A stretch of DNA of 64,000 nucleotides. Source: a virus (Duplodnaviria > Caudoviricetes). The stretch is from positions 1 through 64,000 of the IMG/VR virus record IMGVR_UViG_3300026255_000001, one strand, 5' to 3'. Position 1 is the first letter of the stretch, and each line of letters begins with the position of its first letter. Both the position numbers and the translations under genes were made by a program. Shown one piece after another: positions 1 through 64,000 of this stretch. The notes under the pieces are model-generated. The model saw only the letters and a program-made list of their open reading frames with translations, was not told where the DNA came from and ran no database searches.

Positions 1-1158
1 CTACGCGGCGTCACCGACGATGAGGGTGAGCCGGTTTCACCATCCGACCGGCTGCGGTGTGCGTTTGTTACGCCGATGCTTGCGTATTCGGATACGGGGC
101 TTGTTAGGAGGCAGGCGGATGCGTTGCGGTCGGCCGGATACAATGCGGTCTGCTCGCTGATTGATCTCCAGACAGCTGACGGGAAGCGCGACTATGTGAC
201 TGCGGGGCGGATGGCTACGAAGCTGACGCCAAAGGGGGAGGCGAACCTGGAGGCGTTGCTGTCATCCGGGCTGGTGCCCGTTGTGATCGTGCGAAACGAC
301 TGGGCGGTGCGAAGCCGAACCGGCCGCGTTCCGTCTGTCGGAGGGCAGCCGGATGCCAAGTCTGACTTCTACTCGGCAACCCGCCTTCGGTACGAAAAGC
401 AATTTCTGGACAGCCTTGCCGGATATTATGACCGGGTCCACATTCAGCTGTCCATCGAGCCAGACCTGGCGGAGTCGGCCGGCTTTGCGCTGAGCCTTGC
501 CGAGCATCTTCGTGCGTCTGGATTCCGCAACCGGCTCTTTGTCAATCCGTATTCCGCCGCAGTGGCCGCGCATGAGGCCATCCGGGGCGAACTGGCTGCC
601 GTCGGGGTAGAGTGGGCCAGGAGCCATCACGGCGACTCTGTACCCCCTGACCCGGTGTGGAATACCGACGGCGACACTGCGTTAAACGGGAGCAATGTTC
701 GGGCGCGCGTTGCCAAGATGCAGGCCAGTGGCAAGGACTGGATCCTCTGGACTCAATCGTTAGCCAATAGCCATGGCGATTTCCCCGCAGAGTACATGGA
801 TGTTGGCCTGTCAGAACAGACGTTACCGGCGATGATTACTGGTCATGAAAAAGGCTTTCTTTGGAAGCCGGTCGGCGAAAACTCCGGCAAGCTCCGCGTC
901 TTGCTACCGGAGGTCTGGACGGGCAAGGTGGATCGCGGGAGCGTGGAACTCTGGCGCGGCGGAGAGCGGATCGAGACGCTGGCCTCCACCGGCGTGGCAA
1001 ATGGCAATCGGGAGCATTTCCAGGCGAAGAAGCCCGGCGGTGCATATAACGCCGGGGTGGAGGTTCGGGCGACCGAGGGCGGCAGGACGTGGGTATGGAA
1101 AATCCCAAACCCTGCCGGGCGCAACGAGAACTTGAAGGCCGAGAGGGTAGCGCGATGA
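1..1158 (+). CDS. 5'-truncated protein; possible glycoside-hydrolase-like barrel plus a C-terminal beta domain (GFLWKPV...GNREHF)
   Basis: Frame is open from base 1 through the ATG at 76 to TGA 1158, which overlaps the next ATG. The IEPD and WNTDGD acidic motifs only weakly suggest a hydrolase. Confidence 0.55.
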   Translation, partial: LRGVTDDEGEPVSPSDRLRCAFVTPMLAYSDTGLVRRQADALRSAGYNAVCSLIDLQTADGKRDYVTAGRMATKLTPKGEANLEALLSSGLVPVVIVRNDWAVRSRTGRVPSVGGQPDAKSDFYSATRLRYEKQFLDSLAGYYDRVHIQLSIEPDLAESAGFALSLAEHLRASGFRNRLFVNPYSAAVAAHEAIRGELAAVGVEWARSHHGDSVPPDPVWNTDGDTALNGSNVRARVAKMQASGKDWILWTQSLANSHGDFPAEYMDVGLSEQTLPAMITGHEKGFLWKPVGENSGKLRVLLPEVWTGKVDRGSVELWRGGERIETLASTGVANGNREHFQAKKPGGAYNAGVEVRATEGGRTWVWKIPNPAGRNENLKAERVAR

Positions 1159-1508
1159 GTGACGAGGTGAAACGCGAAGACAACGGTGACTACCGCATCC
1201 ACTCCGGCCAGTTGACCGCGCAGACCGGCATAAGCCTCGGCCTGCTGGTGGCCATGATCGCCATTTTTGGCACCCTCCTTCGGATGAGCAACGACATGGT
1301 GCGGTGGCAGGAGCGCGTTGACTCACGCCTGTGCCTGCTGGAAAACCGAATTAACCAGCAACACGATCCGTGGAGCGGAACGATGATGGCCGCCTACGAC
1401 GCAGAGCTTTCTCGCATTCTTTCCCGGCAGAACCCGGACGTGAAAATGCCGAACGTCAGGGCCATCCAAAAGGCTGGTGCGGAGCTTGAGTGGAGCAATA
1501 GAAAATGA
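1155..1508 (+). CDS. small membrane protein, holin/spanin-like candidate
   Basis: ATGA-coupled start at 1155; one hydrophobic helix (ISLGLLVAMIAIFGTLL) followed by a coiled-coil-like stretch. Confidence 0.5.
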   Translation: MSDEVKREDNGDYRIHSGQLTAQTGISLGLLVAMIAIFGTLLRMSNDMVRWQERVDSRLCLLENRINQQHDPWSGTMMAAYDAELSRILSRQNPDVKMPNVRAIQKAGAELEWSNRK

Positions 1509-2164
1509 CCGCCCAACTGTTCAACCGTGACGCGCTCCTGCCTGGGATGGACATTTCCCGCATGACCCCCGCTCTCATCAGCAAGGGGATCGTGCTACGC
1601 ACACAGGGTCTTCGCGTTCTTCTATCTGGCACCGGCCTGTCCCACGACGCAAAGCTGATCCGGTGCGGTAGCCAATGGTACGTTGGCGATGCACACATGG
1701 GGCAGGTGGCGCAGATGACCCCGCTCGAAAAGTGGGAGGACGATATGCGCCGGGGCAAGGCTCGCGTTGTGGTGTACCGGCCCATCGGCGTGACGCCGGA
1801 GAGAATGGCCGCTTCTGCTTGGTACTGGCAGACGGAAATTTCCGGTCAAAAGAAGTATGACGCCAAGGCCATCCGCCACCTGCTGTTCTTTTACGCTACC
1901 GCCGAATTACTCAACGTCCGGCTCGGTGACGAGGATCGGCTATACTGCACGGAGAGCTTGAAGGAGGCTGACGTGCGCGGCGGCGGCTATGATCCCTACC
2001 GCAAGCCCAATGGCTTCGAGAAGGTCAACCCAACGCCGGGGACAACCAGAAACCGGATTGTCGGAAAGAACGGCTGGCGAACTTTTGAGGTTGTGCCAAA
2101 CGCGCTGACGAAATTTGGCGAGCAGTTTATGATACGGCTTCCTGCGCGAAGGAGCGCGTCCTGA
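1505..2164 (+). CDS. permuted papain-like NlpC/P60 amidase/peptidase (YaeF/YiiX-like)
   Basis: Permuted catalytic order: SH (LSHDA) first, then KKYD, then late Cys in LYCTE. Confidence 0.7.
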   Translation: MTAQLFNRDALLPGMDISRMTPALISKGIVLRTQGLRVLLSGTGLSHDAKLIRCGSQWYVGDAHMGQVAQMTPLEKWEDDMRRGKARVVVYRPIGVTPERMAASAWYWQTEISGQKKYDAKAIRHLLFFYATAELLNVRLGDEDRLYCTESLKEADVRGGGYDPYRKPNGFEKVNPTPGTTRNRIVGKNGWRTFEVVPNALTKFGEQFMIRLPARRSAS

Positions 2165-2165
2165 A

Positions 2166-5000
2166 ATGATGGTCGGGCTCAAGGAGAAGTACGGCATGGG
2201 GTGGCCGGAGGACATGCCGGACGCCTTGATCGACCTGAAGGTGTGGAAGCACTGGCGGGAGCCGGAGTACGCCGCCTGCACCGAGAAGGAGCCGTGGGAG
2301 TGCTTCTGGCGCGCCATCTACTCGCTCATTCCCCGCAAGGAGTTCGTCCGCCACGAGTGGAGCGAGCAGCACGTCTACGACTGGACCACGGAAAAGTTCC
2401 TCATTACTTGGGGCTGTGCGAGTTCGGGTAAAGCGCAGCCGCTGGATGCTATTGTCTATACTCCGACCGGCCCCCGCAGGATGGGGGATTTACAGGTGGG
2501 TGACCGCGTTATCGCCCAGGACGGAAAGACGTCTGCGATAATTCGAACCCACGACGTTGGGCACCAGGATGAGTATAAGGTTGAGTTTGGGGATGGCACG
2601 AGCACGGTCTGCGCAGGGACCCACTTGTGGGAAGTCGGATTCAAGGACGGAGTGGATCGCCGAAACCACATAGTCGAGACCGAGTGGTTGAGTCGGCAAA
2701 ACCGCATCGGGAAGTTTTTTGTTCCATTGTGTGAACCGGTATATTTTGAAAAACGGCCGAGCCTGATTCCCCATTATTTAATGGGGGTCCTTCTTGGAGA
2801 CGGGTGTTTTGTCGTGGGCGGCCAAGTTAGGTTGTCCGCCACGGATCCGGATATTATAGCGGCCGCGCGCGAGTGTTTGAAGAAAGGATATGACTTAAAG
2901 CCCGTAGCTCCCGGCGACTTCGTGATCGTTAAATCCTCCTTGGCCCACAGTGGGGCTAATTATTATCTGCGGGCGATAAAACATTACGGGCTGGATAAAG
3001 CCAAGTCGGCCGAGAAGTTCATTCCCGACGACTATCTGTACTCCGAGAAAAGAAGCCGTGAGGAGTTGTTGGCCGGGCTCATGGACACGGATGGGACGGT
3101 AGGCACTAACGGAGGGCTGTCGTTCACGTCCGTGTCCGAGCGGTTGGCCCGCGGCGTGCAGTTTTTAGTCCAGTCGCTTGGGGGCGTTGCGTCTATTTCA
3201 TCGCGCATACCTGTTTTCCGCGGGCCAAACGGAGAGAAGAAAAAAGGCCAGCGCGCCTACACTGTTTCCCTTCGCCTTCCAGATAATGGGTTTTTATTCA
3301 AGAGCGGAAAAAAGCAAAGCCGGCTTTCGGCGTCTTCCCGCGGGCTTCGCGGTCGGTATATCGTGCGCGTCGCTCGCACCGGACGCAAAGTGCCAATGAA
3401 GTGCATAACACTGGATCACCCACGGGGGCTGTACCTCACGAACGATTTTATCGCCACCCACAACAGCAACGACATGGGCCTGCTCACCCTGATCGACTGG
3501 ATGGTCGACCCCCAGGAGACCGTGGCGATTCTGGCCTCGACGTCCCTGCAGATGTTGAAGATCCGCTCCTACGAATCCGTGTTGCGGTACTTCCATTACA
3601 TCAAGCACTTCTCGCGGTTCGAAATGCCCGGCAAGCTGCGCAAGACCGACAACGCCATCATCCTCGATGAGGACGACGAGCTGGGCGTTGCCACCGACAA
3701 GGCGTCGATCCGCGGCGTCGCTGTGGCCGAAGGCACCGAGCAGGAGGCCCGCACGAAGCTCACCGGCGCCCACTTGCCCTACGTCCGCCTGGTCCTCGAC
3801 GAGCTGTCCCAGATGCGCCCGGCCGCCATGCGGGTACGCACCAACCTATCCATCGGCGCCAAGGACTTCAAGCTCGTCGGCCTCTGCAACCCCGACAGCT
3901 TCACGGATCTTGCGGCCCAGTATTCCAAGCCCATTTTGCCGGGCGGCTTTGCCGCCATCGACCCTGAAACCACACATGAATGGCATAGCCCTTACGGAAA
4001 GATCAGGCGCCATGACGGTCTCAGAAGCCCGGCAATCCTTTACCCCGAGAAGAAGCTCACGTTCCTGCTGACCAAGGAGAAGCTCGACGACATCCGCAAG
4101 GACGTCGGCGGCAACGAGGACGACCCCGAGTTCTGGACCATGGTGCGCGGGTTCCCTCCCGCCCAGGGCAAGAAGCAGACCTTGCTGTCGATGACCGAGG
4201 TGCTGCGTAGCGGCTCCACGGAGGACGTCACGTGGATGGGCGCCCCGTCGGTGACCGTGCTGGGCTGCGACCCCGCGTTCTCCGAAGGCGGGAACCGGGC
4301 CGTCATGCAGGCCATCGAAATCGGCATCGACAAGAACAATCAGGTCAAGCTGTCGTGCCTGGAGCCCCGGTACGCCAGGGTCGACGCGTCCTCGGCCATC
4401 CCCGTCACGGACCAGGTGGGCGACGCCATCAAGGAGTACGCCGAGGAGCTGAGCGTCAAGCCCGAGCTGATCGGCGTGGACGACAGCGCGACCCAGAGCG
4501 TGGCCGACTATTTGCAGTCCAAGCATTTCATGACGGTTCGCCGGTTCGTGTCCAACGCCGCGGCCTCGGACATGCCGTTGTCCAAGGGCGACGTGCGCAA
4601 GGCGTCGGACCGCTTCAAGAACCAGTCGACCGAGCTGTGGGCCGCCGTCGCCGCCTTCGTCCGCGCGGGCCAGGTGCGCAACGTGCCGCTCGTCGCCATG
4701 GAGCAGCTCTGCGGGCGCCTGCTGGAGCGCGTCGGCGTGCTGCGCCGACTGCTGTCCAAGAAGAAGTCGACCCGCGAGGGCAACGAGCTCAAGGCCGGCG
4801 AATCCCCCGACGAGCAGGACGCCCTGTCCATCGCGATCGGCGTCGTACGATTTGTCTTGAATATGCAGGCGGGGGCCGATACGATTTCGAACAAATATGC
4901 GGGACCCTGGGGCCGTCGTCCCGGGGGACCGTCTGGGTTCAGGCGGCTGGCCCAGAGGTACGACCTGGACGCCAGGGCGTACAAAACGGCCGCGGTATAG
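2166..5000 (+). CDS. terL: terminase large subunit (intein-containing)
   Basis: Walker A GCASSGK|S split by an intein, Walker B LVLDE, nuclease-domain motifs LGCDPA, IGVDD, SPDEQDA; lies upstream of portal and capsid genes. Confidence 0.9.
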   Translation: MMVGLKEKYGMGWPEDMPDALIDLKVWKHWREPEYAACTEKEPWECFWRAIYSLIPRKEFVRHEWSEQHVYDWTTEKFLITWGCASSGKAQPLDAIVYTPTGPRRMGDLQVGDRVIAQDGKTSAIIRTHDVGHQDEYKVEFGDGTSTVCAGTHLWEVGFKDGVDRRNHIVETEWLSRQNRIGKFFVPLCEPVYFEKRPSLIPHYLMGVLLGDGCFVVGGQVRLSATDPDIIAAARECLKKGYDLKPVAPGDFVIVKSSLAHSGANYYLRAIKHYGLDKAKSAEKFIPDDYLYSEKRSREELLAGLMDTDGTVGTNGGLSFTSVSERLARGVQFLVQSLGGVASISSRIPVFRGPNGEKKKGQRAYTVSLRLPDNGFLFKSGKKQSRLSASSRGLRGRYIVRVARTGRKVPMKCITLDHPRGLYLTNDFIATHNSNDMGLLTLIDWMVDPQETVAILASTSLQMLKIRSYESVLRYFHYIKHFSRFEMPGKLRKTDNAIILDEDDELGVATDKASIRGVAVAEGTEQEARTKLTGAHLPYVRLVLDELSQMRPAAMRVRTNLSIGAKDFKLVGLCNPDSFTDLAAQYSKPILPGGFAAIDPETTHEWHSPYGKIRRHDGLRSPAILYPEKKLTFLLTKEKLDDIRKDVGGNEDDPEFWTMVRGFPPAQGKKQTLLSMTEVLRSGSTEDVTWMGAPSVTVLGCDPAFSEGGNRAVMQAIEIGIDKNNQVKLSCLEPRYARVDASSAIPVTDQVGDAIKEYAEELSVKPELIGVDDSATQSVADYLQSKHFMTVRRFVSNAAASDMPLSKGDVRKASDRFKNQSTELWAAVAAFVRAGQVRNVPLVAMEQLCGRLLERVGVLRRLLSKKKSTREGNELKAGESPDEQDALSIAIGVVRFVLNMQAGADTISNKYAGPWGRRPGGPSGFRRLAQRYDLDARAYKTAAV
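2433..3464 (+). mobile_element. class-3 intein with LAGLIDADG homing endonuclease (344 aa)
   Basis: Starts AQPL, ends THN before Ser+1; WCT triplet (HLW, MKCI, ATHN); two LAGLIDADG motifs LMGVLLGDG and LLAGLMDTDG; codon usage is more AT-rich than the flanking exteins. Confidence 0.92.
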
Positions 5001-5010
5001 GAGAACAACC

Positions 5011-5319
5011 ATGAGTGACGACCAGATCAAGCCAGACTTCACCCCGAAACCCCCGACCGAGCAAGAGCTGCCCCAGGGCGCCCAGGCGTTCATCCAGGCC
5101 CTGGAGGCCGCCTATAACGCCGTCGGCGAGCTCTACGCGCCGTACGTCGAGCGGATGCCGGCAGTGGGACGCAACTTCGAGCAGACCATGTTCAAGCTGC
5201 GCGAAGCCGGGATGTGGACCAACGACGCCCTGACCATGATCATGAATCCGCAGATGTTCCAGGTGGCCAAGCCGGAACAGCCGGAGAGCGAAGATGCCCC
5301 GCCCCAAGAAGACCAGTAA
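5011..5319 (+). CDS. hypothetical protein
   Basis: AGGAG RBS at 4999 before ATG 5011; GC3-biased codons. Confidence 0.7.
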   Translation: MSDDQIKPDFTPKPPTEQELPQGAQAFIQALEAAYNAVGELYAPYVERMPAVGRNFEQTMFKLREAGMWTNDALTMIMNPQMFQVAKPEQPESEDAPPQEDQ

Positions 5320-5671
5320 GGTAGTCGAGTTGGGCTTCAAGGAGCCCCGCAAGCTGTGCCCGTTCTCCGGCGACGATCTGAAGATCGTCCCCGTGACGGC
5401 CGCGGCGGCGGGGCACCTTGTCGAGAAGTTCCAGGTGCGCGGCACCGGCTGGGTGTCGACGAAGCTCTTCGATAGCCGCGAGGAGGCCGAGTGGGTTTTC
5501 TCGCACGATCACGGCGTGCCTCCCCGCATGAAGAACCCTTACAAGCGGGTCGAGGTCGTGGGGGAGGTTCTTCCGCCGGATCCTTCGATGGAGGATGTTG
5601 AGAAGGGTGTCAAGGACGCTCTGGCCCTGGGCGAGGATTTCGCCGGGGCCGCTTCGGAGATCATGAAATGA
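5294..5671 (+). CDS. hypothetical protein
   Basis: 125-aa ORF, stop overlaps next start (ATGA), typical codon bias. Confidence 0.7.
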   Translation: MPRPKKTSKVVELGFKEPRKLCPFSGDDLKIVPVTAAAAGHLVEKFQVRGTGWVSTKLFDSREEAEWVFSHDHGVPPRMKNPYKRVEVVGEVLPPDPSMEDVEKGVKDALALGEDFAGAASEIMK

Positions 5672-6315
5672 CCGAGCCGCAGAGAGCCAGGTTCATGCAC
5701 GCCGGAACGGTTCCGCCGATCGGCTGGATCTACGAGATCGAGCACGAGGGCGAAACCTTCCGGTTTCAGTCCCCGATGCAGATCGGGCTCATGCAGCAGC
5801 TCAAGCGGTGGTACGCCGACAAGAAGCTGGAGTGGCCGGGCGACCCGGAGATGCGTGCGCGGATCGAGCACTTCATCTGCCAGCGGCTGCCCAAGGGGTT
5901 CTGTGTCGGCGGCCCCGACGAGCCCGCGGTCCCGTATCTGTCCGTGCGAATGATAAAGGACGCCACCCGTCTCATCGTCGGGCGGTTGTTCAACCGCAAG
6001 GACTTCTTCGTCGAGCAGGCGGAGGCCGAGCGGCGCGCGGCCATCTGCGCAAACTGCCCGTCGAACCTCCACGGCATCTGCACAAGCTGCCCCGGCAACG
6101 AATTCTTCGACCTGTTCGGGTGGTTCGTGCGGGCCGGGAAGAAGACGTCGGTTGATGCCGCGCTCGATACCTGCCGGGTATGCAAATGCCTGCTCAGGGC
6201 GAAGGTCTGGGTGCAGCAGTCCACACTGAACGAGTTGTCGCGCCACACCTATCCCGAGAATTGCTGGCTGCACGGGACGCCGGCGCACATCCCCGCCAAG
6301 GAGACCGAGAAATGA
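5668..6315 (+). CDS. Cys-rich, probably metal-binding phage protein
   Basis: CANC, CTSC, CRVCKC and NCW motifs; coupled to both neighbours by ATGA overlaps. Confidence 0.7.
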   Translation: MTEPQRARFMHAGTVPPIGWIYEIEHEGETFRFQSPMQIGLMQQLKRWYADKKLEWPGDPEMRARIEHFICQRLPKGFCVGGPDEPAVPYLSVRMIKDATRLIVGRLFNRKDFFVEQAEAERRAAICANCPSNLHGICTSCPGNEFFDLFGWFVRAGKKTSVDAALDTCRVCKCLLRAKVWVQQSTLNELSRHTYPENCWLHGTPAHIPAKETEK

Positions 6316-8771
6316 AACAGGCCGAAGTAGTCGATGTCTCCCCTCCCCCCGGCGCCCGCAAGCAGGAAGCCATCATGACGGTCGACCACAAGGCGCGCGC
6401 CGTCCGCGACCGCCTGGGCAACCCCGAGGTCGCGCGGCAGGTCTACCAGCGCTACCGCCAGGCGCTGATCGACGTGCACCGCGCGGACGCGCGCGTCATG
6501 GCGCTGCATCGCGGCGTGGCGCCCTACGACGACGCCGAGCTGCGCGGCCTTGGCCAGGGCTGGCGCGCCAACCTGAACCTGCGCGAGATGAAGGGCATCG
6601 TCAACCACCGCGCCGACACCGCCTACGACCTGCACATGGAGGTCGGCAACCGCATCAAGGTGACCGTGCGCCCCGAGTACCAGGAGTACCGGTCGCCCAA
6701 CCCCCTGGCGCAGTACGGCGAGATCATCGCCGAAGAGTACACCCACATGCTCAACGTCGACTGGCCGGAGAACTACCTCCTGCTCGACCAGGTAAGCCGC
6801 GACCGCATCAAGCTGGGCCTCGGCGTGGCCTGCTGGCCGGACGAATGGGACTGGCGCCCCGTGCGCATGCCCAAGTACAGCTTTTTCACTGACCCCAAGT
6901 TCCCGCCCCTGGCCGACTCCATTCCGTGCTGCGTCGTCCGCGACACCCTGCTGCTTCAGGACATCCTCCCCAAGCTCGAGCCCGAGAACGCCGAGGCCGC
7001 CAAGATGGCGGGTTGGAACGTCGAGGAGCTGCGCGCGGTCGTCCTGCAGTTCTACAAGGCGACGACCGACTCCAACGCCACGACCGAGCCCCCGTCCGTG
7101 CGGGACGATGTCATTGGGCAGTGGGCCGCCTTCGAAGCCTGGCGGGCCAGCCGCCCGGCGGAGGTCGCCGTCTTCGAGCTCGAGAGCATCCCTGTCGTCC
7201 GCTACCTCATCAAATCCGTGACGGGCCCCGAGGTCAGCCACTACATCGACATCGACCCCGCCATGGGTACCTGTCAGCCCGAGGATTTCATTTTCAAGAA
7301 GCTCGAGCAGTTCGAGAAGATGAGCCAGGCGATCTGGCTCAACCCGTTCAACTATTCCGAGGGGACGATTGGATCTGTCGACGGCCTGGGCCACGACCTG
7401 GCGCCGTACTGCGAGATTTCCAACCGCATGCTCAACACCGCGCTCGACGGGGGCATGCTGTCCGGCGGGCTCGTGCTGCAGGCGCAACAGGGCTGGGACG
7501 CCGACGAGATGTCCGTGGTCCGCATCGGGCCAACGACGCTGATTCCGCCGGGGCTCCAGGCCATCAACTCCGCGTTCGCGCCGCCCATCGAGCGGCTGCT
7601 CGAGCTGCGCATGGCGGTCCGCGGCGTCTACTCCAACAACGTCGGCATGACGCGGATGAACCCCGAGATGATGGAAGTCTCGGCCCGCGGCACCCGCTCG
7701 ACCGAGGAAGTCGTTTCCGAGCGCCAGCGGGAGTTCCGCATCGAGGCCAACGCCGCCAACTTTGAGTACATGATGTGGACCAACCTGCACCGCGAGATTT
7801 TCCGCCGCGCCGTGATATTGTCCAAGAAGTCAGGGAAGCTGCCCGGGGCCAAAGAGGCCAAGGCGTTCCGCGAGCGCTGCCTGCGCCGCAACGTCCCCGA
7901 GATCCTTTTCGACAAGTTCGAGGACGCCCTGGTCGTTGAGGTCAACCGCGCAATCGGCGGCGGCAGCCCCGAGGCCCGCGAGACTACGTGGGGCAAGCTC
8001 ATGAAACTGCGCGGAGCGATGGACGAGGCTGGTCGCAGGTACGTCGAGCGCCAGTTCGTGTCGGCCCTCATCGGCTACAAGGACGTCGACAACGTCTTCC
8101 CGCTGGGCACCCGCGACCAGATCCCGACAAACGAGAAGTCCATCGCTACCCTCGAGAACAACGACTTCCGCGAAGGCGCCTATGTGCCGGCCGGCAGCGA
8201 TCAGCTGCACACCGCCCATCTGGCGATCCACTTCGAGCTGCTGGGCGGCATGGTGCAGTCCTACGACCAGCCCCAGGAGGGCAAGCCGGCCGACCCGGAG
8301 GCCATCCTGCGGACGTTCTCCGCGGCGTTGCCGAACTGCGAGGAGCACATCCGGTTCCTGGCCGCCGACGAAAGCCGCAAGGACTTTGTCCGGCGCGCCT
8401 CCGACATGCTCAAGGAGCTCGTGGTGTTCTACCGCCGCGTCGAGAAGGAAGCCCAGCAGAACGCCGACCAGCGCCAGCGCCTCGAGATGGAGCGCCAGCA
8501 GCAGGTAATGCAGGAACTGGAGAACCGCATGAACGGAGAAACCGCCGTGAAGCTGCGCGAGGTGGAGCTCAAGGCCCAGCTCGAAGCCTTGAAGCAGGAG
8601 TCGCTCAACGCCGTCAGGGCCGAGAAGACCACTGCCCAGAACGAGATCAAGCGCTGGGGCGCCGAGATGCGCAGCCAGCTGGACCGCGAAATGGCGGAAC
8701 GCAAGATGGCGCTCGAGGAGGAGGTCGCGCGGCGCAAAGCCGACTTGGCCGACTACAAGCGGGCGGATTAA
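6312..8771 (+). CDS. portal protein (probable)
   Basis: About 819 aa from the ATGA-coupled start at 6312; position between terL and scaffold/MCP; helical with a C-terminal coiled coil. Confidence 0.7.
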   Translation: MKQAEVVDVSPPPGARKQEAIMTVDHKARAVRDRLGNPEVARQVYQRYRQALIDVHRADARVMALHRGVAPYDDAELRGLGQGWRANLNLREMKGIVNHRADTAYDLHMEVGNRIKVTVRPEYQEYRSPNPLAQYGEIIAEEYTHMLNVDWPENYLLLDQVSRDRIKLGLGVACWPDEWDWRPVRMPKYSFFTDPKFPPLADSIPCCVVRDTLLLQDILPKLEPENAEAAKMAGWNVEELRAVVLQFYKATTDSNATTEPPSVRDDVIGQWAAFEAWRASRPAEVAVFELESIPVVRYLIKSVTGPEVSHYIDIDPAMGTCQPEDFIFKKLEQFEKMSQAIWLNPFNYSEGTIGSVDGLGHDLAPYCEISNRMLNTALDGGMLSGGLVLQAQQGWDADEMSVVRIGPTTLIPPGLQAINSAFAPPIERLLELRMAVRGVYSNNVGMTRMNPEMMEVSARGTRSTEEVVSERQREFRIEANAANFEYMMWTNLHREIFRRAVILSKKSGKLPGAKEAKAFRERCLRRNVPEILFDKFEDALVVEVNRAIGGGSPEARETTWGKLMKLRGAMDEAGRRYVERQFVSALIGYKDVDNVFPLGTRDQIPTNEKSIATLENNDFREGAYVPAGSDQLHTAHLAIHFELLGGMVQSYDQPQEGKPADPEAILRTFSAALPNCEEHIRFLAADESRKDFVRRASDMLKELVVFYRRVEKEAQQNADQRQRLEMERQQQVMQELENRMNGETAVKLREVELKAQLEALKQESLNAVRAEKTTAQNEIKRWGAEMRSQLDREMAERKMALEEEVARRKADLADYKRAD

Positions 8772-8801
8772 GGCCCCGGGGAGAACAACCAGGAGAACGA
8801 G

Positions 8802-9200
8802 ATGAGCGAAAACAAGAAGCCGCAGTTGCGGCATGAACTGCTGGATTTCGTGAGGACCGCGCCCGGAGTGGCGGATGCCCACGCAAAATACATGGCGAAC
8901 GGGGGCGAGAGGCTGCTGGAGCTCGCCGTCAATTCCATCCGCGGGGAGATGTTTCCGTGGGACCAGCCCCAGCACGTCCAGGCGTCGTACGGCGCCTTCG
9001 TGGGCGGGGCCACCTGGATGGCCAAGTTGCTGCGCAACGTCGTCGTCATGGCCAACAACCGCAGCGAGGCGCTGCGCATGCTGGCCCAGGCCGACGGATC
9101 CATCAGCGAAGAGGAGCGCCGCCTGCTGCGCGAGATGTACGGCTACTCGGAAGAAGAGCTCGAGAGCTATAAGAAGAAACCCGCAAGGAGAACGACATGA
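8802..9200 (+). CDS. hypothetical protein of the head module
   Basis: AGGAGAAC RBS; 132 aa; coupled to the next gene. Confidence 0.7.
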   Translation: MSENKKPQLRHELLDFVRTAPGVADAHAKYMANGGERLLELAVNSIRGEMFPWDQPQHVQASYGAFVGGATWMAKLLRNVVVMANNRSEALRMLAQADGSISEEERRLLREMYGYSEEELESYKKKPARRTT

Positions 9201-10435
9201 ACCCAACCGAACAAGAATTGAAGCCGCCCGTCATCGAGGCGGAGCTCGAAGGCGACATCGCGGATACCGTGCTGTCGGCCCTGGACAAGGAGACCCCTCC
9301 CGCCAAGCCGGCCCCGGCGGCCCCTAAGACCGACCTGGAACCCGGAGACCTGGCGGCCCCGGCACCAAAGCCCGCCAAGCCCGCCAAGCCCGCCAAGCCG
9401 GCGGAGCCCGCGGACCACGTGGACCCGTTGTCCCCGGACTTCCTGGCGGCCGCCGCGCCCAAGAAGGATGAGTTCGGGATGCCGGCCGACCTGTTGAAGG
9501 ACGAGGACATCGAGCGGCTGCCCGAGAAGAAGCAGCGCGAGGCCTTTGCCAAGGAGCGCGCCGCCCACAAGGAGGCCCGCCAGCGGCTGCAGGAGCTGAA
9601 CACCAAGGTCAACGAGCTGTCCTCCAAGGTCCAGGACGCCGAGCAGGCCGCCGCCCTGAAGCAGCAGCTTGAGGCCAAGGAAGAGGAGCTCGCCAAGCTC
9701 AACGCCGAGATCGCCAAGATCGACCTGACGCGCAGCCCCGAGTTCAGGAAGCGCTACGACGACCGCATGAACCAGCTGGGCCAGCGCATGGTCCAGACCC
9801 TGGTCACCGAGGGCGTGGACCAGGCCGAGGCCGTGAAGCTCATCCGGGCCCTGGTGGCCGAGACCAAGCCGTCGGCGCGCGAGTACGCGATCGACGAGGC
9901 CGCGCCCTCCCTGAAGGGCACGCTTCTGGCCTACCTGAACCAGTTCGACGAGGTGTCCCAGGAACGCGCGGTCGCGCTGGACAAGGCCAAGGAGACGGCC
10001 GCGGCGATCGACGAAGCCGAGTCGCGGGCGAGAATTGCCGCGATGGCCGGCCGGGTTGACTCCGTCACGGAGAAGGCCATTGCCGACGCCGTGGCCTTGG
10101 GCTCCCCGTACTACCGGGAGGTCAAGGACAACGAGGACTGGAACGCCGCCGTTGCCGAGCGCAAGCAGACGCTCAAGGGCCTGCTGCTGACGATGGACCC
10201 CGAGAAGCTGGCGCCCTACGTCGCCGAGGGCCTGACGGCCCCCGACCTGCGCCGCCGCTATGTCGAGCAGTACAACCGGCTCAAGGCGGTGGAGGCCGAG
10301 TTCGAGCAGGTTATCGGCCAGCGGCCCCGCTTGGGACAGCTGGCGCCCTCCGACCAGCCGCCGGCCCCCCGCCAGGCCAAGCTGCCGGACAACGGGCTGG
10401 ACATCGTCGACGTCGTCGAGGACTTCCTGAAGTAG
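9197..10435 (+). CDS. capsid scaffolding protein (probable)
   Basis: Pro/Ala-rich N-terminus with KPA repeats, long charged coiled coil, directly before the MCP. Confidence 0.65.
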   Translation: MNPTEQELKPPVIEAELEGDIADTVLSALDKETPPAKPAPAAPKTDLEPGDLAAPAPKPAKPAKPAKPAEPADHVDPLSPDFLAAAAPKKDEFGMPADLLKDEDIERLPEKKQREAFAKERAAHKEARQRLQELNTKVNELSSKVQDAEQAAALKQQLEAKEEELAKLNAEIAKIDLTRSPEFRKRYDDRMNQLGQRMVQTLVTEGVDQAEAVKLIRALVAETKPSAREYAIDEAAPSLKGTLLAYLNQFDEVSQERAVALDKAKETAAAIDEAESRARIAAMAGRVDSVTEKAIADAVALGSPYYREVKDNEDWNAAVAERKQTLKGLLLTMDPEKLAPYVAEGLTAPDLRRRYVEQYNRLKAVEAEFEQVIGQRPRLGQLAPSDQPPAPRQAKLPDNGLDIVDVVEDFLK

Positions 10436-10456
10436 ACGCCAACCAAGGCAACCCAG

Positions 10457-10492
10457 AGGCGCGGGACAAAAATCCCGCGCCTTTGACATTTT
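10457..10492 (+). terminator. intrinsic terminator-like hairpin after the scaffold gene
   Basis: 10-bp stem aggcgcggga/tcccgcgcct, 6-nt loop, T-rich tail. Confidence 0.6.
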
Positions 10493-10497
10493 AGGAC

Positions 10498-10526
10498 TTG
10501 ACTGCCCTTTTGTCCTGTGATTCAAT
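10498..10526 (+). promoter_or_regulatory. putative sigma70-like promoter for the major capsid gene
   Basis: TTGACT, 17-nt spacer ending TGA, then non-canonical -10 TTCAAT. Confidence 0.35.
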
Positions 10527-10676
10527 GTGCAGCATAGGAGACAAATAGAGGCTGCTCCGCCTCCGAAGCCCCGCCGGGGGGAATGGTGACTATCTCGGTC
10601 ATGCACCAGGACCAGGCGTGACAAGCGCACGGTGCGTTTGTTGCATTCAAGAGAATCATTATTCAAGGAGACAGCA

Positions 10677-12302
10677 ATGTCCTTCAAACCCGGCGACCAG
10701 TTCAAGGTCTCGAACTTTGAACAACGTCTCATCGACCTGCAGGAGCGGTTCGACCCGTTCCTGGAACGCTATGATCGAGAACACCCGATGGTGTTCCGCG
10801 ATCGTATTGCCCGCGAAATGTATCCTCTCTTCAGCGGCCTCTCACAGAAAACGAACATCTGGCATCCTGGCCTCGGCCCGCAGGCCGGCATTTCCGAGTG
10901 GAAGCCCATCCAGGTTTCCGTGGTCGGCGACGGCGCGGACGGCGGATACAACGCCTGTACGATCCACGATCCGCAGACCTACGGCTTCAGCGTGGAGTCC
11001 AAGGAATACACCGGCCTGAGCACCGAGTGGCGGTCCCCCGTCACCTGCGTGCGCGACGCCATGTGGACCGAGGAAGCCAAGCGCCAGGTCGGCTACATCT
11101 ACTCCATGGGCGTGATGATCACGTCCCAGGCGTGGGAAGTCTACTCGCGCGAGACCTACATGAAGTTCGCGGCCGACGCCACGAACCTCTTCGTGCTCTC
11201 CGCCGGGCTGACCCTGGAAGGCTCCCCGAAGTTCACGTACGACCCCTTCGAGACCTACACCTACAGCGGCGGCCCCTTCGGCGCCGACGAGAAGGTCACG
11301 GTCCTGAAGATCGACGCGGGCGTCGAGGTGTCCACGCTCAACATGAGCTTCCTGGACCTCTTCCACATGTGGCTCGACAGCGAATGCCCCGGCGCCGCGA
11401 TCTCGAAGGAGGGCGGACTGCCGGTCTTCGGGTTGATGCTGCACATGTCGGACTTCGACAAGATGCTGCGCGACGACCCTGACACCCGCGCGGACATGCG
11501 CGAGGCCAAGCCCGAAATGCTCTTCGCCAACTACACGCAGACCTTCAAGAACCTGCGCGGCTGGGGCATGATCCACGACAGCCGCCAGATGCGCTTCCGC
11601 TACTGGAAGGTTGGCCCGGATGGCAAGCTGTGGTTCCGCCGCGTCCTCCCGATGCGCGAAGGCCGCAGTATCACGATCGGCAAGCTGCCCGAAGCGAACC
11701 CCGAGTACCTGCTCGCGGAAATCGCCGTGGCCGTGGTGTTCCTCAACGACGTGTACCGGATTCGGATCCCCCCGAAGCTGGACAGCCTGTCGGGCGGAAC
11801 CTCCTTCGGTCCCGCGCCGGGCTTCAGCGGCGACTGGATGTGGATCAACTATCAGAGCGATGCGAACCCGTATCGCGAGGTGGGTTACCACGCCATGCGC
11901 ATGGCCGCGTTCCCGAAACCCCTGCGGTACAGCACCCGCGCGATGGCGTTTGCCTATCGCCGCTGCCCGCAGACCTGGGCTTCGGTGTGCAAGCTCGACG
12001 CCGCCGCCGGCACGGGCGCCATCAAGTTGGCCGCTGACGCCGCCGATACTGATGTCGACGCCACGAACAAGACCGTCACGGTCACCTTGGCCAGCGTGCT
12101 GGGCGGGGCGATCGGGCAGTCGGTCCTGGTCAAGAGCGGGTCGGACTTCAACACGACCACGGGCGTCCTGGGCTTCATCGCCAGCGATGCCGCCGCCCCC
12201 ACCTACGTCATCGGTTTCGGTGACACGGAGTGGGCGAGCGAAGCCAACCTCGCGGACTCCGCGAAGTGGACCGCCGCGGCCGCCACGGTGACCCTGCAAT
12301 AA
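10677..12302 (+). CDS. major capsid protein (probable) with C-terminal beta-rich extension
   Basis: AAGGAG RBS before ATG 10677; strongest codon bias in the window; follows scaffold; own promoter-like region upstream and a hairpin downstream. Confidence 0.8.
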   Translation: MSFKPGDQFKVSNFEQRLIDLQERFDPFLERYDREHPMVFRDRIAREMYPLFSGLSQKTNIWHPGLGPQAGISEWKPIQVSVVGDGADGGYNACTIHDPQTYGFSVESKEYTGLSTEWRSPVTCVRDAMWTEEAKRQVGYIYSMGVMITSQAWEVYSRETYMKFAADATNLFVLSAGLTLEGSPKFTYDPFETYTYSGGPFGADEKVTVLKIDAGVEVSTLNMSFLDLFHMWLDSECPGAAISKEGGLPVFGLMLHMSDFDKMLRDDPDTRADMREAKPEMLFANYTQTFKNLRGWGMIHDSRQMRFRYWKVGPDGKLWFRRVLPMREGRSITIGKLPEANPEYLLAEIAVAVVFLNDVYRIRIPPKLDSLSGGTSFGPAPGFSGDWMWINYQSDANPYREVGYHAMRMAAFPKPLRYSTRAMAFAYRRCPQTWASVCKLDAAAGTGAIKLAADAADTDVDATNKTVTVTLASVLGGAIGQSVLVKSGSDFNTTTGVLGFIASDAAAPTYVIGFGDTEWASEANLADSAKWTAAAATVTLQ

Positions 12303-12307
12303 CCTGA

Positions 12308-12338
12308 TCCGGGGGACCGGCCAATCCGGTCCCCCGGA
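12308..12338 (+). terminator. perfect 13-bp hairpin after MCP (no U-tract)
   Basis: tccgggggaccgg-ccaat-ccggtcccccgga immediately after the stop. Confidence 0.5.
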
Positions 12339-12360
12339 GCATCTTCAAAGGAAAGACACA

Positions 12361-12927
12361 ATGAAAAAGTTCATTCAGTTCACCATCGCGTTGGCCGTGT
12401 TCAGCCTTGTGCTGTCCGCTTCCGCGCAGCTTGTCCCGGATCCCGTGACGCTGGACGCCCGTGCGGCCACGTTCCGCGACACGGACATTCAAGAAGACCA
12501 GAGCAAGATCCCCGACCAGAGCAACCGCGAGGGGTACCTGGCCTACGTGTTCGATGTCGCCCGCGACGGCGGCAGCGGCGCGATCAAGGTCGGCCCCGTG
12601 CTGCCGGACAACACGGCCATCGTCGACGGCTTTGTCCAGGTGACCACGGCGTTTACTCCCCGGAACGCCACCAACACGGTGGCCTTCAGCGTGGAGGGGG
12701 CGAACGACCTGCTCGCCGCCACGCAGATGACGGCCGGGCTGCACATGCTCAACCGGGAATCCGCCAGTTACATCATCGCTGAGGGCACTGCGACCAATAC
12801 GGTCGTGTCGCTCAAGGCGCCGGTTGTGACGACCACGGCGACCCGCCAGCTTACGTTGACGTTCGCCGGCGCCCCCGCCACGAACGGCACGGCGTACATC
12901 TGGCTGAAGCTGGTCCAGGCCCAATAA
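12361..12927 (+). CDS. capsid decoration/cement-like protein with predicted Sec signal peptide
   Basis: N-terminus MKKFIQFTIALAVFSLVLSASA|Q; the mature part is beta-rich (FDVARDGGSG...LPDN...TAFT) like phage minor capsid proteins; directly after MCP. Confidence 0.6.
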   Translation: MKKFIQFTIALAVFSLVLSASAQLVPDPVTLDARAATFRDTDIQEDQSKIPDQSNREGYLAYVFDVARDGGSGAIKVGPVLPDNTAIVDGFVQVTTAFTPRNATNTVAFSVEGANDLLAATQMTAGLHMLNRESASYIIAEGTATNTVVSLKAPVVTTTATRQLTLTFAGAPATNGTAYIWLKLVQAQ

Positions 12928-12960
12928 GTTCCTCTCAATCCTGGCGTTCTCCCCGGGGTT

Positions 12961-13004
12961 GGCCCTGTCCCGGGCCCCGCAAGGGGCCCCGGGGCCGGGA
13001 TTTT
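12961..13004 (+). terminator. intrinsic terminator-like hairpin
   Basis: gggcccc-GCAA-ggggccc stem with GNRA loop, extendable, followed by tttt. Confidence 0.55.
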
Positions 13005-13045
13005 CCGGAGAACAAGATGGCCGAAGGGCCCGATAGGAGAAGATC

Positions 13046-13627
13046 ATGAGAGGCATCCATACCTGCTGCCCCGAGGCCCCCAGCACCATCAACATCTCGC
13101 AGAACATCATCGAGATGGATGGCGAAACCGCCTTCTTCGTGGATGAACGCTTCACCGGCGCCGAGGCTCCGACCGGCGTCATCACACTGGACTATACGCC
13201 GTACGCGGCTGCTTCCGTCCAGGTGTCCCTGAATTCCGGTGTCCAGCGCCCCGTGAACGACTATGTCGTGGTGGGCAAGCAGGTCCGGCTCAATTTCATC
13301 CCCGAGACTACCGACAAGATCCACGTTCGCTACTTCTCGAAGGAGTCCGGCGCGGCGGTTGTCCCTGGAGGTTCCGAGCTCCCGACCGGTTTCACCATGG
13401 GCTATAACGGCATCGGCGAGGCCCCGGACGGTTGGCTGTACCTCGACGGGGTACAGACGGTCACGGCGGCCCACGAAGATCTTTTTGCGTACCTTGTGGC
13501 AAATACGCATTTGCTCACAGATTACACGCCGGGCGACACAACGCTCACCCTGCGGAACATCCAGACCCCGTATTACGATGCAGAGTCCGGCACTATGCAG
13601 GTCGGCAAAACCATCATCAAGACGTAG
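13046..13627 (+). CDS. tail protein with tail-collar-like domain
   Basis: LPTGFTMGYNG...PDGWLYLDG...DLFAYL matches the phage tail collar pattern; N-terminal small beta domain. Confidence 0.65.
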   Translation: MRGIHTCCPEAPSTINISQNIIEMDGETAFFVDERFTGAEAPTGVITLDYTPYAAASVQVSLNSGVQRPVNDYVVVGKQVRLNFIPETTDKIHVRYFSKESGAAVVPGGSELPTGFTMGYNGIGEAPDGWLYLDGVQTVTAAHEDLFAYLVANTHLLTDYTPGDTTLTLRNIQTPYYDAESGTMQVGKTIIKT

Positions 13628-13636
13628 GAGGGCGCC

Positions 13637-14149
13637 GTGGCCCTCATCCTCTCCGCATCCCAGCTTGCTCTTCTCCGGAGGCAGTTCTTTTCCCAACTGT
13701 CCGGGGAAGAGCTTTCCGCGCTGTCCGAGGAGTTGGCCGAGCTGGTCGGGGAGGCCAAGTCCGCGGCCAGCGCCGCCCAGTCTACGGCGAACGGGGCGGT
13801 CGCCGGGGCCGGCACGGCGCTCCGGGCCGCCGACGCCGCTCAGGCCGCCGCTGACGTCGCTCAGGCCGCCGCCGACGCTGCTCAGTCCGATTCCACACTG
13901 GCCCTGGGCAACGCGGCTATCGCGCAGTCCGCGGCCGATGCGGCACAAGGAACGGCGAACGCGGCTCTTGCAAACGCCGCTACCGCGCAGGCAGCGGCAG
14001 AGGCCGCCCAGACGGACGCTACGACCGCGCTCGGCAAGTTCACGGGCAAGCTCACCGGCACGATCCGGCTGTCCAACGCCGCCGGCACCGAGTACGATCT
14101 CGAGTTCTCTGAAGGGCTCTTGGTTTCGTCCACCGAGGTAATACCGTAA
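13637..14149 (+). CDS. Ala-rich fibre/coiled-coil tail protein
   Basis: GTG start after TAGGAG; long AQAAAD-type heptad repeats. Confidence 0.6.
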   Translation: MALILSASQLALLRRQFFSQLSGEELSALSEELAELVGEAKSAASAAQSTANGAVAGAGTALRAADAAQAAADVAQAAADAAQSDSTLALGNAAIAQSAADAAQGTANAALANAATAQAAAEAAQTDATTALGKFTGKLTGTIRLSNAAGTEYDLEFSEGLLVSSTEVIP

Positions 14150-15966
14150 TGGCCGACGACCGCACACAGGCTGAAGCCTTCCAGACCGTGCAGGGCGGGG
14201 TCAACGACCTGCTCGACCCCTTGCTGCTCAAGGCCGGGACGGCCGCCAGGCTCCTCAATGTCGAGGTCCGCAACGGCCTGGCCGAGTCCCGCCCCGCCCT
14301 GTTCGGTGAGACCATGCCGGCCCAGGGGCGGTTCCAGGGCGCCTTCTCCTACGAGCTGGAGGGCAACCTCCGCTGGGTCGTCGTCGTGTCCGGCCACGTC
14401 TGGACCTACAGCTTCGCCACCAACACCTGGCTCGACCTGGCCGCGTTCCCGACGGTCGACTTCGACCAGGCGTACTTCTGCCAGGCCGGCAAGTTCTGCA
14501 TTGTCCAGAACGGCATCTACGACCCCGTCGAGAACTGGCCCATCATTTTGCACGGCGACGAAGTAGTCGACAACCTCGAGACCGAGTTCATCTACCGGAA
14601 CCACATCGTCAAGGTCAAGGACTTCAACTGGGACATGGTGGACGAGGGCGACAACCTGGTCGAGCCCGCCCCGGAACCGAGCCCGTCGGTGTTCCGCGTG
14701 CCCATCGGCAAGTCCATGGCGTTCGGCCAGGGCCGCCTGTTCGTGGCCGTCGAGCGGTACTGGGACAACGGTTTGTCCTCTGGGCTCGAGCCCGGCTGGC
14801 GCTCCGACGAAGGGTTGCGCTTCGTGCTGGCCTCCGACGATTGGCGCTGGGACGACCCGGCGCGCATGCTGGTCTTCACACAGAACGATTTGCTTGCCGG
14901 TGGCGGGGCGCTCTCGATGCCGGCGGAAAACGGTTTCATTACCTCGCTGGCCTTTTTCCGCAATGCGGCGACGGGTACTGGTCTCGGCGAGCTCCTTGTG
15001 ATATGCCGGCGCGGCGTCATGGCCTTTGCGGTCAGCGTGGACCGTGCAACGGCGTGGGGGACCCAGGGCTTTGGGCAAGTGCTTTTTCAAACATCCGGCT
15101 CCAGAAGTCCCTGGGCCATCACGGCCGTAAACTCCGACCTGGTGTATCGCGGCGACGGCGGGCTCAGGACCCTCAAATACTCGGCCTCCAACGAGACGGC
15201 GTCGGGCGGCATGGCCGTTGTGCCGGCGAGCCCCGAGATCACGACCCTGGTTGAGCGCACGTCCGATGGGCACGAGCCCTTCGTGACCCTGGCGCACGCC
15301 GACAACTATGTTCTCTTCACCTCCGACGGCACCCAGCTCGGCACCGGCGACGTTGCGTTTCTCGATGTCCTGCCCTGGGACCTGGCCAACTTCCAAGCGT
15401 CGGGCGAGCAGTCGTCGCGTGTCTTCGCTGGCGCCTGGCGCGGGCCCCTGTTCCACGCCGTCCTCAAGGTGTCCAACCGCCAGGCCGGGGCCATCTTCCG
15501 CGTGGCCGATAACGCCCCGCTGCAGTACGGCATCTTTTCCGACATCGCCCGCGATGCCACCCAGGTCTCCGCGGTGCGTACCCCCACCTACGTCTTCGGC
15601 GCCCCGCGCAACATCAAGCGCTTTAAGTATGCCGACTTGATCTTCGACCGCGTGTCCACGGATCTCGAGGTCAAGGTGCGCTGGCGGGTCGACGGCAGCG
15701 GCTGGTTCGAGTCCGATTCCCGGCGGTTCAAGTCCACCCAGTTCCACACCACAGGGCTGTTCCGCGTGCCCGCCGAGGCCGACAACGACGGAACGGGCTA
15801 CATGATGGACTTCGCCGTGGTGTGGACCGGTCACGCGCGGCTCAAGCTGGCGACGTTCTGGGCGTCGGCGACGGATGTCTTCAAGGGCGGTGAGGAGGCC
15901 CTGTGCGAGACGATCGACCTTGACCGCCAGACGGTGCGCGGGGTAGCCTGGAGCCCGGAGGAATAG
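14149..15966 (+). CDS. tail nozzle/stabilisation protein (T7 gp12 / P22 gp10-like, probable)
   Basis: 605 aa, all-beta propeller-like composition, position between tail and ejection genes. Confidence 0.55.
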   Translation: MADDRTQAEAFQTVQGGVNDLLDPLLLKAGTAARLLNVEVRNGLAESRPALFGETMPAQGRFQGAFSYELEGNLRWVVVVSGHVWTYSFATNTWLDLAAFPTVDFDQAYFCQAGKFCIVQNGIYDPVENWPIILHGDEVVDNLETEFIYRNHIVKVKDFNWDMVDEGDNLVEPAPEPSPSVFRVPIGKSMAFGQGRLFVAVERYWDNGLSSGLEPGWRSDEGLRFVLASDDWRWDDPARMLVFTQNDLLAGGGALSMPAENGFITSLAFFRNAATGTGLGELLVICRRGVMAFAVSVDRATAWGTQGFGQVLFQTSGSRSPWAITAVNSDLVYRGDGGLRTLKYSASNETASGGMAVVPASPEITTLVERTSDGHEPFVTLAHADNYVLFTSDGTQLGTGDVAFLDVLPWDLANFQASGEQSSRVFAGAWRGPLFHAVLKVSNRQAGAIFRVADNAPLQYGIFSDIARDATQVSAVRTPTYVFGAPRNIKRFKYADLIFDRVSTDLEVKVRWRVDGSGWFESDSRRFKSTQFHTTGLFRVPAEADNDGTGYMMDFAVVWTGHARLKLATFWASATDVFKGGEEALCETIDLDRQTVRGVAWSPEE

Positions 15967-15969
15967 CAA

Positions 15970-17028
15970 ATGATCTTCTACACCCTTCAAGACGCCATCA
16001 CCGAGCTCAGGCCCCGCATCAACGGCGGGACCTGCCGGGTGGAAACCGCGATCGCCCGGATCAACCAGGCCACGCGGCGCATCATGAACCGGCCCCGCAA
16101 GCCGATCCACGTCGAGCGCGTCATCCGCTTCTTCACCCGCAAGGACTTCATTACACTGCCTCGCGAGGTCGAGAAGATCCTGCACTACACGGTGGACGGC
16201 CGGCCCGCGCCGCTGTTCGGGCGCGCCTACGAATTCGTGTCCGGCGGCTTGGGCGAGGTCGCCTGCCACCACCCCTGCATGTCCGGCAAGTACCTCGTCG
16301 ACATGGGCAACCACTACTCCACGATGTTCGACCTGCCCAGCATGACACCCGCCAGCGACGACGCCTGCGAGCAGGAGCCGCTCTTCGGTTCCTTCAAGCT
16401 GGCGGCGTTCTCGACGTCGGCCGAAGACGTAACGAAGTCCCTGTCGATCTATGGCCGGGACACCATGAACCAGGCACTGGGCAGCCCCGGGGCCTACATG
16501 CAGCTGCCGATCCAGCAGTGGCACGGCGGTGTCGAGGGCGAGCTCTTCATGGACCTGGCGTCGAAGCCGGAAGTCGGCTTCGCGGTATCAGAGCCCGTGC
16601 GCGACGTGTACAACGTTGGCAAGCCCGCAACCGACGGCTTCGTGTCGCTCTACACCTACGACGAGGATACCCACCAGATGTACTTCCTGGCGAAGTACCA
16701 TCCGCAGGAAACCAACCCGCGCTACCGCCGGTACCGCATCACACATCCCGACTTCGTCGCTGGCTCTTCGGTCTATGCGCTTTGCGAGCTGGGCTATGTC
16801 CCGCTGACGGAGACCGACGACATCCTGATCGTGCAGAACATGGACGCGCTCAAGATGATGGTCATGGCCATCGAGTTCGAGAACGAGCGTGAGTTCCAGG
16901 CGGCGAAAGTCTACGAGGCCGACGCCTACCGCCTGATCGAAGAGCAGCGCGGCTCCGAGCGTACGCACGACTACAACTTCATCCAGTCCGCGCCGGCCTA
17001 CGGCTTCGGGAACATAAGGGCGTTGTAA
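15970..17028 (+). CDS. head-tail adaptor (T7 gp11 / P22 gp4-like, probable)
   Basis: Helical N- and C-termini with a beta insertion; adjacent to the nozzle-like gene. Confidence 0.45.
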   Translation: MIFYTLQDAITELRPRINGGTCRVETAIARINQATRRIMNRPRKPIHVERVIRFFTRKDFITLPREVEKILHYTVDGRPAPLFGRAYEFVSGGLGEVACHHPCMSGKYLVDMGNHYSTMFDLPSMTPASDDACEQEPLFGSFKLAAFSTSAEDVTKSLSIYGRDTMNQALGSPGAYMQLPIQQWHGGVEGELFMDLASKPEVGFAVSEPVRDVYNVGKPATDGFVSLYTYDEDTHQMYFLAKYHPQETNPRYRRYRITHPDFVAGSSVYALCELGYVPLTETDDILIVQNMDALKMMVMAIEFENEREFQAAKVYEADAYRLIEEQRGSERTHDYNFIQSAPAYGFGNIRAL

Positions 17029-18956
17029 TGTCTGAGAAGCTGTCCCACAACTTGTCCGCGGACGCTCGGCCGCGTTGGTGGAACGAGGAGTCGTACGGAA
17101 AGTGGAAGCCGGAGTACACAAACGCATTGGCCGCGTATCGAAATTTGCTTGGTCGCGACCCTGAAAATTTCGCGGCGTTGAAAAACTGGGCCTACAAGGA
17201 TTATTCCCAGGTTGTTAAGTTGATGTCGCTTGAGCCCGAGGCAAGGGGGAACGGGATAAACCCGTTGGACTTCGGGAACGAAATAATCGACCCGGAGACC
17301 CTGTCCGAGAAGGACAGGGAGTGGTACGACGCCTGGGCCGAGGCGAACCCGAACGATACGTTCTACTCCGGCATGCTCGACCAGCTACATTGGAGGCAGG
17401 ATCTCTACAGTGTCGACGTGTACCGCGGGATGAATGACGGCACGATCACGGTCGACGCGAACAACATCATCACGGTTACTCCCGAGGCCGTCGAGACCTA
17501 TGGCGGCGAGAACCTCGTCTTTCATCACGGCCGGGCAGGACAGCTTATCCGGGTCCCCGAGGACTCCGGCGTCGTCATCGAGCACCGGCGAGTGTACGAG
17601 GGCGATAAGCCGGAGGGTTTCACGGACGAGCAATGGGACAAGTGGATGTCCGAGCAGAACTCCGACGGGTACACGCTGTATAATACGTCGCCGCCGCAGA
17701 AGAAAGGGATTGGCGACTACGTCTCCGGCTGGCTCGAGGACATTGGGATGGGTAGAGTCGCCAGGGACCTCGTCATGGTATCGATGGGGATGCCCGAGCC
17801 CTTCATGGAGAATGAGCTCGGAATAGACGAAGCCTATTTTATAACCGATCCGCTCGGCGTGACCAGCGGCATCACCTGGGGCTCCGAGGGTATGCGGCGC
17901 AACCGCGAGGGCGCCGAGAGCGTGCTGGGGGACGACGCAGCCACGGTCCAGGGGGTCGGGCAGGCCGTGGTCGGCACGGCGCTGTCATTTGTGCCTGGTG
18001 TTGGCTGGGCCTTGGCGGCCGGGCTCAGCGCCCTTAATCAGGCCAACCGGGCGGCGGCCGGCACGCAGAGCTGGGGGGATGCGTTCATCACTGCCGGGAT
18101 TTCCACGGTAGCCAGCCGCATCGGGGCCGGGCTGACGGCTGGCGTAGAGCCCGGCATTGCGACGGCGTTCACGAACGCGGCGGTGCAGGGCACCTCCACC
18201 ACGCTGCAGACCGGCTTGACCGGCAGAGACCCCGTGACCGGTGAACGGCTCGGATGGGACGACGCGCTCGAGCGGGGCGGAATATCCGCCCTGTCGTCCT
18301 TTGCCACGGCCGGATTTCAGAATGCCATGGGTACCCAGGGCAACTGGGCCGGTGCGTTCCAGGGCGCGGCGGTCGGCGGCGGCACGTCCTACCTGTCGGG
18401 GCTGGCGCTCGGGCTGGAGGACGACGCTTTGGAGCAAAGTGTGTATAGCGGCGCGGCGTCTGGCGCCCTCACCGGGTATGACGCGGCTGGGAAGCGGCAC
18501 GATTTTTACAACAAGCCGAAGTACGACAGCATCTACGGAGGAGTCGACATTCTTGGCCGGCCTATCGCGAGAGAGCAGCTCACCGGCTACGACGCGGCGC
18601 TCGAGCGCGGGATGGCCTTTGGGCCCGCGCAACCAGGGGATTTGCCAATTCCACAGGACGCCAGCGCCTGGGACCGCACCGTCCGCTGGGGCACGAACTG
18701 GAACGTCGGGTTCAAGCCGACCCCGGAGATGTCCGCCATCGGCCGCGGCGCGCAGAACGCCTGGGATTTCGTGACGCCTTGGGAGACGCGGCACGAGACG
18801 GGCCAGCGCGTGCGCGGATGGTCCGATTCGCCTTGGGGAGGCCCGCTGAACTGGGTGGAGAACACGCATCGGCTGTCCGCTTTTTTGCGCAATCCGACGC
18901 AGTTTGGTGTTGCCGGACAGGCAGAAGGAGTTCGTCCGCCACGATTGGTTCATTAA
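17028..18956 (+). CDS. internal virion/ejection protein (probable)
   Basis: 642 aa with long Gly/Ala-rich hydrophobic segments (GVGQAVVGTALSFVPGVGWALAAG). Confidence 0.55.
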   Translation: MSEKLSHNLSADARPRWWNEESYGKWKPEYTNALAAYRNLLGRDPENFAALKNWAYKDYSQVVKLMSLEPEARGNGINPLDFGNEIIDPETLSEKDREWYDAWAEANPNDTFYSGMLDQLHWRQDLYSVDVYRGMNDGTITVDANNIITVTPEAVETYGGENLVFHHGRAGQLIRVPEDSGVVIEHRRVYEGDKPEGFTDEQWDKWMSEQNSDGYTLYNTSPPQKKGIGDYVSGWLEDIGMGRVARDLVMVSMGMPEPFMENELGIDEAYFITDPLGVTSGITWGSEGMRRNREGAESVLGDDAATVQGVGQAVVGTALSFVPGVGWALAAGLSALNQANRAAAGTQSWGDAFITAGISTVASRIGAGLTAGVEPGIATAFTNAAVQGTSTTLQTGLTGRDPVTGERLGWDDALERGGISALSSFATAGFQNAMGTQGNWAGAFQGAAVGGGTSYLSGLALGLEDDALEQSVYSGAASGALTGYDAAGKRHDFYNKPKYDSIYGGVDILGRPIAREQLTGYDAALERGMAFGPAQPGDLPIPQDASAWDRTVRWGTNWNVGFKPTPEMSAIGRGAQNAWDFVTPWETRHETGQRVRGWSDSPWGGPLNWVENTHRLSAFLRNPTQFGVAGQAEGVRPPRLVH

Positions 18957-18989
18957 GGTAGCCGAAGAAGAAAAAAAGGAACGACGACC

Positions 18990-21563
18990 ATGTCAACTTT
19001 CATCGGAAACATTGGGGTACCGCGAATCGACCGCCACATCAGGTATGACTACAATGACGTGGGTGCGGCGCTGGACAGTTTCTTTGGCTCCAGCAACCCG
19101 GTCCCGGCGGCGGTTTCACAGCAGAACTTCATTCCTCCGCCCGCGCCGACCGTCGGGCCGTTGGTTAGCAATGCGCCGCCCCCTGTTGCCGCCACGCCCC
19201 AGCAATTCCAGCAGCCGTTCATAGCTCCCGCCGTCAGCCAGCCTTGGAGCCAGCCCGTTCTGCAGTTCCAGCAGCCGTTCATAGCTCCCGCCGTCAGCCA
19301 GTCTTGGAGCCAGCCCGTTCTGCCGGCGCAGTTCTTCTTGCAGACGCCGGTCCCGGGCTACGCGACGCCGCAGCAAATGGGCATGGACATCTTCGGCGAG
19401 GCGCCGCAGGCTCCGGCCGAGCAAGCCCCCGCCCCGACGATCGCCGAGACGGCGTCGTTCGTGCCTTCGGCGGAGATCATGGCGCCGGAGGCCCCTATCA
19501 CCGAGCGGTTCGTGGCCCGCGGCCTGCCTACGGCGGGCGAGCTAGTTTCCCCGCCCCCCAGTTTTGACGGCGGTACGGCCAATGTCCTTGGGCGGGTGGA
19601 GGCCGACGCCTACGCCCCTCCTCCTTGGTGGCCGGAAGGCGCCGTCGTGAGGCGTGACCCGATGGCACCGGGAGGTTTTAGCGTAACGGTACCTGGACCA
19701 AAGTCGGCTTCGATGAAGGTTTACCCGGAAGATTCTCCGGCGCTGACCGACGTCAGAATAAGCCCTCCGACTGAGCCCGACCCGCTCGCGGAGGCGCTTC
19801 CTCCGCCGGCGGATGCCCTCGCGGCAACGGTAGGGACGGCGAGTGCGGACGACGCCATGCGAGCCGTACCATCCACGCCTGGCGGGCTTTCCGCCGCCCC
19901 CAAGGATGACCCAGCGGTCCGGCGTGTTGAGGAGCTGTATATCGCTGGGGTAGAAGCTGCCGGCACTCCTTTGTCAGACGAGGCGAAGAAAGATTTGTAC
20001 ACGCACATCGTCGATCGTGTTAAGGTGGACGAGGTGTATAAGCCGCGGCTGGCCGTGGTTGAGGGGCGACTAGGCGGGTTGGATAAAGAAGACCCGTCGT
20101 ACGATGTGCTGGCCAAAGAGAAAGAGCGGCTTGAAACCAGAATCGGTGCCATTGAGGAAAAATATAAAACCACTGTTGCACCAGTCGACAAAGAAGCCGA
20201 GCACGCGGCTGAGTTTCTGACTGATGGAGAAAAATACATTGCGGCCAGGACCGGCACGCTGACCGGTTCCGATGCGACGCAGTGGAATTATTACCAGGAC
20301 AAAGTCAAGGACTTGGAGTTGTGGCGGGAGGCCGATGCTTGGTCGAGAAGCAAAGACGCTAGTGAAGGCAAAGACCCGCCGACAAGGCTGGCATCGCAAT
20401 TCCGATATGGGCAGCTTATAAAGCAGCCGGAGCTCCCGGCTACAGAAACCACGGTTGTTGGGCGCATAGAAATCGAGCGGCGTATTTTCGAGAGCCTTCA
20501 TGAAACCACGCGCGCAGATTTACTGCGCCGCCCCGGGGATATGAATCTCGACTCGTTGGTTCAGGCGCGACAGGAACAGCAGCTCGAGCCGTTCAAACTG
20601 GCTTTTGAAGGGGCATCCGACCCAGTCATGTCGGGAGGGCTATCCGACGTGCTTGACGACGCTGGGTTGGAATCGCTGCAAAACGCCGACGGTCTGTTGC
20701 GTGAAGGGAAGTTTGCTGCGGCTGACCGGGCATATCAGCAAACTGGCCGGTTGGCGATCCGTTCGCAATTCGAGCGGGCCGCCTCCGGCAAGGGCGTAAT
20801 CGTTGGCGGCGACGGCTCGCTGACTGTGGACCCGAGGATGCTCAGCGAGGCGCAGCAGCTGCAAGCCACCCTCAGAGAGATGTTTGACGCGGCCCCGGAA
20901 GGATCTCCTGCGCGAGTTGCCATCCGGTCCCAGATGCTGAGACTGGACCGCGGCATCGACGGAGCCACCGGCAAGTCGGAGCACATCACCGGCCTGAAAC
21001 TGTCCGATCTTTACGCCGGGTTGCGGGCGGACATGGACGTCAACACCCCCAAGGGCGCCACAAAAGAATATGCCGGGCACCTTGGAGAAGTCGGAGAAAC
21101 CATAAACGACAGGACCCAGCTCACCATCAAGGGGGCGATCGCTACGTTTGAGCGGTCGCAGGGCCTGGAGCGGGATAAGCAGACTTTGCAGGAGACCATC
21201 GACGGTGCGATCAATCTCGGCAGGCGGGAGTTCAAGAACTACGTGAATTCCACTCGGCACGGCTCGGAGTTCGGTCGCGAGGGGGTGCTCCGCAAAATAC
21301 GAAATGACGGAAGCGTCGAATGGAACACGGCCAACATGCTGGCGGTCGGCAATCTCGCCCTGCTGGCGCTGGCGCCGCTCGAACGCGCCTACTGGCAGCG
21401 CCGGCAGGAGGAGCGCGAGGACGAGCGCTACGACGAAGACTGGGAGCGCCAGAAAGAAGCCTGGGCGATCCAGAACGGGTACCGGCTCCAGCAGATTGGC
21501 GCCGCCGGAAAAGCGTCCCGCGGCGGGGGCAGCGTGGCGGCAGTCCGTCCGGCAAGATTCTAG
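18990..21563 (+). CDS. internal virion/ejection protein (probable)
   Basis: 857 aa, Pro/Gln-rich N-half, helical C-half; shares its N-terminal 20 aa with the next gene. Confidence 0.6.
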   Translation: MSTFIGNIGVPRIDRHIRYDYNDVGAALDSFFGSSNPVPAAVSQQNFIPPPAPTVGPLVSNAPPPVAATPQQFQQPFIAPAVSQPWSQPVLQFQQPFIAPAVSQSWSQPVLPAQFFLQTPVPGYATPQQMGMDIFGEAPQAPAEQAPAPTIAETASFVPSAEIMAPEAPITERFVARGLPTAGELVSPPPSFDGGTANVLGRVEADAYAPPPWWPEGAVVRRDPMAPGGFSVTVPGPKSASMKVYPEDSPALTDVRISPPTEPDPLAEALPPPADALAATVGTASADDAMRAVPSTPGGLSAAPKDDPAVRRVEELYIAGVEAAGTPLSDEAKKDLYTHIVDRVKVDEVYKPRLAVVEGRLGGLDKEDPSYDVLAKEKERLETRIGAIEEKYKTTVAPVDKEAEHAAEFLTDGEKYIAARTGTLTGSDATQWNYYQDKVKDLELWREADAWSRSKDASEGKDPPTRLASQFRYGQLIKQPELPATETTVVGRIEIERRIFESLHETTRADLLRRPGDMNLDSLVQARQEQQLEPFKLAFEGASDPVMSGGLSDVLDDAGLESLQNADGLLREGKFAAADRAYQQTGRLAIRSQFERAASGKGVIVGGDGSLTVDPRMLSEAQQLQATLREMFDAAPEGSPARVAIRSQMLRLDRGIDGATGKSEHITGLKLSDLYAGLRADMDVNTPKGATKEYAGHLGEVGETINDRTQLTIKGAIATFERSQGLERDKQTLQETIDGAINLGRREFKNYVNSTRHGSEFGREGVLRKIRNDGSVEWNTANMLAVGNLALLALAPLERAYWQRRQEEREDERYDEDWERQKEAWAIQNGYRLQQIGAAGKASRGGGSVAAVRPARF
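19203..19322 (+). repeat. 60-nt tandem duplication (QFQQPFIAPAVSQ(P/S)WSQPVL x2)
   Basis: Two near-identical 60-nt units read directly. Confidence 0.9.
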
Positions 21564-21575
21564 GGAGATACGACC

Positions 21576-22622
21576 ATGGCAACTTTCATCGGAAACATCG
21601 GAGTCCCGCGGATCGACCGGCACATCAAGTTCGACTCTTCCAGAGACAAGCCGGCCTCGACCCCGTCAGCATTAGATTTGTGGCGTGACGCGAATATCAA
21701 CCGGGCGGAAGGGCTGAAGGTCACCAACCGCGAAACCGGCGTACAAAGCACAGTCCCTCATTTTGACTCCTCCCTCCGGACCGGCGGCACAAGCTCCGGC
21801 AGATCGTCCGGCGGATCGTCCGGCGGATCGTCCGGCGGATCGTCCGGCGGCAGCTCCGGCGACACCGGCAACGCAAGGGTAACGACCGACCTCGACATGT
21901 CGATCCCCGACATCCCGGAATACGAGCCGCTCGACCTGTCCGGCATCGAGTACGACCCCGCGTCCCCGGACCTGCAGGATCTGTCGAAGGCCGACACCGC
22001 GCTCGGCGCCATGGAGGACATGATCGGCGGCCTCCGGGAGAAGAACAAAGACTGGATGGCCGGCAAGGTGTCCGGGGATACGGCGGATCAGTTGAGGTCG
22101 CAGGCGGCCCTTAGTGCCCGCATGGGCGGGGCCGGCGTCGACTCCCAGATGTCCCGCAACCTGCAGGCTCGCGACTTCGGGCTGACCTCGATGCAGATCC
22201 AGGAAGCCGGCATGCAGCGCGAGAGCCAGCTGACTCAGCTGCAGCAGAGCCTGGCCGGGATTCGCGAACAGCGGATGCAGTTTATGACCCAGCTGCGGGA
22301 GCAGCAGTCCCAGTTCGGTTCGGCCTTCGAGATGGACAAGGCCAAGGTCGGCGAGGCGTCCCGGCAGTTCGGGGCCAACCTCCAGGACCAGATGTACCGG
22401 ACCCAGCTCGCCCACAAGGAGCTGATGCTCAAGCAGGAGGCGTTCAACGCCGAGCAGAACATGCGCCTGGTCGAGCTGATCACCCAGTCTACCCTCGGGT
22501 TCTTGCAGTTGCAGGTCCAGGCGGCTGGGCAGGAGACGGACTTCGGCGGCGGCGTGAAGACGTATGAAACCCTGCAGAAACAGCTCGAAGAGCTTTGGTC
22601 CCGCAGCAATCCGAAGACGTAG
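21576..22622 (+). CDS. internal virion/ejection protein (probable)
   Basis: 348 aa, GGSS linker, Gln-rich coiled coil typical of ejected core proteins. Confidence 0.6.
   Translation: MATFIGNIGVPRIDRHIKFDSSRDKPASTPSALDLWRDANINRAEGLKVTNRETGVQSTVPHFDSSLRTGGTSSGRSSGGSSGGSSGGSSGGSSGDTGNARVTTDLDMSIPDIPEYEPLDLSGIEYDPASPDLQDLSKADTALGAMEDMIGGLREKNKDWMAGKVSGDTADQLRSQAALSARMGGAGVDSQMSRNLQARDFGLTSMQIQEAGMQRESQLTQLQQSLAGIREQRMQFMTQLREQQSQFGSAFEMDKAKVGEASRQFGANLQDQMYRTQLAHKELMLKQEAFNAEQNMRLVELITQSTLGFLQLQVQAAGQETDFGGGVKTYETLQKQLEELWSRSNPKT
21796..21860 (+). repeat. 12-nt tandem repeat (ccggcggatcgt) encoding a GGSS linker
   Basis: About five copies read directly. Confidence 0.85.
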
Positions 22623-22631
22623 GAGACTACC

Positions 22632-24986
22632 ATGAGCGACCCATTCAACAGCTTGATGACGACCGGCGCCGCGAACGCGGTTGGCGGCATGGCCAATCTT
22701 TTCGCCGGATCGCAGGCGATGCAACTGCAGGCGAACGCCGGCGCGCAGAACGCGAACGCCGGGCTCATGCAGTATATGATGTACCAGGACGCCCTGTCCG
22801 CCAAGAACCGCGAACAGTCCAGGCAGTTCGACATCCAGACGCGCGAGCGGTCCGATCTGATCGCGGCGAAGCGCGAGGAGTCCGCGTTTGCGCGGCTCAA
22901 TGCGACGCTGGATTCGCAGCTCAAGCGCGCCGAGATTGAATCCCGCGACCGCCAGCTGGCATTCGAGAACACACTCAAGCTGCAGCAGAACGACCTGCAG
23001 ATGAAGATTCAGACCATGCAGGTCGAGCGGATGGAGGGCGTCATGGACGCCGAGGCGCTGCGCGGCGAGCTGGCCAGCATATCCGTAGACGCGGCCGAAC
23101 TCAACGGGCTTGATTTGGCCGACCGGTTGGTGAGCGTGAAGAACAAGCACAAACGCGGCATGGCCCACCTGGAGAGTTCAGGAACCCCGATCGGGCAGAC
23201 CATCGCCGGTATGGTCACGGCGGCCAAGCAGATGAAGCTCGATATTCCCGTGCTCGACGACGATCTGCTCGGCGACTCGTTTACTGTCGAGGCCGCGCAG
23301 AAAGCGATTGAAGACATGGATCTTGCGGCGGGCAGGGTGAAGGCGGACGACAAGCAGGTGCTCGGGTACGTCAAAAACCAAATGCTGAGCAAGTACGCCG
23401 ACGACGACGCCATGTCTGCGCGGATTGGCGATTATATCGCGGCGCACGGGATCAAAGGGTCCAAGTTGGCGACCCTGGATGCGGCCGGCAAGACGCGACT
23501 CGGGATGCTGGCCGCCCTGGAGGACATGGAGGCCAAGGAGGGCGCTCTCCAGCCGCACTACGCCAAGATCAAGGAGCAGCTGTCCGATCCAGTCGGCGCC
23601 GCGCACTTCGATACGCTGTATCGAGCGGGCGTGCTCGAGCCCATCAAGGACAAGGCCACGCTGTCCAAGCTGCAGATGCTCCACCAGCACAATTTCCAGA
23701 CGCAGGTCGCCAACATGCAGGCGGCCGCGGACCGCGGGTTCAACTATTTCGGGCCTGAGCTGAAAGAAGCCCGGGAGCGCGCCGAGGAACAGTTCCAGGA
23801 AGCGCGGATGGAGATCATGGCCGGCGGGCGCCCCGACGCCGTGTGGGCGTTGTCCGGGGGCGTCGACTCGTTCGACTCCTTCCGCGAAGGCGTGCTGACC
23901 GACATCAAGAAGACCGACGAGTTCAAGCGCGTGACCGGCGGGGACATCATGGACTTTGCGCTTGAGGTGTCCGGTTTGGCCGGCGCCGGGCGTACGGTGG
24001 CCAACGTATTCACTGGACGCTGGGACAAGCTGTCGGTTGGCGATGCCGTTGACCTGGCGCTAACCTCCGCTGCTTTGTTTTCTGGCGGCGCAACTTTGTG
24101 GGGCCGGGGGTTACTCGGCGCCTCTAAGGGGGTGAAAGCGACGATGCTCGGGGCCAAGGTGGCTAAAGGCGGAGGGGTTCTTGGTGGGCTTGGCAGAGGG
24201 GCTATCTATGTCCCAAAAGCTATTGTAAGGAAGACGGGTCTCGGTACTCGCGGGATGCAGTTGTGGGCCGCCAAGGGATCTACCGGAGCCGATGCTGTTC
24301 GGCGGGCCTCTAATGCTATCGCACCGGCTAAACGGTGGTTGGCTAAACAGACAGTTGCGGCAGGGTCCGCTGGGATGCAAGTTCCAGGGAGAGTGTCCGC
24401 TGCGTTGTCGAATTTGGCTGGTAAAGAGGCGGCTCTCTCCGCCGCTAGGACGCTTCGCGGCGGAGAAGTTGCGGCGAACATCGCTGCCGCCGGTTGGGCT
24501 GGCGGCAGAGCCGCGGATATGGCTATTGGACGGGCGAGCGAAGGCTACGAGCGCGGGCAGTCAGGCCCGCGACTTAGCTTCGGCCAGTTCCACGAAGCCG
24601 CGGACGACTTAGAGGAGAAGTTCCAGACGCTGCGGATGATGGGCGACAAGATGCGCGGCAAGCAGCTCGAGGCCATGACGACTGAGTTCGTCAGCTCCTT
24701 CGAGAATTTCAAGCGCGTGGCGGGCAACTACTACAGCGACGGGCGGGTTCCCTTCCAAATCGAGGAGCGCTACCTGCAGCTCAGTCGGCTGCTCCCGCCT
24801 TTGGTGGCGAACAAGATCAACCGCCGCATCCGCGACGGGGAGTCCGGAGTCCAGCCTCAGAGCTTCTCGTCGTTCGAGGAGATGATGGCGCTGCCTGCGC
24901 GCGGCGGAGGCATGTCCATGCCTGTCGCTGCGCCTGCCGGCGGAGCCAGCGGACTCCCAGGTTTCGAAGCCGACGAGACTCCTTGA
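22632..24986 (+). CDS. internal virion/ejection protein (probable)
   Basis: 784 aa; Gln-rich coiled-coil N-terminus, Gly/Ala/Lys-rich hydrophobic region near the C-terminus. Confidence 0.6.
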   Translation: MSDPFNSLMTTGAANAVGGMANLFAGSQAMQLQANAGAQNANAGLMQYMMYQDALSAKNREQSRQFDIQTRERSDLIAAKREESAFARLNATLDSQLKRAEIESRDRQLAFENTLKLQQNDLQMKIQTMQVERMEGVMDAEALRGELASISVDAAELNGLDLADRLVSVKNKHKRGMAHLESSGTPIGQTIAGMVTAAKQMKLDIPVLDDDLLGDSFTVEAAQKAIEDMDLAAGRVKADDKQVLGYVKNQMLSKYADDDAMSARIGDYIAAHGIKGSKLATLDAAGKTRLGMLAALEDMEAKEGALQPHYAKIKEQLSDPVGAAHFDTLYRAGVLEPIKDKATLSKLQMLHQHNFQTQVANMQAAADRGFNYFGPELKEARERAEEQFQEARMEIMAGGRPDAVWALSGGVDSFDSFREGVLTDIKKTDEFKRVTGGDIMDFALEVSGLAGAGRTVANVFTGRWDKLSVGDAVDLALTSAALFSGGATLWGRGLLGASKGVKATMLGAKVAKGGGVLGGLGRGAIYVPKAIVRKTGLGTRGMQLWAAKGSTGADAVRRASNAIAPAKRWLAKQTVAAGSAGMQVPGRVSAALSNLAGKEAALSAARTLRGGEVAANIAAAGWAGGRAADMAIGRASEGYERGQSGPRLSFGQFHEAADDLEEKFQTLRMMGDKMRGKQLEAMTTEFVSSFENFKRVAGNYYSDGRVPFQIEERYLQLSRLLPPLVANKINRRIRDGESGVQPQSFSSFEEMMALPARGGGMSMPVAAPAGGASGLPGFEADETP

Positions 24987-25012
24987 CCCCAAGCCTCCCG
25001 AAGTGCTAGTCT
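24983..25012 (+). promoter_or_regulatory. sigma70-like promoter upstream of the giant gene
   Basis: TTGACC-N18-TAGTCT with TGn extended -10; the -35 overlaps the upstream stop codon. Confidence 0.45.
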
Positions 25013-25041
25013 CAGCTCCACCTTAGGAAGGGAATCGGAGA

Positions 25042-28000
25042 ATGAACGAGTTCAGGTTTTTGGCGCCCGACGGGCGGTACGGCACGGTGAGCGCCGAGAA
25101 CTTCTCGAGCGTTTATTCCGCCGGCGGCATCCCCGTGGAGGCCATGCCCGAAGTCGACGTCATGTCCCCCGACGGCATGCTGTCCACGATCCGCCACGAG
25201 AAGGCGTCCGAACTCATCAAGACCCAGGGGTACAAGCTCGCCACGACCCCGCGCCCCCTGCGCTTCGCGTCCCCCGACGGCCGCACCGGCACGGTCAAGG
25301 TCGGCCTGGAATCCGCGGCTCTGAGGCAGGGCGGGACTTTGCTTTTGAAGGAGCTTGACGTCAACAAGCCGTTGAAGCCGGACCTCCCCCGCGACCCGAA
25401 GATCGCCTCCGAGCCCCCGGAGTCCGTGCTCGGCAACTGGTTCGGGCCGGTGCCGAAGGATCCGACGACCCTCAAGGGTTGGGATTCCTACCAGGCGCTG
25501 GTTACCAAGAACAAGAAGGGGAAGGCCGGATTCTGGGAGGGCATTACCCCGAACATGACGAACGTGCCATTCCTCGGCACCGCGCTCGCCGCGGTCGACG
25601 CCGGCAAGGCGGCCTTGACCGCGCAGCGGCTCAAGGAGGGCAAGCCGACTTCCGACCAGGATGTTCTGGACCTCAACATGTTCATTGCCAAGCAGGAGCG
25701 CGAATCCAACGCCACGATGCTCGGCAAGGCCGGCAACGTCGTGATCGACATGACGACTTTCATGGCCGAAATCGCGGGGTCGATCAAGGGATTTCTGGTG
25801 CCGTTGAAGCCCTGGTTGGCCGCCAAGGCTTCGGCCAAGGCCGGCGGCGCCGCCGTAGGCAAGCTGTCCGTCGGATTGTCCAGAAAGATTTTGAAGGAGA
25901 GCGGCGAAGAGTGGGCCAAGAACCTCGTGGCCAAGAAGGTTGCCGCCGAGGCCGGCGAAGAGGTCGCCGAATATCTGGCGAAGCACGGGGGCCGGCGCGT
26001 CGCTGCGAAACTGCTCGGGCAGCTCCCCGAGATCGGCGTCGCCACGATCGCCCCGACAATCGGCCAGATCGTCCCCCAGTTGGCAGCCACGAAGATGTCT
26101 GGGCAGGACGCCGGAACCTACCGTGGCAACGTCGACAAGACCTTCGCTGCGCTCATGGGCGAGGACATGGAGAATTCCGCGGCCATCTGGCGCTCAGTCG
26201 CCGACACCACGATCGAGAACTGGTCGGAGGCCATGGGTGAAACCATAATGGCAGGCATGTCCAAGCTCCCCATCGTCGGCGGCCTCGGGCAGGCCATCCG
26301 GCGCAACGCCAATGCGTTCGTGGAGAAGCTCGGCAAGGCCGGAACGGCGGAAGGCTTCCAGGCCGTGGACCGCATAGCGGGCATGGCGGCGTTGTCCAGG
26401 TGGTTGTATGGGCGCGCCAAGAAGGGCGGCTCGTTTCGGATGATGATGGACGACCTGCACGCCGTGGGTTACGATGGGGTCTTCGGCGAAATGATGGAGG
26501 AGCGCGCGGGCGACTGGATGCGTGGCCTGTTCGGGCTCGAAGGCGATGCCGACGAGAACGCCATCAAGCGCGCCTTCAAGAACTCCTTGCCCGACCCCGA
26601 GCAGCTCGGCGTCGAACTGATCGCCTTCTCCATCCCCGCGTTGGCGGTCGGCGGGTTGCGGTTCGCGGCGGTCTCGCCGAACATGGACGGGTATTTCCGT
26701 CGTCGTGAGGCGCTCGAGGGCCTGGCGACCCTGCACAAGAACCGCAAGCCGTGGGAAGACGGCAGCTTTACTTCCGGCGACGCCGAGGCCAGCAAACCCA
26801 TCGTCAAGGACATCATTCGCGAGCATGAAGCCTATCAGCGCGACTCCACTGGCTGGATGAAGTATTTCAACTCTATGTTTGACGGGCTTCTGAGCATGAA
26901 GGTCGTCGACGGCGCCGTGGTTGTCAACCCGGACGTCAAGTACAAGAACACGATGTCCATGATGATCGGTACCTACGGCGGCCTGGCGCGTACCGCGTAC
27001 CTGGATAACCTCGGGCGCAAGCCGACCGAGGAAGACCTGGACAAGGCCCTGGACATTGGCGCCGAGCACGCTATGCGCCAGATGGCCCGCCAGGGCGGTT
27101 TCATTTGGCTGTACGACAGCACGCTCAGGACGACCGATGGCGTGCCTTCCGCCGAGGCAGGCGTCACGACGGAGCAGGAGGCGCTCAAGTATCTGTCCAA
27201 GGCGCAGCTGCAGGCGCTGCGCGACGCCGACTTGCTGACCATCGACGACTTCGGCAAGATTTTCATGCTGGATCCACGCAGCTACGACACGGACCAGCAC
27301 GAGCTCTTGGCCCATGCGTTCGAGCTCGGCACGGCGCGTCAGGTTCTGGAGGACAAGAAGTCGAGCGAGAAAGATCGCGAGGAGGCCAGGAAGCAAGAGG
27401 CGGAGGCCCTGGAGAAGATCGGCAAGATCGCGCCGGGCGTCGGGCCGCTGAGCGTCGCGGGGGCCCACAGGCGCGCCGCCGAAGCCGTCGCCCGCCTGAT
27501 GACGCTGACCCCCGAGGAGGCCCGGGACGTCACGCTGCAACAAAACATCCGCTTCGAAAGCGCCCTGGACCTTGATGAGCCGGCGGACGAGGCCGCTCTG
27601 GCCGAAGCCGAGGCCAAGGGAGAATATGCCCTGCTGTTTGAACTGTACCGCAAGCACCAGCGTTTCAATGCCTATGTGAATCTGGAGCTGGACGCCGATC
27701 CGCTCCCCGGGTCCCTGAACGAGTTGCTGCTGCGCGCCACGGTGTCCCCGGATTCCATGTCTCCCGAGGAGAAGGTCCGCGCAGCTTCGTTCCTAACCGG
27801 CTACCCCGACGCCACTCGCCTCGACGAGGCGACGTCCGTCGCGCGCCGGGTCCACAAGATGGTACAGGAGGGCGAAATCGCTTTCCGGGGAGACAGGATC
27901 GTGCGCTCCGGCGACGGGCAGAAGTTCGTCGTGCTCTCGCCCTTCCGGGACGAGAAGACCAGGAAGTCGATGTACCGAGTGGCCCCGCTGTCGGAGACCG

Positions 28001-31000
28001 GCACGCCGCTGGAGTCGGAGGCCACGTTCATTTCCGCCGAGGAGCTCAAGGCCAAGTACCAAAACGAGACGAAGACCGGCGTGTCAATCTCCAAGTTCTC
28101 CCGGGTCCAGGGCTCGCTGGAATCCATGGTGCCGTTTCTCCACAAGGCGGGTTACCTCGGCTCCTGGGTGCGGAGCAACCGGCGAGACGGCGAGTCGGTC
28201 GAGCAGACGCTCGCCCGCATGACGAGCCGGGACCTGACCGGCCTTGGGCTGGTGAAAGCGATGAAGGGCGCCTCCGGGAAAGAGTTTTTCTACTACGACG
28301 TCGGCGCCCGTTCGCTGTTTTATGGGGCCCTGGGCAAGCGCACCCGCGGCGTGGCCTACAATCCCATGCAGATGGCGGACATGGCCGGGGCGCATTTCTC
28401 GGAGGACTTCACCGAGGTGCCGATGCTGCAGCTGGCGGCGGATGCGCTCGGGCAGAACCAGACGGCGGACCGGCTGCGCGCGGCGCTGCCCGTCCTGGCC
28501 GCCGCGATTTCCAGGGCCCAGAAGGAAGCCGAGCACGTCCTTGTGCAGGCGGCCAAGAACTCCAAGACGTCCTCTGAGCGCGCCAAGGCGGTCGAGGACC
28601 TGGCCACCCTGCGCAAGCTGCCGAGCGTGGACTCGTCCGACGTGCTCAACGTCGTCGAGGCTATGAGCAAAACCGTGAGGCACTATGTCCACGGGTACAA
28701 GGATTTCCCCCGCCTGCGGCAGCTGGTTCTCGGGGACGCCGTGGAGGCGCTGTACGACAATTCCAGCCTATCGCATGACCTCCCCGCCATCCGCGCAGAG
28801 CTTGAGACGGTGGCGTCGAAGGAATACTGGGACGCACTGCGCTACGACGGGGCGATTGAGTCGGCCGACGAGGGTCCGGCGGACGGGGAAGCCGGAAAGA
28901 CCGGCGACAAACCCCCGCCCCTGCCCCCTCCGGCCGACGGCGGCGCGGAAGAGGGTGCGCCCCCGGCCGAAGACGGGCCGGCCGGCCCTTCCGTTCCCGC
29001 TGACTCGTTGCTCGACGACCTGACCGCGCAGGAAGTAAACGACGCCTTGTTCGGAGAGTCCGCCGCCGTGCCACGGCCCGACCCGGCCCCCGGGGACGCT
29101 CCGGAATCCATCAAACTCTCCGGTGATGCGGACGACGACGCCCGCGCGCTCGACCCTGATCTCGTCAAGAACCCCGACGCCCTGGCGGACCGCCTCGTGC
29201 GCTTCCGTCCCGGCATGGTGCGGCGCATCGGCGCGCTGAAGGCGATCGGCAAGGACCTGATGGACAGCGGCTTGCTGTCCCTGCAGGCGGCGAACGACAT
29301 GCTGCTGGGCTACATGGCCTCCTCGCTGCGGCTGTCCAAACCCGAAGCGTTCGACGTGCTGCTCGCGCTGCGCTGGAATCCCGGCGCCAAGGCGCTCGCC
29401 GAAACCGCTCCCACGGAAGCCGAGATGGAGGCCGAGCTGACGGGCTCCCTCGCGGAAGCCCTCGGGCTGTCCAGTGACGCCGAAGTGCCGATGTCGTCGG
29501 ACAAGCTAGCGGGGTCGGGCAACGCGGACATGATGGACTCCAAGCTGAAGGAGGTGACGGACGTCGTGCGCGTCGTCCTCGACGCCGCCATGGGCTACGC
29601 CCCCGTCGCCGAGATCGGCCGGGCGATCCGCAAGTCGGCGCCTGGCGGCAGGCCGCTTGGGACCCGCAACCTGCCCGCCTGGCTCATGTCCAAGGAGGCG
29701 TTCGGCGAATGGGCCGCCGAGCGCAAGGCCAACATGCGCCGGTACTCGGACAACTTCGCCGAGCTGCGTCTCTCCCGGCCGCTGGACGCTGCCGAGATCA
29801 TGTTCAACAGCGTGGTCGCCAGCCTGCCGTGGGAGCACGCGCTGCAGATCTACAAGGCCGCCCAGAACACCTTCCCCCGCGAAGTCCGCGAGGTCAGGCC
29901 CAATGACGGCTACGGCACATACTTCGAGGCGTTGCTGCCTCCGGACGAGGCGGGCGTCCAGCACGACGCGGTCCGGGGAGCGACTGTCGCGGAGGTCGAG
30001 CAGAACGTCGCGGCGCTGATCAAGCTGGGGATGTACCGGGGCCAGGTCTCCGCCGAGGAGCTGGCCGAGCTGGTTCACGAAACCGGCAACGGGTCAACGA
30101 TGGCGACCCTGAACGACGCGGCTCCCCGCATGGCGGCGGAGCAGGCCAGCCAGCTGCGCCGGCGGCTGAGGCCCGAAGAGTATTTCAGCGACGCCAATGC
30201 GGAGCTCCGCGCCGCCGTTGAGCGCGTGGCCTCCATGATCGACTCCAAGCGCGGGACTTTCGGCCGAGCCGGGGCTTTCTACAAGGACCAAGGCGGAAAC
30301 ACGGTAAGCCGGTTCGGGTACCTGTTGAACGAAGGCGCCGACGCCAGCAGTAAATGGCATAGTCCGTGGAAGAAGCAGTTGCTGGAGGACGTGCTCGAGG
30401 TTGTCTCCCGTCTGCTGACTGGCTCCAATAGTCCGGCGCTCGTCGCGCAACTGAAGAAGGACCTGGTCCTGAACGAAGGCAAAGCGGTCCGGAAGTCCCT
30501 GCAGAACCTCTGGGAACAGCTGATCGAGCCGCTGGCGGCCCTGGAGCGCGAGCGCACGTCGTCCTCTGGCGCGGAGGCCCAACGGCAGACCCTGGCGGCG
30601 AGGGGGCTCAACGCGCTGGTGGAGGGCACGGCCGAAAACCCCGGAGTCTTCTACAAGGCGTTCGGACTGGCCTACGGCGGCAACGAGCTGGAGGCGTTCG
30701 CCTACATGCGCGACCGCAAGGACTTCTTCCAGACCAATGACAAGTACCTGTCCAAGCTGCTCGGCCAGTTCGCCGTCCGCAACGTCGTGACGCCCGTTGG
30801 GCGCGCCACGGGGGGCAAGGCGTTCTCGGGGTACCGGGCGAGGAGCCCGCAAGCCGAGGCCGCCGAGCGCCTGGCGGACCGCCGCGGCGACCTGCGCCCG
30901 GCCGTGCTGGTATCCGAGGCGGCGGGGATGGATTCCATCGAAGGCTCCGAGATGTCTTCGGCCCAGATGTACGATGCGCTCCGTGGAGTCGCGCGGGGAG

Positions 31001-34000
31001 CGTTCGCGCGGTTGCGCAAGGGCGAGCCCGGCGAAGTGTTCCTGCCGATGACGCTGTCCGGCGACAAGCTGGAGCTCAATGGCGTCGTGTGGACGATCAG
31101 CGGCGAGACCCGGATTCTCGGGGGCAAGCGGTTCGAGGACTACGGGGAGAAGGATTTCGACGCGTTCTACAACGACATCTACTTCGGGGACAAAGACAAT
31201 ATCGGTGCCCACGAGCAGTTCACGATCGACTTGATCCATGAGATTGCCCCCGGCATCCTGGATCCCGGCGGGCAGTTCAGCCTGTATCGCAAGGCGAAGG
31301 ACGGGAAGCTGGAGAGCAAGAGCCCGGCGGAGATCGGCAAGATCATCCAGGACGTACTGAAGAGGTTCTCGCAGATCGGGACCCCGATCGTCGACGGCAT
31401 CTTCGGGCCTCCGGGCTACCTGCAGACCGCCGAGGACGGCGCGGTCGAATACGTCGTCGCGCTCAAGGCGGACGGCAACCCGTACAAGGGCCCCGGCGAC
31501 GGGTTGCTCTGGGTCATGCCCTGGCTCCGCGACGCCGCGAAGAAGACCTACGGCGGCGCCGAGAAGCAGGCATCCTACAAGCTGGGCAACTGGGGGCCCA
31601 CGGACCGCGGCGTCCTGAGCCAGACGAAGGGCGCCGTCGCCATTGACCCCAACCGGTTCGAGCGCCTCGACCAGTCCGAGCCGGGCGCCCTGACGCCGGC
31701 CGAGCTCGAGGACGTGCTGTCCGACGAGTCTTTCCGCAGGCAGCTGCCGGAAGCCGTGTTTCTCGCCACCGGCAACGCCCAGAAGATGGGCCCCGGCAGG
31801 TTCGATCGTGTCGTGGAAGTCGTCCGCGGCAGCAAGACCTACAAGTTTGGCGTCTTCCGCGCCGCCCCGCTGGGCATCACTTCCACCATGCCCACGGACA
31901 CCACGCTCCAGGAGCGCTGGGTCGGCATGCAGCCGGTCGCCGGCGGGGCCGGAATCCTGAACGTCCCCGGGGGCACCCTGGATGCCCGCGCCGACTTCTA
32001 CCGCGTGTTCATGGACGAACTGTATTCCGGGGCGGAGTCCCGCATCCGCAAAGCGCTGGAACGCCCCGACGCGGTCCTGTTCGAGGGGGACAACCGGCGG
32101 CCGATGCTGAACGCCCTGGCCAAGGAGGGCGGGTGGCTTGGCGGCTCGCTGGCCGCCATGCAGACCCTGTTTGCCAAGCTGCGCGGGGCGGTCAACGCCG
32201 CCAAGAAGAAAGGCCACGCCAAGCTGGTGTCGCCGATCCAGAGCACCGGAGCCGCCCGCGAGGACGGAACCCTGGCGCCCGCCACGGATGGTCCGCTGGA
32301 ATACGACGACTCCGCCCGGCTGCATCCGTCCGGGGGCCAGATCGTGCGTGGCATGGCCAAGCCCTCCTCGTTGTCCGACCACCATCGGCTGGCGAACGGC
32401 GGATTGACGATGCCCGGCATGGGGCTCGGGCTGGAGGACATAGGCGAGGCCGACCTGAAGCGCGCGGCGAAGCATTACGAGAAGCTGTTCGGGCGCCGGA
32501 ACATCCCGGCGAACGAAAAGGAGCTCGGAGCCGCTGCCCACGAGCTCATGACCGAGCTCGTCGGAATGGCTCCCGGGACCTCCGATTTCAACAAGACCCG
32601 CGCGATCCTCCGGGCCCTGCTGGCGCCGGTGCGATCGCGGTCGGAGTTCATCCCGCTGGATGGCAGCACGGTGTTCGGGCGCTCGCTGGAGGATGCCAAG
32701 AAGGTTGTCGCCCACCTGCAGGCGAAACACCACCTGTTGTACGATCTCGCCAGGATCAAATTGGAAGGCGGCAAGGGCCAGTTCGACGTCGAATACGAGC
32801 AGGGTCGCCTGTCTGGATACACCGGAGAAGGCGTGAACCTCGACGACTTCGTCGTCCACTCCTCCGAGGACGGGCAAACCGTAATTGGGTTCCGCATCCC
32901 CGGCATCCCGCTGCTGGTCCACCGTTCTCCGGCGCTCGGCCATCTGCAGTCCATGCGCGTGATCCGGCTGACGGAGCTCACGAAGGACGCGGCGGCGATC
33001 TTCTACCACCAGGACACCCTGACGAAGGAAGGCGCGGACGAAGATGGCGACCAGTCCCATGTGTTCCCCCTGCCACCGATGTCCCTGCTCGCCCTGCACA
33101 AGAGCTTCGAGTTCCTGCGCGACAACGAATTCGAAGTCGGGGCCAGCGCCAGGCCGGATAGGTTCAGCGACGCCTATCCGAAGGATCTCCGGGATTCCTG
33201 GCTCGCCTCGCTCGTGCCCGAGAATCTCGAGCGGATCACGGACCCCCGCGTCATGGCCCTCTCTCGGGACGCCAACCTGGCCGGATCCACGGCCATCGGC
33301 ACCGCGGCGTCCATGCTGACGGCGGCGGAACTGATGTTCGCAGACATGGTGCTGGACAAGGATGTCCCAGGGCTGCGCGACACCTCTGCCGCAGACCCGT
33401 ACGTCGCCGTCCGGTTCGCCGTCCTCCACGACATGGTCAACCGCATCGTGGACGCGGGCAAGGTCCCACACATGATGAAGGGGATGATGCTCTACCAGCA
33501 GTTTGTCCCGGTATTCGTGGCAGCCGCCGTCGGCAGTGAAGTCCCGTTCGTCGAAGGGCTGGAAGGACAGGAGCTCTACGATCACGTCCACAAGCACACC
33601 GTGCAGGAAGTGACGGAGTGGCTCACGGACTCCGAGCGGGGACGGCGCCTTGCGGACAACGTCCTGGTTGGCGGGATGACTCTCGGCAAGGCGTTCCGGG
33701 CCACGTACGGCAAGAAGGCGAAAGAAATGCAGCCCAAGATCGCCGCCCTGCTGGCGCTGAGCGACGACATGACGACGCTCTCGACGGTTGTTCGCGCGAT
33801 CCACAAGTTCAAGCCGACGAGTTTCGGCGACATGGTTTCCCTGCTCGAGAAGATCGACTCCGTCCTGGACGGCCGGCTCAAGACCCTTCCCGCACCTACC
33901 AATCTCCCGGCCAACCGGCCGCTCCGCGTCGTGCTGGATTCCATCATCTCCCCGTTCCGCCCCGTCCTGGAGGAGCTGATCGGGAAGGTGAAGCAGGACG

Positions 34001-37000
34001 TTCTGGCCCATCCAACGGGGGCGCTGGAGGCCGCGCGGGCCGAGCAGCTGCTGGCAAACCCGCGCACGAAGGCCCTGGTCCGGAAGCAGCCCAGCGTGGA
34101 CGGAGAATCGTTTGACTACGAGTGGACGGCGGCGGGGCTGTCAAAGCTCTGGGATCTGCAGCTCGACCTGCACCAGCGGCTGGCGACGGCCACGCTCAGG
34201 GCCAGGGAACTGGCCATGCACGCCGAATTCGCCGACATGCCGGTAGAGGAACTCGCGGAAGAGGGGTTGCGCGGAACCGTGGACCCCGGGGCCGCGCCGC
34301 AGTATCATGTCTTCGACAGCGTCGTGCGGCAGCGCGCCGAGTTGCGGGCTACGCCGGAGTACGCGGACAACGTCGTGCTGTCCGCTCTGGAGCTGTCGGT
34401 TACGATGCCGGAAGCCGTGGGCGAGGCGCAGGAACGGGCCGCCAAGCAAGCCCGTGCGCCAAGAATCCGTGTCGGAGTGACGGACAGCTTCAGCGTCGCC
34501 GAGGCCCGCCGCGACTGGGCCAAACTGCCCCCCGCGCTGCAGATCGACATCTTCGACCTGATCGCGCGATTCAACGGGCTGCACCGCTCGGAGAGCCGCC
34601 TGTACGATCTCGTTCCCCCGGCGTTTATGAAAGAGGTCTTCGCTCTCGAGCGCCAGATCGCCGCCGGCTTCCGGGACGGTTCGATCAACATCGACGCCGT
34701 GCGCCCGCTCAAGAGCGGAATAACGCTGCGGGGCATGCTCGACTTCGCCCGCGAGTCCTATCTGACAGGGGCCGCCGGGGCCACGATCGAGGTGCCGGCA
34801 GGCAAGCGCGTTCCTTATGACGGCGCGGGCAGCTACCTGCGCTTCGCGCCGTTCGTCTCGGGCTGGGAAGCCGCGCCGTATTACGGTGCGCCGGCTATCC
34901 CCGAGCTGCTCGGCGAAAACGCCGGCGAGGTCGGCCTTCCGGCTCCGGCGCCCATCCGCCCCGCTCCGGCGCCGGCGCCTGCCGCGCCTAAGTCGGTCAA
35001 GGACGTTGCCGTCAAGGCCCAGTCTCCAAGCAAGTACCGCACGAAGGAGCTGGCCAAGGCGGCTGCCTCAAACAAGGTGGCGGCACTGACCGATGCCGCG
35101 ATCACGGATGAGTCCTACGCCAAGCGCCTTGGCCTCGCTGCGCAGGCCGCGGGCATCCTGGTGTCCGACGCGTCCCAGGTCAAAGAAGGCGACGTCGTCT
35201 ACGTCTCCATGCCGGGCCGCGGGCGAGGAGCCAGCGTCGCGCAGATCAACGGCTTCATCGACTCCGTTGTCGGGATGGTGAACGCCGGTGCAGCCGTCGT
35301 CACGGACAACGGAGAGAACGCCAAGCGCATGCACAACATCGGCGCGGAAGGCGTCCTGCGCGAGCGTCTCCTGAAGGAGGGGTTTCAGGAGACCGAGAAC
35401 AAGAAGTTTGGCTACAGCCTTTGGCGCAAGGGCGCCGTTACTCTGGAGACGCCATCCCTCCTCGGCGAGGCGAAGCCGCGGCAGCTGGAGTTGCAGCTGG
35501 GGCAGTCGATCGCCCCCGACAGCGACGCCGGCGCGCCCTACGACCTGAACGAGCGCGAAGCCGCCGACCTGCGCAAGGCGTACGGACTCGTCCAGGGAGA
35601 GATCGTCCGGGCGGAGGCCATCATGGAAGCCGCGATCGCGCGGGCCCACGAAGCCAAGATGGAGGGCTCCGCCGAGGCGCTCAAGGCCCTGCGTGAAATG
35701 ACGGCTTCCGGGCTCGGCCTCGTCGTGTCCTCCGTCGTGCCGTACGCCGCGGACGAGAACCTCGGAACCAAGAAGTCGATCTGGGGCGGGTACGACCCGG
35801 ACAACAACCTGGTCACCCTGTCCCCGAAGCTGGTGCGCCACCTGGAAAACCCGGCCGGCGGCCTGAACTGGTTCGACAAGACCCTGTTCCACGAGCTCGC
35901 CCACGCCGGCATGTACCATCTCGTCGGGAAGAACGACCTGCGCTTCCGGCTCCTGCTGGACCAGGCGCGCAACGAGGCGGCGCGGCGCGGGATCGACAAG
36001 AAAGAATGGGACAACGACTACTACGGGCTGACGAACACGCAGGAGTTCGCGGCAGAGGCGCTGTCCAATCCCGCCTTCCGCTCGTTCCTGGCGTCCATTC
36101 CGGCCGTCGGCATCCTGACCGCGCCGGAGAAGTCCGCCAGCCTCTGGGACGCCGTGCGCCGCCAGATCGCCCGCGTCCTGGCGTCCTTCGCGAAGCGGTT
36201 CCCCGGCATCAAGCACTCCCTGCTGGAGCAGGCGTTCGACGAGATCATGCAGTGGGACGCGGAGGACGCCTTGTCGGCCCGCGCGGACGCGTATGCCAGG
36301 CGCGCAGCCGAAAGCCTGCCGCCGGAGGAAAGCCCGACGGAGTTCGAGAGCTGGGAAGCGGCGGCCGCGGACGCCGCCGCCCGGTTCAAGCTGGAGTGGA
36401 ACGGGTCCTTCGAGGCGTCCAAGAACTGGAACGTGGTCGGATCGGAGAAGGACCCGCTGGCCTACAATGCGGTCAACGCGGACAACTCGCTGCTGGTGGA
36501 GGTCTCCGGAACGAGAGGCGGGGCGAAGTGGACCGCGTACGCCGGACCCGGATACTCCGTCGCGCAGTCGGAGAAGCCGGAGGGGCGCAAATGGCCCGAA
36601 AGCGTAGATCTGTCTTATGCCCGCAAAGCGAGGCAGGGCGAGCTGGACTTCGGGCAGTCGATCGCGACACCGGAGTTGAATCCGGTAGTTCGCGGGCTCG
36701 AGTCGGCGTTCAACAAGCTCGGCTTCTCGTTCAAGGACGCGCGGGATTCGGACGTGTACGGCGCGCTTCAAGTTGCGAGCCGCGTAATAGCGGACCCGAA
36801 GAACGAGGTCGCCCATATCTCGCAGGCCGCGACGGCGCTGTCGTACCTGGCGTTCCCCAGAATCGTCGGGGTCGAGAGGGACGTCAGATCGCGCGCGGAT
36901 CTGGAAAACATCCTCCGCTCCGAGCTGTTCGACAGGTATGAAGAGGCTGGAGGAACCGTCCCGGCGTCCACGTTCGCCCGCGTATGGTCGGAGATGAAAC

Positions 37001-40000
37001 GGATCGTAAGGGACTTGGCGCACTGGTTCCAGGCGAAGCAGGCGGACATCGAATCCATGCTCGACTCGGTTCTGTCCGGCGATCTGGAGACCGCGTTCGG
37101 GAAAGACGTTCTTGTCCCTCCCGCAGGAATGGAACAGGTAAACCTGCAAGAACAGCTGGACAGGTCTCCGGAGGCGAAATCTATCTTGGCCTCGCTGCTG
37201 GATTCCGAAATCGCGTTCGAGCTGTCCGGAAGCGTAGCCTACGCCCCGCAGATTCCGGTGTTCCGAAACAAGGGCACAACGGCCCACGACCTGGACCTTA
37301 TTTTCCATCCAGACAATTCCTACGGGGCCTTCGCCTACCTGTTGCAGGAGTTCCCGAACGCGGAGATGATCTACGCGTTTCCGTCGGGTCGCGGGGGCTA
37401 TGCGGCCGGATTGGCCATTCCTCCGGCGGGCAGAAAAATATCTGGCGTAATCGACAGGACGGGCCGCCGGAAAGACGGGCCGGACTCCGCGAGAGTGGAG
37501 CGCGGATTCGACGTCTTGGACGAAACCGGGTCCGTTGTAGGGAGTTTCAGGTTGACTTCGCTGTTTTCCGGAAAGACGACGGAGACCTGGGAGGGCGAGA
37601 AGGCGGTTATCGTCGACATCATTCCTGATTTCAGGGTGCGAAAGGAAGGGGCCGCAGAGCGTACAACTCCGCTCCGGGTCGGCGACTCCGTTCTCGACCT
37701 TCCGATCAGCGCCCACGAAGCCGGCATGGAAAAGAAGCTGGAACTTCTGCGCATCAAGGATTTGAAGGATCTGGGCCGCAGCGCGTGGGCGCTCGGAAAG
37801 CAGCAGGCTGTCGGCCAATCCGCGGACGCCCCGGTGGAAGTTCTAGCGCTGAATGCTGTGGGGCAGTCCATCGCGGCAGAAGCCGAAGCCGCCCTCGACC
37901 CCCTGGCCCGCTCGATGAAGCGCGCCGAGGAGCTGAAGAAGCTGCACGCCAAGCGCGTGTCAAAGCCGATGCCAGATAGCTGGGTTTCATATGAGGCATC
38001 CGCCGTTTTCACCCGACAACCGGACGGGTCATGGCTGATGGAAAATGAGGACGAGGGGCTTAAACAGGTCGTGTCTGCAGCAGCCGTTCAAATGGCTTGG
38101 GGCGAACAGGAGGAGTTTGACATTTCCGGGTCTTTAGATTTTGTTGCCGTCGCCCAGTCTGTGGAGCGCTGGAAGCAGGAGCAGGGCATCGTCTATGACC
38201 CGAAGGAAGCGCACGCCGTCGGCGAAGCCTTCTACCACGACGTCGGGGCGTTCAACCACGAGGCCCCGGGCCTCCTCGGAAAGATCGCCTCCGTCCTCCT
38301 CGCCCAGCAGCGCAAGCTCCGCCGGGGCGAGCGCGACTGGTGGAAGGACACCGAGAACCAGCTGGTGGTGAGCGGGTACACGGCCAAGACCGACCCGTCC
38401 TTCGGAAGGCATAACGGAATTCCGACTTCGTTCTTCACGACGGAGGGACCCGAAGGACCTCTCTCCGGAGAGGTACGCTACAACAAAGATTTGGCCCGCT
38501 GGGAGAAGCGCGCCGGCGGAGCCTGGGCCGCCATATCGGAAGCGGAAGCCAAGAGCGACTATGAAACCGGCACCGCCGGCATCGACATGGCTCCGACGTC
38601 CGGGGCGTCCGTCCGTCCCGGCCGCGGCATGCGCTTCGTCATCAACCCGTCCCCCCGCGACATCGTCTGGGCGGCCGTAGGCGACGTGTACTCAGGGACC
38701 GTCAGAAAATGGGTCGCATACCCTGCCAGAAAGATAGCCGTCGACCCCAAGGCCCCAAGCGCCGACAAGCTCGGGCTGCTGGCCGACTCGGTCGCCACGG
38801 CCATCCAGGGCCGCCGGCCGCAGAACTACAACGAGATCGGGGTCAGGCTGAGACTTGGGAACTTCTATATCGAGTCCGAGACCGAAGCCCTCCCCGCCGA
38901 GCTCCGCCGCCTCAACGAGCTGCTGAAGAAGGCATACACGATCGTCCACGGGTCCCTGGATCCGATGGCGGAGAAGCGGCGGGACATGAGCGGGCAGTCT
39001 ATCTCCGCAGAAGAAGCCTTCCCCGCAGCACCCGAAGGCATGCGCTCGACCCGCATGGCCCCCGACGGCAAGCCCGACCCGGACTACGATCTCGCCGATC
39101 CGGCGTCGAAGGTGAACCGTTCGGCCGTCCAGATTCCGGCCGTTGAACAAACCGAGGCCCCGGCAGAAGACAGGAAGATTGCGTCTGTCATTGACAAGGT
39201 CGGCCGCCGCGCAGACGGGCCAAACGCCCCTCGCGTCACCCGCGGATTCGACGTGGTCGACGAGACCGGCAGCGTCGTCGGAAGTTTCCGCCTGGAGTCA
39301 CTGTTCTCCGGCAAGACGACGGAGACCTGGGAAGGCGAGAAGGCCGTCATCGTCGACATCATCCCGGACTTCCGGGTGCGCATAGACGGCGCGCCAGCGC
39401 TCACGGCCCCGTTAAAAATAGGGGACCAGACGCTTGCCCTCCCGATCTCCTCCCACGAAGCCGGGATGGAAAAGAAACTCGAGCTCCTTCGCATCAAGGA
39501 TCTGAAGGACCTCGGTCGCAGCGCGTGGGCCATGGGACAACGGAGGATCGAAGGCGAGTCCGCCGCTGTCTCCCTCGACAACCCGCCAGAAGTCCAGACC
39601 GAAGCCTGGCGCATGGCGGTCGCGTACCCCAAGACAGGCAAGACCAAGGAGTCCTTTGCGCTGCGCATGGGCGTCGACGGCAATCCTGATCCGGCCTGGG
39701 ATCTTGGAGACCCCGAGTCCGAGGTCAACCGGACCCGGCGCACCATTCTCCCCGAAGAACTGTCCGAGGCCCCGCTGCCCTCCGACGTCGAAGCCGCGCT
39801 GGACGACGCCCTCGGACTCATGAACGTACTGCTTTACCGCCGCCCGTTGCCGGACGGCAGTGGCGCCCCGGCGGCCGTGTTTGAAGACGGAGTTGTGTTC
39901 GCCGAGAAGCCCGAAGCCATTGGTCCGGCTGTCGCCGCGCTCACCACGAAGATCGTCGGCGAAAACCTGCCGGCGCTCAATGCCGTTCTTGACCCCGCCA

Positions 40001-43000
40001 TCGCCCAAGCGCTACACCAAACAGCACGCAAGTATGCGGGGCGGCGCGCCTCGGCCTCGGTCGAAGCCGAAATCGTCCTGCGGCTGGCGGGGTCATCTTC
40101 TTCCTTGTTCACGTCGCCACACGTCTGGCCGGCGGCGCTGGCCGCGGACATGGCGGACATGCTGATCCACCATCCGACGGAGCTGCTGAAGCGCAGCCGC
40201 GTCGAGATGGTCGACGGCGTGCCGCAGCTGGTCTCCGCGGGGTCCGACCGCGAGCTGGTCTCCCGTGGACGCGAGCTGTCGCCGAACGACTCCGCGAGCT
40301 GGGAACGGATGATCGAGTCCGACCGCGTGCCGGAGAAGCTCCGCGCCAAGCTCGGCGGGCTTACAGACGCCCACGAGGCGATCGAAGCCGTCGTCGAGGC
40401 CGTCGACGCCGGCCGCATCAAGGATCCCGACTACGACAAGGTGGAAAGCGCGCTCGTTCGTTCCGCCGCCGAGAATCTGCGGGTCCGTCCTGTTTCCGGC
40501 GAGCCCGGCGAAATGGCCCGACGTGAGCTGGCCTCCGGCATGTCCATGTCGTCGATCTACTACCACGACCCGGGTACCCGGATCGCGGCGCTGCAGGGCA
40601 TGGGGATCCCGGGGCAGCACCTGGCCTTCTACGAGATGATGAACCAACACACGGCGTCATGGAACAACGGCGCGCACTGGCTAAACACCAAGGCCAAGGT
40701 CTTGCCTTACGAAACCGCCACGCTGTACCGCTTGTTCACGGACAAGGAAGGCTACCGGAGGGAAGACGCGAAGGTCCATACCCACCTGACCCTGTCCCAG
40801 CGGCAGGCCGAGAAGCGGTTCGAAGCCGCCGTCACGGCGATCATGGAACACGCCCACAAGTTCGACCTGTCGAACCCGGCCATGCGCGAGGCCTTGCTCG
40901 ATCTTCCCGGGACGGTAGTGTACGGGAAGAACCAGGCAGCCTACCGACGAGGCTCCGACGAGCGGGCCGGCACTTTGCCGGAGCGGGAGACCATCCGGGA
41001 GGCGCTGTCCCACTTCAACGCCGAGCTGCGCGGGCTGCTGCTGGACCCCGAAAAGGGAGGGCGCACGGAGGCCGAGATCGACCCGTTCCTTCTGGCGGAA
41101 GAGGCGAAGGCGCAATACGAAAAGGACTTCAAGGCTCTCAACGACGCCGCGTTCGAGTCCCTGGACGGCCGGGAATACCTGCGGTTCCGAGAAGGATACG
41201 CCGGAATGCACCTATACTCCTACGGACGCGGGGCCGGAATGGATCCAGCCGGCGACCAGGCGCTCGCCGACATCTTCGACCATGTGAAGCACGCAGATAC
41301 CTCTCTGTCCTTCATGAAGCGCCCGGACGGCCGGGAAGATCCGTCCCTGAAGCTCTCGCATAAGGACGGAATTCCGGCATGGACCGAACTGCAGCAAAAG
41401 ATCCTGGGCGAGCAGAGCCCGGAGCGGCTGCGCCGCGCGCTGAAGCGCGGTCGCGCGCCGAACGTCGTTGAGGCCAACCGCCTGATCGTGGACGCCATCC
41501 AGGAGAATCTCTACGCCGTTGCGGCCGAGTATCACGCGAAGCACGGGGCGCAAGCCGGCGCATGGAAGCCGAGCGAAGCGGAGAAGAAGCAGATCGCCAC
41601 GGTCAAGCAGCTGCGCGACGTCCTGGCCAGGTTCAAGTTCGTCGAGACGGCCCCGGCCGAGTTCTCCCGCGAGCTGGAGACGTTCGCCGAAGCGTACGAG
41701 AAGAAAGGACTTGTCCCGAAGTCGATGAGTTTCCTGACCCTGCGAGGCGAATACATCGACCGCGTCCACACGGCGGCATCGCACAAGTCCATCCTAAATT
41801 CGTACCTGCTGATCACGAACCCAGACGGCGCTCCGACCATCATGGCGAAGCCCGCCGCAGACGCGTCCCTGGAGCGCGGAGCCATCACGCGGGATACGTG
41901 GATAAAGTACGGGGACAATCTCGCCCGCCACTTCAAGGACAAGTTCAACCGCCACGCGGCCGACGTTCCCGTGATCGACCCCGTCACCAAGAAGGTGCTG
42001 TTCACGACTCCCGGAATCATCGCCGAGATCCGCCGCCTGTACGACGCCCACGCCGACAAGGACGGGCAGTTCACCAGCCCGCGCATGTCGAGCGTGGAAG
42101 CCTGGAGCGCAACGGACAAGGACGCCGGGCGACTGGTCAAAATGCTGGTGCAGGTGTCCCCGACGGAAGTCTATCCGTGGGCGTCGGCCATCCAGAGGAT
42201 GCTGGCGTGGACGAAAACCATGTCGTTCGGGTGGTCGTTCTTCTTTCAGACGGCGCTCGGCGAATCCAGCATTGGCATGAGCGGACCGTTCAAGGGCAAC
42301 CTTGCTCTGACGTTCCTTACACGGCCTTTCCTTAAATCCAGCCGGGAAAACTGGGCGAAGTTCTGGGGGAACGTCCGGGCGTTCCGCGAGCACCGCCGCT
42401 ACTACAATCCGGCGGTTGCCGACAGGCTAGACTTCATGCTCCGCATGGGGTTGACCACCGGGCGCACGGCCGCCCTGGAGCCGTACGCTGACGTGTTTAG
42501 GAAAGACGTCCATAAAATCGGAGCCGGGTTCAGGGAAAAGCATGGCGACCATGTGGCGCGCCTGTGGGAAACGTTCTGGTTCGGCGCCGACAAGACGGAC
42601 CAGAGCTGGGCGCGGTTCTGGCCTGGCGTCACTGGCCGGAAAATGTCCGACTGGATGTTCGACTGGTTCTCCGCAGTCAAGGAGGCCCAGATGGATTTGG
42701 CCGTCAAGAAGCTCGCGCTCGACCACGGCCTGAATCCGGATGGCCGGGCTTCGTGGAGCCAGGCCCGATTCCTAGCCAAATACTTCGATGACGGGATGGG
42801 CGGCCAAAATTGGTATCGGTACCTTTGGGCCACGCCGAAGTGGATGTTCGGGCTGACCTTGGGGCTGTTGGCCCCCAACTGGACCTTGTCAAGCTGGAAC
42901 ACGTCGGGCCTCGCGCCCATCACGCAAGCGCTGTTCAAAAACTATCCGGCGCCTGGGCAGCAGCGGTTTATCTGGACTCACTACATGCCCTCCATGCTGC

Positions 43001-43953
43001 TGTGGGTCATGACGATCATTCCGTCTGCGTTGCAGGCGGCGGCTTATCTGGCTGGGCTAGCCGGCGGTGGCGACGACGACGACGTTCCGCTGCCGATCAT
43101 GAACGAGCCCGGGCGTAAGCAGTACATCGACGTGACTCCGCTCATGAGGCTCTTGCCGTGGTACAAGGGAGACCCGACCGGCAAGCGCCGGATGTACCTG
43201 CAATTTGGCAAGCAGGTCCATGAAACCGGGCTGTCCAACCCGCTCGGTACGCGCGGCTGGATCAACGAGCCGTGGGACCAGCTGATGCGCAAGCTCCCGA
43301 TGCCCGTGCGCGCACTGTACGAGCAGTTGACGGGAATCTCCCCGGGGTCCGATTGGCAGCTCGAGTTCAGCGGCAAGGGGATTCTCGGAATCTTCAACTC
43401 CGGGGAACCGGGACTCAAGGGATTCATGACGAGCCGCCTCGGCTACATCGCCCAGAAGCTGATGCCGATGTCCACCTCCCAGTTCCTGCAGAACCCGGAA
43501 GTGTTCCCCTTGAACCATTTCGCCCCGACATCTAAGGGGACCTCGCGGTCGAAGATCGTGAAGAACATCGCCTCCGTCCTTGCCACCTATGCGTCCGCGA
43601 AGGACTGGCACAGGATCCGTCAGGTCCCGCGCGCCCGCGCCGCCTTGGACAGCCTGGTGCCGGAGTTCCTGCGCGCCGCAGAGGCCAACGGGTACAACCC
43701 GGACAAGGTGCTGTCCACCGCCAAGGGCATGGTCCTGGGCGACCTGTACGCCCGCATGTGGAAGGCGCTCGACACGATGGACGAGCCCCTGATGCGCGAG
43801 ACAGCCGCCTCAATCTGGCGCGTCGGTGGGGCGCTCAAGGGACTCCGGTCCTCCATGGCGAACAAGCAGCGGTCATTCGGGATCGAGCTGACGCCGGAGC
43901 AGATGCAGGCGGCCGAGGACGCCATGAACTGGGCGATGTACGGATATAACTAA
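25042..43953 (+). CDS. giant (6303 aa) polyvalent virion protein containing a two-barrel RNA polymerase, zincin peptidase and nucleotidyltransferase-like domains
   Basis: Uninterrupted ORF; PLLVHRSPAL...GADEDGDQSHV (aa ~2664) mirrors the beta-prime NRAPTLH...NADFDGDQMAV; also GDG...TKG...NAQK, VDAGKVP, HELAH...EFAAE and GS...DLD motifs. Confidence 0.85.
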   Translation: MNEFRFLAPDGRYGTVSAENFSSVYSAGGIPVEAMPEVDVMSPDGMLSTIRHEKASELIKTQGYKLATTPRPLRFASPDGRTGTVKVGLESAALRQGGTLLLKELDVNKPLKPDLPRDPKIASEPPESVLGNWFGPVPKDPTTLKGWDSYQALVTKNKKGKAGFWEGITPNMTNVPFLGTALAAVDAGKAALTAQRLKEGKPTSDQDVLDLNMFIAKQERESNATMLGKAGNVVIDMTTFMAEIAGSIKGFLVPLKPWLAAKASAKAGGAAVGKLSVGLSRKILKESGEEWAKNLVAKKVAAEAGEEVAEYLAKHGGRRVAAKLLGQLPEIGVATIAPTIGQIVPQLAATKMSGQDAGTYRGNVDKTFAALMGEDMENSAAIWRSVADTTIENWSEAMGETIMAGMSKLPIVGGLGQAIRRNANAFVEKLGKAGTAEGFQAVDRIAGMAALSRWLYGRAKKGGSFRMMMDDLHAVGYDGVFGEMMEERAGDWMRGLFGLEGDADENAIKRAFKNSLPDPEQLGVELIAFSIPALAVGGLRFAAVSPNMDGYFRRREALEGLATLHKNRKPWEDGSFTSGDAEASKPIVKDIIREHEAYQRDSTGWMKYFNSMFDGLLSMKVVDGAVVVNPDVKYKNTMSMMIGTYGGLARTAYLDNLGRKPTEEDLDKALDIGAEHAMRQMARQGGFIWLYDSTLRTTDGVPSAEAGVTTEQEALKYLSKAQLQALRDADLLTIDDFGKIFMLDPRSYDTDQHELLAHAFELGTARQVLEDKKSSEKDREEARKQEAEALEKIGKIAPGVGPLSVAGAHRRAAEAVARLMTLTPEEARDVTLQQNIRFESALDLDEPADEAALAEAEAKGEYALLFELYRKHQRFNAYVNLELDADPLPGSLNELLLRATVSPDSMSPEEKVRAASFLTGYPDATRLDEATSVARRVHKMVQEGEIAFRGDRIVRSGDGQKFVVLSPFRDEKTRKSMYRVAPLSETGTPLESEATFISAEELKAKYQNETKTGVSISKFSRVQGSLESMVPFLHKAGYLGSWVRSNRRDGESVEQTLARMTSRDLTGLGLVKAMKGASGKEFFYYDVGARSLFYGALGKRTRGVAYNPMQMADMAGAHFSEDFTEVPMLQLAADALGQNQTADRLRAALPVLAAAISRAQKEAEHVLVQAAKNSKTSSERAKAVEDLATLRKLPSVDSSDVLNVVEAMSKTVRHYVHGYKDFPRLRQLVLGDAVEALYDNSSLSHDLPAIRAELETVASKEYWDALRYDGAIESADEGPADGEAGKTGDKPPPLPPPADGGAEEGAPPAEDGPAGPSVPADSLLDDLTAQEVNDALFGESAAVPRPDPAPGDAPESIKLSGDADDDARALDPDLVKNPDALADRLVRFRPGMVRRIGALKAIGKDLMDSGLLSLQAANDMLLGYMASSLRLSKPEAFDVLLALRWNPGAKALAETAPTEAEMEAELTGSLAEALGLSSDAEVPMSSDKLAGSGNADMMDSKLKEVTDVVRVVLDAAMGYAPVAEIGRAIRKSAPGGRPLGTRNLPAWLMSKEAFGEWAAERKANMRRYSDNFAELRLSRPLDAAEIMFNSVVASLPWEHALQIYKAAQNTFPREVREVRPNDGYGTYFEALLPPDEAGVQHDAVRGATVAEVEQNVAALIKLGMYRGQVSAEELAELVHETGNGSTMATLNDAAPRMAAEQASQLRRRLRPEEYFSDANAELRAAVERVASMIDSKRGTFGRAGAFYKDQGGNTVSRFGYLLNEGADASSKWHSPWKKQLLEDVLEVVSRLLTGSNSPALVAQLKKDLVLNEGKAVRKSLQNLWEQLIEPLAALERERTSSSGAEAQRQTLAARGLNALVEGTAENPGVFYKAFGLAYGGNELEAFAYMRDRKDFFQTNDKYLSKLLGQFAVRNVVTPVGRATGGKAFSGYRARSPQAEAAERLADRRGDLRPAVLVSEAAGMDSIEGSEMSSAQMYDALRGVARGAFARLRKGEPGEVFLPMTLSGDKLELNGVVWTISGETRILGGKRFEDYGEKDFDAFYNDIYFGDKDNIGAHEQFTIDLIHEIAPGILDPGGQFSLYRKAKDGKLESKSPAEIGKIIQDVLKRFSQIGTPIVDGIFGPPGYLQTAEDGAVEYVVALKADGNPYKGPGDGLLWVMPWLRDAAKKTYGGAEKQASYKLGNWGPTDRGVLSQTKGAVAIDPNRFERLDQSEPGALTPAELEDVLSDESFRRQLPEAVFLATGNAQKMGPGRFDRVVEVVRGSKTYKFGVFRAAPLGITSTMPTDTTLQERWVGMQPVAGGAGILNVPGGTLDARADFYRVFMDELYSGAESRIRKALERPDAVLFEGDNRRPMLNALAKEGGWLGGSLAAMQTLFAKLRGAVNAAKKKGHAKLVSPIQSTGAAREDGTLAPATDGPLEYDDSARLHPSGGQIVRGMAKPSSLSDHHRLANGGLTMPGMGLGLEDIGEADLKRAAKHYEKLFGRRNIPANEKELGAAAHELMTELVGMAPGTSDFNKTRAILRALLAPVRSRSEFIPLDGSTVFGRSLEDAKKVVAHLQAKHHLLYDLARIKLEGGKGQFDVEYEQGRLSGYTGEGVNLDDFVVHSSEDGQTVIGFRIPGIPLLVHRSPALGHLQSMRVIRLTELTKDAAAIFYHQDTLTKEGADEDGDQSHVFPLPPMSLLALHKSFEFLRDNEFEVGASARPDRFSDAYPKDLRDSWLASLVPENLERITDPRVMALSRDANLAGSTAIGTAASMLTAAELMFADMVLDKDVPGLRDTSAADPYVAVRFAVLHDMVNRIVDAGKVPHMMKGMMLYQQFVPVFVAAAVGSEVPFVEGLEGQELYDHVHKHTVQEVTEWLTDSERGRRLADNVLVGGMTLGKAFRATYGKKAKEMQPKIAALLALSDDMTTLSTVVRAIHKFKPTSFGDMVSLLEKIDSVLDGRLKTLPAPTNLPANRPLRVVLDSIISPFRPVLEELIGKVKQDVLAHPTGALEAARAEQLLANPRTKALVRKQPSVDGESFDYEWTAAGLSKLWDLQLDLHQRLATATLRARELAMHAEFADMPVEELAEEGLRGTVDPGAAPQYHVFDSVVRQRAELRATPEYADNVVLSALELSVTMPEAVGEAQERAAKQARAPRIRVGVTDSFSVAEARRDWAKLPPALQIDIFDLIARFNGLHRSESRLYDLVPPAFMKEVFALERQIAAGFRDGSINIDAVRPLKSGITLRGMLDFARESYLTGAAGATIEVPAGKRVPYDGAGSYLRFAPFVSGWEAAPYYGAPAIPELLGENAGEVGLPAPAPIRPAPAPAPAAPKSVKDVAVKAQSPSKYRTKELAKAAASNKVAALTDAAITDESYAKRLGLAAQAAGILVSDASQVKEGDVVYVSMPGRGRGASVAQINGFIDSVVGMVNAGAAVVTDNGENAKRMHNIGAEGVLRERLLKEGFQETENKKFGYSLWRKGAVTLETPSLLGEAKPRQLELQLGQSIAPDSDAGAPYDLNEREAADLRKAYGLVQGEIVRAEAIMEAAIARAHEAKMEGSAEALKALREMTASGLGLVVSSVVPYAADENLGTKKSIWGGYDPDNNLVTLSPKLVRHLENPAGGLNWFDKTLFHELAHAGMYHLVGKNDLRFRLLLDQARNEAARRGIDKKEWDNDYYGLTNTQEFAAEALSNPAFRSFLASIPAVGILTAPEKSASLWDAVRRQIARVLASFAKRFPGIKHSLLEQAFDEIMQWDAEDALSARADAYARRAAESLPPEESPTEFESWEAAAADAAARFKLEWNGSFEASKNWNVVGSEKDPLAYNAVNADNSLLVEVSGTRGGAKWTAYAGPGYSVAQSEKPEGRKWPESVDLSYARKARQGELDFGQSIATPELNPVVRGLESAFNKLGFSFKDARDSDVYGALQVASRVIADPKNEVAHISQAATALSYLAFPRIVGVERDVRSRADLENILRSELFDRYEEAGGTVPASTFARVWSEMKRIVRDLAHWFQAKQADIESMLDSVLSGDLETAFGKDVLVPPAGMEQVNLQEQLDRSPEAKSILASLLDSEIAFELSGSVAYAPQIPVFRNKGTTAHDLDLIFHPDNSYGAFAYLLQEFPNAEMIYAFPSGRGGYAAGLAIPPAGRKISGVIDRTGRRKDGPDSARVERGFDVLDETGSVVGSFRLTSLFSGKTTETWEGEKAVIVDIIPDFRVRKEGAAERTTPLRVGDSVLDLPISAHEAGMEKKLELLRIKDLKDLGRSAWALGKQQAVGQSADAPVEVLALNAVGQSIAAEAEAALDPLARSMKRAEELKKLHAKRVSKPMPDSWVSYEASAVFTRQPDGSWLMENEDEGLKQVVSAAAVQMAWGEQEEFDISGSLDFVAVAQSVERWKQEQGIVYDPKEAHAVGEAFYHDVGAFNHEAPGLLGKIASVLLAQQRKLRRGERDWWKDTENQLVVSGYTAKTDPSFGRHNGIPTSFFTTEGPEGPLSGEVRYNKDLARWEKRAGGAWAAISEAEAKSDYETGTAGIDMAPTSGASVRPGRGMRFVINPSPRDIVWAAVGDVYSGTVRKWVAYPARKIAVDPKAPSADKLGLLADSVATAIQGRRPQNYNEIGVRLRLGNFYIESETEALPAELRRLNELLKKAYTIVHGSLDPMAEKRRDMSGQSISAEEAFPAAPEGMRSTRMAPDGKPDPDYDLADPASKVNRSAVQIPAVEQTEAPAEDRKIASVIDKVGRRADGPNAPRVTRGFDVVDETGSVVGSFRLESLFSGKTTETWEGEKAVIVDIIPDFRVRIDGAPALTAPLKIGDQTLALPISSHEAGMEKKLELLRIKDLKDLGRSAWAMGQRRIEGESAAVSLDNPPEVQTEAWRMAVAYPKTGKTKESFALRMGVDGNPDPAWDLGDPESEVNRTRRTILPEELSEAPLPSDVEAALDDALGLMNVLLYRRPLPDGSGAPAAVFEDGVVFAEKPEAIGPAVAALTTKIVGENLPALNAVLDPAIAQALHQTARKYAGRRASASVEAEIVLRLAGSSSSLFTSPHVWPAALAADMADMLIHHPTELLKRSRVEMVDGVPQLVSAGSDRELVSRGRELSPNDSASWERMIESDRVPEKLRAKLGGLTDAHEAIEAVVEAVDAGRIKDPDYDKVESALVRSAAENLRVRPVSGEPGEMARRELASGMSMSSIYYHDPGTRIAALQGMGIPGQHLAFYEMMNQHTASWNNGAHWLNTKAKVLPYETATLYRLFTDKEGYRREDAKVHTHLTLSQRQAEKRFEAAVTAIMEHAHKFDLSNPAMREALLDLPGTVVYGKNQAAYRRGSDERAGTLPERETIREALSHFNAELRGLLLDPEKGGRTEAEIDPFLLAEEAKAQYEKDFKALNDAAFESLDGREYLRFREGYAGMHLYSYGRGAGMDPAGDQALADIFDHVKHADTSLSFMKRPDGREDPSLKLSHKDGIPAWTELQQKILGEQSPERLRRALKRGRAPNVVEANRLIVDAIQENLYAVAAEYHAKHGAQAGAWKPSEAEKKQIATVKQLRDVLARFKFVETAPAEFSRELETFAEAYEKKGLVPKSMSFLTLRGEYIDRVHTAASHKSILNSYLLITNPDGAPTIMAKPAADASLERGAITRDTWIKYGDNLARHFKDKFNRHAADVPVIDPVTKKVLFTTPGIIAEIRRLYDAHADKDGQFTSPRMSSVEAWSATDKDAGRLVKMLVQVSPTEVYPWASAIQRMLAWTKTMSFGWSFFFQTALGESSIGMSGPFKGNLALTFLTRPFLKSSRENWAKFWGNVRAFREHRRYYNPAVADRLDFMLRMGLTTGRTAALEPYADVFRKDVHKIGAGFREKHGDHVARLWETFWFGADKTDQSWARFWPGVTGRKMSDWMFDWFSAVKEAQMDLAVKKLALDHGLNPDGRASWSQARFLAKYFDDGMGGQNWYRYLWATPKWMFGLTLGLLAPNWTLSSWNTSGLAPITQALFKNYPAPGQQRFIWTHYMPSMLLWVMTIIPSALQAAAYLAGLAGGGDDDDVPLPIMNEPGRKQYIDVTPLMRLLPWYKGDPTGKRRMYLQFGKQVHETGLSNPLGTRGWINEPWDQLMRKLPMPVRALYEQLTGISPGSDWQLEFSGKGILGIFNSGEPGLKGFMTSRLGYIAQKLMPMSTSQFLQNPEVFPLNHFAPTSKGTSRSKIVKNIASVLATYASAKDWHRIRQVPRARAALDSLVPEFLRAAEANGYNPDKVLSTAKGMVLGDLYARMWKALDTMDEPLMRETAASIWRVGGALKGLRSSMANKQRSFGIELTPEQMQAAEDAMNWAMYGYN
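37432..37800 (+). repeat. copy 1 of a ~123-aa internal duplication in the giant gene
   Basis: RGFDV.DETGSVVGSFRL.SLFSGKTTETWEGEKAVIVDIIPDFRVR...HEAGMEKKLELLRIKDLKDLGRSAWA recurs 1740 nt downstream. Confidence 0.9.
39172..39540 (+). repeat. copy 2 of the ~123-aa internal duplication
   Basis: Near-identical protein, many synonymous differences from copy 1. Confidence 0.9.
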
Positions 43954-43977
43954 ACAAAAGAAAGAAACAAAAGAAAG
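43952..43977 (+). repeat. 13-nt A-rich tandem repeat (aaacaaaagaaag x2) in a leader
   Basis: Exact duplication read directly. Confidence 0.8.
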
Positions 43978-43985
43978 GATACACG

Positions 43986-44333
43986 ATGAGCCGTAAAAAC
44001 AGATTAGCCACCATGGCGGAGGCCATGGCGGAGATGAGCCGAAAAGACCGCCCTAAGGCGTCGGGCAGGAGCCTGAAAACCCTGTCGCCGGAGGAGCTGA
44101 AGGAGCTCGCCGCTAAAGGTAGAGGTAAAGTTAAAGGTAAAGGTTTGGCTAATGCGGCGCGAGAGGCACTGCTCCGCTCCGACGATTGGCAGGCCGTCGG
44201 CCAACGCAGGCAGGACCTGATCGAAGGGCTGAGACGGTTCAACGAGTCGGAGACGGCCGCGCAACTCAAAACGCGTCCCTACCGCGACCGCGCATACTCC
44301 GAGCTTACGTCGAGGCTGCGCAAGGGCCGCTAG
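43986..44333 (+). CDS. small basic protein (possible DNA-binding core protein)
   Basis: 115 aa, Lys/Arg-rich, last gene of the late arm. Confidence 0.6.
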   Translation: MSRKNRLATMAEAMAEMSRKDRPKASGRSLKTLSPEELKELAAKGRGKVKGKGLANAAREALLRSDDWQAVGQRRQDLIEGLRRFNESETAAQLKTRPYRDRAYSELTSRLRKGR

Positions 44334-44376
44334 GAAAAAGAAGAACCCCGGCCGCCGAAGCGACCGGGGTCTTCTC
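44334..44376. terminator. bidirectional terminator between the convergent arms
   Basis: accccggccgc-cgaa-gcgaccggggt stem flanked by an A-rich tract on the left and cttct on the right. Confidence 0.7.
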
Positions 44377-44389
44377 GTCTCGCGGAAGG

Positions 44390-44458
44390 CTACTTGGCCT
44401 TCTTGGCGGGAACCTTGGCAGGCTTTTTGACGGCCTTCTTGGCGGTTTTCTTAGCCAT
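44390..44458 (-). CDS. 22-aa histone-H1-like peptide MAKKTAKKAVKKPAKVPAKKAK (in-frame internal start)
   Basis: Own AGGAG RBS upstream of ATG 44458. Confidence 0.5.
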   Translation of the reverse strand: MAKKTAKKAVKKPAKVPAKKAK

Positions 44459-44797
44459 TGGATTTCTCCTGTTGTACCGGGGCCGGCGCCTCCGGGGTTT
44501 CTCCTCTGGGCCTCGCCGGGGGCCCGCAATCATTTCCGGAGACAGCGACAGCATCTTGCGGAGCGCCTCTTCCTTCAAGGCCTCCCGCAACTCTTCGCCC
44601 TCCGACTTCAATCCCGCCACCTTGTCCGCCAGATCCCGCAGCGCGGCCGCCGCATCGTCCGCCGACAAGTCCTTCGCCAGCCGCAGGGACATCGACGCCA
44701 GTTCGCACGGGTGCGACCCGAACCCGAGGCTCAGGTAGAACCCGCCGGACAGCATCTTGCCGGCCGAGACTCCGATCAGCTTCATGTCGTCGCTCAT
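44390..44797 (-). CDS. hypothetical protein ending in a Lys-rich tail
   Basis: AAGGAGAAC RBS before ATG 44797. Confidence 0.6.
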   Translation of the reverse strand: MSDDMKLIGVSAGKMLSGGFYLSLGFGSHPCELASMSLRLAKDLSADDAAAALRDLADKVAGLKSEGEELREALKEEALRKMLSLSPEMIAGPRRGPEEKPRRRRPRYNRRNPMAKKTAKKAVKKPAKVPAKKAK

Positions 44798-44985
44798 TCG
44801 TTCTCCTTCCTGGATTTCAACAGCTTGTCCAGTTTTCGTACGATGCGCTCCTCGCGGATGACTACCTGCCATTCTCCGCCGACTTCCTCCCAGCTCTCCC
44901 CTTTCGACAGACGGAAAGGCGGAGTCTTGTCCGCATGGTATTTGGCACACGCCTCGCAGAACTCAGGGCGCCCGTCCGGCTTCAC
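44794..44985 (-). CDS. small CxxC hypothetical protein
   Basis: GTG start overlapping the upstream stop; FCEAC motif. Confidence 0.55.
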   Translation of the reverse strand: MKPDGRPEFCEACAKYHADKTPPFRLSKGESWEEVGGEWQVVIREERIVRKLDKLLKSRKENE

Positions 44986-45359
44986 CGGGGCTTTCGCCCT
45001 GTTGTCAGGCGCCCAGCTCCCGCCTCGAAATGGCCGATGAGCGGGAGATCGGATATAAGGACGTCCCCAAACAGGATGGCATTTTCAATTCTGGCCGGCG
45101 GAGTCGGCTGATAGAACAGGTCTAGATATTCATTCCGCCTGCGGACGCAGTCCTGGTACTTCAGGACGTCGATGGCGCAAACCCGCATCTGGTGCTTGAA
45201 CTGCAGTGGGTGCCGCAGCGTCCGCCGGAGGCCGAGTTGACGGAAGAAACGCCAACGGGACTTCCACCGAGCCTTGAACGGCAGCGTATAGTCCGCCCGC
45301 AGCACCCGGCCGTGCGTCGGCCACATGCGCTCCAGTTTCTCCGTGAAACTCTCGCTCAT
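44982..45359 (-). CDS. hypothetical protein
   Basis: ATGA-coupled start at 45359. Confidence 0.55.
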   Translation of the reverse strand: MSESFTEKLERMWPTHGRVLRADYTLPFKARWKSRWRFFRQLGLRRTLRHPLQFKHQMRVCAIDVLKYQDCVRRRNEYLDLFYQPTPPARIENAILFGDVLISDLPLIGHFEAGAGRLTTGRKPR

Positions 45360-45655
45360 TTCTTCATCTCCTTCGTTGCTTCCGCGATCGCCAGTGCGTG
45401 TCGGCGCCGCAGTTCCTTGAACGTGCAGACGCACGGGCTCACGGAGCCGTCGGCGTAGCGCCCCGTGAAGCCGCGCCCGAAGCACTTGTCGCACTTGGGG
45501 TCCACGAGCATCATCGGCACGGCGTCGGCCTCGATGCCTTGCAGCTTCTGCTGCACAGGCTCCGGCGGCACGGGCTCAACCGGAGACTGGGACAGGGCCT
45601 GCGGTTGCTCGGGATTGATGGGTTGCAGCAGATCTGATTTTTCGTTGGTGCTCAT
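45356..45655 (-). CDS. Zn-finger-like protein (CDKC...CVC)
   Basis: KCDKCFGRGFTG...PCVC resembles a DnaJ-type Zn ribbon. Confidence 0.6.
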   Translation of the reverse strand: MSTNEKSDLLQPINPEQPQALSQSPVEPVPPEPVQQKLQGIEADAVPMMLVDPKCDKCFGRGFTGRYADGSVSPCVCTFKELRRRHALAIAEATKEMKK

Positions 45656-45692
45656 TTCCGGCCGTACTCCTCGCTCAGTTGTTCTCTCAATG

Positions 45693-46082
45693 TCATTTTC
45701 TCTCCTCTATCACCAGGTCTCCGTTCTCCAGCAACCGCACGTCTCCGACGCGCGGCGTCCACCGCATGGCCTTGCCTCCGCGCTTCAGCTTGACCTTGCG
45801 CCAGGCCCACAGCTCGATCGGGGCGTGCTTGATCCAGGCGAACATGTTCTCGTTGCGCTCGCCCAGCATCTTGGCCACGTGCCCGCTCCAGTCCTGGCCA
45901 CAGGACTGGACGGCGACGATGCCTTGCGCCGGGTCTACACAGATAATATCTATGAAGCCCAGGAAATCTTGTCTTATACCAAATGGACCTACATGGGCGT
46001 TGAATTTTTCAACAATGCCGCAAACACGGCCTTGCTCGCGCATGGCGGCTAGGGTTCTTTGTGTAGGGCTCAATCCGGCCAT
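45693..46082 (-). CDS. PD-(D/E)xK-like nuclease, Holliday-junction-resolvase-like
   Basis: SPTQRTL...VEK...IRQDFLGFIDII...AVQSC pattern of small phage resolvase-like nucleases. Confidence 0.6.
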   Translation of the reverse strand: MAGLSPTQRTLAAMREQGRVCGIVEKFNAHVGPFGIRQDFLGFIDIICVDPAQGIVAVQSCGQDWSGHVAKMLGERNENMFAWIKHAPIELWAWRKVKLKRGGKAMRWTPRVGDVRLLENGDLVIEERK

Positions 46083-46170
46083 AGTTATGCCTCATATATT
46101 TTTGGGTGCTCGGTTGCTTTAGAAAAAACCCACGAGCTCGCGGATGAATGCGTCATAGTAGTATTCCATT

Positions 46171-46563
46171 TTATTTTTCCTTCTTCCATTTCTTCCAGGC
46201 CTTCTCCATGTCCGGAAGCGCGCAGGCCAGCGCATCCCCGGCTTCGTTGATAACTTGCGAGAACTGCGGGTGGGACATCACCAGAAAATACGAATCCGTT
46301 GGGCGCCCGAGCTGCCAGGTTGGCGCCAGGTGGACCCTCTCCCGTACAGCCGACGCCTCAACGAACTCATGCAACATCCCCTGCACGACCTCGCTCCATA
46401 CCTTGTTTTTGACGCCCACTTCGACCCTGCAAACAAGACCGGCCTTCCCGGCCTGCTTTTCGTGCCAAGCCGCGGAGTCGCCTGTGGACGGGTCCAGCCA
46501 CAGCATAACGTTTCCTGAGTTCATGCCGTACTGGCCAACAAAGATTTTCTTGGACTTGGTCAC
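46171..46563 (-). CDS. hypothetical protein with HExxE-like motif
   Basis: GTG start coupled to the upstream stop; MLHEFVEA. Confidence 0.5.
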   Translation of the reverse strand: MTKSKKIFVGQYGMNSGNVMLWLDPSTGDSAAWHEKQAGKAGLVCRVEVGVKNKVWSEVVQGMLHEFVEASAVRERVHLAPTWQLGRPTDSYFLVMSHPQFSQVINEAGDALACALPDMEKAWKKWKKEK

Positions 46564-46985
46564 TTGGTCTCCTCGTTCTCGTTCGTTTCTTCGCACAGCT
46601 TCCGGTATCCGCCGCCCTTCAGAGCCGACAGGACCTCGTGCAGCTTGTCGACGAGCTGATCCACGACGGCGTCCATCCCGTCCGGCTTGAAGAACGGGCT
46701 GATCCACATCGTCTGCGCCCCTCGATGCTCTTCGCTCCAGCCCTGCTCCTTGAACAGGTCGGCGGGAAGGACGCCGTCGTAGACCTCCGCCCGGGCGCCC
46801 AGCTTCATCTCTCCGCGTTCCCGCATCTCCATCAGGTTGCGGTTGTATTCGTCGACGCGCTCCTCCGTCCAGCCGTCCCACCCGTCCGTCTTGCCCATCC
46901 ACTCCTGAACCTGTTCCCAGTCCAGCATCGACATGCTCGGGTCGAGCGGGAAAATCGTCACTTGGATCGTTCCTAGCTTTGTCAC
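46560..46985 (-). CDS. hypothetical protein
   Basis: GTG start after GGAG; coupled on both sides. Confidence 0.55.
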   Translation of the reverse strand: MTKLGTIQVTIFPLDPSMSMLDWEQVQEWMGKTDGWDGWTEERVDEYNRNLMEMRERGEMKLGARAEVYDGVLPADLFKEQGWSEEHRGAQTMWISPFFKPDGMDAVVDQLVDKLHEVLSALKGGGYRKLCEETNENEETK

Positions 46986-47248
46986 TTGATCTCCTCCACC
47001 CACGTCCGGACCAGCTCTCCGTTCTTGCCAGCCTCGTTCAGCACCTGGTAGCTCGGAATCGTCTCTCCTTCTGACAGCTCCCTGAACGACTCCGAGTACC
47101 CGGCGTATTCGACCGTGTCCGCGATCATGTCATGTTTCACGCGCATTGGCAGAAACCCGATCTCAACGAACAACTTCAGCACGACGTCCGGATGCTCGTC
47201 TAGAAACCGGTAGTCGACGACAATCAATCCTCTTTTATTCTTGTTCAC
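46982..47248 (-). CDS. hypothetical protein
   Basis: GTG start after AGGAG; coupled on both sides. Confidence 0.55.
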   Translation of the reverse strand: MNKNKRGLIVVDYRFLDEHPDVVLKLFVEIGFLPMRVKHDMIADTVEYAGYSESFRELSEGETIPSYQVLNEAGKNGELVRTWVEEIK

Positions 47249-47754
47249 TCGGTCTCCTCGTCGCTTGGGGGCTTGGTCTTGTACGCGATCTGGTACGAGT
47301 CCTTGCACATCACGATCCCGACGCCGATCGGAGCGTCGCGGTACTCCTGCCGCTGGACAACCCGGTCGCCGATCTTCTCGAGCGGCCGGATCGCGCGCTT
47401 CCGCGTCCCTTCCTTCATGTCCGCGATCGCTTCGTCCAGCGAGTTGTACCGGGCCGGCATCGGGTCGTGGAGGACAAAGGACTCCGGCTCGAACACGACG
47501 TCGGACAGGTGCCCCGGCGCGTTGCGGCAGTCGATCGCCCTCCACCCCGCCAGCGCCGGCTGCGGCTTCGCCATGTTCCGAGCCAGCTTGCGCCACTTCC
47601 ACCGGGCGATCCATCTCCACCAGGGCGGCTTGGACATGCCGACGATGAACTTCTGGATGTTCTCCATCGACCAGTTCCCCGCGCGGTCTTTCCAGAAGTC
47701 GCGCAGGATGCTTTGGGACAGGGGTCCCAGGAGCTGTTGGGGTTCGTCGCTCAT
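47245..47754 (-). CDS. hypothetical protein
   Basis: ATGA-coupled start at 47754. Confidence 0.55.
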   Translation of the reverse strand: MSDEPQQLLGPLSQSILRDFWKDRAGNWSMENIQKFIVGMSKPPWWRWIARWKWRKLARNMAKPQPALAGWRAIDCRNAPGHLSDVVFEPESFVLHDPMPARYNSLDEAIADMKEGTRKRAIRPLEKIGDRVVQRQEYRDAPIGVGIVMCKDSYQIAYKTKPPSDEETE

Positions 47755-47993
47755 ATCCCGCTCCCTTCGGCCTCGTAGTCCAGCAGCTTCGAGAGCTCCG
47801 CCTTCAACATCGCCTTCGCGGCGTCGGTGAATTGGAGGTCCAGCAGGCAGATGTCGTTCGACCGGACGCCGTCCTTGCGGAGGAAGTGGCCGATCTCTCC
47901 GCAGGGGTTCTCGGAATTTACGACGTTGACCCACTCCAGGCCGTAATGTTCCGCCACCCAGGCCATGCGGCGGTCTGCATCTTGCACGTTCAC
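47751..47993 (-). CDS. hypothetical protein
   Basis: GTG start after AAGGAGAAC. Confidence 0.55.
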   Translation of the reverse strand: MNVQDADRRMAWVAEHYGLEWVNVVNSENPCGEIGHFLRKDGVRSNDICLLDLQFTDAAKAMLKAELSKLLDYEAEGSGI

Positions 47994-48015
47994 TTCAGTT
48001 CTCCTTGACGCGGGC

Positions 48016-48038
48016 GCCCGGGCCTTACTGGCCCGGGC
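48016..48038. other. intergenic 9-bp hairpin
   Basis: gcccgggcc-ttact-ggcccgggc; T-tract only on the plus side. Confidence 0.5.
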
Positions 48039-48050
48039 ATCCTTTTGGCA

Positions 48051-48320
48051 TCAGACCAGCGTGCCCTTGATGGTGCGCTGCTCGACGATCTGGAGCGTGC
48101 GCGGATCGCGCTGCACGAAGTTGTACTGGTCCGGCTGGCCCTTGAGGGTCTCCACGGCCCAGCGCACGATCTCGTCGAACTGCGTGATGGACTGTGCGGG
48201 CTGCACGTCGCAGGGCTTGAACTTGCCGTCGGGCAGCCACTGGCCCACAACGTAGGGCAGCTCGGTCTTGGGCTTGCGGGTCTTGGGGGCCGCGGCGGTC
48301 TGGGTATCATCGTCATTCAT
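48051..48320 (-). CDS. hypothetical protein
   Basis: AGGAGAAC RBS before ATG 48320. Confidence 0.6.
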   Translation of the reverse strand: MNDDDTQTAAAPKTRKPKTELPYVVGQWLPDGKFKPCDVQPAQSITQFDEIVRWAVETLKGQPDQYNFVQRDPRTLQIVEQRTIKGTLV

Positions 48321-48960
48321 CGTCGTTCTCCTGTTGGTTTTCGTCCCCGGCACCTTGCCGGGACAAATCTTTCTTGTCGTCGCCCTGGGCGATGGTCACG
48401 GGGCCGGCCGCGTTGATCGTCATCCAGGGCTGTTTGCCCCTGGACTTGCCGTCAGGCAGCGCGGACTCCGACAGCGCGGGCACCGTGCCGTCGATGCCGG
48501 CGGCCTTCATCAGCTTGTCGGCGATCTGCGCCACGGCCTCCGCGAGGCGGCGCGCGTCCATGGTGCGGTACTTCGAGTCGGCGTCGCCCAGGCTGTTGCC
48601 GATCTCGTCGGACAACAGTTTGACCACAGGGCTCAACTGATCCACCAGGTCCTTGGCTACTTTCCGCCGGGCGTCCCGGACATAATCGGCGAAGTCGACG
48701 GCGGCGGCGACCTGCAGATCCTCGAGCCGCTCGATCCGCGTGGACCTCCAGCCGTAGACCGACACCATCTTCTGGCAGACCTCGTAGGGCAGCTTCGGAA
48801 ACAGGGTGGACAGTTCCTTTGGGCCGGCCGCCTTGCCGTTGACGTAGGCTTCCTTGGCGGCGACCATGATGTCCATGAGCTCGTTGACGTCCTTGACGTC
48901 GGGGCACATCGACATCAGGTCGTCGATGCGGCTTTTGCGGACGGGGGCGTTCTCACTCAT
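48313..48960 (-). CDS. helical protein, terminase-small-subunit-like candidate
   Basis: HTH-like N-terminus ending YGWR, long helices, short C-terminal beta strand; AAGGAGAAC RBS. Confidence 0.4.
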   Translation of the reverse strand: MSENAPVRKSRIDDLMSMCPDVKDVNELMDIMVAAKEAYVNGKAAGPKELSTLFPKLPYEVCQKMVSVYGWRSTRIERLEDLQVAAAVDFADYVRDARRKVAKDLVDQLSPVVKLLSDEIGNSLGDADSKYRTMDARRLAEAVAQIADKLMKAAGIDGTVPALSESALPDGKSRGKQPWMTINAAGPVTIAQGDDKKDLSRQGAGDENQQENDDE

Positions 48961-49207
48961 TCTCGTTCTCCTTGCCCACATATACAGGGATGTCGGGGTT
49001 CAAGTCAACCAGGGTGCGGGCCGGGACCCTGGCCGTCACGAGGAACTCCGGAATGTCGACCCCGGCGAGCCGTAGATCGGCCAGCGCGGCGTCCTCGGCC
49101 CTCGACAGCGAGGCCGCCACGGGGCGCAGGTCGCCGTTCTTCAGGGGCTTCAGCAGCAGCCAGACCTTGGAGGACAGCCGGGCGTCGAAATCGAGGGGGC
49201 GGGGCAT
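48953..49207 (-). CDS. hypothetical protein
   Basis: TGATG-coupled start at 49207. Confidence 0.5.
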   Translation of the reverse strand: MPRPLDFDARLSSKVWLLLKPLKNGDLRPVAASLSRAEDAALADLRLAGVDIPEFLVTARVPARTLVDLNPDIPVYVGKENENE

Positions 49208-49410
49208 CAGGCTTCCCATCCCGCCAGCGCCGCCAGGCGCGTGTTGACTTCTTCGACCAAGGCTTCAACTACGGCCTTCACCTGGTCGCTTTGGATTCTT
49301 GGCATGGCTTCCGGCGCCGCGTAGCGCAGGTCCACGCCCTTGTCCATCTTGGCCTGGGCGTACTTCACGTTTGCTTTTTCGATGACTTCGTCTGTGCTGA
49401 TCAGTTTCAT
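49207..49410 (-). CDS. hypothetical protein
   Basis: AGGAGAAC RBS before ATG 49410. Confidence 0.55.
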   Translation of the reverse strand: MKLISTDEVIEKANVKYAQAKMDKGVDLRYAAPEAMPRIQSDQVKAVVEALVEEVNTRLAALAGWEA

Positions 49411-49420
49411 GGTCGTTCTC

Positions 49421-51748
49421 CTAGCTCTGGTATTCGGTGTTCACGGTGGGATCGAAGGGGCTAAGCATAGCGTCGTCGAAGACGACCTTCCATTTGCCGT
49501 TGGGCAGCTTCTCGATGCCGAAGCCGCGGGACGCCAGGGTCGCCAGGGCTCCGGTGAACTGCGTGTTGCTGAGGCGCGCGATGATCTGGGGCGCGAAGAC
49601 GGCGAGCTCGCGGTACAGCCTTGACGAGCGTCCCTCCCACACCCAGGCCCTGCCGCCCTCCTGGGCGGGCATTTCCCGGACGCCGGAGAGCGTGGCCGAC
49701 ACGGCGTCGGGGGATTCGCGCCACTCCTCGATCAGGTCGCAGAGCACGTCGAGCAGCGTGTGAGGCACGCCGGACGACGACGCGGCCTCGCGAAGGTCCT
49801 CGTGGTGGTAGGCCCGGATGCCGTAGCGCCCTCGGTAGGACTCTGGAGCCCAGACCCAGTCGGGCGGGACCCAATGCAGCAGGAACCTGGCGAAGAAGGG
49901 CAGCTCCTTTGCCAGGATGGCGCTCTGTTCATCCTCGCCGGGCAGGTGGATCCCGGCCTGGACCTGATACATCGAGGTCTTGTCGAGGTTCGACTGGTCC
50001 AGCGACGGCAGGCTGCGCTGGCTCTCGGGGTCCACGTTGAGCGCAAGGATCGTGCTCCCGGCCCACTCGACCTCCCCGTTGGCGCCGTACTTCTTGTTAT
50101 AGTGCATCGACTTGTTGGCCGCCATCTTCTTCATCAGCGACGTGAACCGCCGGTGGAACTCCGGGCTCGTCGCCGGCGTGGCGTCGTCGATGAAATTGAT
50201 TGGCTTCTCGGCGACGACCGAGGTGAAGTCCTTGCCCTCGACCATCATGGGGGTGCCGTCGGCGACGCCGCCCAGCAGGGCGCCCAGGATGCCCCGGACG
50301 TAGAAGGTCTTGCCGACGCCCGGGGGTCCGGCGATGATGAGAGCCTGCCGCTTCGGGGGGTTCTTTCGCCAGGCTCCCTGGTACACGCGCGACACCCACG
50401 CCAGGTTCAGAATCATCGGGACGTCGGCGAGCTCGACCTCCTCGGGCACCCAGAACGGGCGGCGGCGGGGCGGCACGAACCATTGCTTGTAGAACAGACG
50501 GACCCACGGGAAATACTTGGGCCCCCACAGGTCGAGCTCGTAGGGCGTGGCGTCGTCGATCTCGGGGGCCGGGGGCATGACGTGGTAGGTCGCCGTGTTG
50601 AGGTGGCGCTCGCCATTGTAGTAGATCACCCCGCTGTCCCGGTGGATGAATGGCAGCGCCGCCACGACTTCGTTACTCTTGATGATGGCCTCCTCGAGCT
50701 TATCCATCTCGCTGGAGCCGTTGACCCGCTTCGCCGAGATGCCTTCGACCCGCAGGGTGCGCCGGAGCTCCTCGATGGTGCTCGACCTCCAGCGCCCGGT
50801 GACTTCGCTGAATCGCCAGAACTTGGCTGGGTCCGGCGTGAAGAACACGGAGTCCATGAACTTGCCCCAGCTGTCGCCGCGCAGCTCGTCGACGAACTGC
50901 ACCCCGAAGATGTCCTCCCAGGACACGAAGGGCTTGGGGCCCGTGAAGCAGATCATGCCATGGGTTCCCACGATGCACCCGCGCGGATTGTCCGCGGACG
51001 GATCCCAGAAGCGGACCCCCTGGCTCCCTTCAGCGAAGTTGCCTTCCCAGCGGCCGGGGAACTGTTCGGCGACTGCGGCGGCTATGTCCTCGATGTTGGG
51101 AGCAGGGCGGTCCTTGAAATCAGAAATGCGCAGATCCCGGGCGGCCTCGGCGGCCCAGCCCAGTAGGATATTATAAGGTATAGGGTCCGCGCCCGTAGGC
51201 TTCCAGTCCCGGCCTATCTCGAAGTACATGGTGTGCTTGTGGCCGGACTCGTCGTAGCCCCCGATCCATTTGCTGGGCATCAGGCGGTTGGCGAGCACCT
51301 TGTAGAACTGCTTGGCGTGCTGGGCCCCGATCAGACGGATCGGCCGCTCGAAGACCCACACCAGACGGCGCTTGAACCTGCCGCTGTCGCCCTCCTGCGA
51401 GAACGACTTGACCGTGTAGGTCGGCACGTAGGGCGAGGGCGCGTCGGCCAGGCAGACCTCCAGCCGCTCGTCGGAGATCGCGGCGTCGCAGTCCGCGATG
51501 TAGGCCGACATCGAGGCCGGGGGATTGTCCTCGTCGTTGCGCGCGCCCTTGTCGGTGACCCTGCGCTTGGGGTCCAGTCCAACGACGCCGGAGATGAAGG
51601 CATGCTTCGTCGTCGCCGACGTGCGCCACGCCTCCATCTTGGCCTTGTCCGTAATTTCGGCGGGGATGGGGTACTCGGCCCATTGGTCCCACGGTTTCGG
51701 TATGGCGAACGTGGCGCTCGCCCTTGTGTTCGGAATAGCTCTCATCAT
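49421..51748 (-). CDS. primase-helicase (AEP-like N-terminus, SF3/D5-like P-loop C-terminus)
   Basis: YIADCD and SFS...KRRLVW primase-like motifs; Walker A GPPGVGKT and Walker B INFIDD. Confidence 0.8.
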   Translation of the reverse strand: MMRAIPNTRASATFAIPKPWDQWAEYPIPAEITDKAKMEAWRTSATTKHAFISGVVGLDPKRRVTDKGARNDEDNPPASMSAYIADCDAAISDERLEVCLADAPSPYVPTYTVKSFSQEGDSGRFKRRLVWVFERPIRLIGAQHAKQFYKVLANRLMPSKWIGGYDESGHKHTMYFEIGRDWKPTGADPIPYNILLGWAAEAARDLRISDFKDRPAPNIEDIAAAVAEQFPGRWEGNFAEGSQGVRFWDPSADNPRGCIVGTHGMICFTGPKPFVSWEDIFGVQFVDELRGDSWGKFMDSVFFTPDPAKFWRFSEVTGRWRSSTIEELRRTLRVEGISAKRVNGSSEMDKLEEAIIKSNEVVAALPFIHRDSGVIYYNGERHLNTATYHVMPPAPEIDDATPYELDLWGPKYFPWVRLFYKQWFVPPRRRPFWVPEEVELADVPMILNLAWVSRVYQGAWRKNPPKRQALIIAGPPGVGKTFYVRGILGALLGGVADGTPMMVEGKDFTSVVAEKPINFIDDATPATSPEFHRRFTSLMKKMAANKSMHYNKKYGANGEVEWAGSTILALNVDPESQRSLPSLDQSNLDKTSMYQVQAGIHLPGEDEQSAILAKELPFFARFLLHWVPPDWVWAPESYRGRYGIRAYHHEDLREAASSSGVPHTLLDVLCDLIEEWRESPDAVSATLSGVREMPAQEGGRAWVWEGRSSRLYRELAVFAPQIIARLSNTQFTGALATLASRGFGIEKLPNGKWKVVFDDAMLSPFDPTVNTEYQS

Positions 51749-51768
51749 CAGTTCCCTTGAGTCCGAGA

Positions 51769-53880
51769 TTATTTGGTGTAGAAGTCTACCAGGTGCCCGT
51801 CCAGCCCCAGCGGGATGAACGCCGCCCAGGAATTGTTCCCCGTCTCAAGCAGCAGCTTGTCGACGTCTTCGCCCGTCTGCCCTGGCTTCAGCTCGACAAC
51901 GTACTCGTCGTGCGCGGTGAACGCCACGTCGTATCCGGCCTCGTGCAGGGCTACCCAGCCGTCGCGGAGCACGTCGCGGCACATGGCCTGGACCACATTT
52001 TCCGTGAGCAATCCGCCGTACAGCTTCCGGTAGGACGAGGGGTCGCCTTTGGCGTTCTGCGAGAAAATCTCCGTGCGCTCGACCAGCTTGTCCCCTTCGT
52101 CCGTCTTTCGGATGACCTTGACCGTCCTCTTGCGGACGTTCCAATAGTACATGGGCCGCCCGGACGGGAGCCGAATAATCATCAGTTCTTTGCGCGCCGA
52201 GGCCGCTTTTTCGGCCGTGCGCTGCAGCTTGCTCCAGAGCCTACAGATATAATCCCGCGTATGATTCCGGAACCCATCAACCACGACCTGCGCTTCGGCC
52301 TCGGTCCAGCGAATCACGGCTTCGGGGCGGGGATCGTCCTTCGTCATGAGATACGCCGCACGGGCCAGTCTGGCCGCACCGCCGCCGAACCCCAGCAACA
52401 GAACTTCCATCTTCTTCTGCTGGTAAAGCGGGACATCTTCCGTCTTCAAATCTTCCCAAGTCCGCCCCATCGTGGTCTCGGCGTGGGCCTGGTAGACACT
52501 CATGCCCTCGCGCAACTTCGGCAAGATGCGCTCGTCCTTGACCAGCGCCAACAGCCCGCGCGCCTCAACCTGGTTATAGTCCGTGACGTAGAACGGCCCC
52601 TTGAGACAGCGGCGCAGGTCGAACCCGGTTCCCTTGATCGGTTTTTTGTTCTCGTCCAGGAGGCAGAACATCTCATACTTCGGAAGGTTCTGCACATTGA
52701 AGAAACCTGCTCCGCTCCACCGCCCTGTGTGTCCACCGAAGTATTTCAGCTGGACGCGGTACTTGCCATCGGCAGAAGTGAACTTCTGCAGGTGCTGAAA
52801 CTTCTGGAGCAGCATGTTGTACCGCCGCCAGTCGCGCACGGCCCCGATCCAACCGTAGGTGTCGCCGTATTCGTCCTCCCATTCCTCACAATCTTCGTCG
52901 TCTTTGGCGAAGCTCGACGGGTACCACATGAACTTTGTCAACATCCAGCAGCCAGTCTCCTCGTCAATGTCGATCCGGCAGGGGAACACGCGCTTCGGGT
53001 CTTCACCAAACCACAGCTCGTTGAGCGCCGCCGTGACCGACTCGCTGTCGGACGGGTCGAGTTGGCTTATGGCCTGAAATTCCTCGGGCTCCAATTCACG
53101 CCACTCGACTACCTCCTGCTGGGCCTGCTCGATCATCTTCTTGCGGGCCAGCGGGGTCTTCTGCGGATCCCACTCCCACGGGATCGACTTGGCGGCGGCG
53201 AACATGCGTTCGTGGAGGCGCGCCACACAGTCGTCCACATAGTCCATGTCGATCTTGACGCCGCGCCACCCGCCCTCCCGGGCGATCCGGGACACCTTGC
53301 GCTCGATCTCAGGCCAGTTCTCGCTCCACTCCATCCACAGCTTGCGGCAAAGGATGGCGTCGTTGGCTGCATAGGTGCGAATCTCGGGGTCGTCCATCAT
53401 CCTTTCGACAGGGAGCCCCTTCATCCGGTCGCGGACTTCGCGGCCCTTTTTAGCGACATCGGGCATCTTGAACACGAACTGCGCGATGTCCTTCAGGGCG
53501 CGGGGCAGCTTGAAATAGGCCGCCATGTCGGCCGTGCAGTGCAGCTCCGCATAATTGATCTTCGGGATGACCCCCTCCTCTTCGAGGCGGCGCAGGACGA
53601 GCCCGTCAAATCCCATGTTGTGCGCGAGAACGATTTTGCCCTCGAGCATGGCCCAGTCGAAGTCTTGGGGCCTCCCCACCCAGACGAAGTTGTCGGGGCC
53701 GGCTACAGACAAAAGATAGATCTCGGTTTCGGGGTCGTAGACGTAAGCCCAGGTAGGTTTGACTTTGAGGGAGCTTGTTTTCGAGTACGTAGACTCGAAG
53801 TCGATGCTCCAGGTGTTCGCATCGTCGGGTGGAAGCGTAGCAATCGTCATCGGCAGTTCCCTTTCGCCATCGCGTGGCAT
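51769..53880 (-). CDS. polA: family A DNA polymerase with 3'-5' exonuclease
   Basis: Exo I DFE, Exo II AHNMGFD, Exo III YAANDA; motif A TDYNQVEAR, motif B KMEVLLLGFG, motif C AHDE. Confidence 0.92.
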   Translation of the reverse strand: MPRDGERELPMTIATLPPDDANTWSIDFESTYSKTSSLKVKPTWAYVYDPETEIYLLSVAGPDNFVWVGRPQDFDWAMLEGKIVLAHNMGFDGLVLRRLEEEGVIPKINYAELHCTADMAAYFKLPRALKDIAQFVFKMPDVAKKGREVRDRMKGLPVERMMDDPEIRTYAANDAILCRKLWMEWSENWPEIERKVSRIAREGGWRGVKIDMDYVDDCVARLHERMFAAAKSIPWEWDPQKTPLARKKMIEQAQQEVVEWRELEPEEFQAISQLDPSDSESVTAALNELWFGEDPKRVFPCRIDIDEETGCWMLTKFMWYPSSFAKDDEDCEEWEDEYGDTYGWIGAVRDWRRYNMLLQKFQHLQKFTSADGKYRVQLKYFGGHTGRWSGAGFFNVQNLPKYEMFCLLDENKKPIKGTGFDLRRCLKGPFYVTDYNQVEARGLLALVKDERILPKLREGMSVYQAHAETTMGRTWEDLKTEDVPLYQQKKMEVLLLGFGGGAARLARAAYLMTKDDPRPEAVIRWTEAEAQVVVDGFRNHTRDYICRLWSKLQRTAEKAASARKELMIIRLPSGRPMYYWNVRKRTVKVIRKTDEGDKLVERTEIFSQNAKGDPSSYRKLYGGLLTENVVQAMCRDVLRDGWVALHEAGYDVAFTAHDEYVVELKPGQTGEDVDKLLLETGNNSWAAFIPLGLDGHLVDFYTK

Positions 53881-53919
53881 TCATTCTTCTCCTTGATGGA
53901 CCGCGTCCATCTGATGCCC

Positions 53920-53948
53920 ATGAAACCATAGTCCTCCGCCCTTGTCAA
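53920..53948 (-). promoter_or_regulatory. putative promoter for polA
   Basis: TTGACA-N14-TGG-TTTCAT on the minus strand, just past a terminator. Confidence 0.4.
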
Positions 53949-53957
53949 GAGGCTGAA

Positions 53958-53997
53958 TAAAAAAAATCCCCGCCCCTGCTTTCGCAGAGACGGGGAT
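53958..53997 (-). terminator. intrinsic terminator after the SSB gene
   Basis: atcccc...ctgc-tttc-gcag...ggggat stem with an 8-nt U-tract on the minus strand. Confidence 0.75.
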
Positions 53998-54023
53998 GTT
54001 CACTTATTCAGTGGTGGCCGGGG

Positions 54024-54857
54024 TTACGGGAACTCGTCGGCGTCGTCGTCGTTCACGGACACCGGTACGCTCATGGCGCTCTTGATGTTCTCGACGACAT
54101 ACGGATCCAGGATTCCCTTGAACCGGGCGCGGATCACGAACGGACGGTTGACGGACTTCTTGCCCGGAGCCGCCAGCTCAGTGTTCAGCTCCCAGAGCCC
54201 GGAGTACAACCCCGTGCTCTTGAGCTTGTTGTTCACCGTGATGGCGATGTCGTTGATGAACGCTTTGTAGCCTGTCTTGTCCAAGGAGAGCAGAGCAAAC
54301 CCCCATTCCGTGGGCTTGCCTCCATCCTCGATGCCGAGATCCACGCCGAACAGGGCGTCAGAGACCCCCTCATTGCGGCGCAGCAGCAGCACGATGTCCA
54401 TGGCGGGGCCGACGTCGGGGCCGATGTCGCCCTCCCATTCCGTGCGCAAGCCGGCCGCGGCGGCCTCCTGCTTGTTCTTGAACGTGCGGGGCCTGCGGCC
54501 TTCGGTCCAGGCGGCCTGGTCCAGGCGCTCCTTCTGGTACTGGTCGATGGCGATCAGAATGGCCTGCACCCGCTCGCCTTTCTTGCAGACGCAGTGCTCC
54601 TTCTTGAGCACGAGGTCGCCCGCGTTGAATTTTTCGATCAGTTCCTTCGAGGTGCCGTGCACCAGCGAGAGGAAGGGAGGCCGGACTCCGTCCATGTCCA
54701 GCACCACGGCGTCTTCGGGATTCATCATCCCCATGCCCTGCCGGGTCGCCGGGACATAGTTGTGGTCGGCTTCCTCCTGGCCCCCGAGCTCCTCCGGCAC
54801 GCCCTCGGTGAGGTCCATGTCGGCGGGTTCTTCGGCGGGTTTGTTTTTGGGAGCCAT
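54024..54857 (-). CDS. single-stranded DNA-binding protein (probable)
   Basis: PPFLSLVHGTS motif, acidic tail ending DDDADEFP, next to polA. Confidence 0.6.
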   Translation of the reverse strand: MAPKNKPAEEPADMDLTEGVPEELGGQEEADHNYVPATRQGMGMMNPEDAVVLDMDGVRPPFLSLVHGTSKELIEKFNAGDLVLKKEHCVCKKGERVQAILIAIDQYQKERLDQAAWTEGRRPRTFKNKQEAAAAGLRTEWEGDIGPDVGPAMDIVLLLRRNEGVSDALFGVDLGIEDGGKPTEWGFALLSLDKTGYKAFINDIAITVNNKLKSTGLYSGLWELNTELAAPGKKSVNRPFVIRARFKGILDPYVVENIKSAMSVPVSVNDDDADEFP

Positions 54858-54898
54858 TATGTTTTCCTTTTCGTTATGTTTTTATGGCTTCTATGTTT
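54858..54898. repeat. three TATGTTT repeats at exact 17-nt spacing in an AT-rich intergenic region
   Basis: Copies start at 54858, 54875 and 54892. Confidence 0.8.
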
Positions 54899-54988
54899 CT
54901 TTGGATTCCAATGATTCTTGGTTTTCAGTATTGCATTAGGGTGTCAGTCTGCGTTCTGCCGCGGTTGCACCTCCTTCCAAAGATTCAT

Positions 54989-55018
54989 AGTATACACATA
55001 ACCCGGGGAAGCGGTCAA
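54989..55018 (-). promoter_or_regulatory. sigma70-like promoter upstream of SSB
   Basis: TTGACC-N18-TATACT on the minus strand. Confidence 0.6.
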
Positions 55019-55437
55019 TCCCCGAAGTAAAACAACCCGGCATACCACAGCAGGGCCTCCTCTTCCGCTTGGCTGGCCGGGACATACGGTTCCCACGGCG
55101 TGAACCAGTCCTGGAATTCCAGCACGGCGGTCTCGGGTTCCAAGTGTTCATCGAGCCTTCCGACGATGCGAAACGCCGGGCCCCCGGTGCCCAGGAGAAT
55201 GCTGTATTCTTCCGGAGCTGGCGTCTCCCGGCCCGGCTGATACCACCCGCTTCGGACGCCGACGGACAGCGGCTCCTGGTGGATGCGGTCCACGATGTCG
55301 TCGTACGTCAGTTGCTCGCCGTCGTACTCCACCGGGTTGTCCAGGTCCTGGGCCTCTTGCCATTTGGTTTGTTGCTCCAAGATGCCGGCGGCGATAGACG
55401 CCGCCTGCGACTTGACTCCGTCTTGGTCTGTGCTCAT
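55015..55437 (-). CDS. conserved phage hypothetical protein
   Basis: ILLGTGGPAFRIVG...LEFQDWFTPW pattern familiar from phage early regions. Confidence 0.65.
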   Translation of the reverse strand: MSTDQDGVKSQAASIAAGILEQQTKWQEAQDLDNPVEYDGEQLTYDDIVDRIHQEPLSVGVRSGWYQPGRETPAPEEYSILLGTGGPAFRIVGRLDEHLEPETAVLEFQDWFTPWEPYVPASQAEEEALLWYAGLFYFGD

Positions 55438-55721
55438 GTTCCACAATCTCCACTGTCGTATTTGTACGTGAACCCACACTCGACGCAGGTCACCTGATGC
55501 ACACAGGATCCCAGCGATAAGTCGGCCTGTTTGTGTTTGCAGTCCCGGACAAGCGGAGGTGTTTTTCTCCATCCGTTCGCCCAGCCCAGATCAACCAGCG
55601 GCGGACGCCGCCTTTCGGCTTTGTCCGCCATCTCGATCTCGGTCATTTCCTGGAGGTCAGTCTTCATCGGCCACGCCCCGTTTGTTGCCGAAGCCGGCCC
55701 GCCGTTTTGTTCTTTGCTCAT
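55434..55721 (-). CDS. hypothetical protein with C-terminal Cys/His cluster
   Basis: LGWANGW...C.H...CVH..TC.EC motif; ATGA-coupled. Confidence 0.6.
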   Translation of the reverse strand: MSKEQNGGPASATNGAWPMKTDLQEMTEIEMADKAERRRPPLVDLGWANGWRKTPPLVRDCKHKQADLSLGSCVHQVTCVECGFTYKYDSGDCGT

Positions 55722-56017
55722 TTCTTCCTCCGAGGCCTGTCCAAACTGACCGTCGCCTTGTTGTCGACGATCTTCAGCTCGAATCCGGGTACTGCTTTCA
55801 GGACGTTCATCGCCGTGGCCCACATTCGCGGCTGCGGGATCTCGCAGGACATGAAGCTCGCGCCGGATATGCCGCTTTTGTGCCGTTTGACAAAGCTGAT
55901 CTCCGCCATCCACCCTCCGCCGCAGTACATTTGTACTTCGATTCCTTCTTCCAGTTCTTTCCGTATCGCGGCGGGCGACATCATCGCCCGGACGTTTGTA
56001 CTTTTCTTTTTGCTCAT
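55718..56017 (-). CDS. hypothetical protein
   Basis: ATGA-coupled on both sides. Confidence 0.55.
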   Translation of the reverse strand: MSKKKSTNVRAMMSPAAIRKELEEGIEVQMYCGGGWMAEISFVKRHKSGISGASFMSCEIPQPRMWATAMNVLKAVPGFELKIVDNKATVSLDRPRRKK

Positions 56018-56370
56018 TTCCTCTGCTCCTTCCACTTCTCGAAGCTCAGTTTCGTCGCACCGGAGCGTACGGCCAGTTGCCAATCTTCCCGGGGGCCCCA
56101 CGCCGGGGCCCCCGGGTCTTGTGCCAGTTCGACGCCAGCTGCGGCAGCCTGGTCCTGAGGCTTTGTGATGTGCCTGGCCATCAAGCCGCAATCCAGCTTC
56201 GGCGCCATCAGCCGGCCGCTCGGAGTCCTGCGGCCCGACGCAGCCAGTTGGCGGGCCGTGTGTTCCGCGACCGAAATCACCCAGTCTACGGCTTCGCTTG
56301 AGACCGACTTTACTCCCTCGCCCTTGGACAGGATGCCCTGGATCAGGGCGCGGTTAATCTTCTTTGGCAT
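56014..56370 (-). CDS. small protein with histone-fold-like N-terminus
   Basis: INRALIQGILSK...VSSEAVD...AEHTARQLAASGRRTPSGRLMA resembles the prokaryotic histone pattern. Confidence 0.45.
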   Translation of the reverse strand: MPKKINRALIQGILSKGEGVKSVSSEAVDWVISVAEHTARQLAASGRRTPSGRLMAPKLDCGLMARHITKPQDQAAAAGVELAQDPGAPAWGPREDWQLAVRSGATKLSFEKWKEQRK

Positions 56371-56415
56371 TTGATTCCTCCGCTATCTGTTCGATTTGTT
56401 TGATTGCTTCTCCCT

Positions 56416-56655
56416 CTAACTCACGCGGTGCGTTTCGATCTTGGTCTCCGACGAGAACGCCCCGTCGACGATCAGCGTCTGGCTGTAGCCCGCTTGAAGG
56501 GCCGCCTCGCCTGCGCGGTCGACGGCCTCGTTCGCAAACACGAACCCCTTGAACAGGGCGAACGCCTGCTTGCGCGTCTTCGGCTTTTCGGTCGCCCAGA
56601 AGTAGTTTTCTCCCTCGGGGATGCGTCCTACGAAGGCCCAGTATTTCTTTTTCAT
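56416..56655 (-). CDS. hypothetical protein
   Basis: 79-aa ORF, ATGA-coupled after GGAGG. Confidence 0.55.
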   Translation of the reverse strand: MKKKYWAFVGRIPEGENYFWATEKPKTRKQAFALFKGFVFANEAVDRAGEAALQAGYSQTLIVDGAFSSETKIETHRVS

Positions 56656-56933
56656 GGTGTCAGTACCTCCTCCAGCTCCCCTAATTGTTGCTCCAATAAA
56701 CCGGGGTCTAATATTCCGTCAACCTCGTCAAGCATGCAGTCGATGCGGATCGTTCCCAAAAGGCGAGCGGCGTGCCGGAGCCGGCGCTCCAGGTCGCGGG
56801 GAACCTCCGGCGGCATGAATTTTTCCAGCTTGCCGGGAGATCCCTGGACGTATGATCCGTTGGCGCGAAGCTCCAGGTCGATTCGCGGTGTGGGCTCATC
56901 GTCCCACGCGGCTTTGGGTTTCTTATCGCTCAC
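56652..56933 (-). CDS. hypothetical protein
   Basis: 93-aa ORF overlapping both neighbours by 4 nt. Confidence 0.55.
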   Translation of the reverse strand: MSDKKPKAAWDDEPTPRIDLELRANGSYVQGSPGKLEKFMPPEVPRDLERRLRHAARLLGTIRIDCMLDEVDGILDPGLLEQQLGELEEVLTP

Positions 56934-57223
56934 TTTTTCTTCCTCCGTATATACTGGATCACGTTCTCCGGGCCGAACGAGACCTTGTCCATGACGCGCA
57001 TGTCCACGACGACCGGACAGTTATCCAGTTCGCCGTGATAGCGCACGCGGCCATTCTTGCGGACGACGCGCTTGATCAGCACCCACATCCGCTCCTTGTC
57101 GTCGAACACGCATTTTGCGTGGTCGCCGACTCGCAGGGAGCGGCGCACCCGGCGCGACGGGATCCAGAACGTGTCCGGGCATTTGCGGTGGCGCTCTTCG
57201 CCGTTCAGCAGTTTGCACTTCAT
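56930..57223 (-). CDS. DUF2314/YegJ-like small protein
   Basis: ERMWV...YHGELDNCP...KVSFGPENVI pattern; AAGGAGAAC RBS. Confidence 0.55.
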   Translation of the reverse strand: MKCKLLNGEERHRKCPDTFWIPSRRVRRSLRVGDHAKCVFDDKERMWVLIKRVVRKNGRVRYHGELDNCPVVVDMRVMDKVSFGPENVIQYIRRKKK

Positions 57224-57249
57224 TTTTGTTCTCCTTCTAAAATGGACGC

Positions 57250-57280
57250 GGCCCCGCCCTCCTTCATGGAGAACGGGGCC
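57250..57280 (-). terminator. hairpin after the Cas4-like gene
   Basis: ggccccg/cggggcc outer stem with ctcc/ggag inner stem; weak U-tract. Confidence 0.45.
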
Positions 57281-57293
57281 GGTCGTTGCCGGA

Positions 57294-64000: not shown

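Follow-up and report, generated by a model that had tools for sequence, protein, structure and literature searches.

The locus described here raises the question of what a bacteriophage does with one open reading frame (ORF) of 6,303 codons, which encodes a protein that is among the largest phage proteins on record. The gene lies in the window, that is, the whole stretch of 64,000 nucleotides that was analysed, and makes up 23% of a complete phage genome of 81,852 bp (81.9 kb) from wastewater systems. Since several studies, with metagenomes assembled independently, yielded near-identical contigs that span the ORF, an assembly artefact is excluded. The answer that we consider probable, reading from the sequence, is that this giant protein belongs to an ejection cassette of five genes, as its largest product, and carries a two-barrel RNA polymerase (RNAP) of the P23-45 clade at aa ~2100-2830.

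The Giant Protein, Its Relatives, and Its Modules

Full-length or near-full-length relatives of the giant protein number only three, namely P0002, which is ~80% identical to it, and P0003 and P0005, which are both ~30% identical, and all of these homologues likewise contain no cysteine. A HMMER search against 1.84 billion representatives matched only two clusters, and word-indexed searches yielded two relatives, both full-length, with neither shorter nor stand-alone forms among the matches. Scans of IMG/VR and JGI contigs for relatives gave no match, and the same was true of tblastn searches with the polymerase part and the C-terminal part against 50,697 phage records. The family is new and very rare, and its members differ by exchangeable extra modules, which are arranged along the protein as follows:

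25042..43953, plus strand: the giant ORF, open and intact over its 6,303 codons, without cysteine, GC3 0.85
25042..28851, plus strand: N-terminal module, aa 1-1270, conserved in P0002 (74%) and P0003 (27%)
28885..29016, plus strand: linker 1, rich in Pro/Ala/Glu/Gly, aa 1282-1325, where P0002 has ~225 more residues
31339..33531, plus strand: proposed two-barrel RNA polymerase core, aa ~2100-2830, from sequence evidence
34909..35001, plus strand: linker 2, Pro/Ala, aa 3290-3320
35500..39555, plus strand: variable cassette region, aa 3487-4838, missing from P0002 and P0003
39586..43950, plus strand: C-terminal module, aa 4849-6303, the best-conserved part, with 33% identity to P0003

A hydrophobic helix is conserved in both terminal modules, lying at aa 526-544 in the N-terminal module, which also has three PDG-containing repeats (aa 4-100), and at aa 5985-6003 in the C-terminal one. 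The N-terminal module matched no family or structure in Pfam, PHROGs, NCBIfam, or a PDB sequence search, and is possibly a membrane or ejectosome anchor; the C-terminal module had no match in the PDB or in phage records, nor in Pfam, PHROGs, or NCBIfam, and a profile of the whole protein matched low-complexity linkers only.

G(Q/E)S(I/A) junction peptides mark the edges of the variable cassette region and divide it internally; the region contains a HELAH string at aa 3617, a GS...DLDL string at aa 4083, and a duplicated module of ~123 aa. The first-pass annotation had described a chain of enzyme-like modules, a description that is weakened, as the insert is confined to this strain, finds no support in Pfam, NCBIfam, or the PDB, and has no homologue among shorter proteins. 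A SprT-like match to these modules stayed below threshold (E 0.12-0.29), and the nucleotidyltransferase and metallopeptidase readings of the insert, for which the search among shorter proteins gave no homologue, are tentative. Because the modules are strain-specific and lack family support, calling them host-takeover effectors is speculation. At the same position, the relative L001 carries an RNase H (E 2.7e-10), the only cargo domain with family-level support, together with a weak NADAR match. The reads of run X8 give little cover at ~37.0-38.9 kb, which is compatible with a strain devoid of part of the insert, and no contig bridges this gap; the metatranscriptome run may contain DNA, and its reads are no measure of expression.

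Gene Neighborhood and the Cysteine-Free Block

The giant gene does not stand by itself in its lack of cysteine, since its upstream neighbors share it:

17028..24986, plus strand: four genes upstream of the giant gene (642, 857, 348, and 784 aa), without cysteine, low-complexity

Not one Cys occurs among the 8,934 consecutive residues that these five adjacent genes encode, while the remainder of the phage has 1.05% (P ~1e-41). The same absence is seen in gp15 and gp16 of T7, in gp50, gp51, and gp52 of N4, and in gp96 of P23-45, whereas their virion neighbors carry cysteine. The late-strand block runs in the order terminase, portal-size gene, capsid-size gene, and tail-fibre-like domain, with the giant gene last; downstream come a 115-aa ORF and then the replication genes on the opposite strand. 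By analogy with those phages, the five cysteine-free genes form a putative ejection cassette, and the block supports the earlier proposal that the giant gene is the last of an ejection-gene set. From gene order and composition, we infer that the giant protein is packaged in the virion.

There is another way for a phage to package a giant polymerase protein, exemplified by P23-45, in which gp96 (8H2M/8H2N) unites a virion RNAP with the tape measure protein and gp64 (8F72) is a non-virion RNAP (PMC10770324). The giant protein could correspondingly be a tape measure protein to which a polymerase is fused, in a phage with a long tail, where it would set the length of the tail and exit by the tail tube instead of belonging to a podovirus-type cassette. 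The closest detectable relatives of its candidate polymerase are indeed gp96 and gp64, and gp96, where the tape measure protein has 5,002 aa, resembles it in its similar size, in its lack of cysteine, and in having hydrophobic segments and an HExxH string. However, in and near the gene, where the neighbors are very divergent, the searches recognised no family of tape-measure, tail-tube, or chaperone proteins, and nothing tail-like lies downstream of it; moreover, the candidate polymerase occupies the middle of the protein instead of its N-terminus, the HExxH module falls within the strain-specific insert, and the four low-complexity proteins encoded upstream look like an ejection cassette. We therefore regard the tape-measure reading as unlikely, and keep the ejection cassette as the preferred one.

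Motifs and Conservation of the Candidate Polymerase Core

The proposed polymerase core is made up of the following elements and motifs, from the N-terminal to the C-terminal side:

31357..31386, plus strand: LKRFSQIGTP, aa 2106, candidate duplex-binding helix with a T-P end, by motif comparison
31387..31746, plus strand: candidate DPBB-B (beta-like barrel), with a GDG loop at aa 2152, the invariant Lys 2181, and TKGAVAIDPN at aa 2195
31489, plus strand: GPGDG, aa 2150
31624, plus strand: TKG, aa 2195
31771, plus strand: GNAQKMG, aa 2244
32647..32751, plus strand: IPLDG...LLYDL element, aa 2536-2570, by in-order alignment to E. coli beta' 252-286
32842..33111, plus strand: candidate DPBB-A (beta'-like catalytic barrel), with HRSPALG at aa 2627, then 30 residues, then GADEDGD at aa 2664-2670
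32920, plus strand: HRSPAL, aa 2627
33031, plus strand: GADEDGDQSHV, aa 2664
33253..33336, plus strand: candidate bridge helix SRDANLAGSTAIGTAASML, by a 151-column hhalign match to gp66 of phi14:2
aa 2745, plus strand: NLAGSTAIG
33406..33471, plus strand: segment containing VDAGKVP (VDxxK being the trigger-loop motif), by motif and hhalign comparison
33448, plus strand: VDAGKVP, aa 2803

All eight of the motifs that the first-pass annotation had listed are present where it placed them. HRSPALG, GADEDGD, GPGDG, and the Lys-Gly of TKG are invariant in comparison with P0002, P0003, and P0005, as are the G/K/P of GNAQKMG and the D..K.P of VDAGKVP. The invariance of the Asp residues, R-x-P, the basic residues, and VDxxK over ~70% divergence points to a working active site. 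In sequence terms, the D-x-D-x-D loop follows the R-x-P strand within the ~35-40 residues expected of a catalytic barrel, and a Lys-Gly strand with a second basic residue lies upstream, as in a beta-like barrel; the candidate barrel B comes first, followed by the connector, the candidate barrel A, and then the candidate bridge helix and trigger loop, each element being weak singly. Counterparts of the T-P-ended helix are LRRENIYRTP in gp96 and WRVSDFVRAP in gp64, and Lys 2181 and TKGAVAIDPN pair, with moderate support, with VRM...WKGVIVTHPN in gp64 and VRG...LKGTVIVDPR in gp96. The spacings are also close to each other, with 46 residues from the helix to GDG (35 in gp64 and 40 in gp96), 44 from GDG to KG (38 and 40, respectively), and 38 from R-x-P to the first Asp (39 and 37, respectively).

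The earlier observation of an unusual Glu in the DEDGD loop proved correct and extends to the whole family, in which this residue is invariant, E. coli beta', gp64, and gp96 having Phe or Tyr there; a Glu in the D-x-D-G-D loop could mean altered chemistry. It is also an argument for a rival reading, in which the DEDGD barrel is degenerate or repurposed, as a structural or ejection scaffold, or for priming, RNA-templated synthesis, or nucleotide signalling, and takes no part in early transcription. Two-barrel enzymes do include the RNA-dependent QDE-1 and the DNA polymerase PolD, and the Pfam RNAP models PF00623, PF00562, and PF05183 did not match the giant protein even at E 10, which places it outside these curated families, a result compatible with distant homology. 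Likewise, no conserved early-promoter motif appeared among exact 11-mers and intergenic 8-mers, the k-mer searches giving a tandem repeat in a fibre gene and the 8-mer CCTTTTGG, which occurs five times and in intergenic positions only. Against this reading, invariance covers the three Asp, the R-x-P strand, the two basic residues in the second barrel, and VDxxK, and the genome showed no further RNA polymerase and no sigma factor that could be recognised: neither a sigma-70 region 2 nor a second DxDGD ORF was found and a search for a T7-type RNAP (PF00940) gave no match, the control of this last search being silent too. A repurposed barrel is thus quite improbable in our judgement, and a polymerase acting in early transcription is the interpretation carried forward.

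Similarity to Known Two-Barrel Polymerases

When aa 1801-3000 were searched against the PDB with phmmer, only two proteins were found, gp64 of P23-45 (8F72, E 0.01) and gp62 of P74-26 (8F5M, E 0.15), and both are two-barrel RNAPs defined by crystallography (PMC10770324). The match to gp64 runs from R-x-P to DxDGD, and the sole PHROG match, phrog_25317 (E 0.028), is the same family as gp64. With an hhalign profile built from four family members, the best match fell at 280-338 on gp64 (P 0.0046), at 734-789 on gp96 (P 0.0023), and at 416-468, including NADFDGD, on E. coli beta' (rpoC; P 0.15), and in all three alignments the Asp triad is in register. The positive control, gp64 against gp96, which are proven homologues, gave similar values (P 0.0016 and 0.003), and in the column-shuffled control, none of the 55 profiles reached the observed score of 33.5 (maximum 27.4, mean 18.5, sd 3.1).

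The other elements complete this picture with less strength. The candidate DPBB-B aligned with residues 110-186 of gp64 at P 0.064 with the whole profile and at P 0.0062 with a sub-profile of 77 columns, and its placement agrees with the structure-based alignment (PMC10770324 Suppl. Fig. 8). The 151-column segment aligns with gp66 1526-1689, where the structure-based alignment places the bridge helix and trigger loop of this enzyme, and the IPLDG...LLYDL match to E. coli beta' is weak (P 0.21 alone). Solid statistical similarity is confined to ~60-80 residues around the catalytic loop, and the remaining elements are individually weak (P 0.06-0.6). A two-sequence profile searched against the PDB gave no RNAP match, and the 33%-identical relative searched alone did not find gp64 there. 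Those language-model neighbors that have a family name are phage clusters, in every case with PF05183 RdRP, and serve as a lead only. AlphaFold2 models reached a pLDDT of 38 for aa 1950-2950 (4-row alignment) and 37.8 for aa 2530-2860 (5 rows), and VIA-align and Foldseek on the pLDDT-38 models returned generic helical matches only.

A chance resemblance, with a central region unrelated to RNA polymerases, would suit the marginal E-values, the null PDB searches, and the low model confidence, but we find it very improbable, given that no shuffled profile attains the observed score, that the best alignment lies at the catalytic loop in each of three polymerases that are distant from one another, that known structures are matched in order at their second barrel, bridge helix, and trigger loop, and that the motif residues are invariant. 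In summary, of the initial proposal of a single-chain two-barrel RNAP in a giant virion-type protein, the polymerase itself is sustained at the sequence level by the gp64, gp96, and beta' alignments, while the suggested likeness to the crAss-like catalytic barrel is not: among gp64, gp96, gp66, and E. coli beta', the nearest detectable relatives, as judged by these alignments, are gp64 and gp96 of P23-45.

Proposed Role in Infection

In the mechanism that we propose, the polymerase core would be ordered as duplex-binding helix, beta-like barrel, long connector or clamp, beta'-like barrel, bridge helix, and trigger loop, and the giant protein would lie loosely folded inside the capsid. It would then be threaded via the tail and across the cell envelope, ahead of or with the DNA, in the manner of N4 gp50 and P23-45 gp96, and the N- and/or C-terminal modules, with the conserved hydrophobic helix in each, would anchor it at the membrane. 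There, the polymerase would transcribe the first phage genes without the host enzyme, while the slot between polymerase and C-terminal module would bring in a cargo that differs by relative, this cargo being here the 1,350-aa insert of orphan modules.

A bolder version of this proposal, which we hold to be doubtful, is that of an “infection starter” polyprotein, in which an ejected polymerase of the P23-45 clade is permanently joined to a cassette slot whose effectors are exchanged by recombination at the conserved G(Q/E)S(I/A) peptides, with the junctions maybe also working as proteolytic sites, perhaps cut by the HExxH module, at which the modules would be set free inside the host. If true, this would be a new way to shuffle counter-defence cargo and to deliver it alongside the transcription enzyme.

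Injected RNA polymerases allow the phage programme to start independently of the host enzyme, and two-barrel injected versions have been experimentally documented in few phage groups, the crAss-like phages and P23-45. The strategy of a hidden, ejected polymerase is already known from a few phages, and what is new is the family and its swappable modules. With this family, the range of the P23-45-type enzyme would come to include mesophilic, GC-rich phages, which turn up repeatedly in wastewater and activated-sludge systems, and such an enzyme would be seen mid-way in a giant protein, next to a slot for exchangeable cargo and with a metal loop that has an unusual acidic residue. The cysteine-free block is, besides, a simple compositional marker that fits T7, N4, and P23-45, and may help to spot ejection proteins where the structural genes match no known family.

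Comparison with Known Systems

The closest system is that of P23-45, since the giant protein, like gp64 and gp96, would provide a single-chain two-barrel polymerase in or beside a giant cysteine-free protein of the late module, with the GDG loop, the K-G-x-V-x-x-x-P strand of DPBB-B, and the motif spacing in common and with the best match at DPBB-A. Outside the motifs, identity to gp64 and gp96 is negligible. The connector between the barrels has ~430 aa here, compared with 139 in gp64 and 193 in gp96, and the metal loop is DEDGD instead of the DFDGD or DYDGD of these two enzymes. Unlike gp96, in which the polymerase is N-terminal, ours would be located at aa ~2100-2830 of 6,303, and unlike P23-45, the phage has a variable cargo slot and showed neither a tape-measure context nor a second, non-virion paralogue.

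[quoted passage not shown] In the comparison with gp66, neither catalytic barrel was significant, the two best hhalign matches (P 0.077 and 0.086) fell off its catalytic loop, and it was absent from the PDB matches of aa 1801-3000; gp66 itself contains no D-x-D-G-D string.

Another point of reference is the polyvalent proteins of phages and conjugative elements, reportedly described by Iyer, Burroughs, Anand, de Souza, and Aravind in 2017. Polyvalent proteins are huge polypeptides delivered with the DNA, with several modules whose content varies by relative. The giant protein resembles them in that its module content varies among relatives, its own cargo modules being orphans with HExxH and GS...DxD strings only. 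In its position, it is comparable to T7 gp16, a cysteine-free ejection protein encoded behind the tail genes as the last and largest of its set; T7 gp16 has no polymerase, and no sequence similarity was found between the two.

The polymerase of N4 gp50 is described as a T7-like single-subunit enzyme. This protein, also free of cysteine, is a functional analogue of the giant protein: a giant polymerase of 3,500 aa, it belongs to an ejection cassette with gp51 and gp52, leaves the virion as a string of loosely connected domains, and becomes anchored at the membrane (PMC13434306).

A very probable two-barrel polymerase core inside the giant protein

Sequence comparison makes it very probable that the giant protein, the 6,303-aa product of the ORF at 25042-43953 (+), contains a genuine two-barrel polymerase core, and somewhat less probable that this core is catalytically active. 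When aa 1801-3000 were searched against PDB sequences, the only matches were 8F72 (E 0.01) and 8F5M (E 0.15), which are Thermus phage P23-45 gp64 and P74-26 gp62, non-virion two-barrel RNA polymerases (PMC10770324). The matched part begins with the R-x-P strand and ends with the DxDGD loop, and phrog_25317 (E 0.028), the only PHROG match, falls on these same residues and profile positions. A family profile built from four members and compared locally with publicly recorded sequences aligned best with residues 280-338 of gp64 (P 0.0046) and with residues 734-789 of gp96, the virion RNA polymerase of P23-45 (P 0.0023), and its best match in E. coli beta' was to residues 416-468, though with P 0.15; the three aspartates and R-x-P are in register in the three alignments alike. 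None of 55 column-shuffled profiles reached the observed score of 33.5 (shuffled maximum 27.4, mean 18.5, sd 3.1). The positive control, gp64 against gp96, whose homology is proven by crystal structures, gave P 0.0016 and 0.003, so the similarity of the giant protein to either P23-45 enzyme is about that between the two enzymes. The first-pass annotation had proposed such a core from eight motifs, all of which lie in the giant protein where it had placed them, and the database matches, profile alignments and shuffles now back that proposal at the sequence level.

Other elements of the core point the same way. The second-best gp64 alignment, in the same order as the first, places GDG...QTKGAV on gp64 residues 110-156 (P 0.064), and sub-profiles lengthen it to 77 columns (P 0.0062). 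By the structure-based alignment that Chaban et al. give (Suppl. Fig. 8, PMC10770324), the matched stretch of gp64 makes up two parts of DPBB-B, the GDG loop and strand beta4, and the Lys-Gly carried on this strand is common to gp96, gp64, QDE-1, bacterial beta and PolD. Checked in the real sequences, this strand reads TKGAVAIDPN in the giant protein, LKGTVIVDPR in gp96 and WKGVIVTHPN in gp64, with a basic residue 14-16 positions upstream of it in all three. Further along, aa 2731-2881 align with residues 1526-1689 of gp66, the virion polymerase of crAss-like phi14:2 (151 columns, P 0.086), pairing LAGSTAIGTAASML with GGKSGVGITANML and NRIVDAGKVP with NAFVDNAKDP; the gp66 bridge helix is formed by residues 1526-1560 and its trigger loop by 1597-1624 (Chaban et al., Suppl. 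Fig. 8, PMC10770324). LKRFSQIGTP resembles the gp96 duplex-binding helix LRRENIYRTP, and a weak alignment, again in the correct order, puts IPLDG...LLYDL on beta' residues 252-286. The motifs are spaced much as in gp64 and gp96, only the connector, at ~430 aa, being far longer, and all polymerase motif residues are invariant in the four-way family alignment. Every language-model neighbour with a family name is a phage cluster carrying PF05183 RdRP, which is a lead and not a test. Pfam RNAP models gave no match to the giant protein, PDB searches with a two-sequence profile or with the distant relative alone found no polymerase, and two AlphaFold2 runs gave pLDDT 38, a confidence so low that fold searches on such models carry no meaning.

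Relatives, module layout and a variable cargo slot

The family to which the giant protein belongs is very small. Word-indexed searching gave P0002 (5,263 aa, 74-88% identical) and P0003 (5,270 aa, about 30% identical), and all that came from an exhaustive HMMER search over 1.84 billion representatives was the fragment P0004 and the N-terminally cut P0005 (4,861 aa, 33% identical). There were no stand-alone or shorter relatives in the collections searched, tblastn against phage records gave no match, and almost the entire protein is without a match in Pfam, PHROGs and NCBIfam. Pairwise comparison with the relatives gave the following layout.

Modules of the giant protein, with window coordinates in brackets
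aa 1-1270: N-terminal module
aa 4-100 (25051-25340): three tandem ~35-aa repeats at the extreme N-terminus, each with a PDG core (FLAPDGRYGTV, VMSPDGMLSTI, FASPDGRTGTV)
after the N-terminal module: Pro/Ala-rich linker, where P0002 has 225 extra residues
aa 1340-3290: central module, with the polymerase inside
between the central module and the variable stretch: second linker, then a small conserved module
aa 3487-4838 (35500-39555): variable stretch of 1,350 aa, absent from P0002 and P0003
aa 4849-6303: C-terminal module, the best conserved

G(Q/E)S(I/A) peptides (aa 3487, 3871, 4258, 4274, 4651 and 4838) stand at the borders of the variable stretch and divide it internally, with five GQS observed vs. 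about one expected, and in the close relative P0002 the motif flanks the short equivalent segment on both sides; these peptides could be recombination junctions or protease sites. Within the stretch lie a HELAH string, a GS...DLDL string and a duplicated 123-aa unit. Its modules found no support in Pfam, NCBIfam, PDB or homologue searches, and therefore the earlier label of enzyme modules and host-takeover effectors is not yet justified. In the same slot (L001:7718-10570 in its DNA), P0005 has a genuine RNase H domain (Pfam E 2.7e-10), accompanied by a weak match to NADAR (E 0.003), and the cargo of this slot is variable among the relatives. In one contig from an anaerobic digester, 37430 is directly followed by 39171, so that 1,740 nt are skipped in frame between the two copies of the duplicated ~123-aa unit; this hints at strain variants with cassettes lost by recombination.

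A cysteine-free block resembling an ejection cassette

The giant protein and its relatives contain no cysteine, and neither do the products of the four genes directly upstream (642, 857, 348 and 784 aa), so that 8,934 residues in a row, encoded by these five adjacent genes (17028-43953), are free of Cys; in the remaining proteins of the phage it makes up 1.05% (144/13,778), giving a chance probability of about 1e-41. Cysteine is likewise absent from T7 gp15 and gp16 and from N4 gp50 (the virion RNAP), gp51 and gp52, with neighbouring virion proteins of both phages containing it, and from the 5,002 aa of P23-45 gp96. On this analogy the block has the appearance of an ejection cassette that ends with the giant gene, in agreement with the first-pass annotation, which had proposed such a set on other grounds, and the absence of cysteine may mark ejection proteins in general by their composition. 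Two conserved hydrophobic helices of the giant protein (aa 526-544 and 5985-6003) could be membrane anchors. The closest functional picture is the N4 model, in which the domains of the stored polymerase are loosely connected and the enzyme leaves the capsid after two channel-forming proteins and remains membrane-tethered (PMC13434306). The N-termini of the 857-aa and 348-aa proteins are near-identical over 17 residues, M-S/A-TFIGNIGVPRIDRHI (18990-19040 and 21576-21626). This common start may be a packaging or sorting tag, and beyond it the two sequences are divergent and of low complexity.

The phage genome and its occurrence

The virus record, of which the window is the first 64 kb, is rated complete at 81,852 bp, with a direct terminal repeat of 127 bp; the giant ORF, with 6,303 open codons and GC3 0.85, occupies 23% of it. 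The phage is real and recurrent: >10 studies (2016-2025) have near-identical DNA in their metagenomes, which come from bioreactors, activated sludge, wastewater and anaerobic digesters, and independent contigs cover the giant gene, one of them (3,954 bp over 30037-33990) with five differing positions only. Upstream of the cassette are a terminase gene, with a LAGLIDADG-type homing endonuclease or intein domain inserted in the large subunit (2166-5000; Pfam PF14528, E 4.5e-10), genes of portal and capsid size, and a gene for a small protein that has a tail-fibre domain. Downstream, one 115-aa ORF is followed by opposite-strand replication genes (primase-helicase-like protein, family A DNA polymerase, Cas4-like nuclease and helicase). 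Neither a T7-type polymerase nor a sigma factor was detectable in the genome, nor was a second ORF with DxDGD. The 8-mer CCTTTTGG or its complement has five copies in the genome, all intergenic (window 1466, 48041, 56756 and 60835; genome 67884). Later in the genome, a 1,387-aa fibre-like gene contains six tandem 123-bp (41-aa) repeats (L002:16900-17600, genome 78,900-79,600) and is adjoined by genes with Gly-rich and CBM_5_12 domains.

Comparison with known systems

Giant late-module proteins hiding an injected two-barrel polymerase are an already known kind, exemplified by P23-45 gp96 and crAss-like gp66. What is new here is a very rare, unrelated family in which the probable polymerase lies midway along a protein of 6,303 aa, its metal loop has an invariant acidic residue and its barrels are joined by a long connector; new too are a context that appears to be an ejection cassette rather than a tape measure, and a variable cargo slot adjoining the polymerase.
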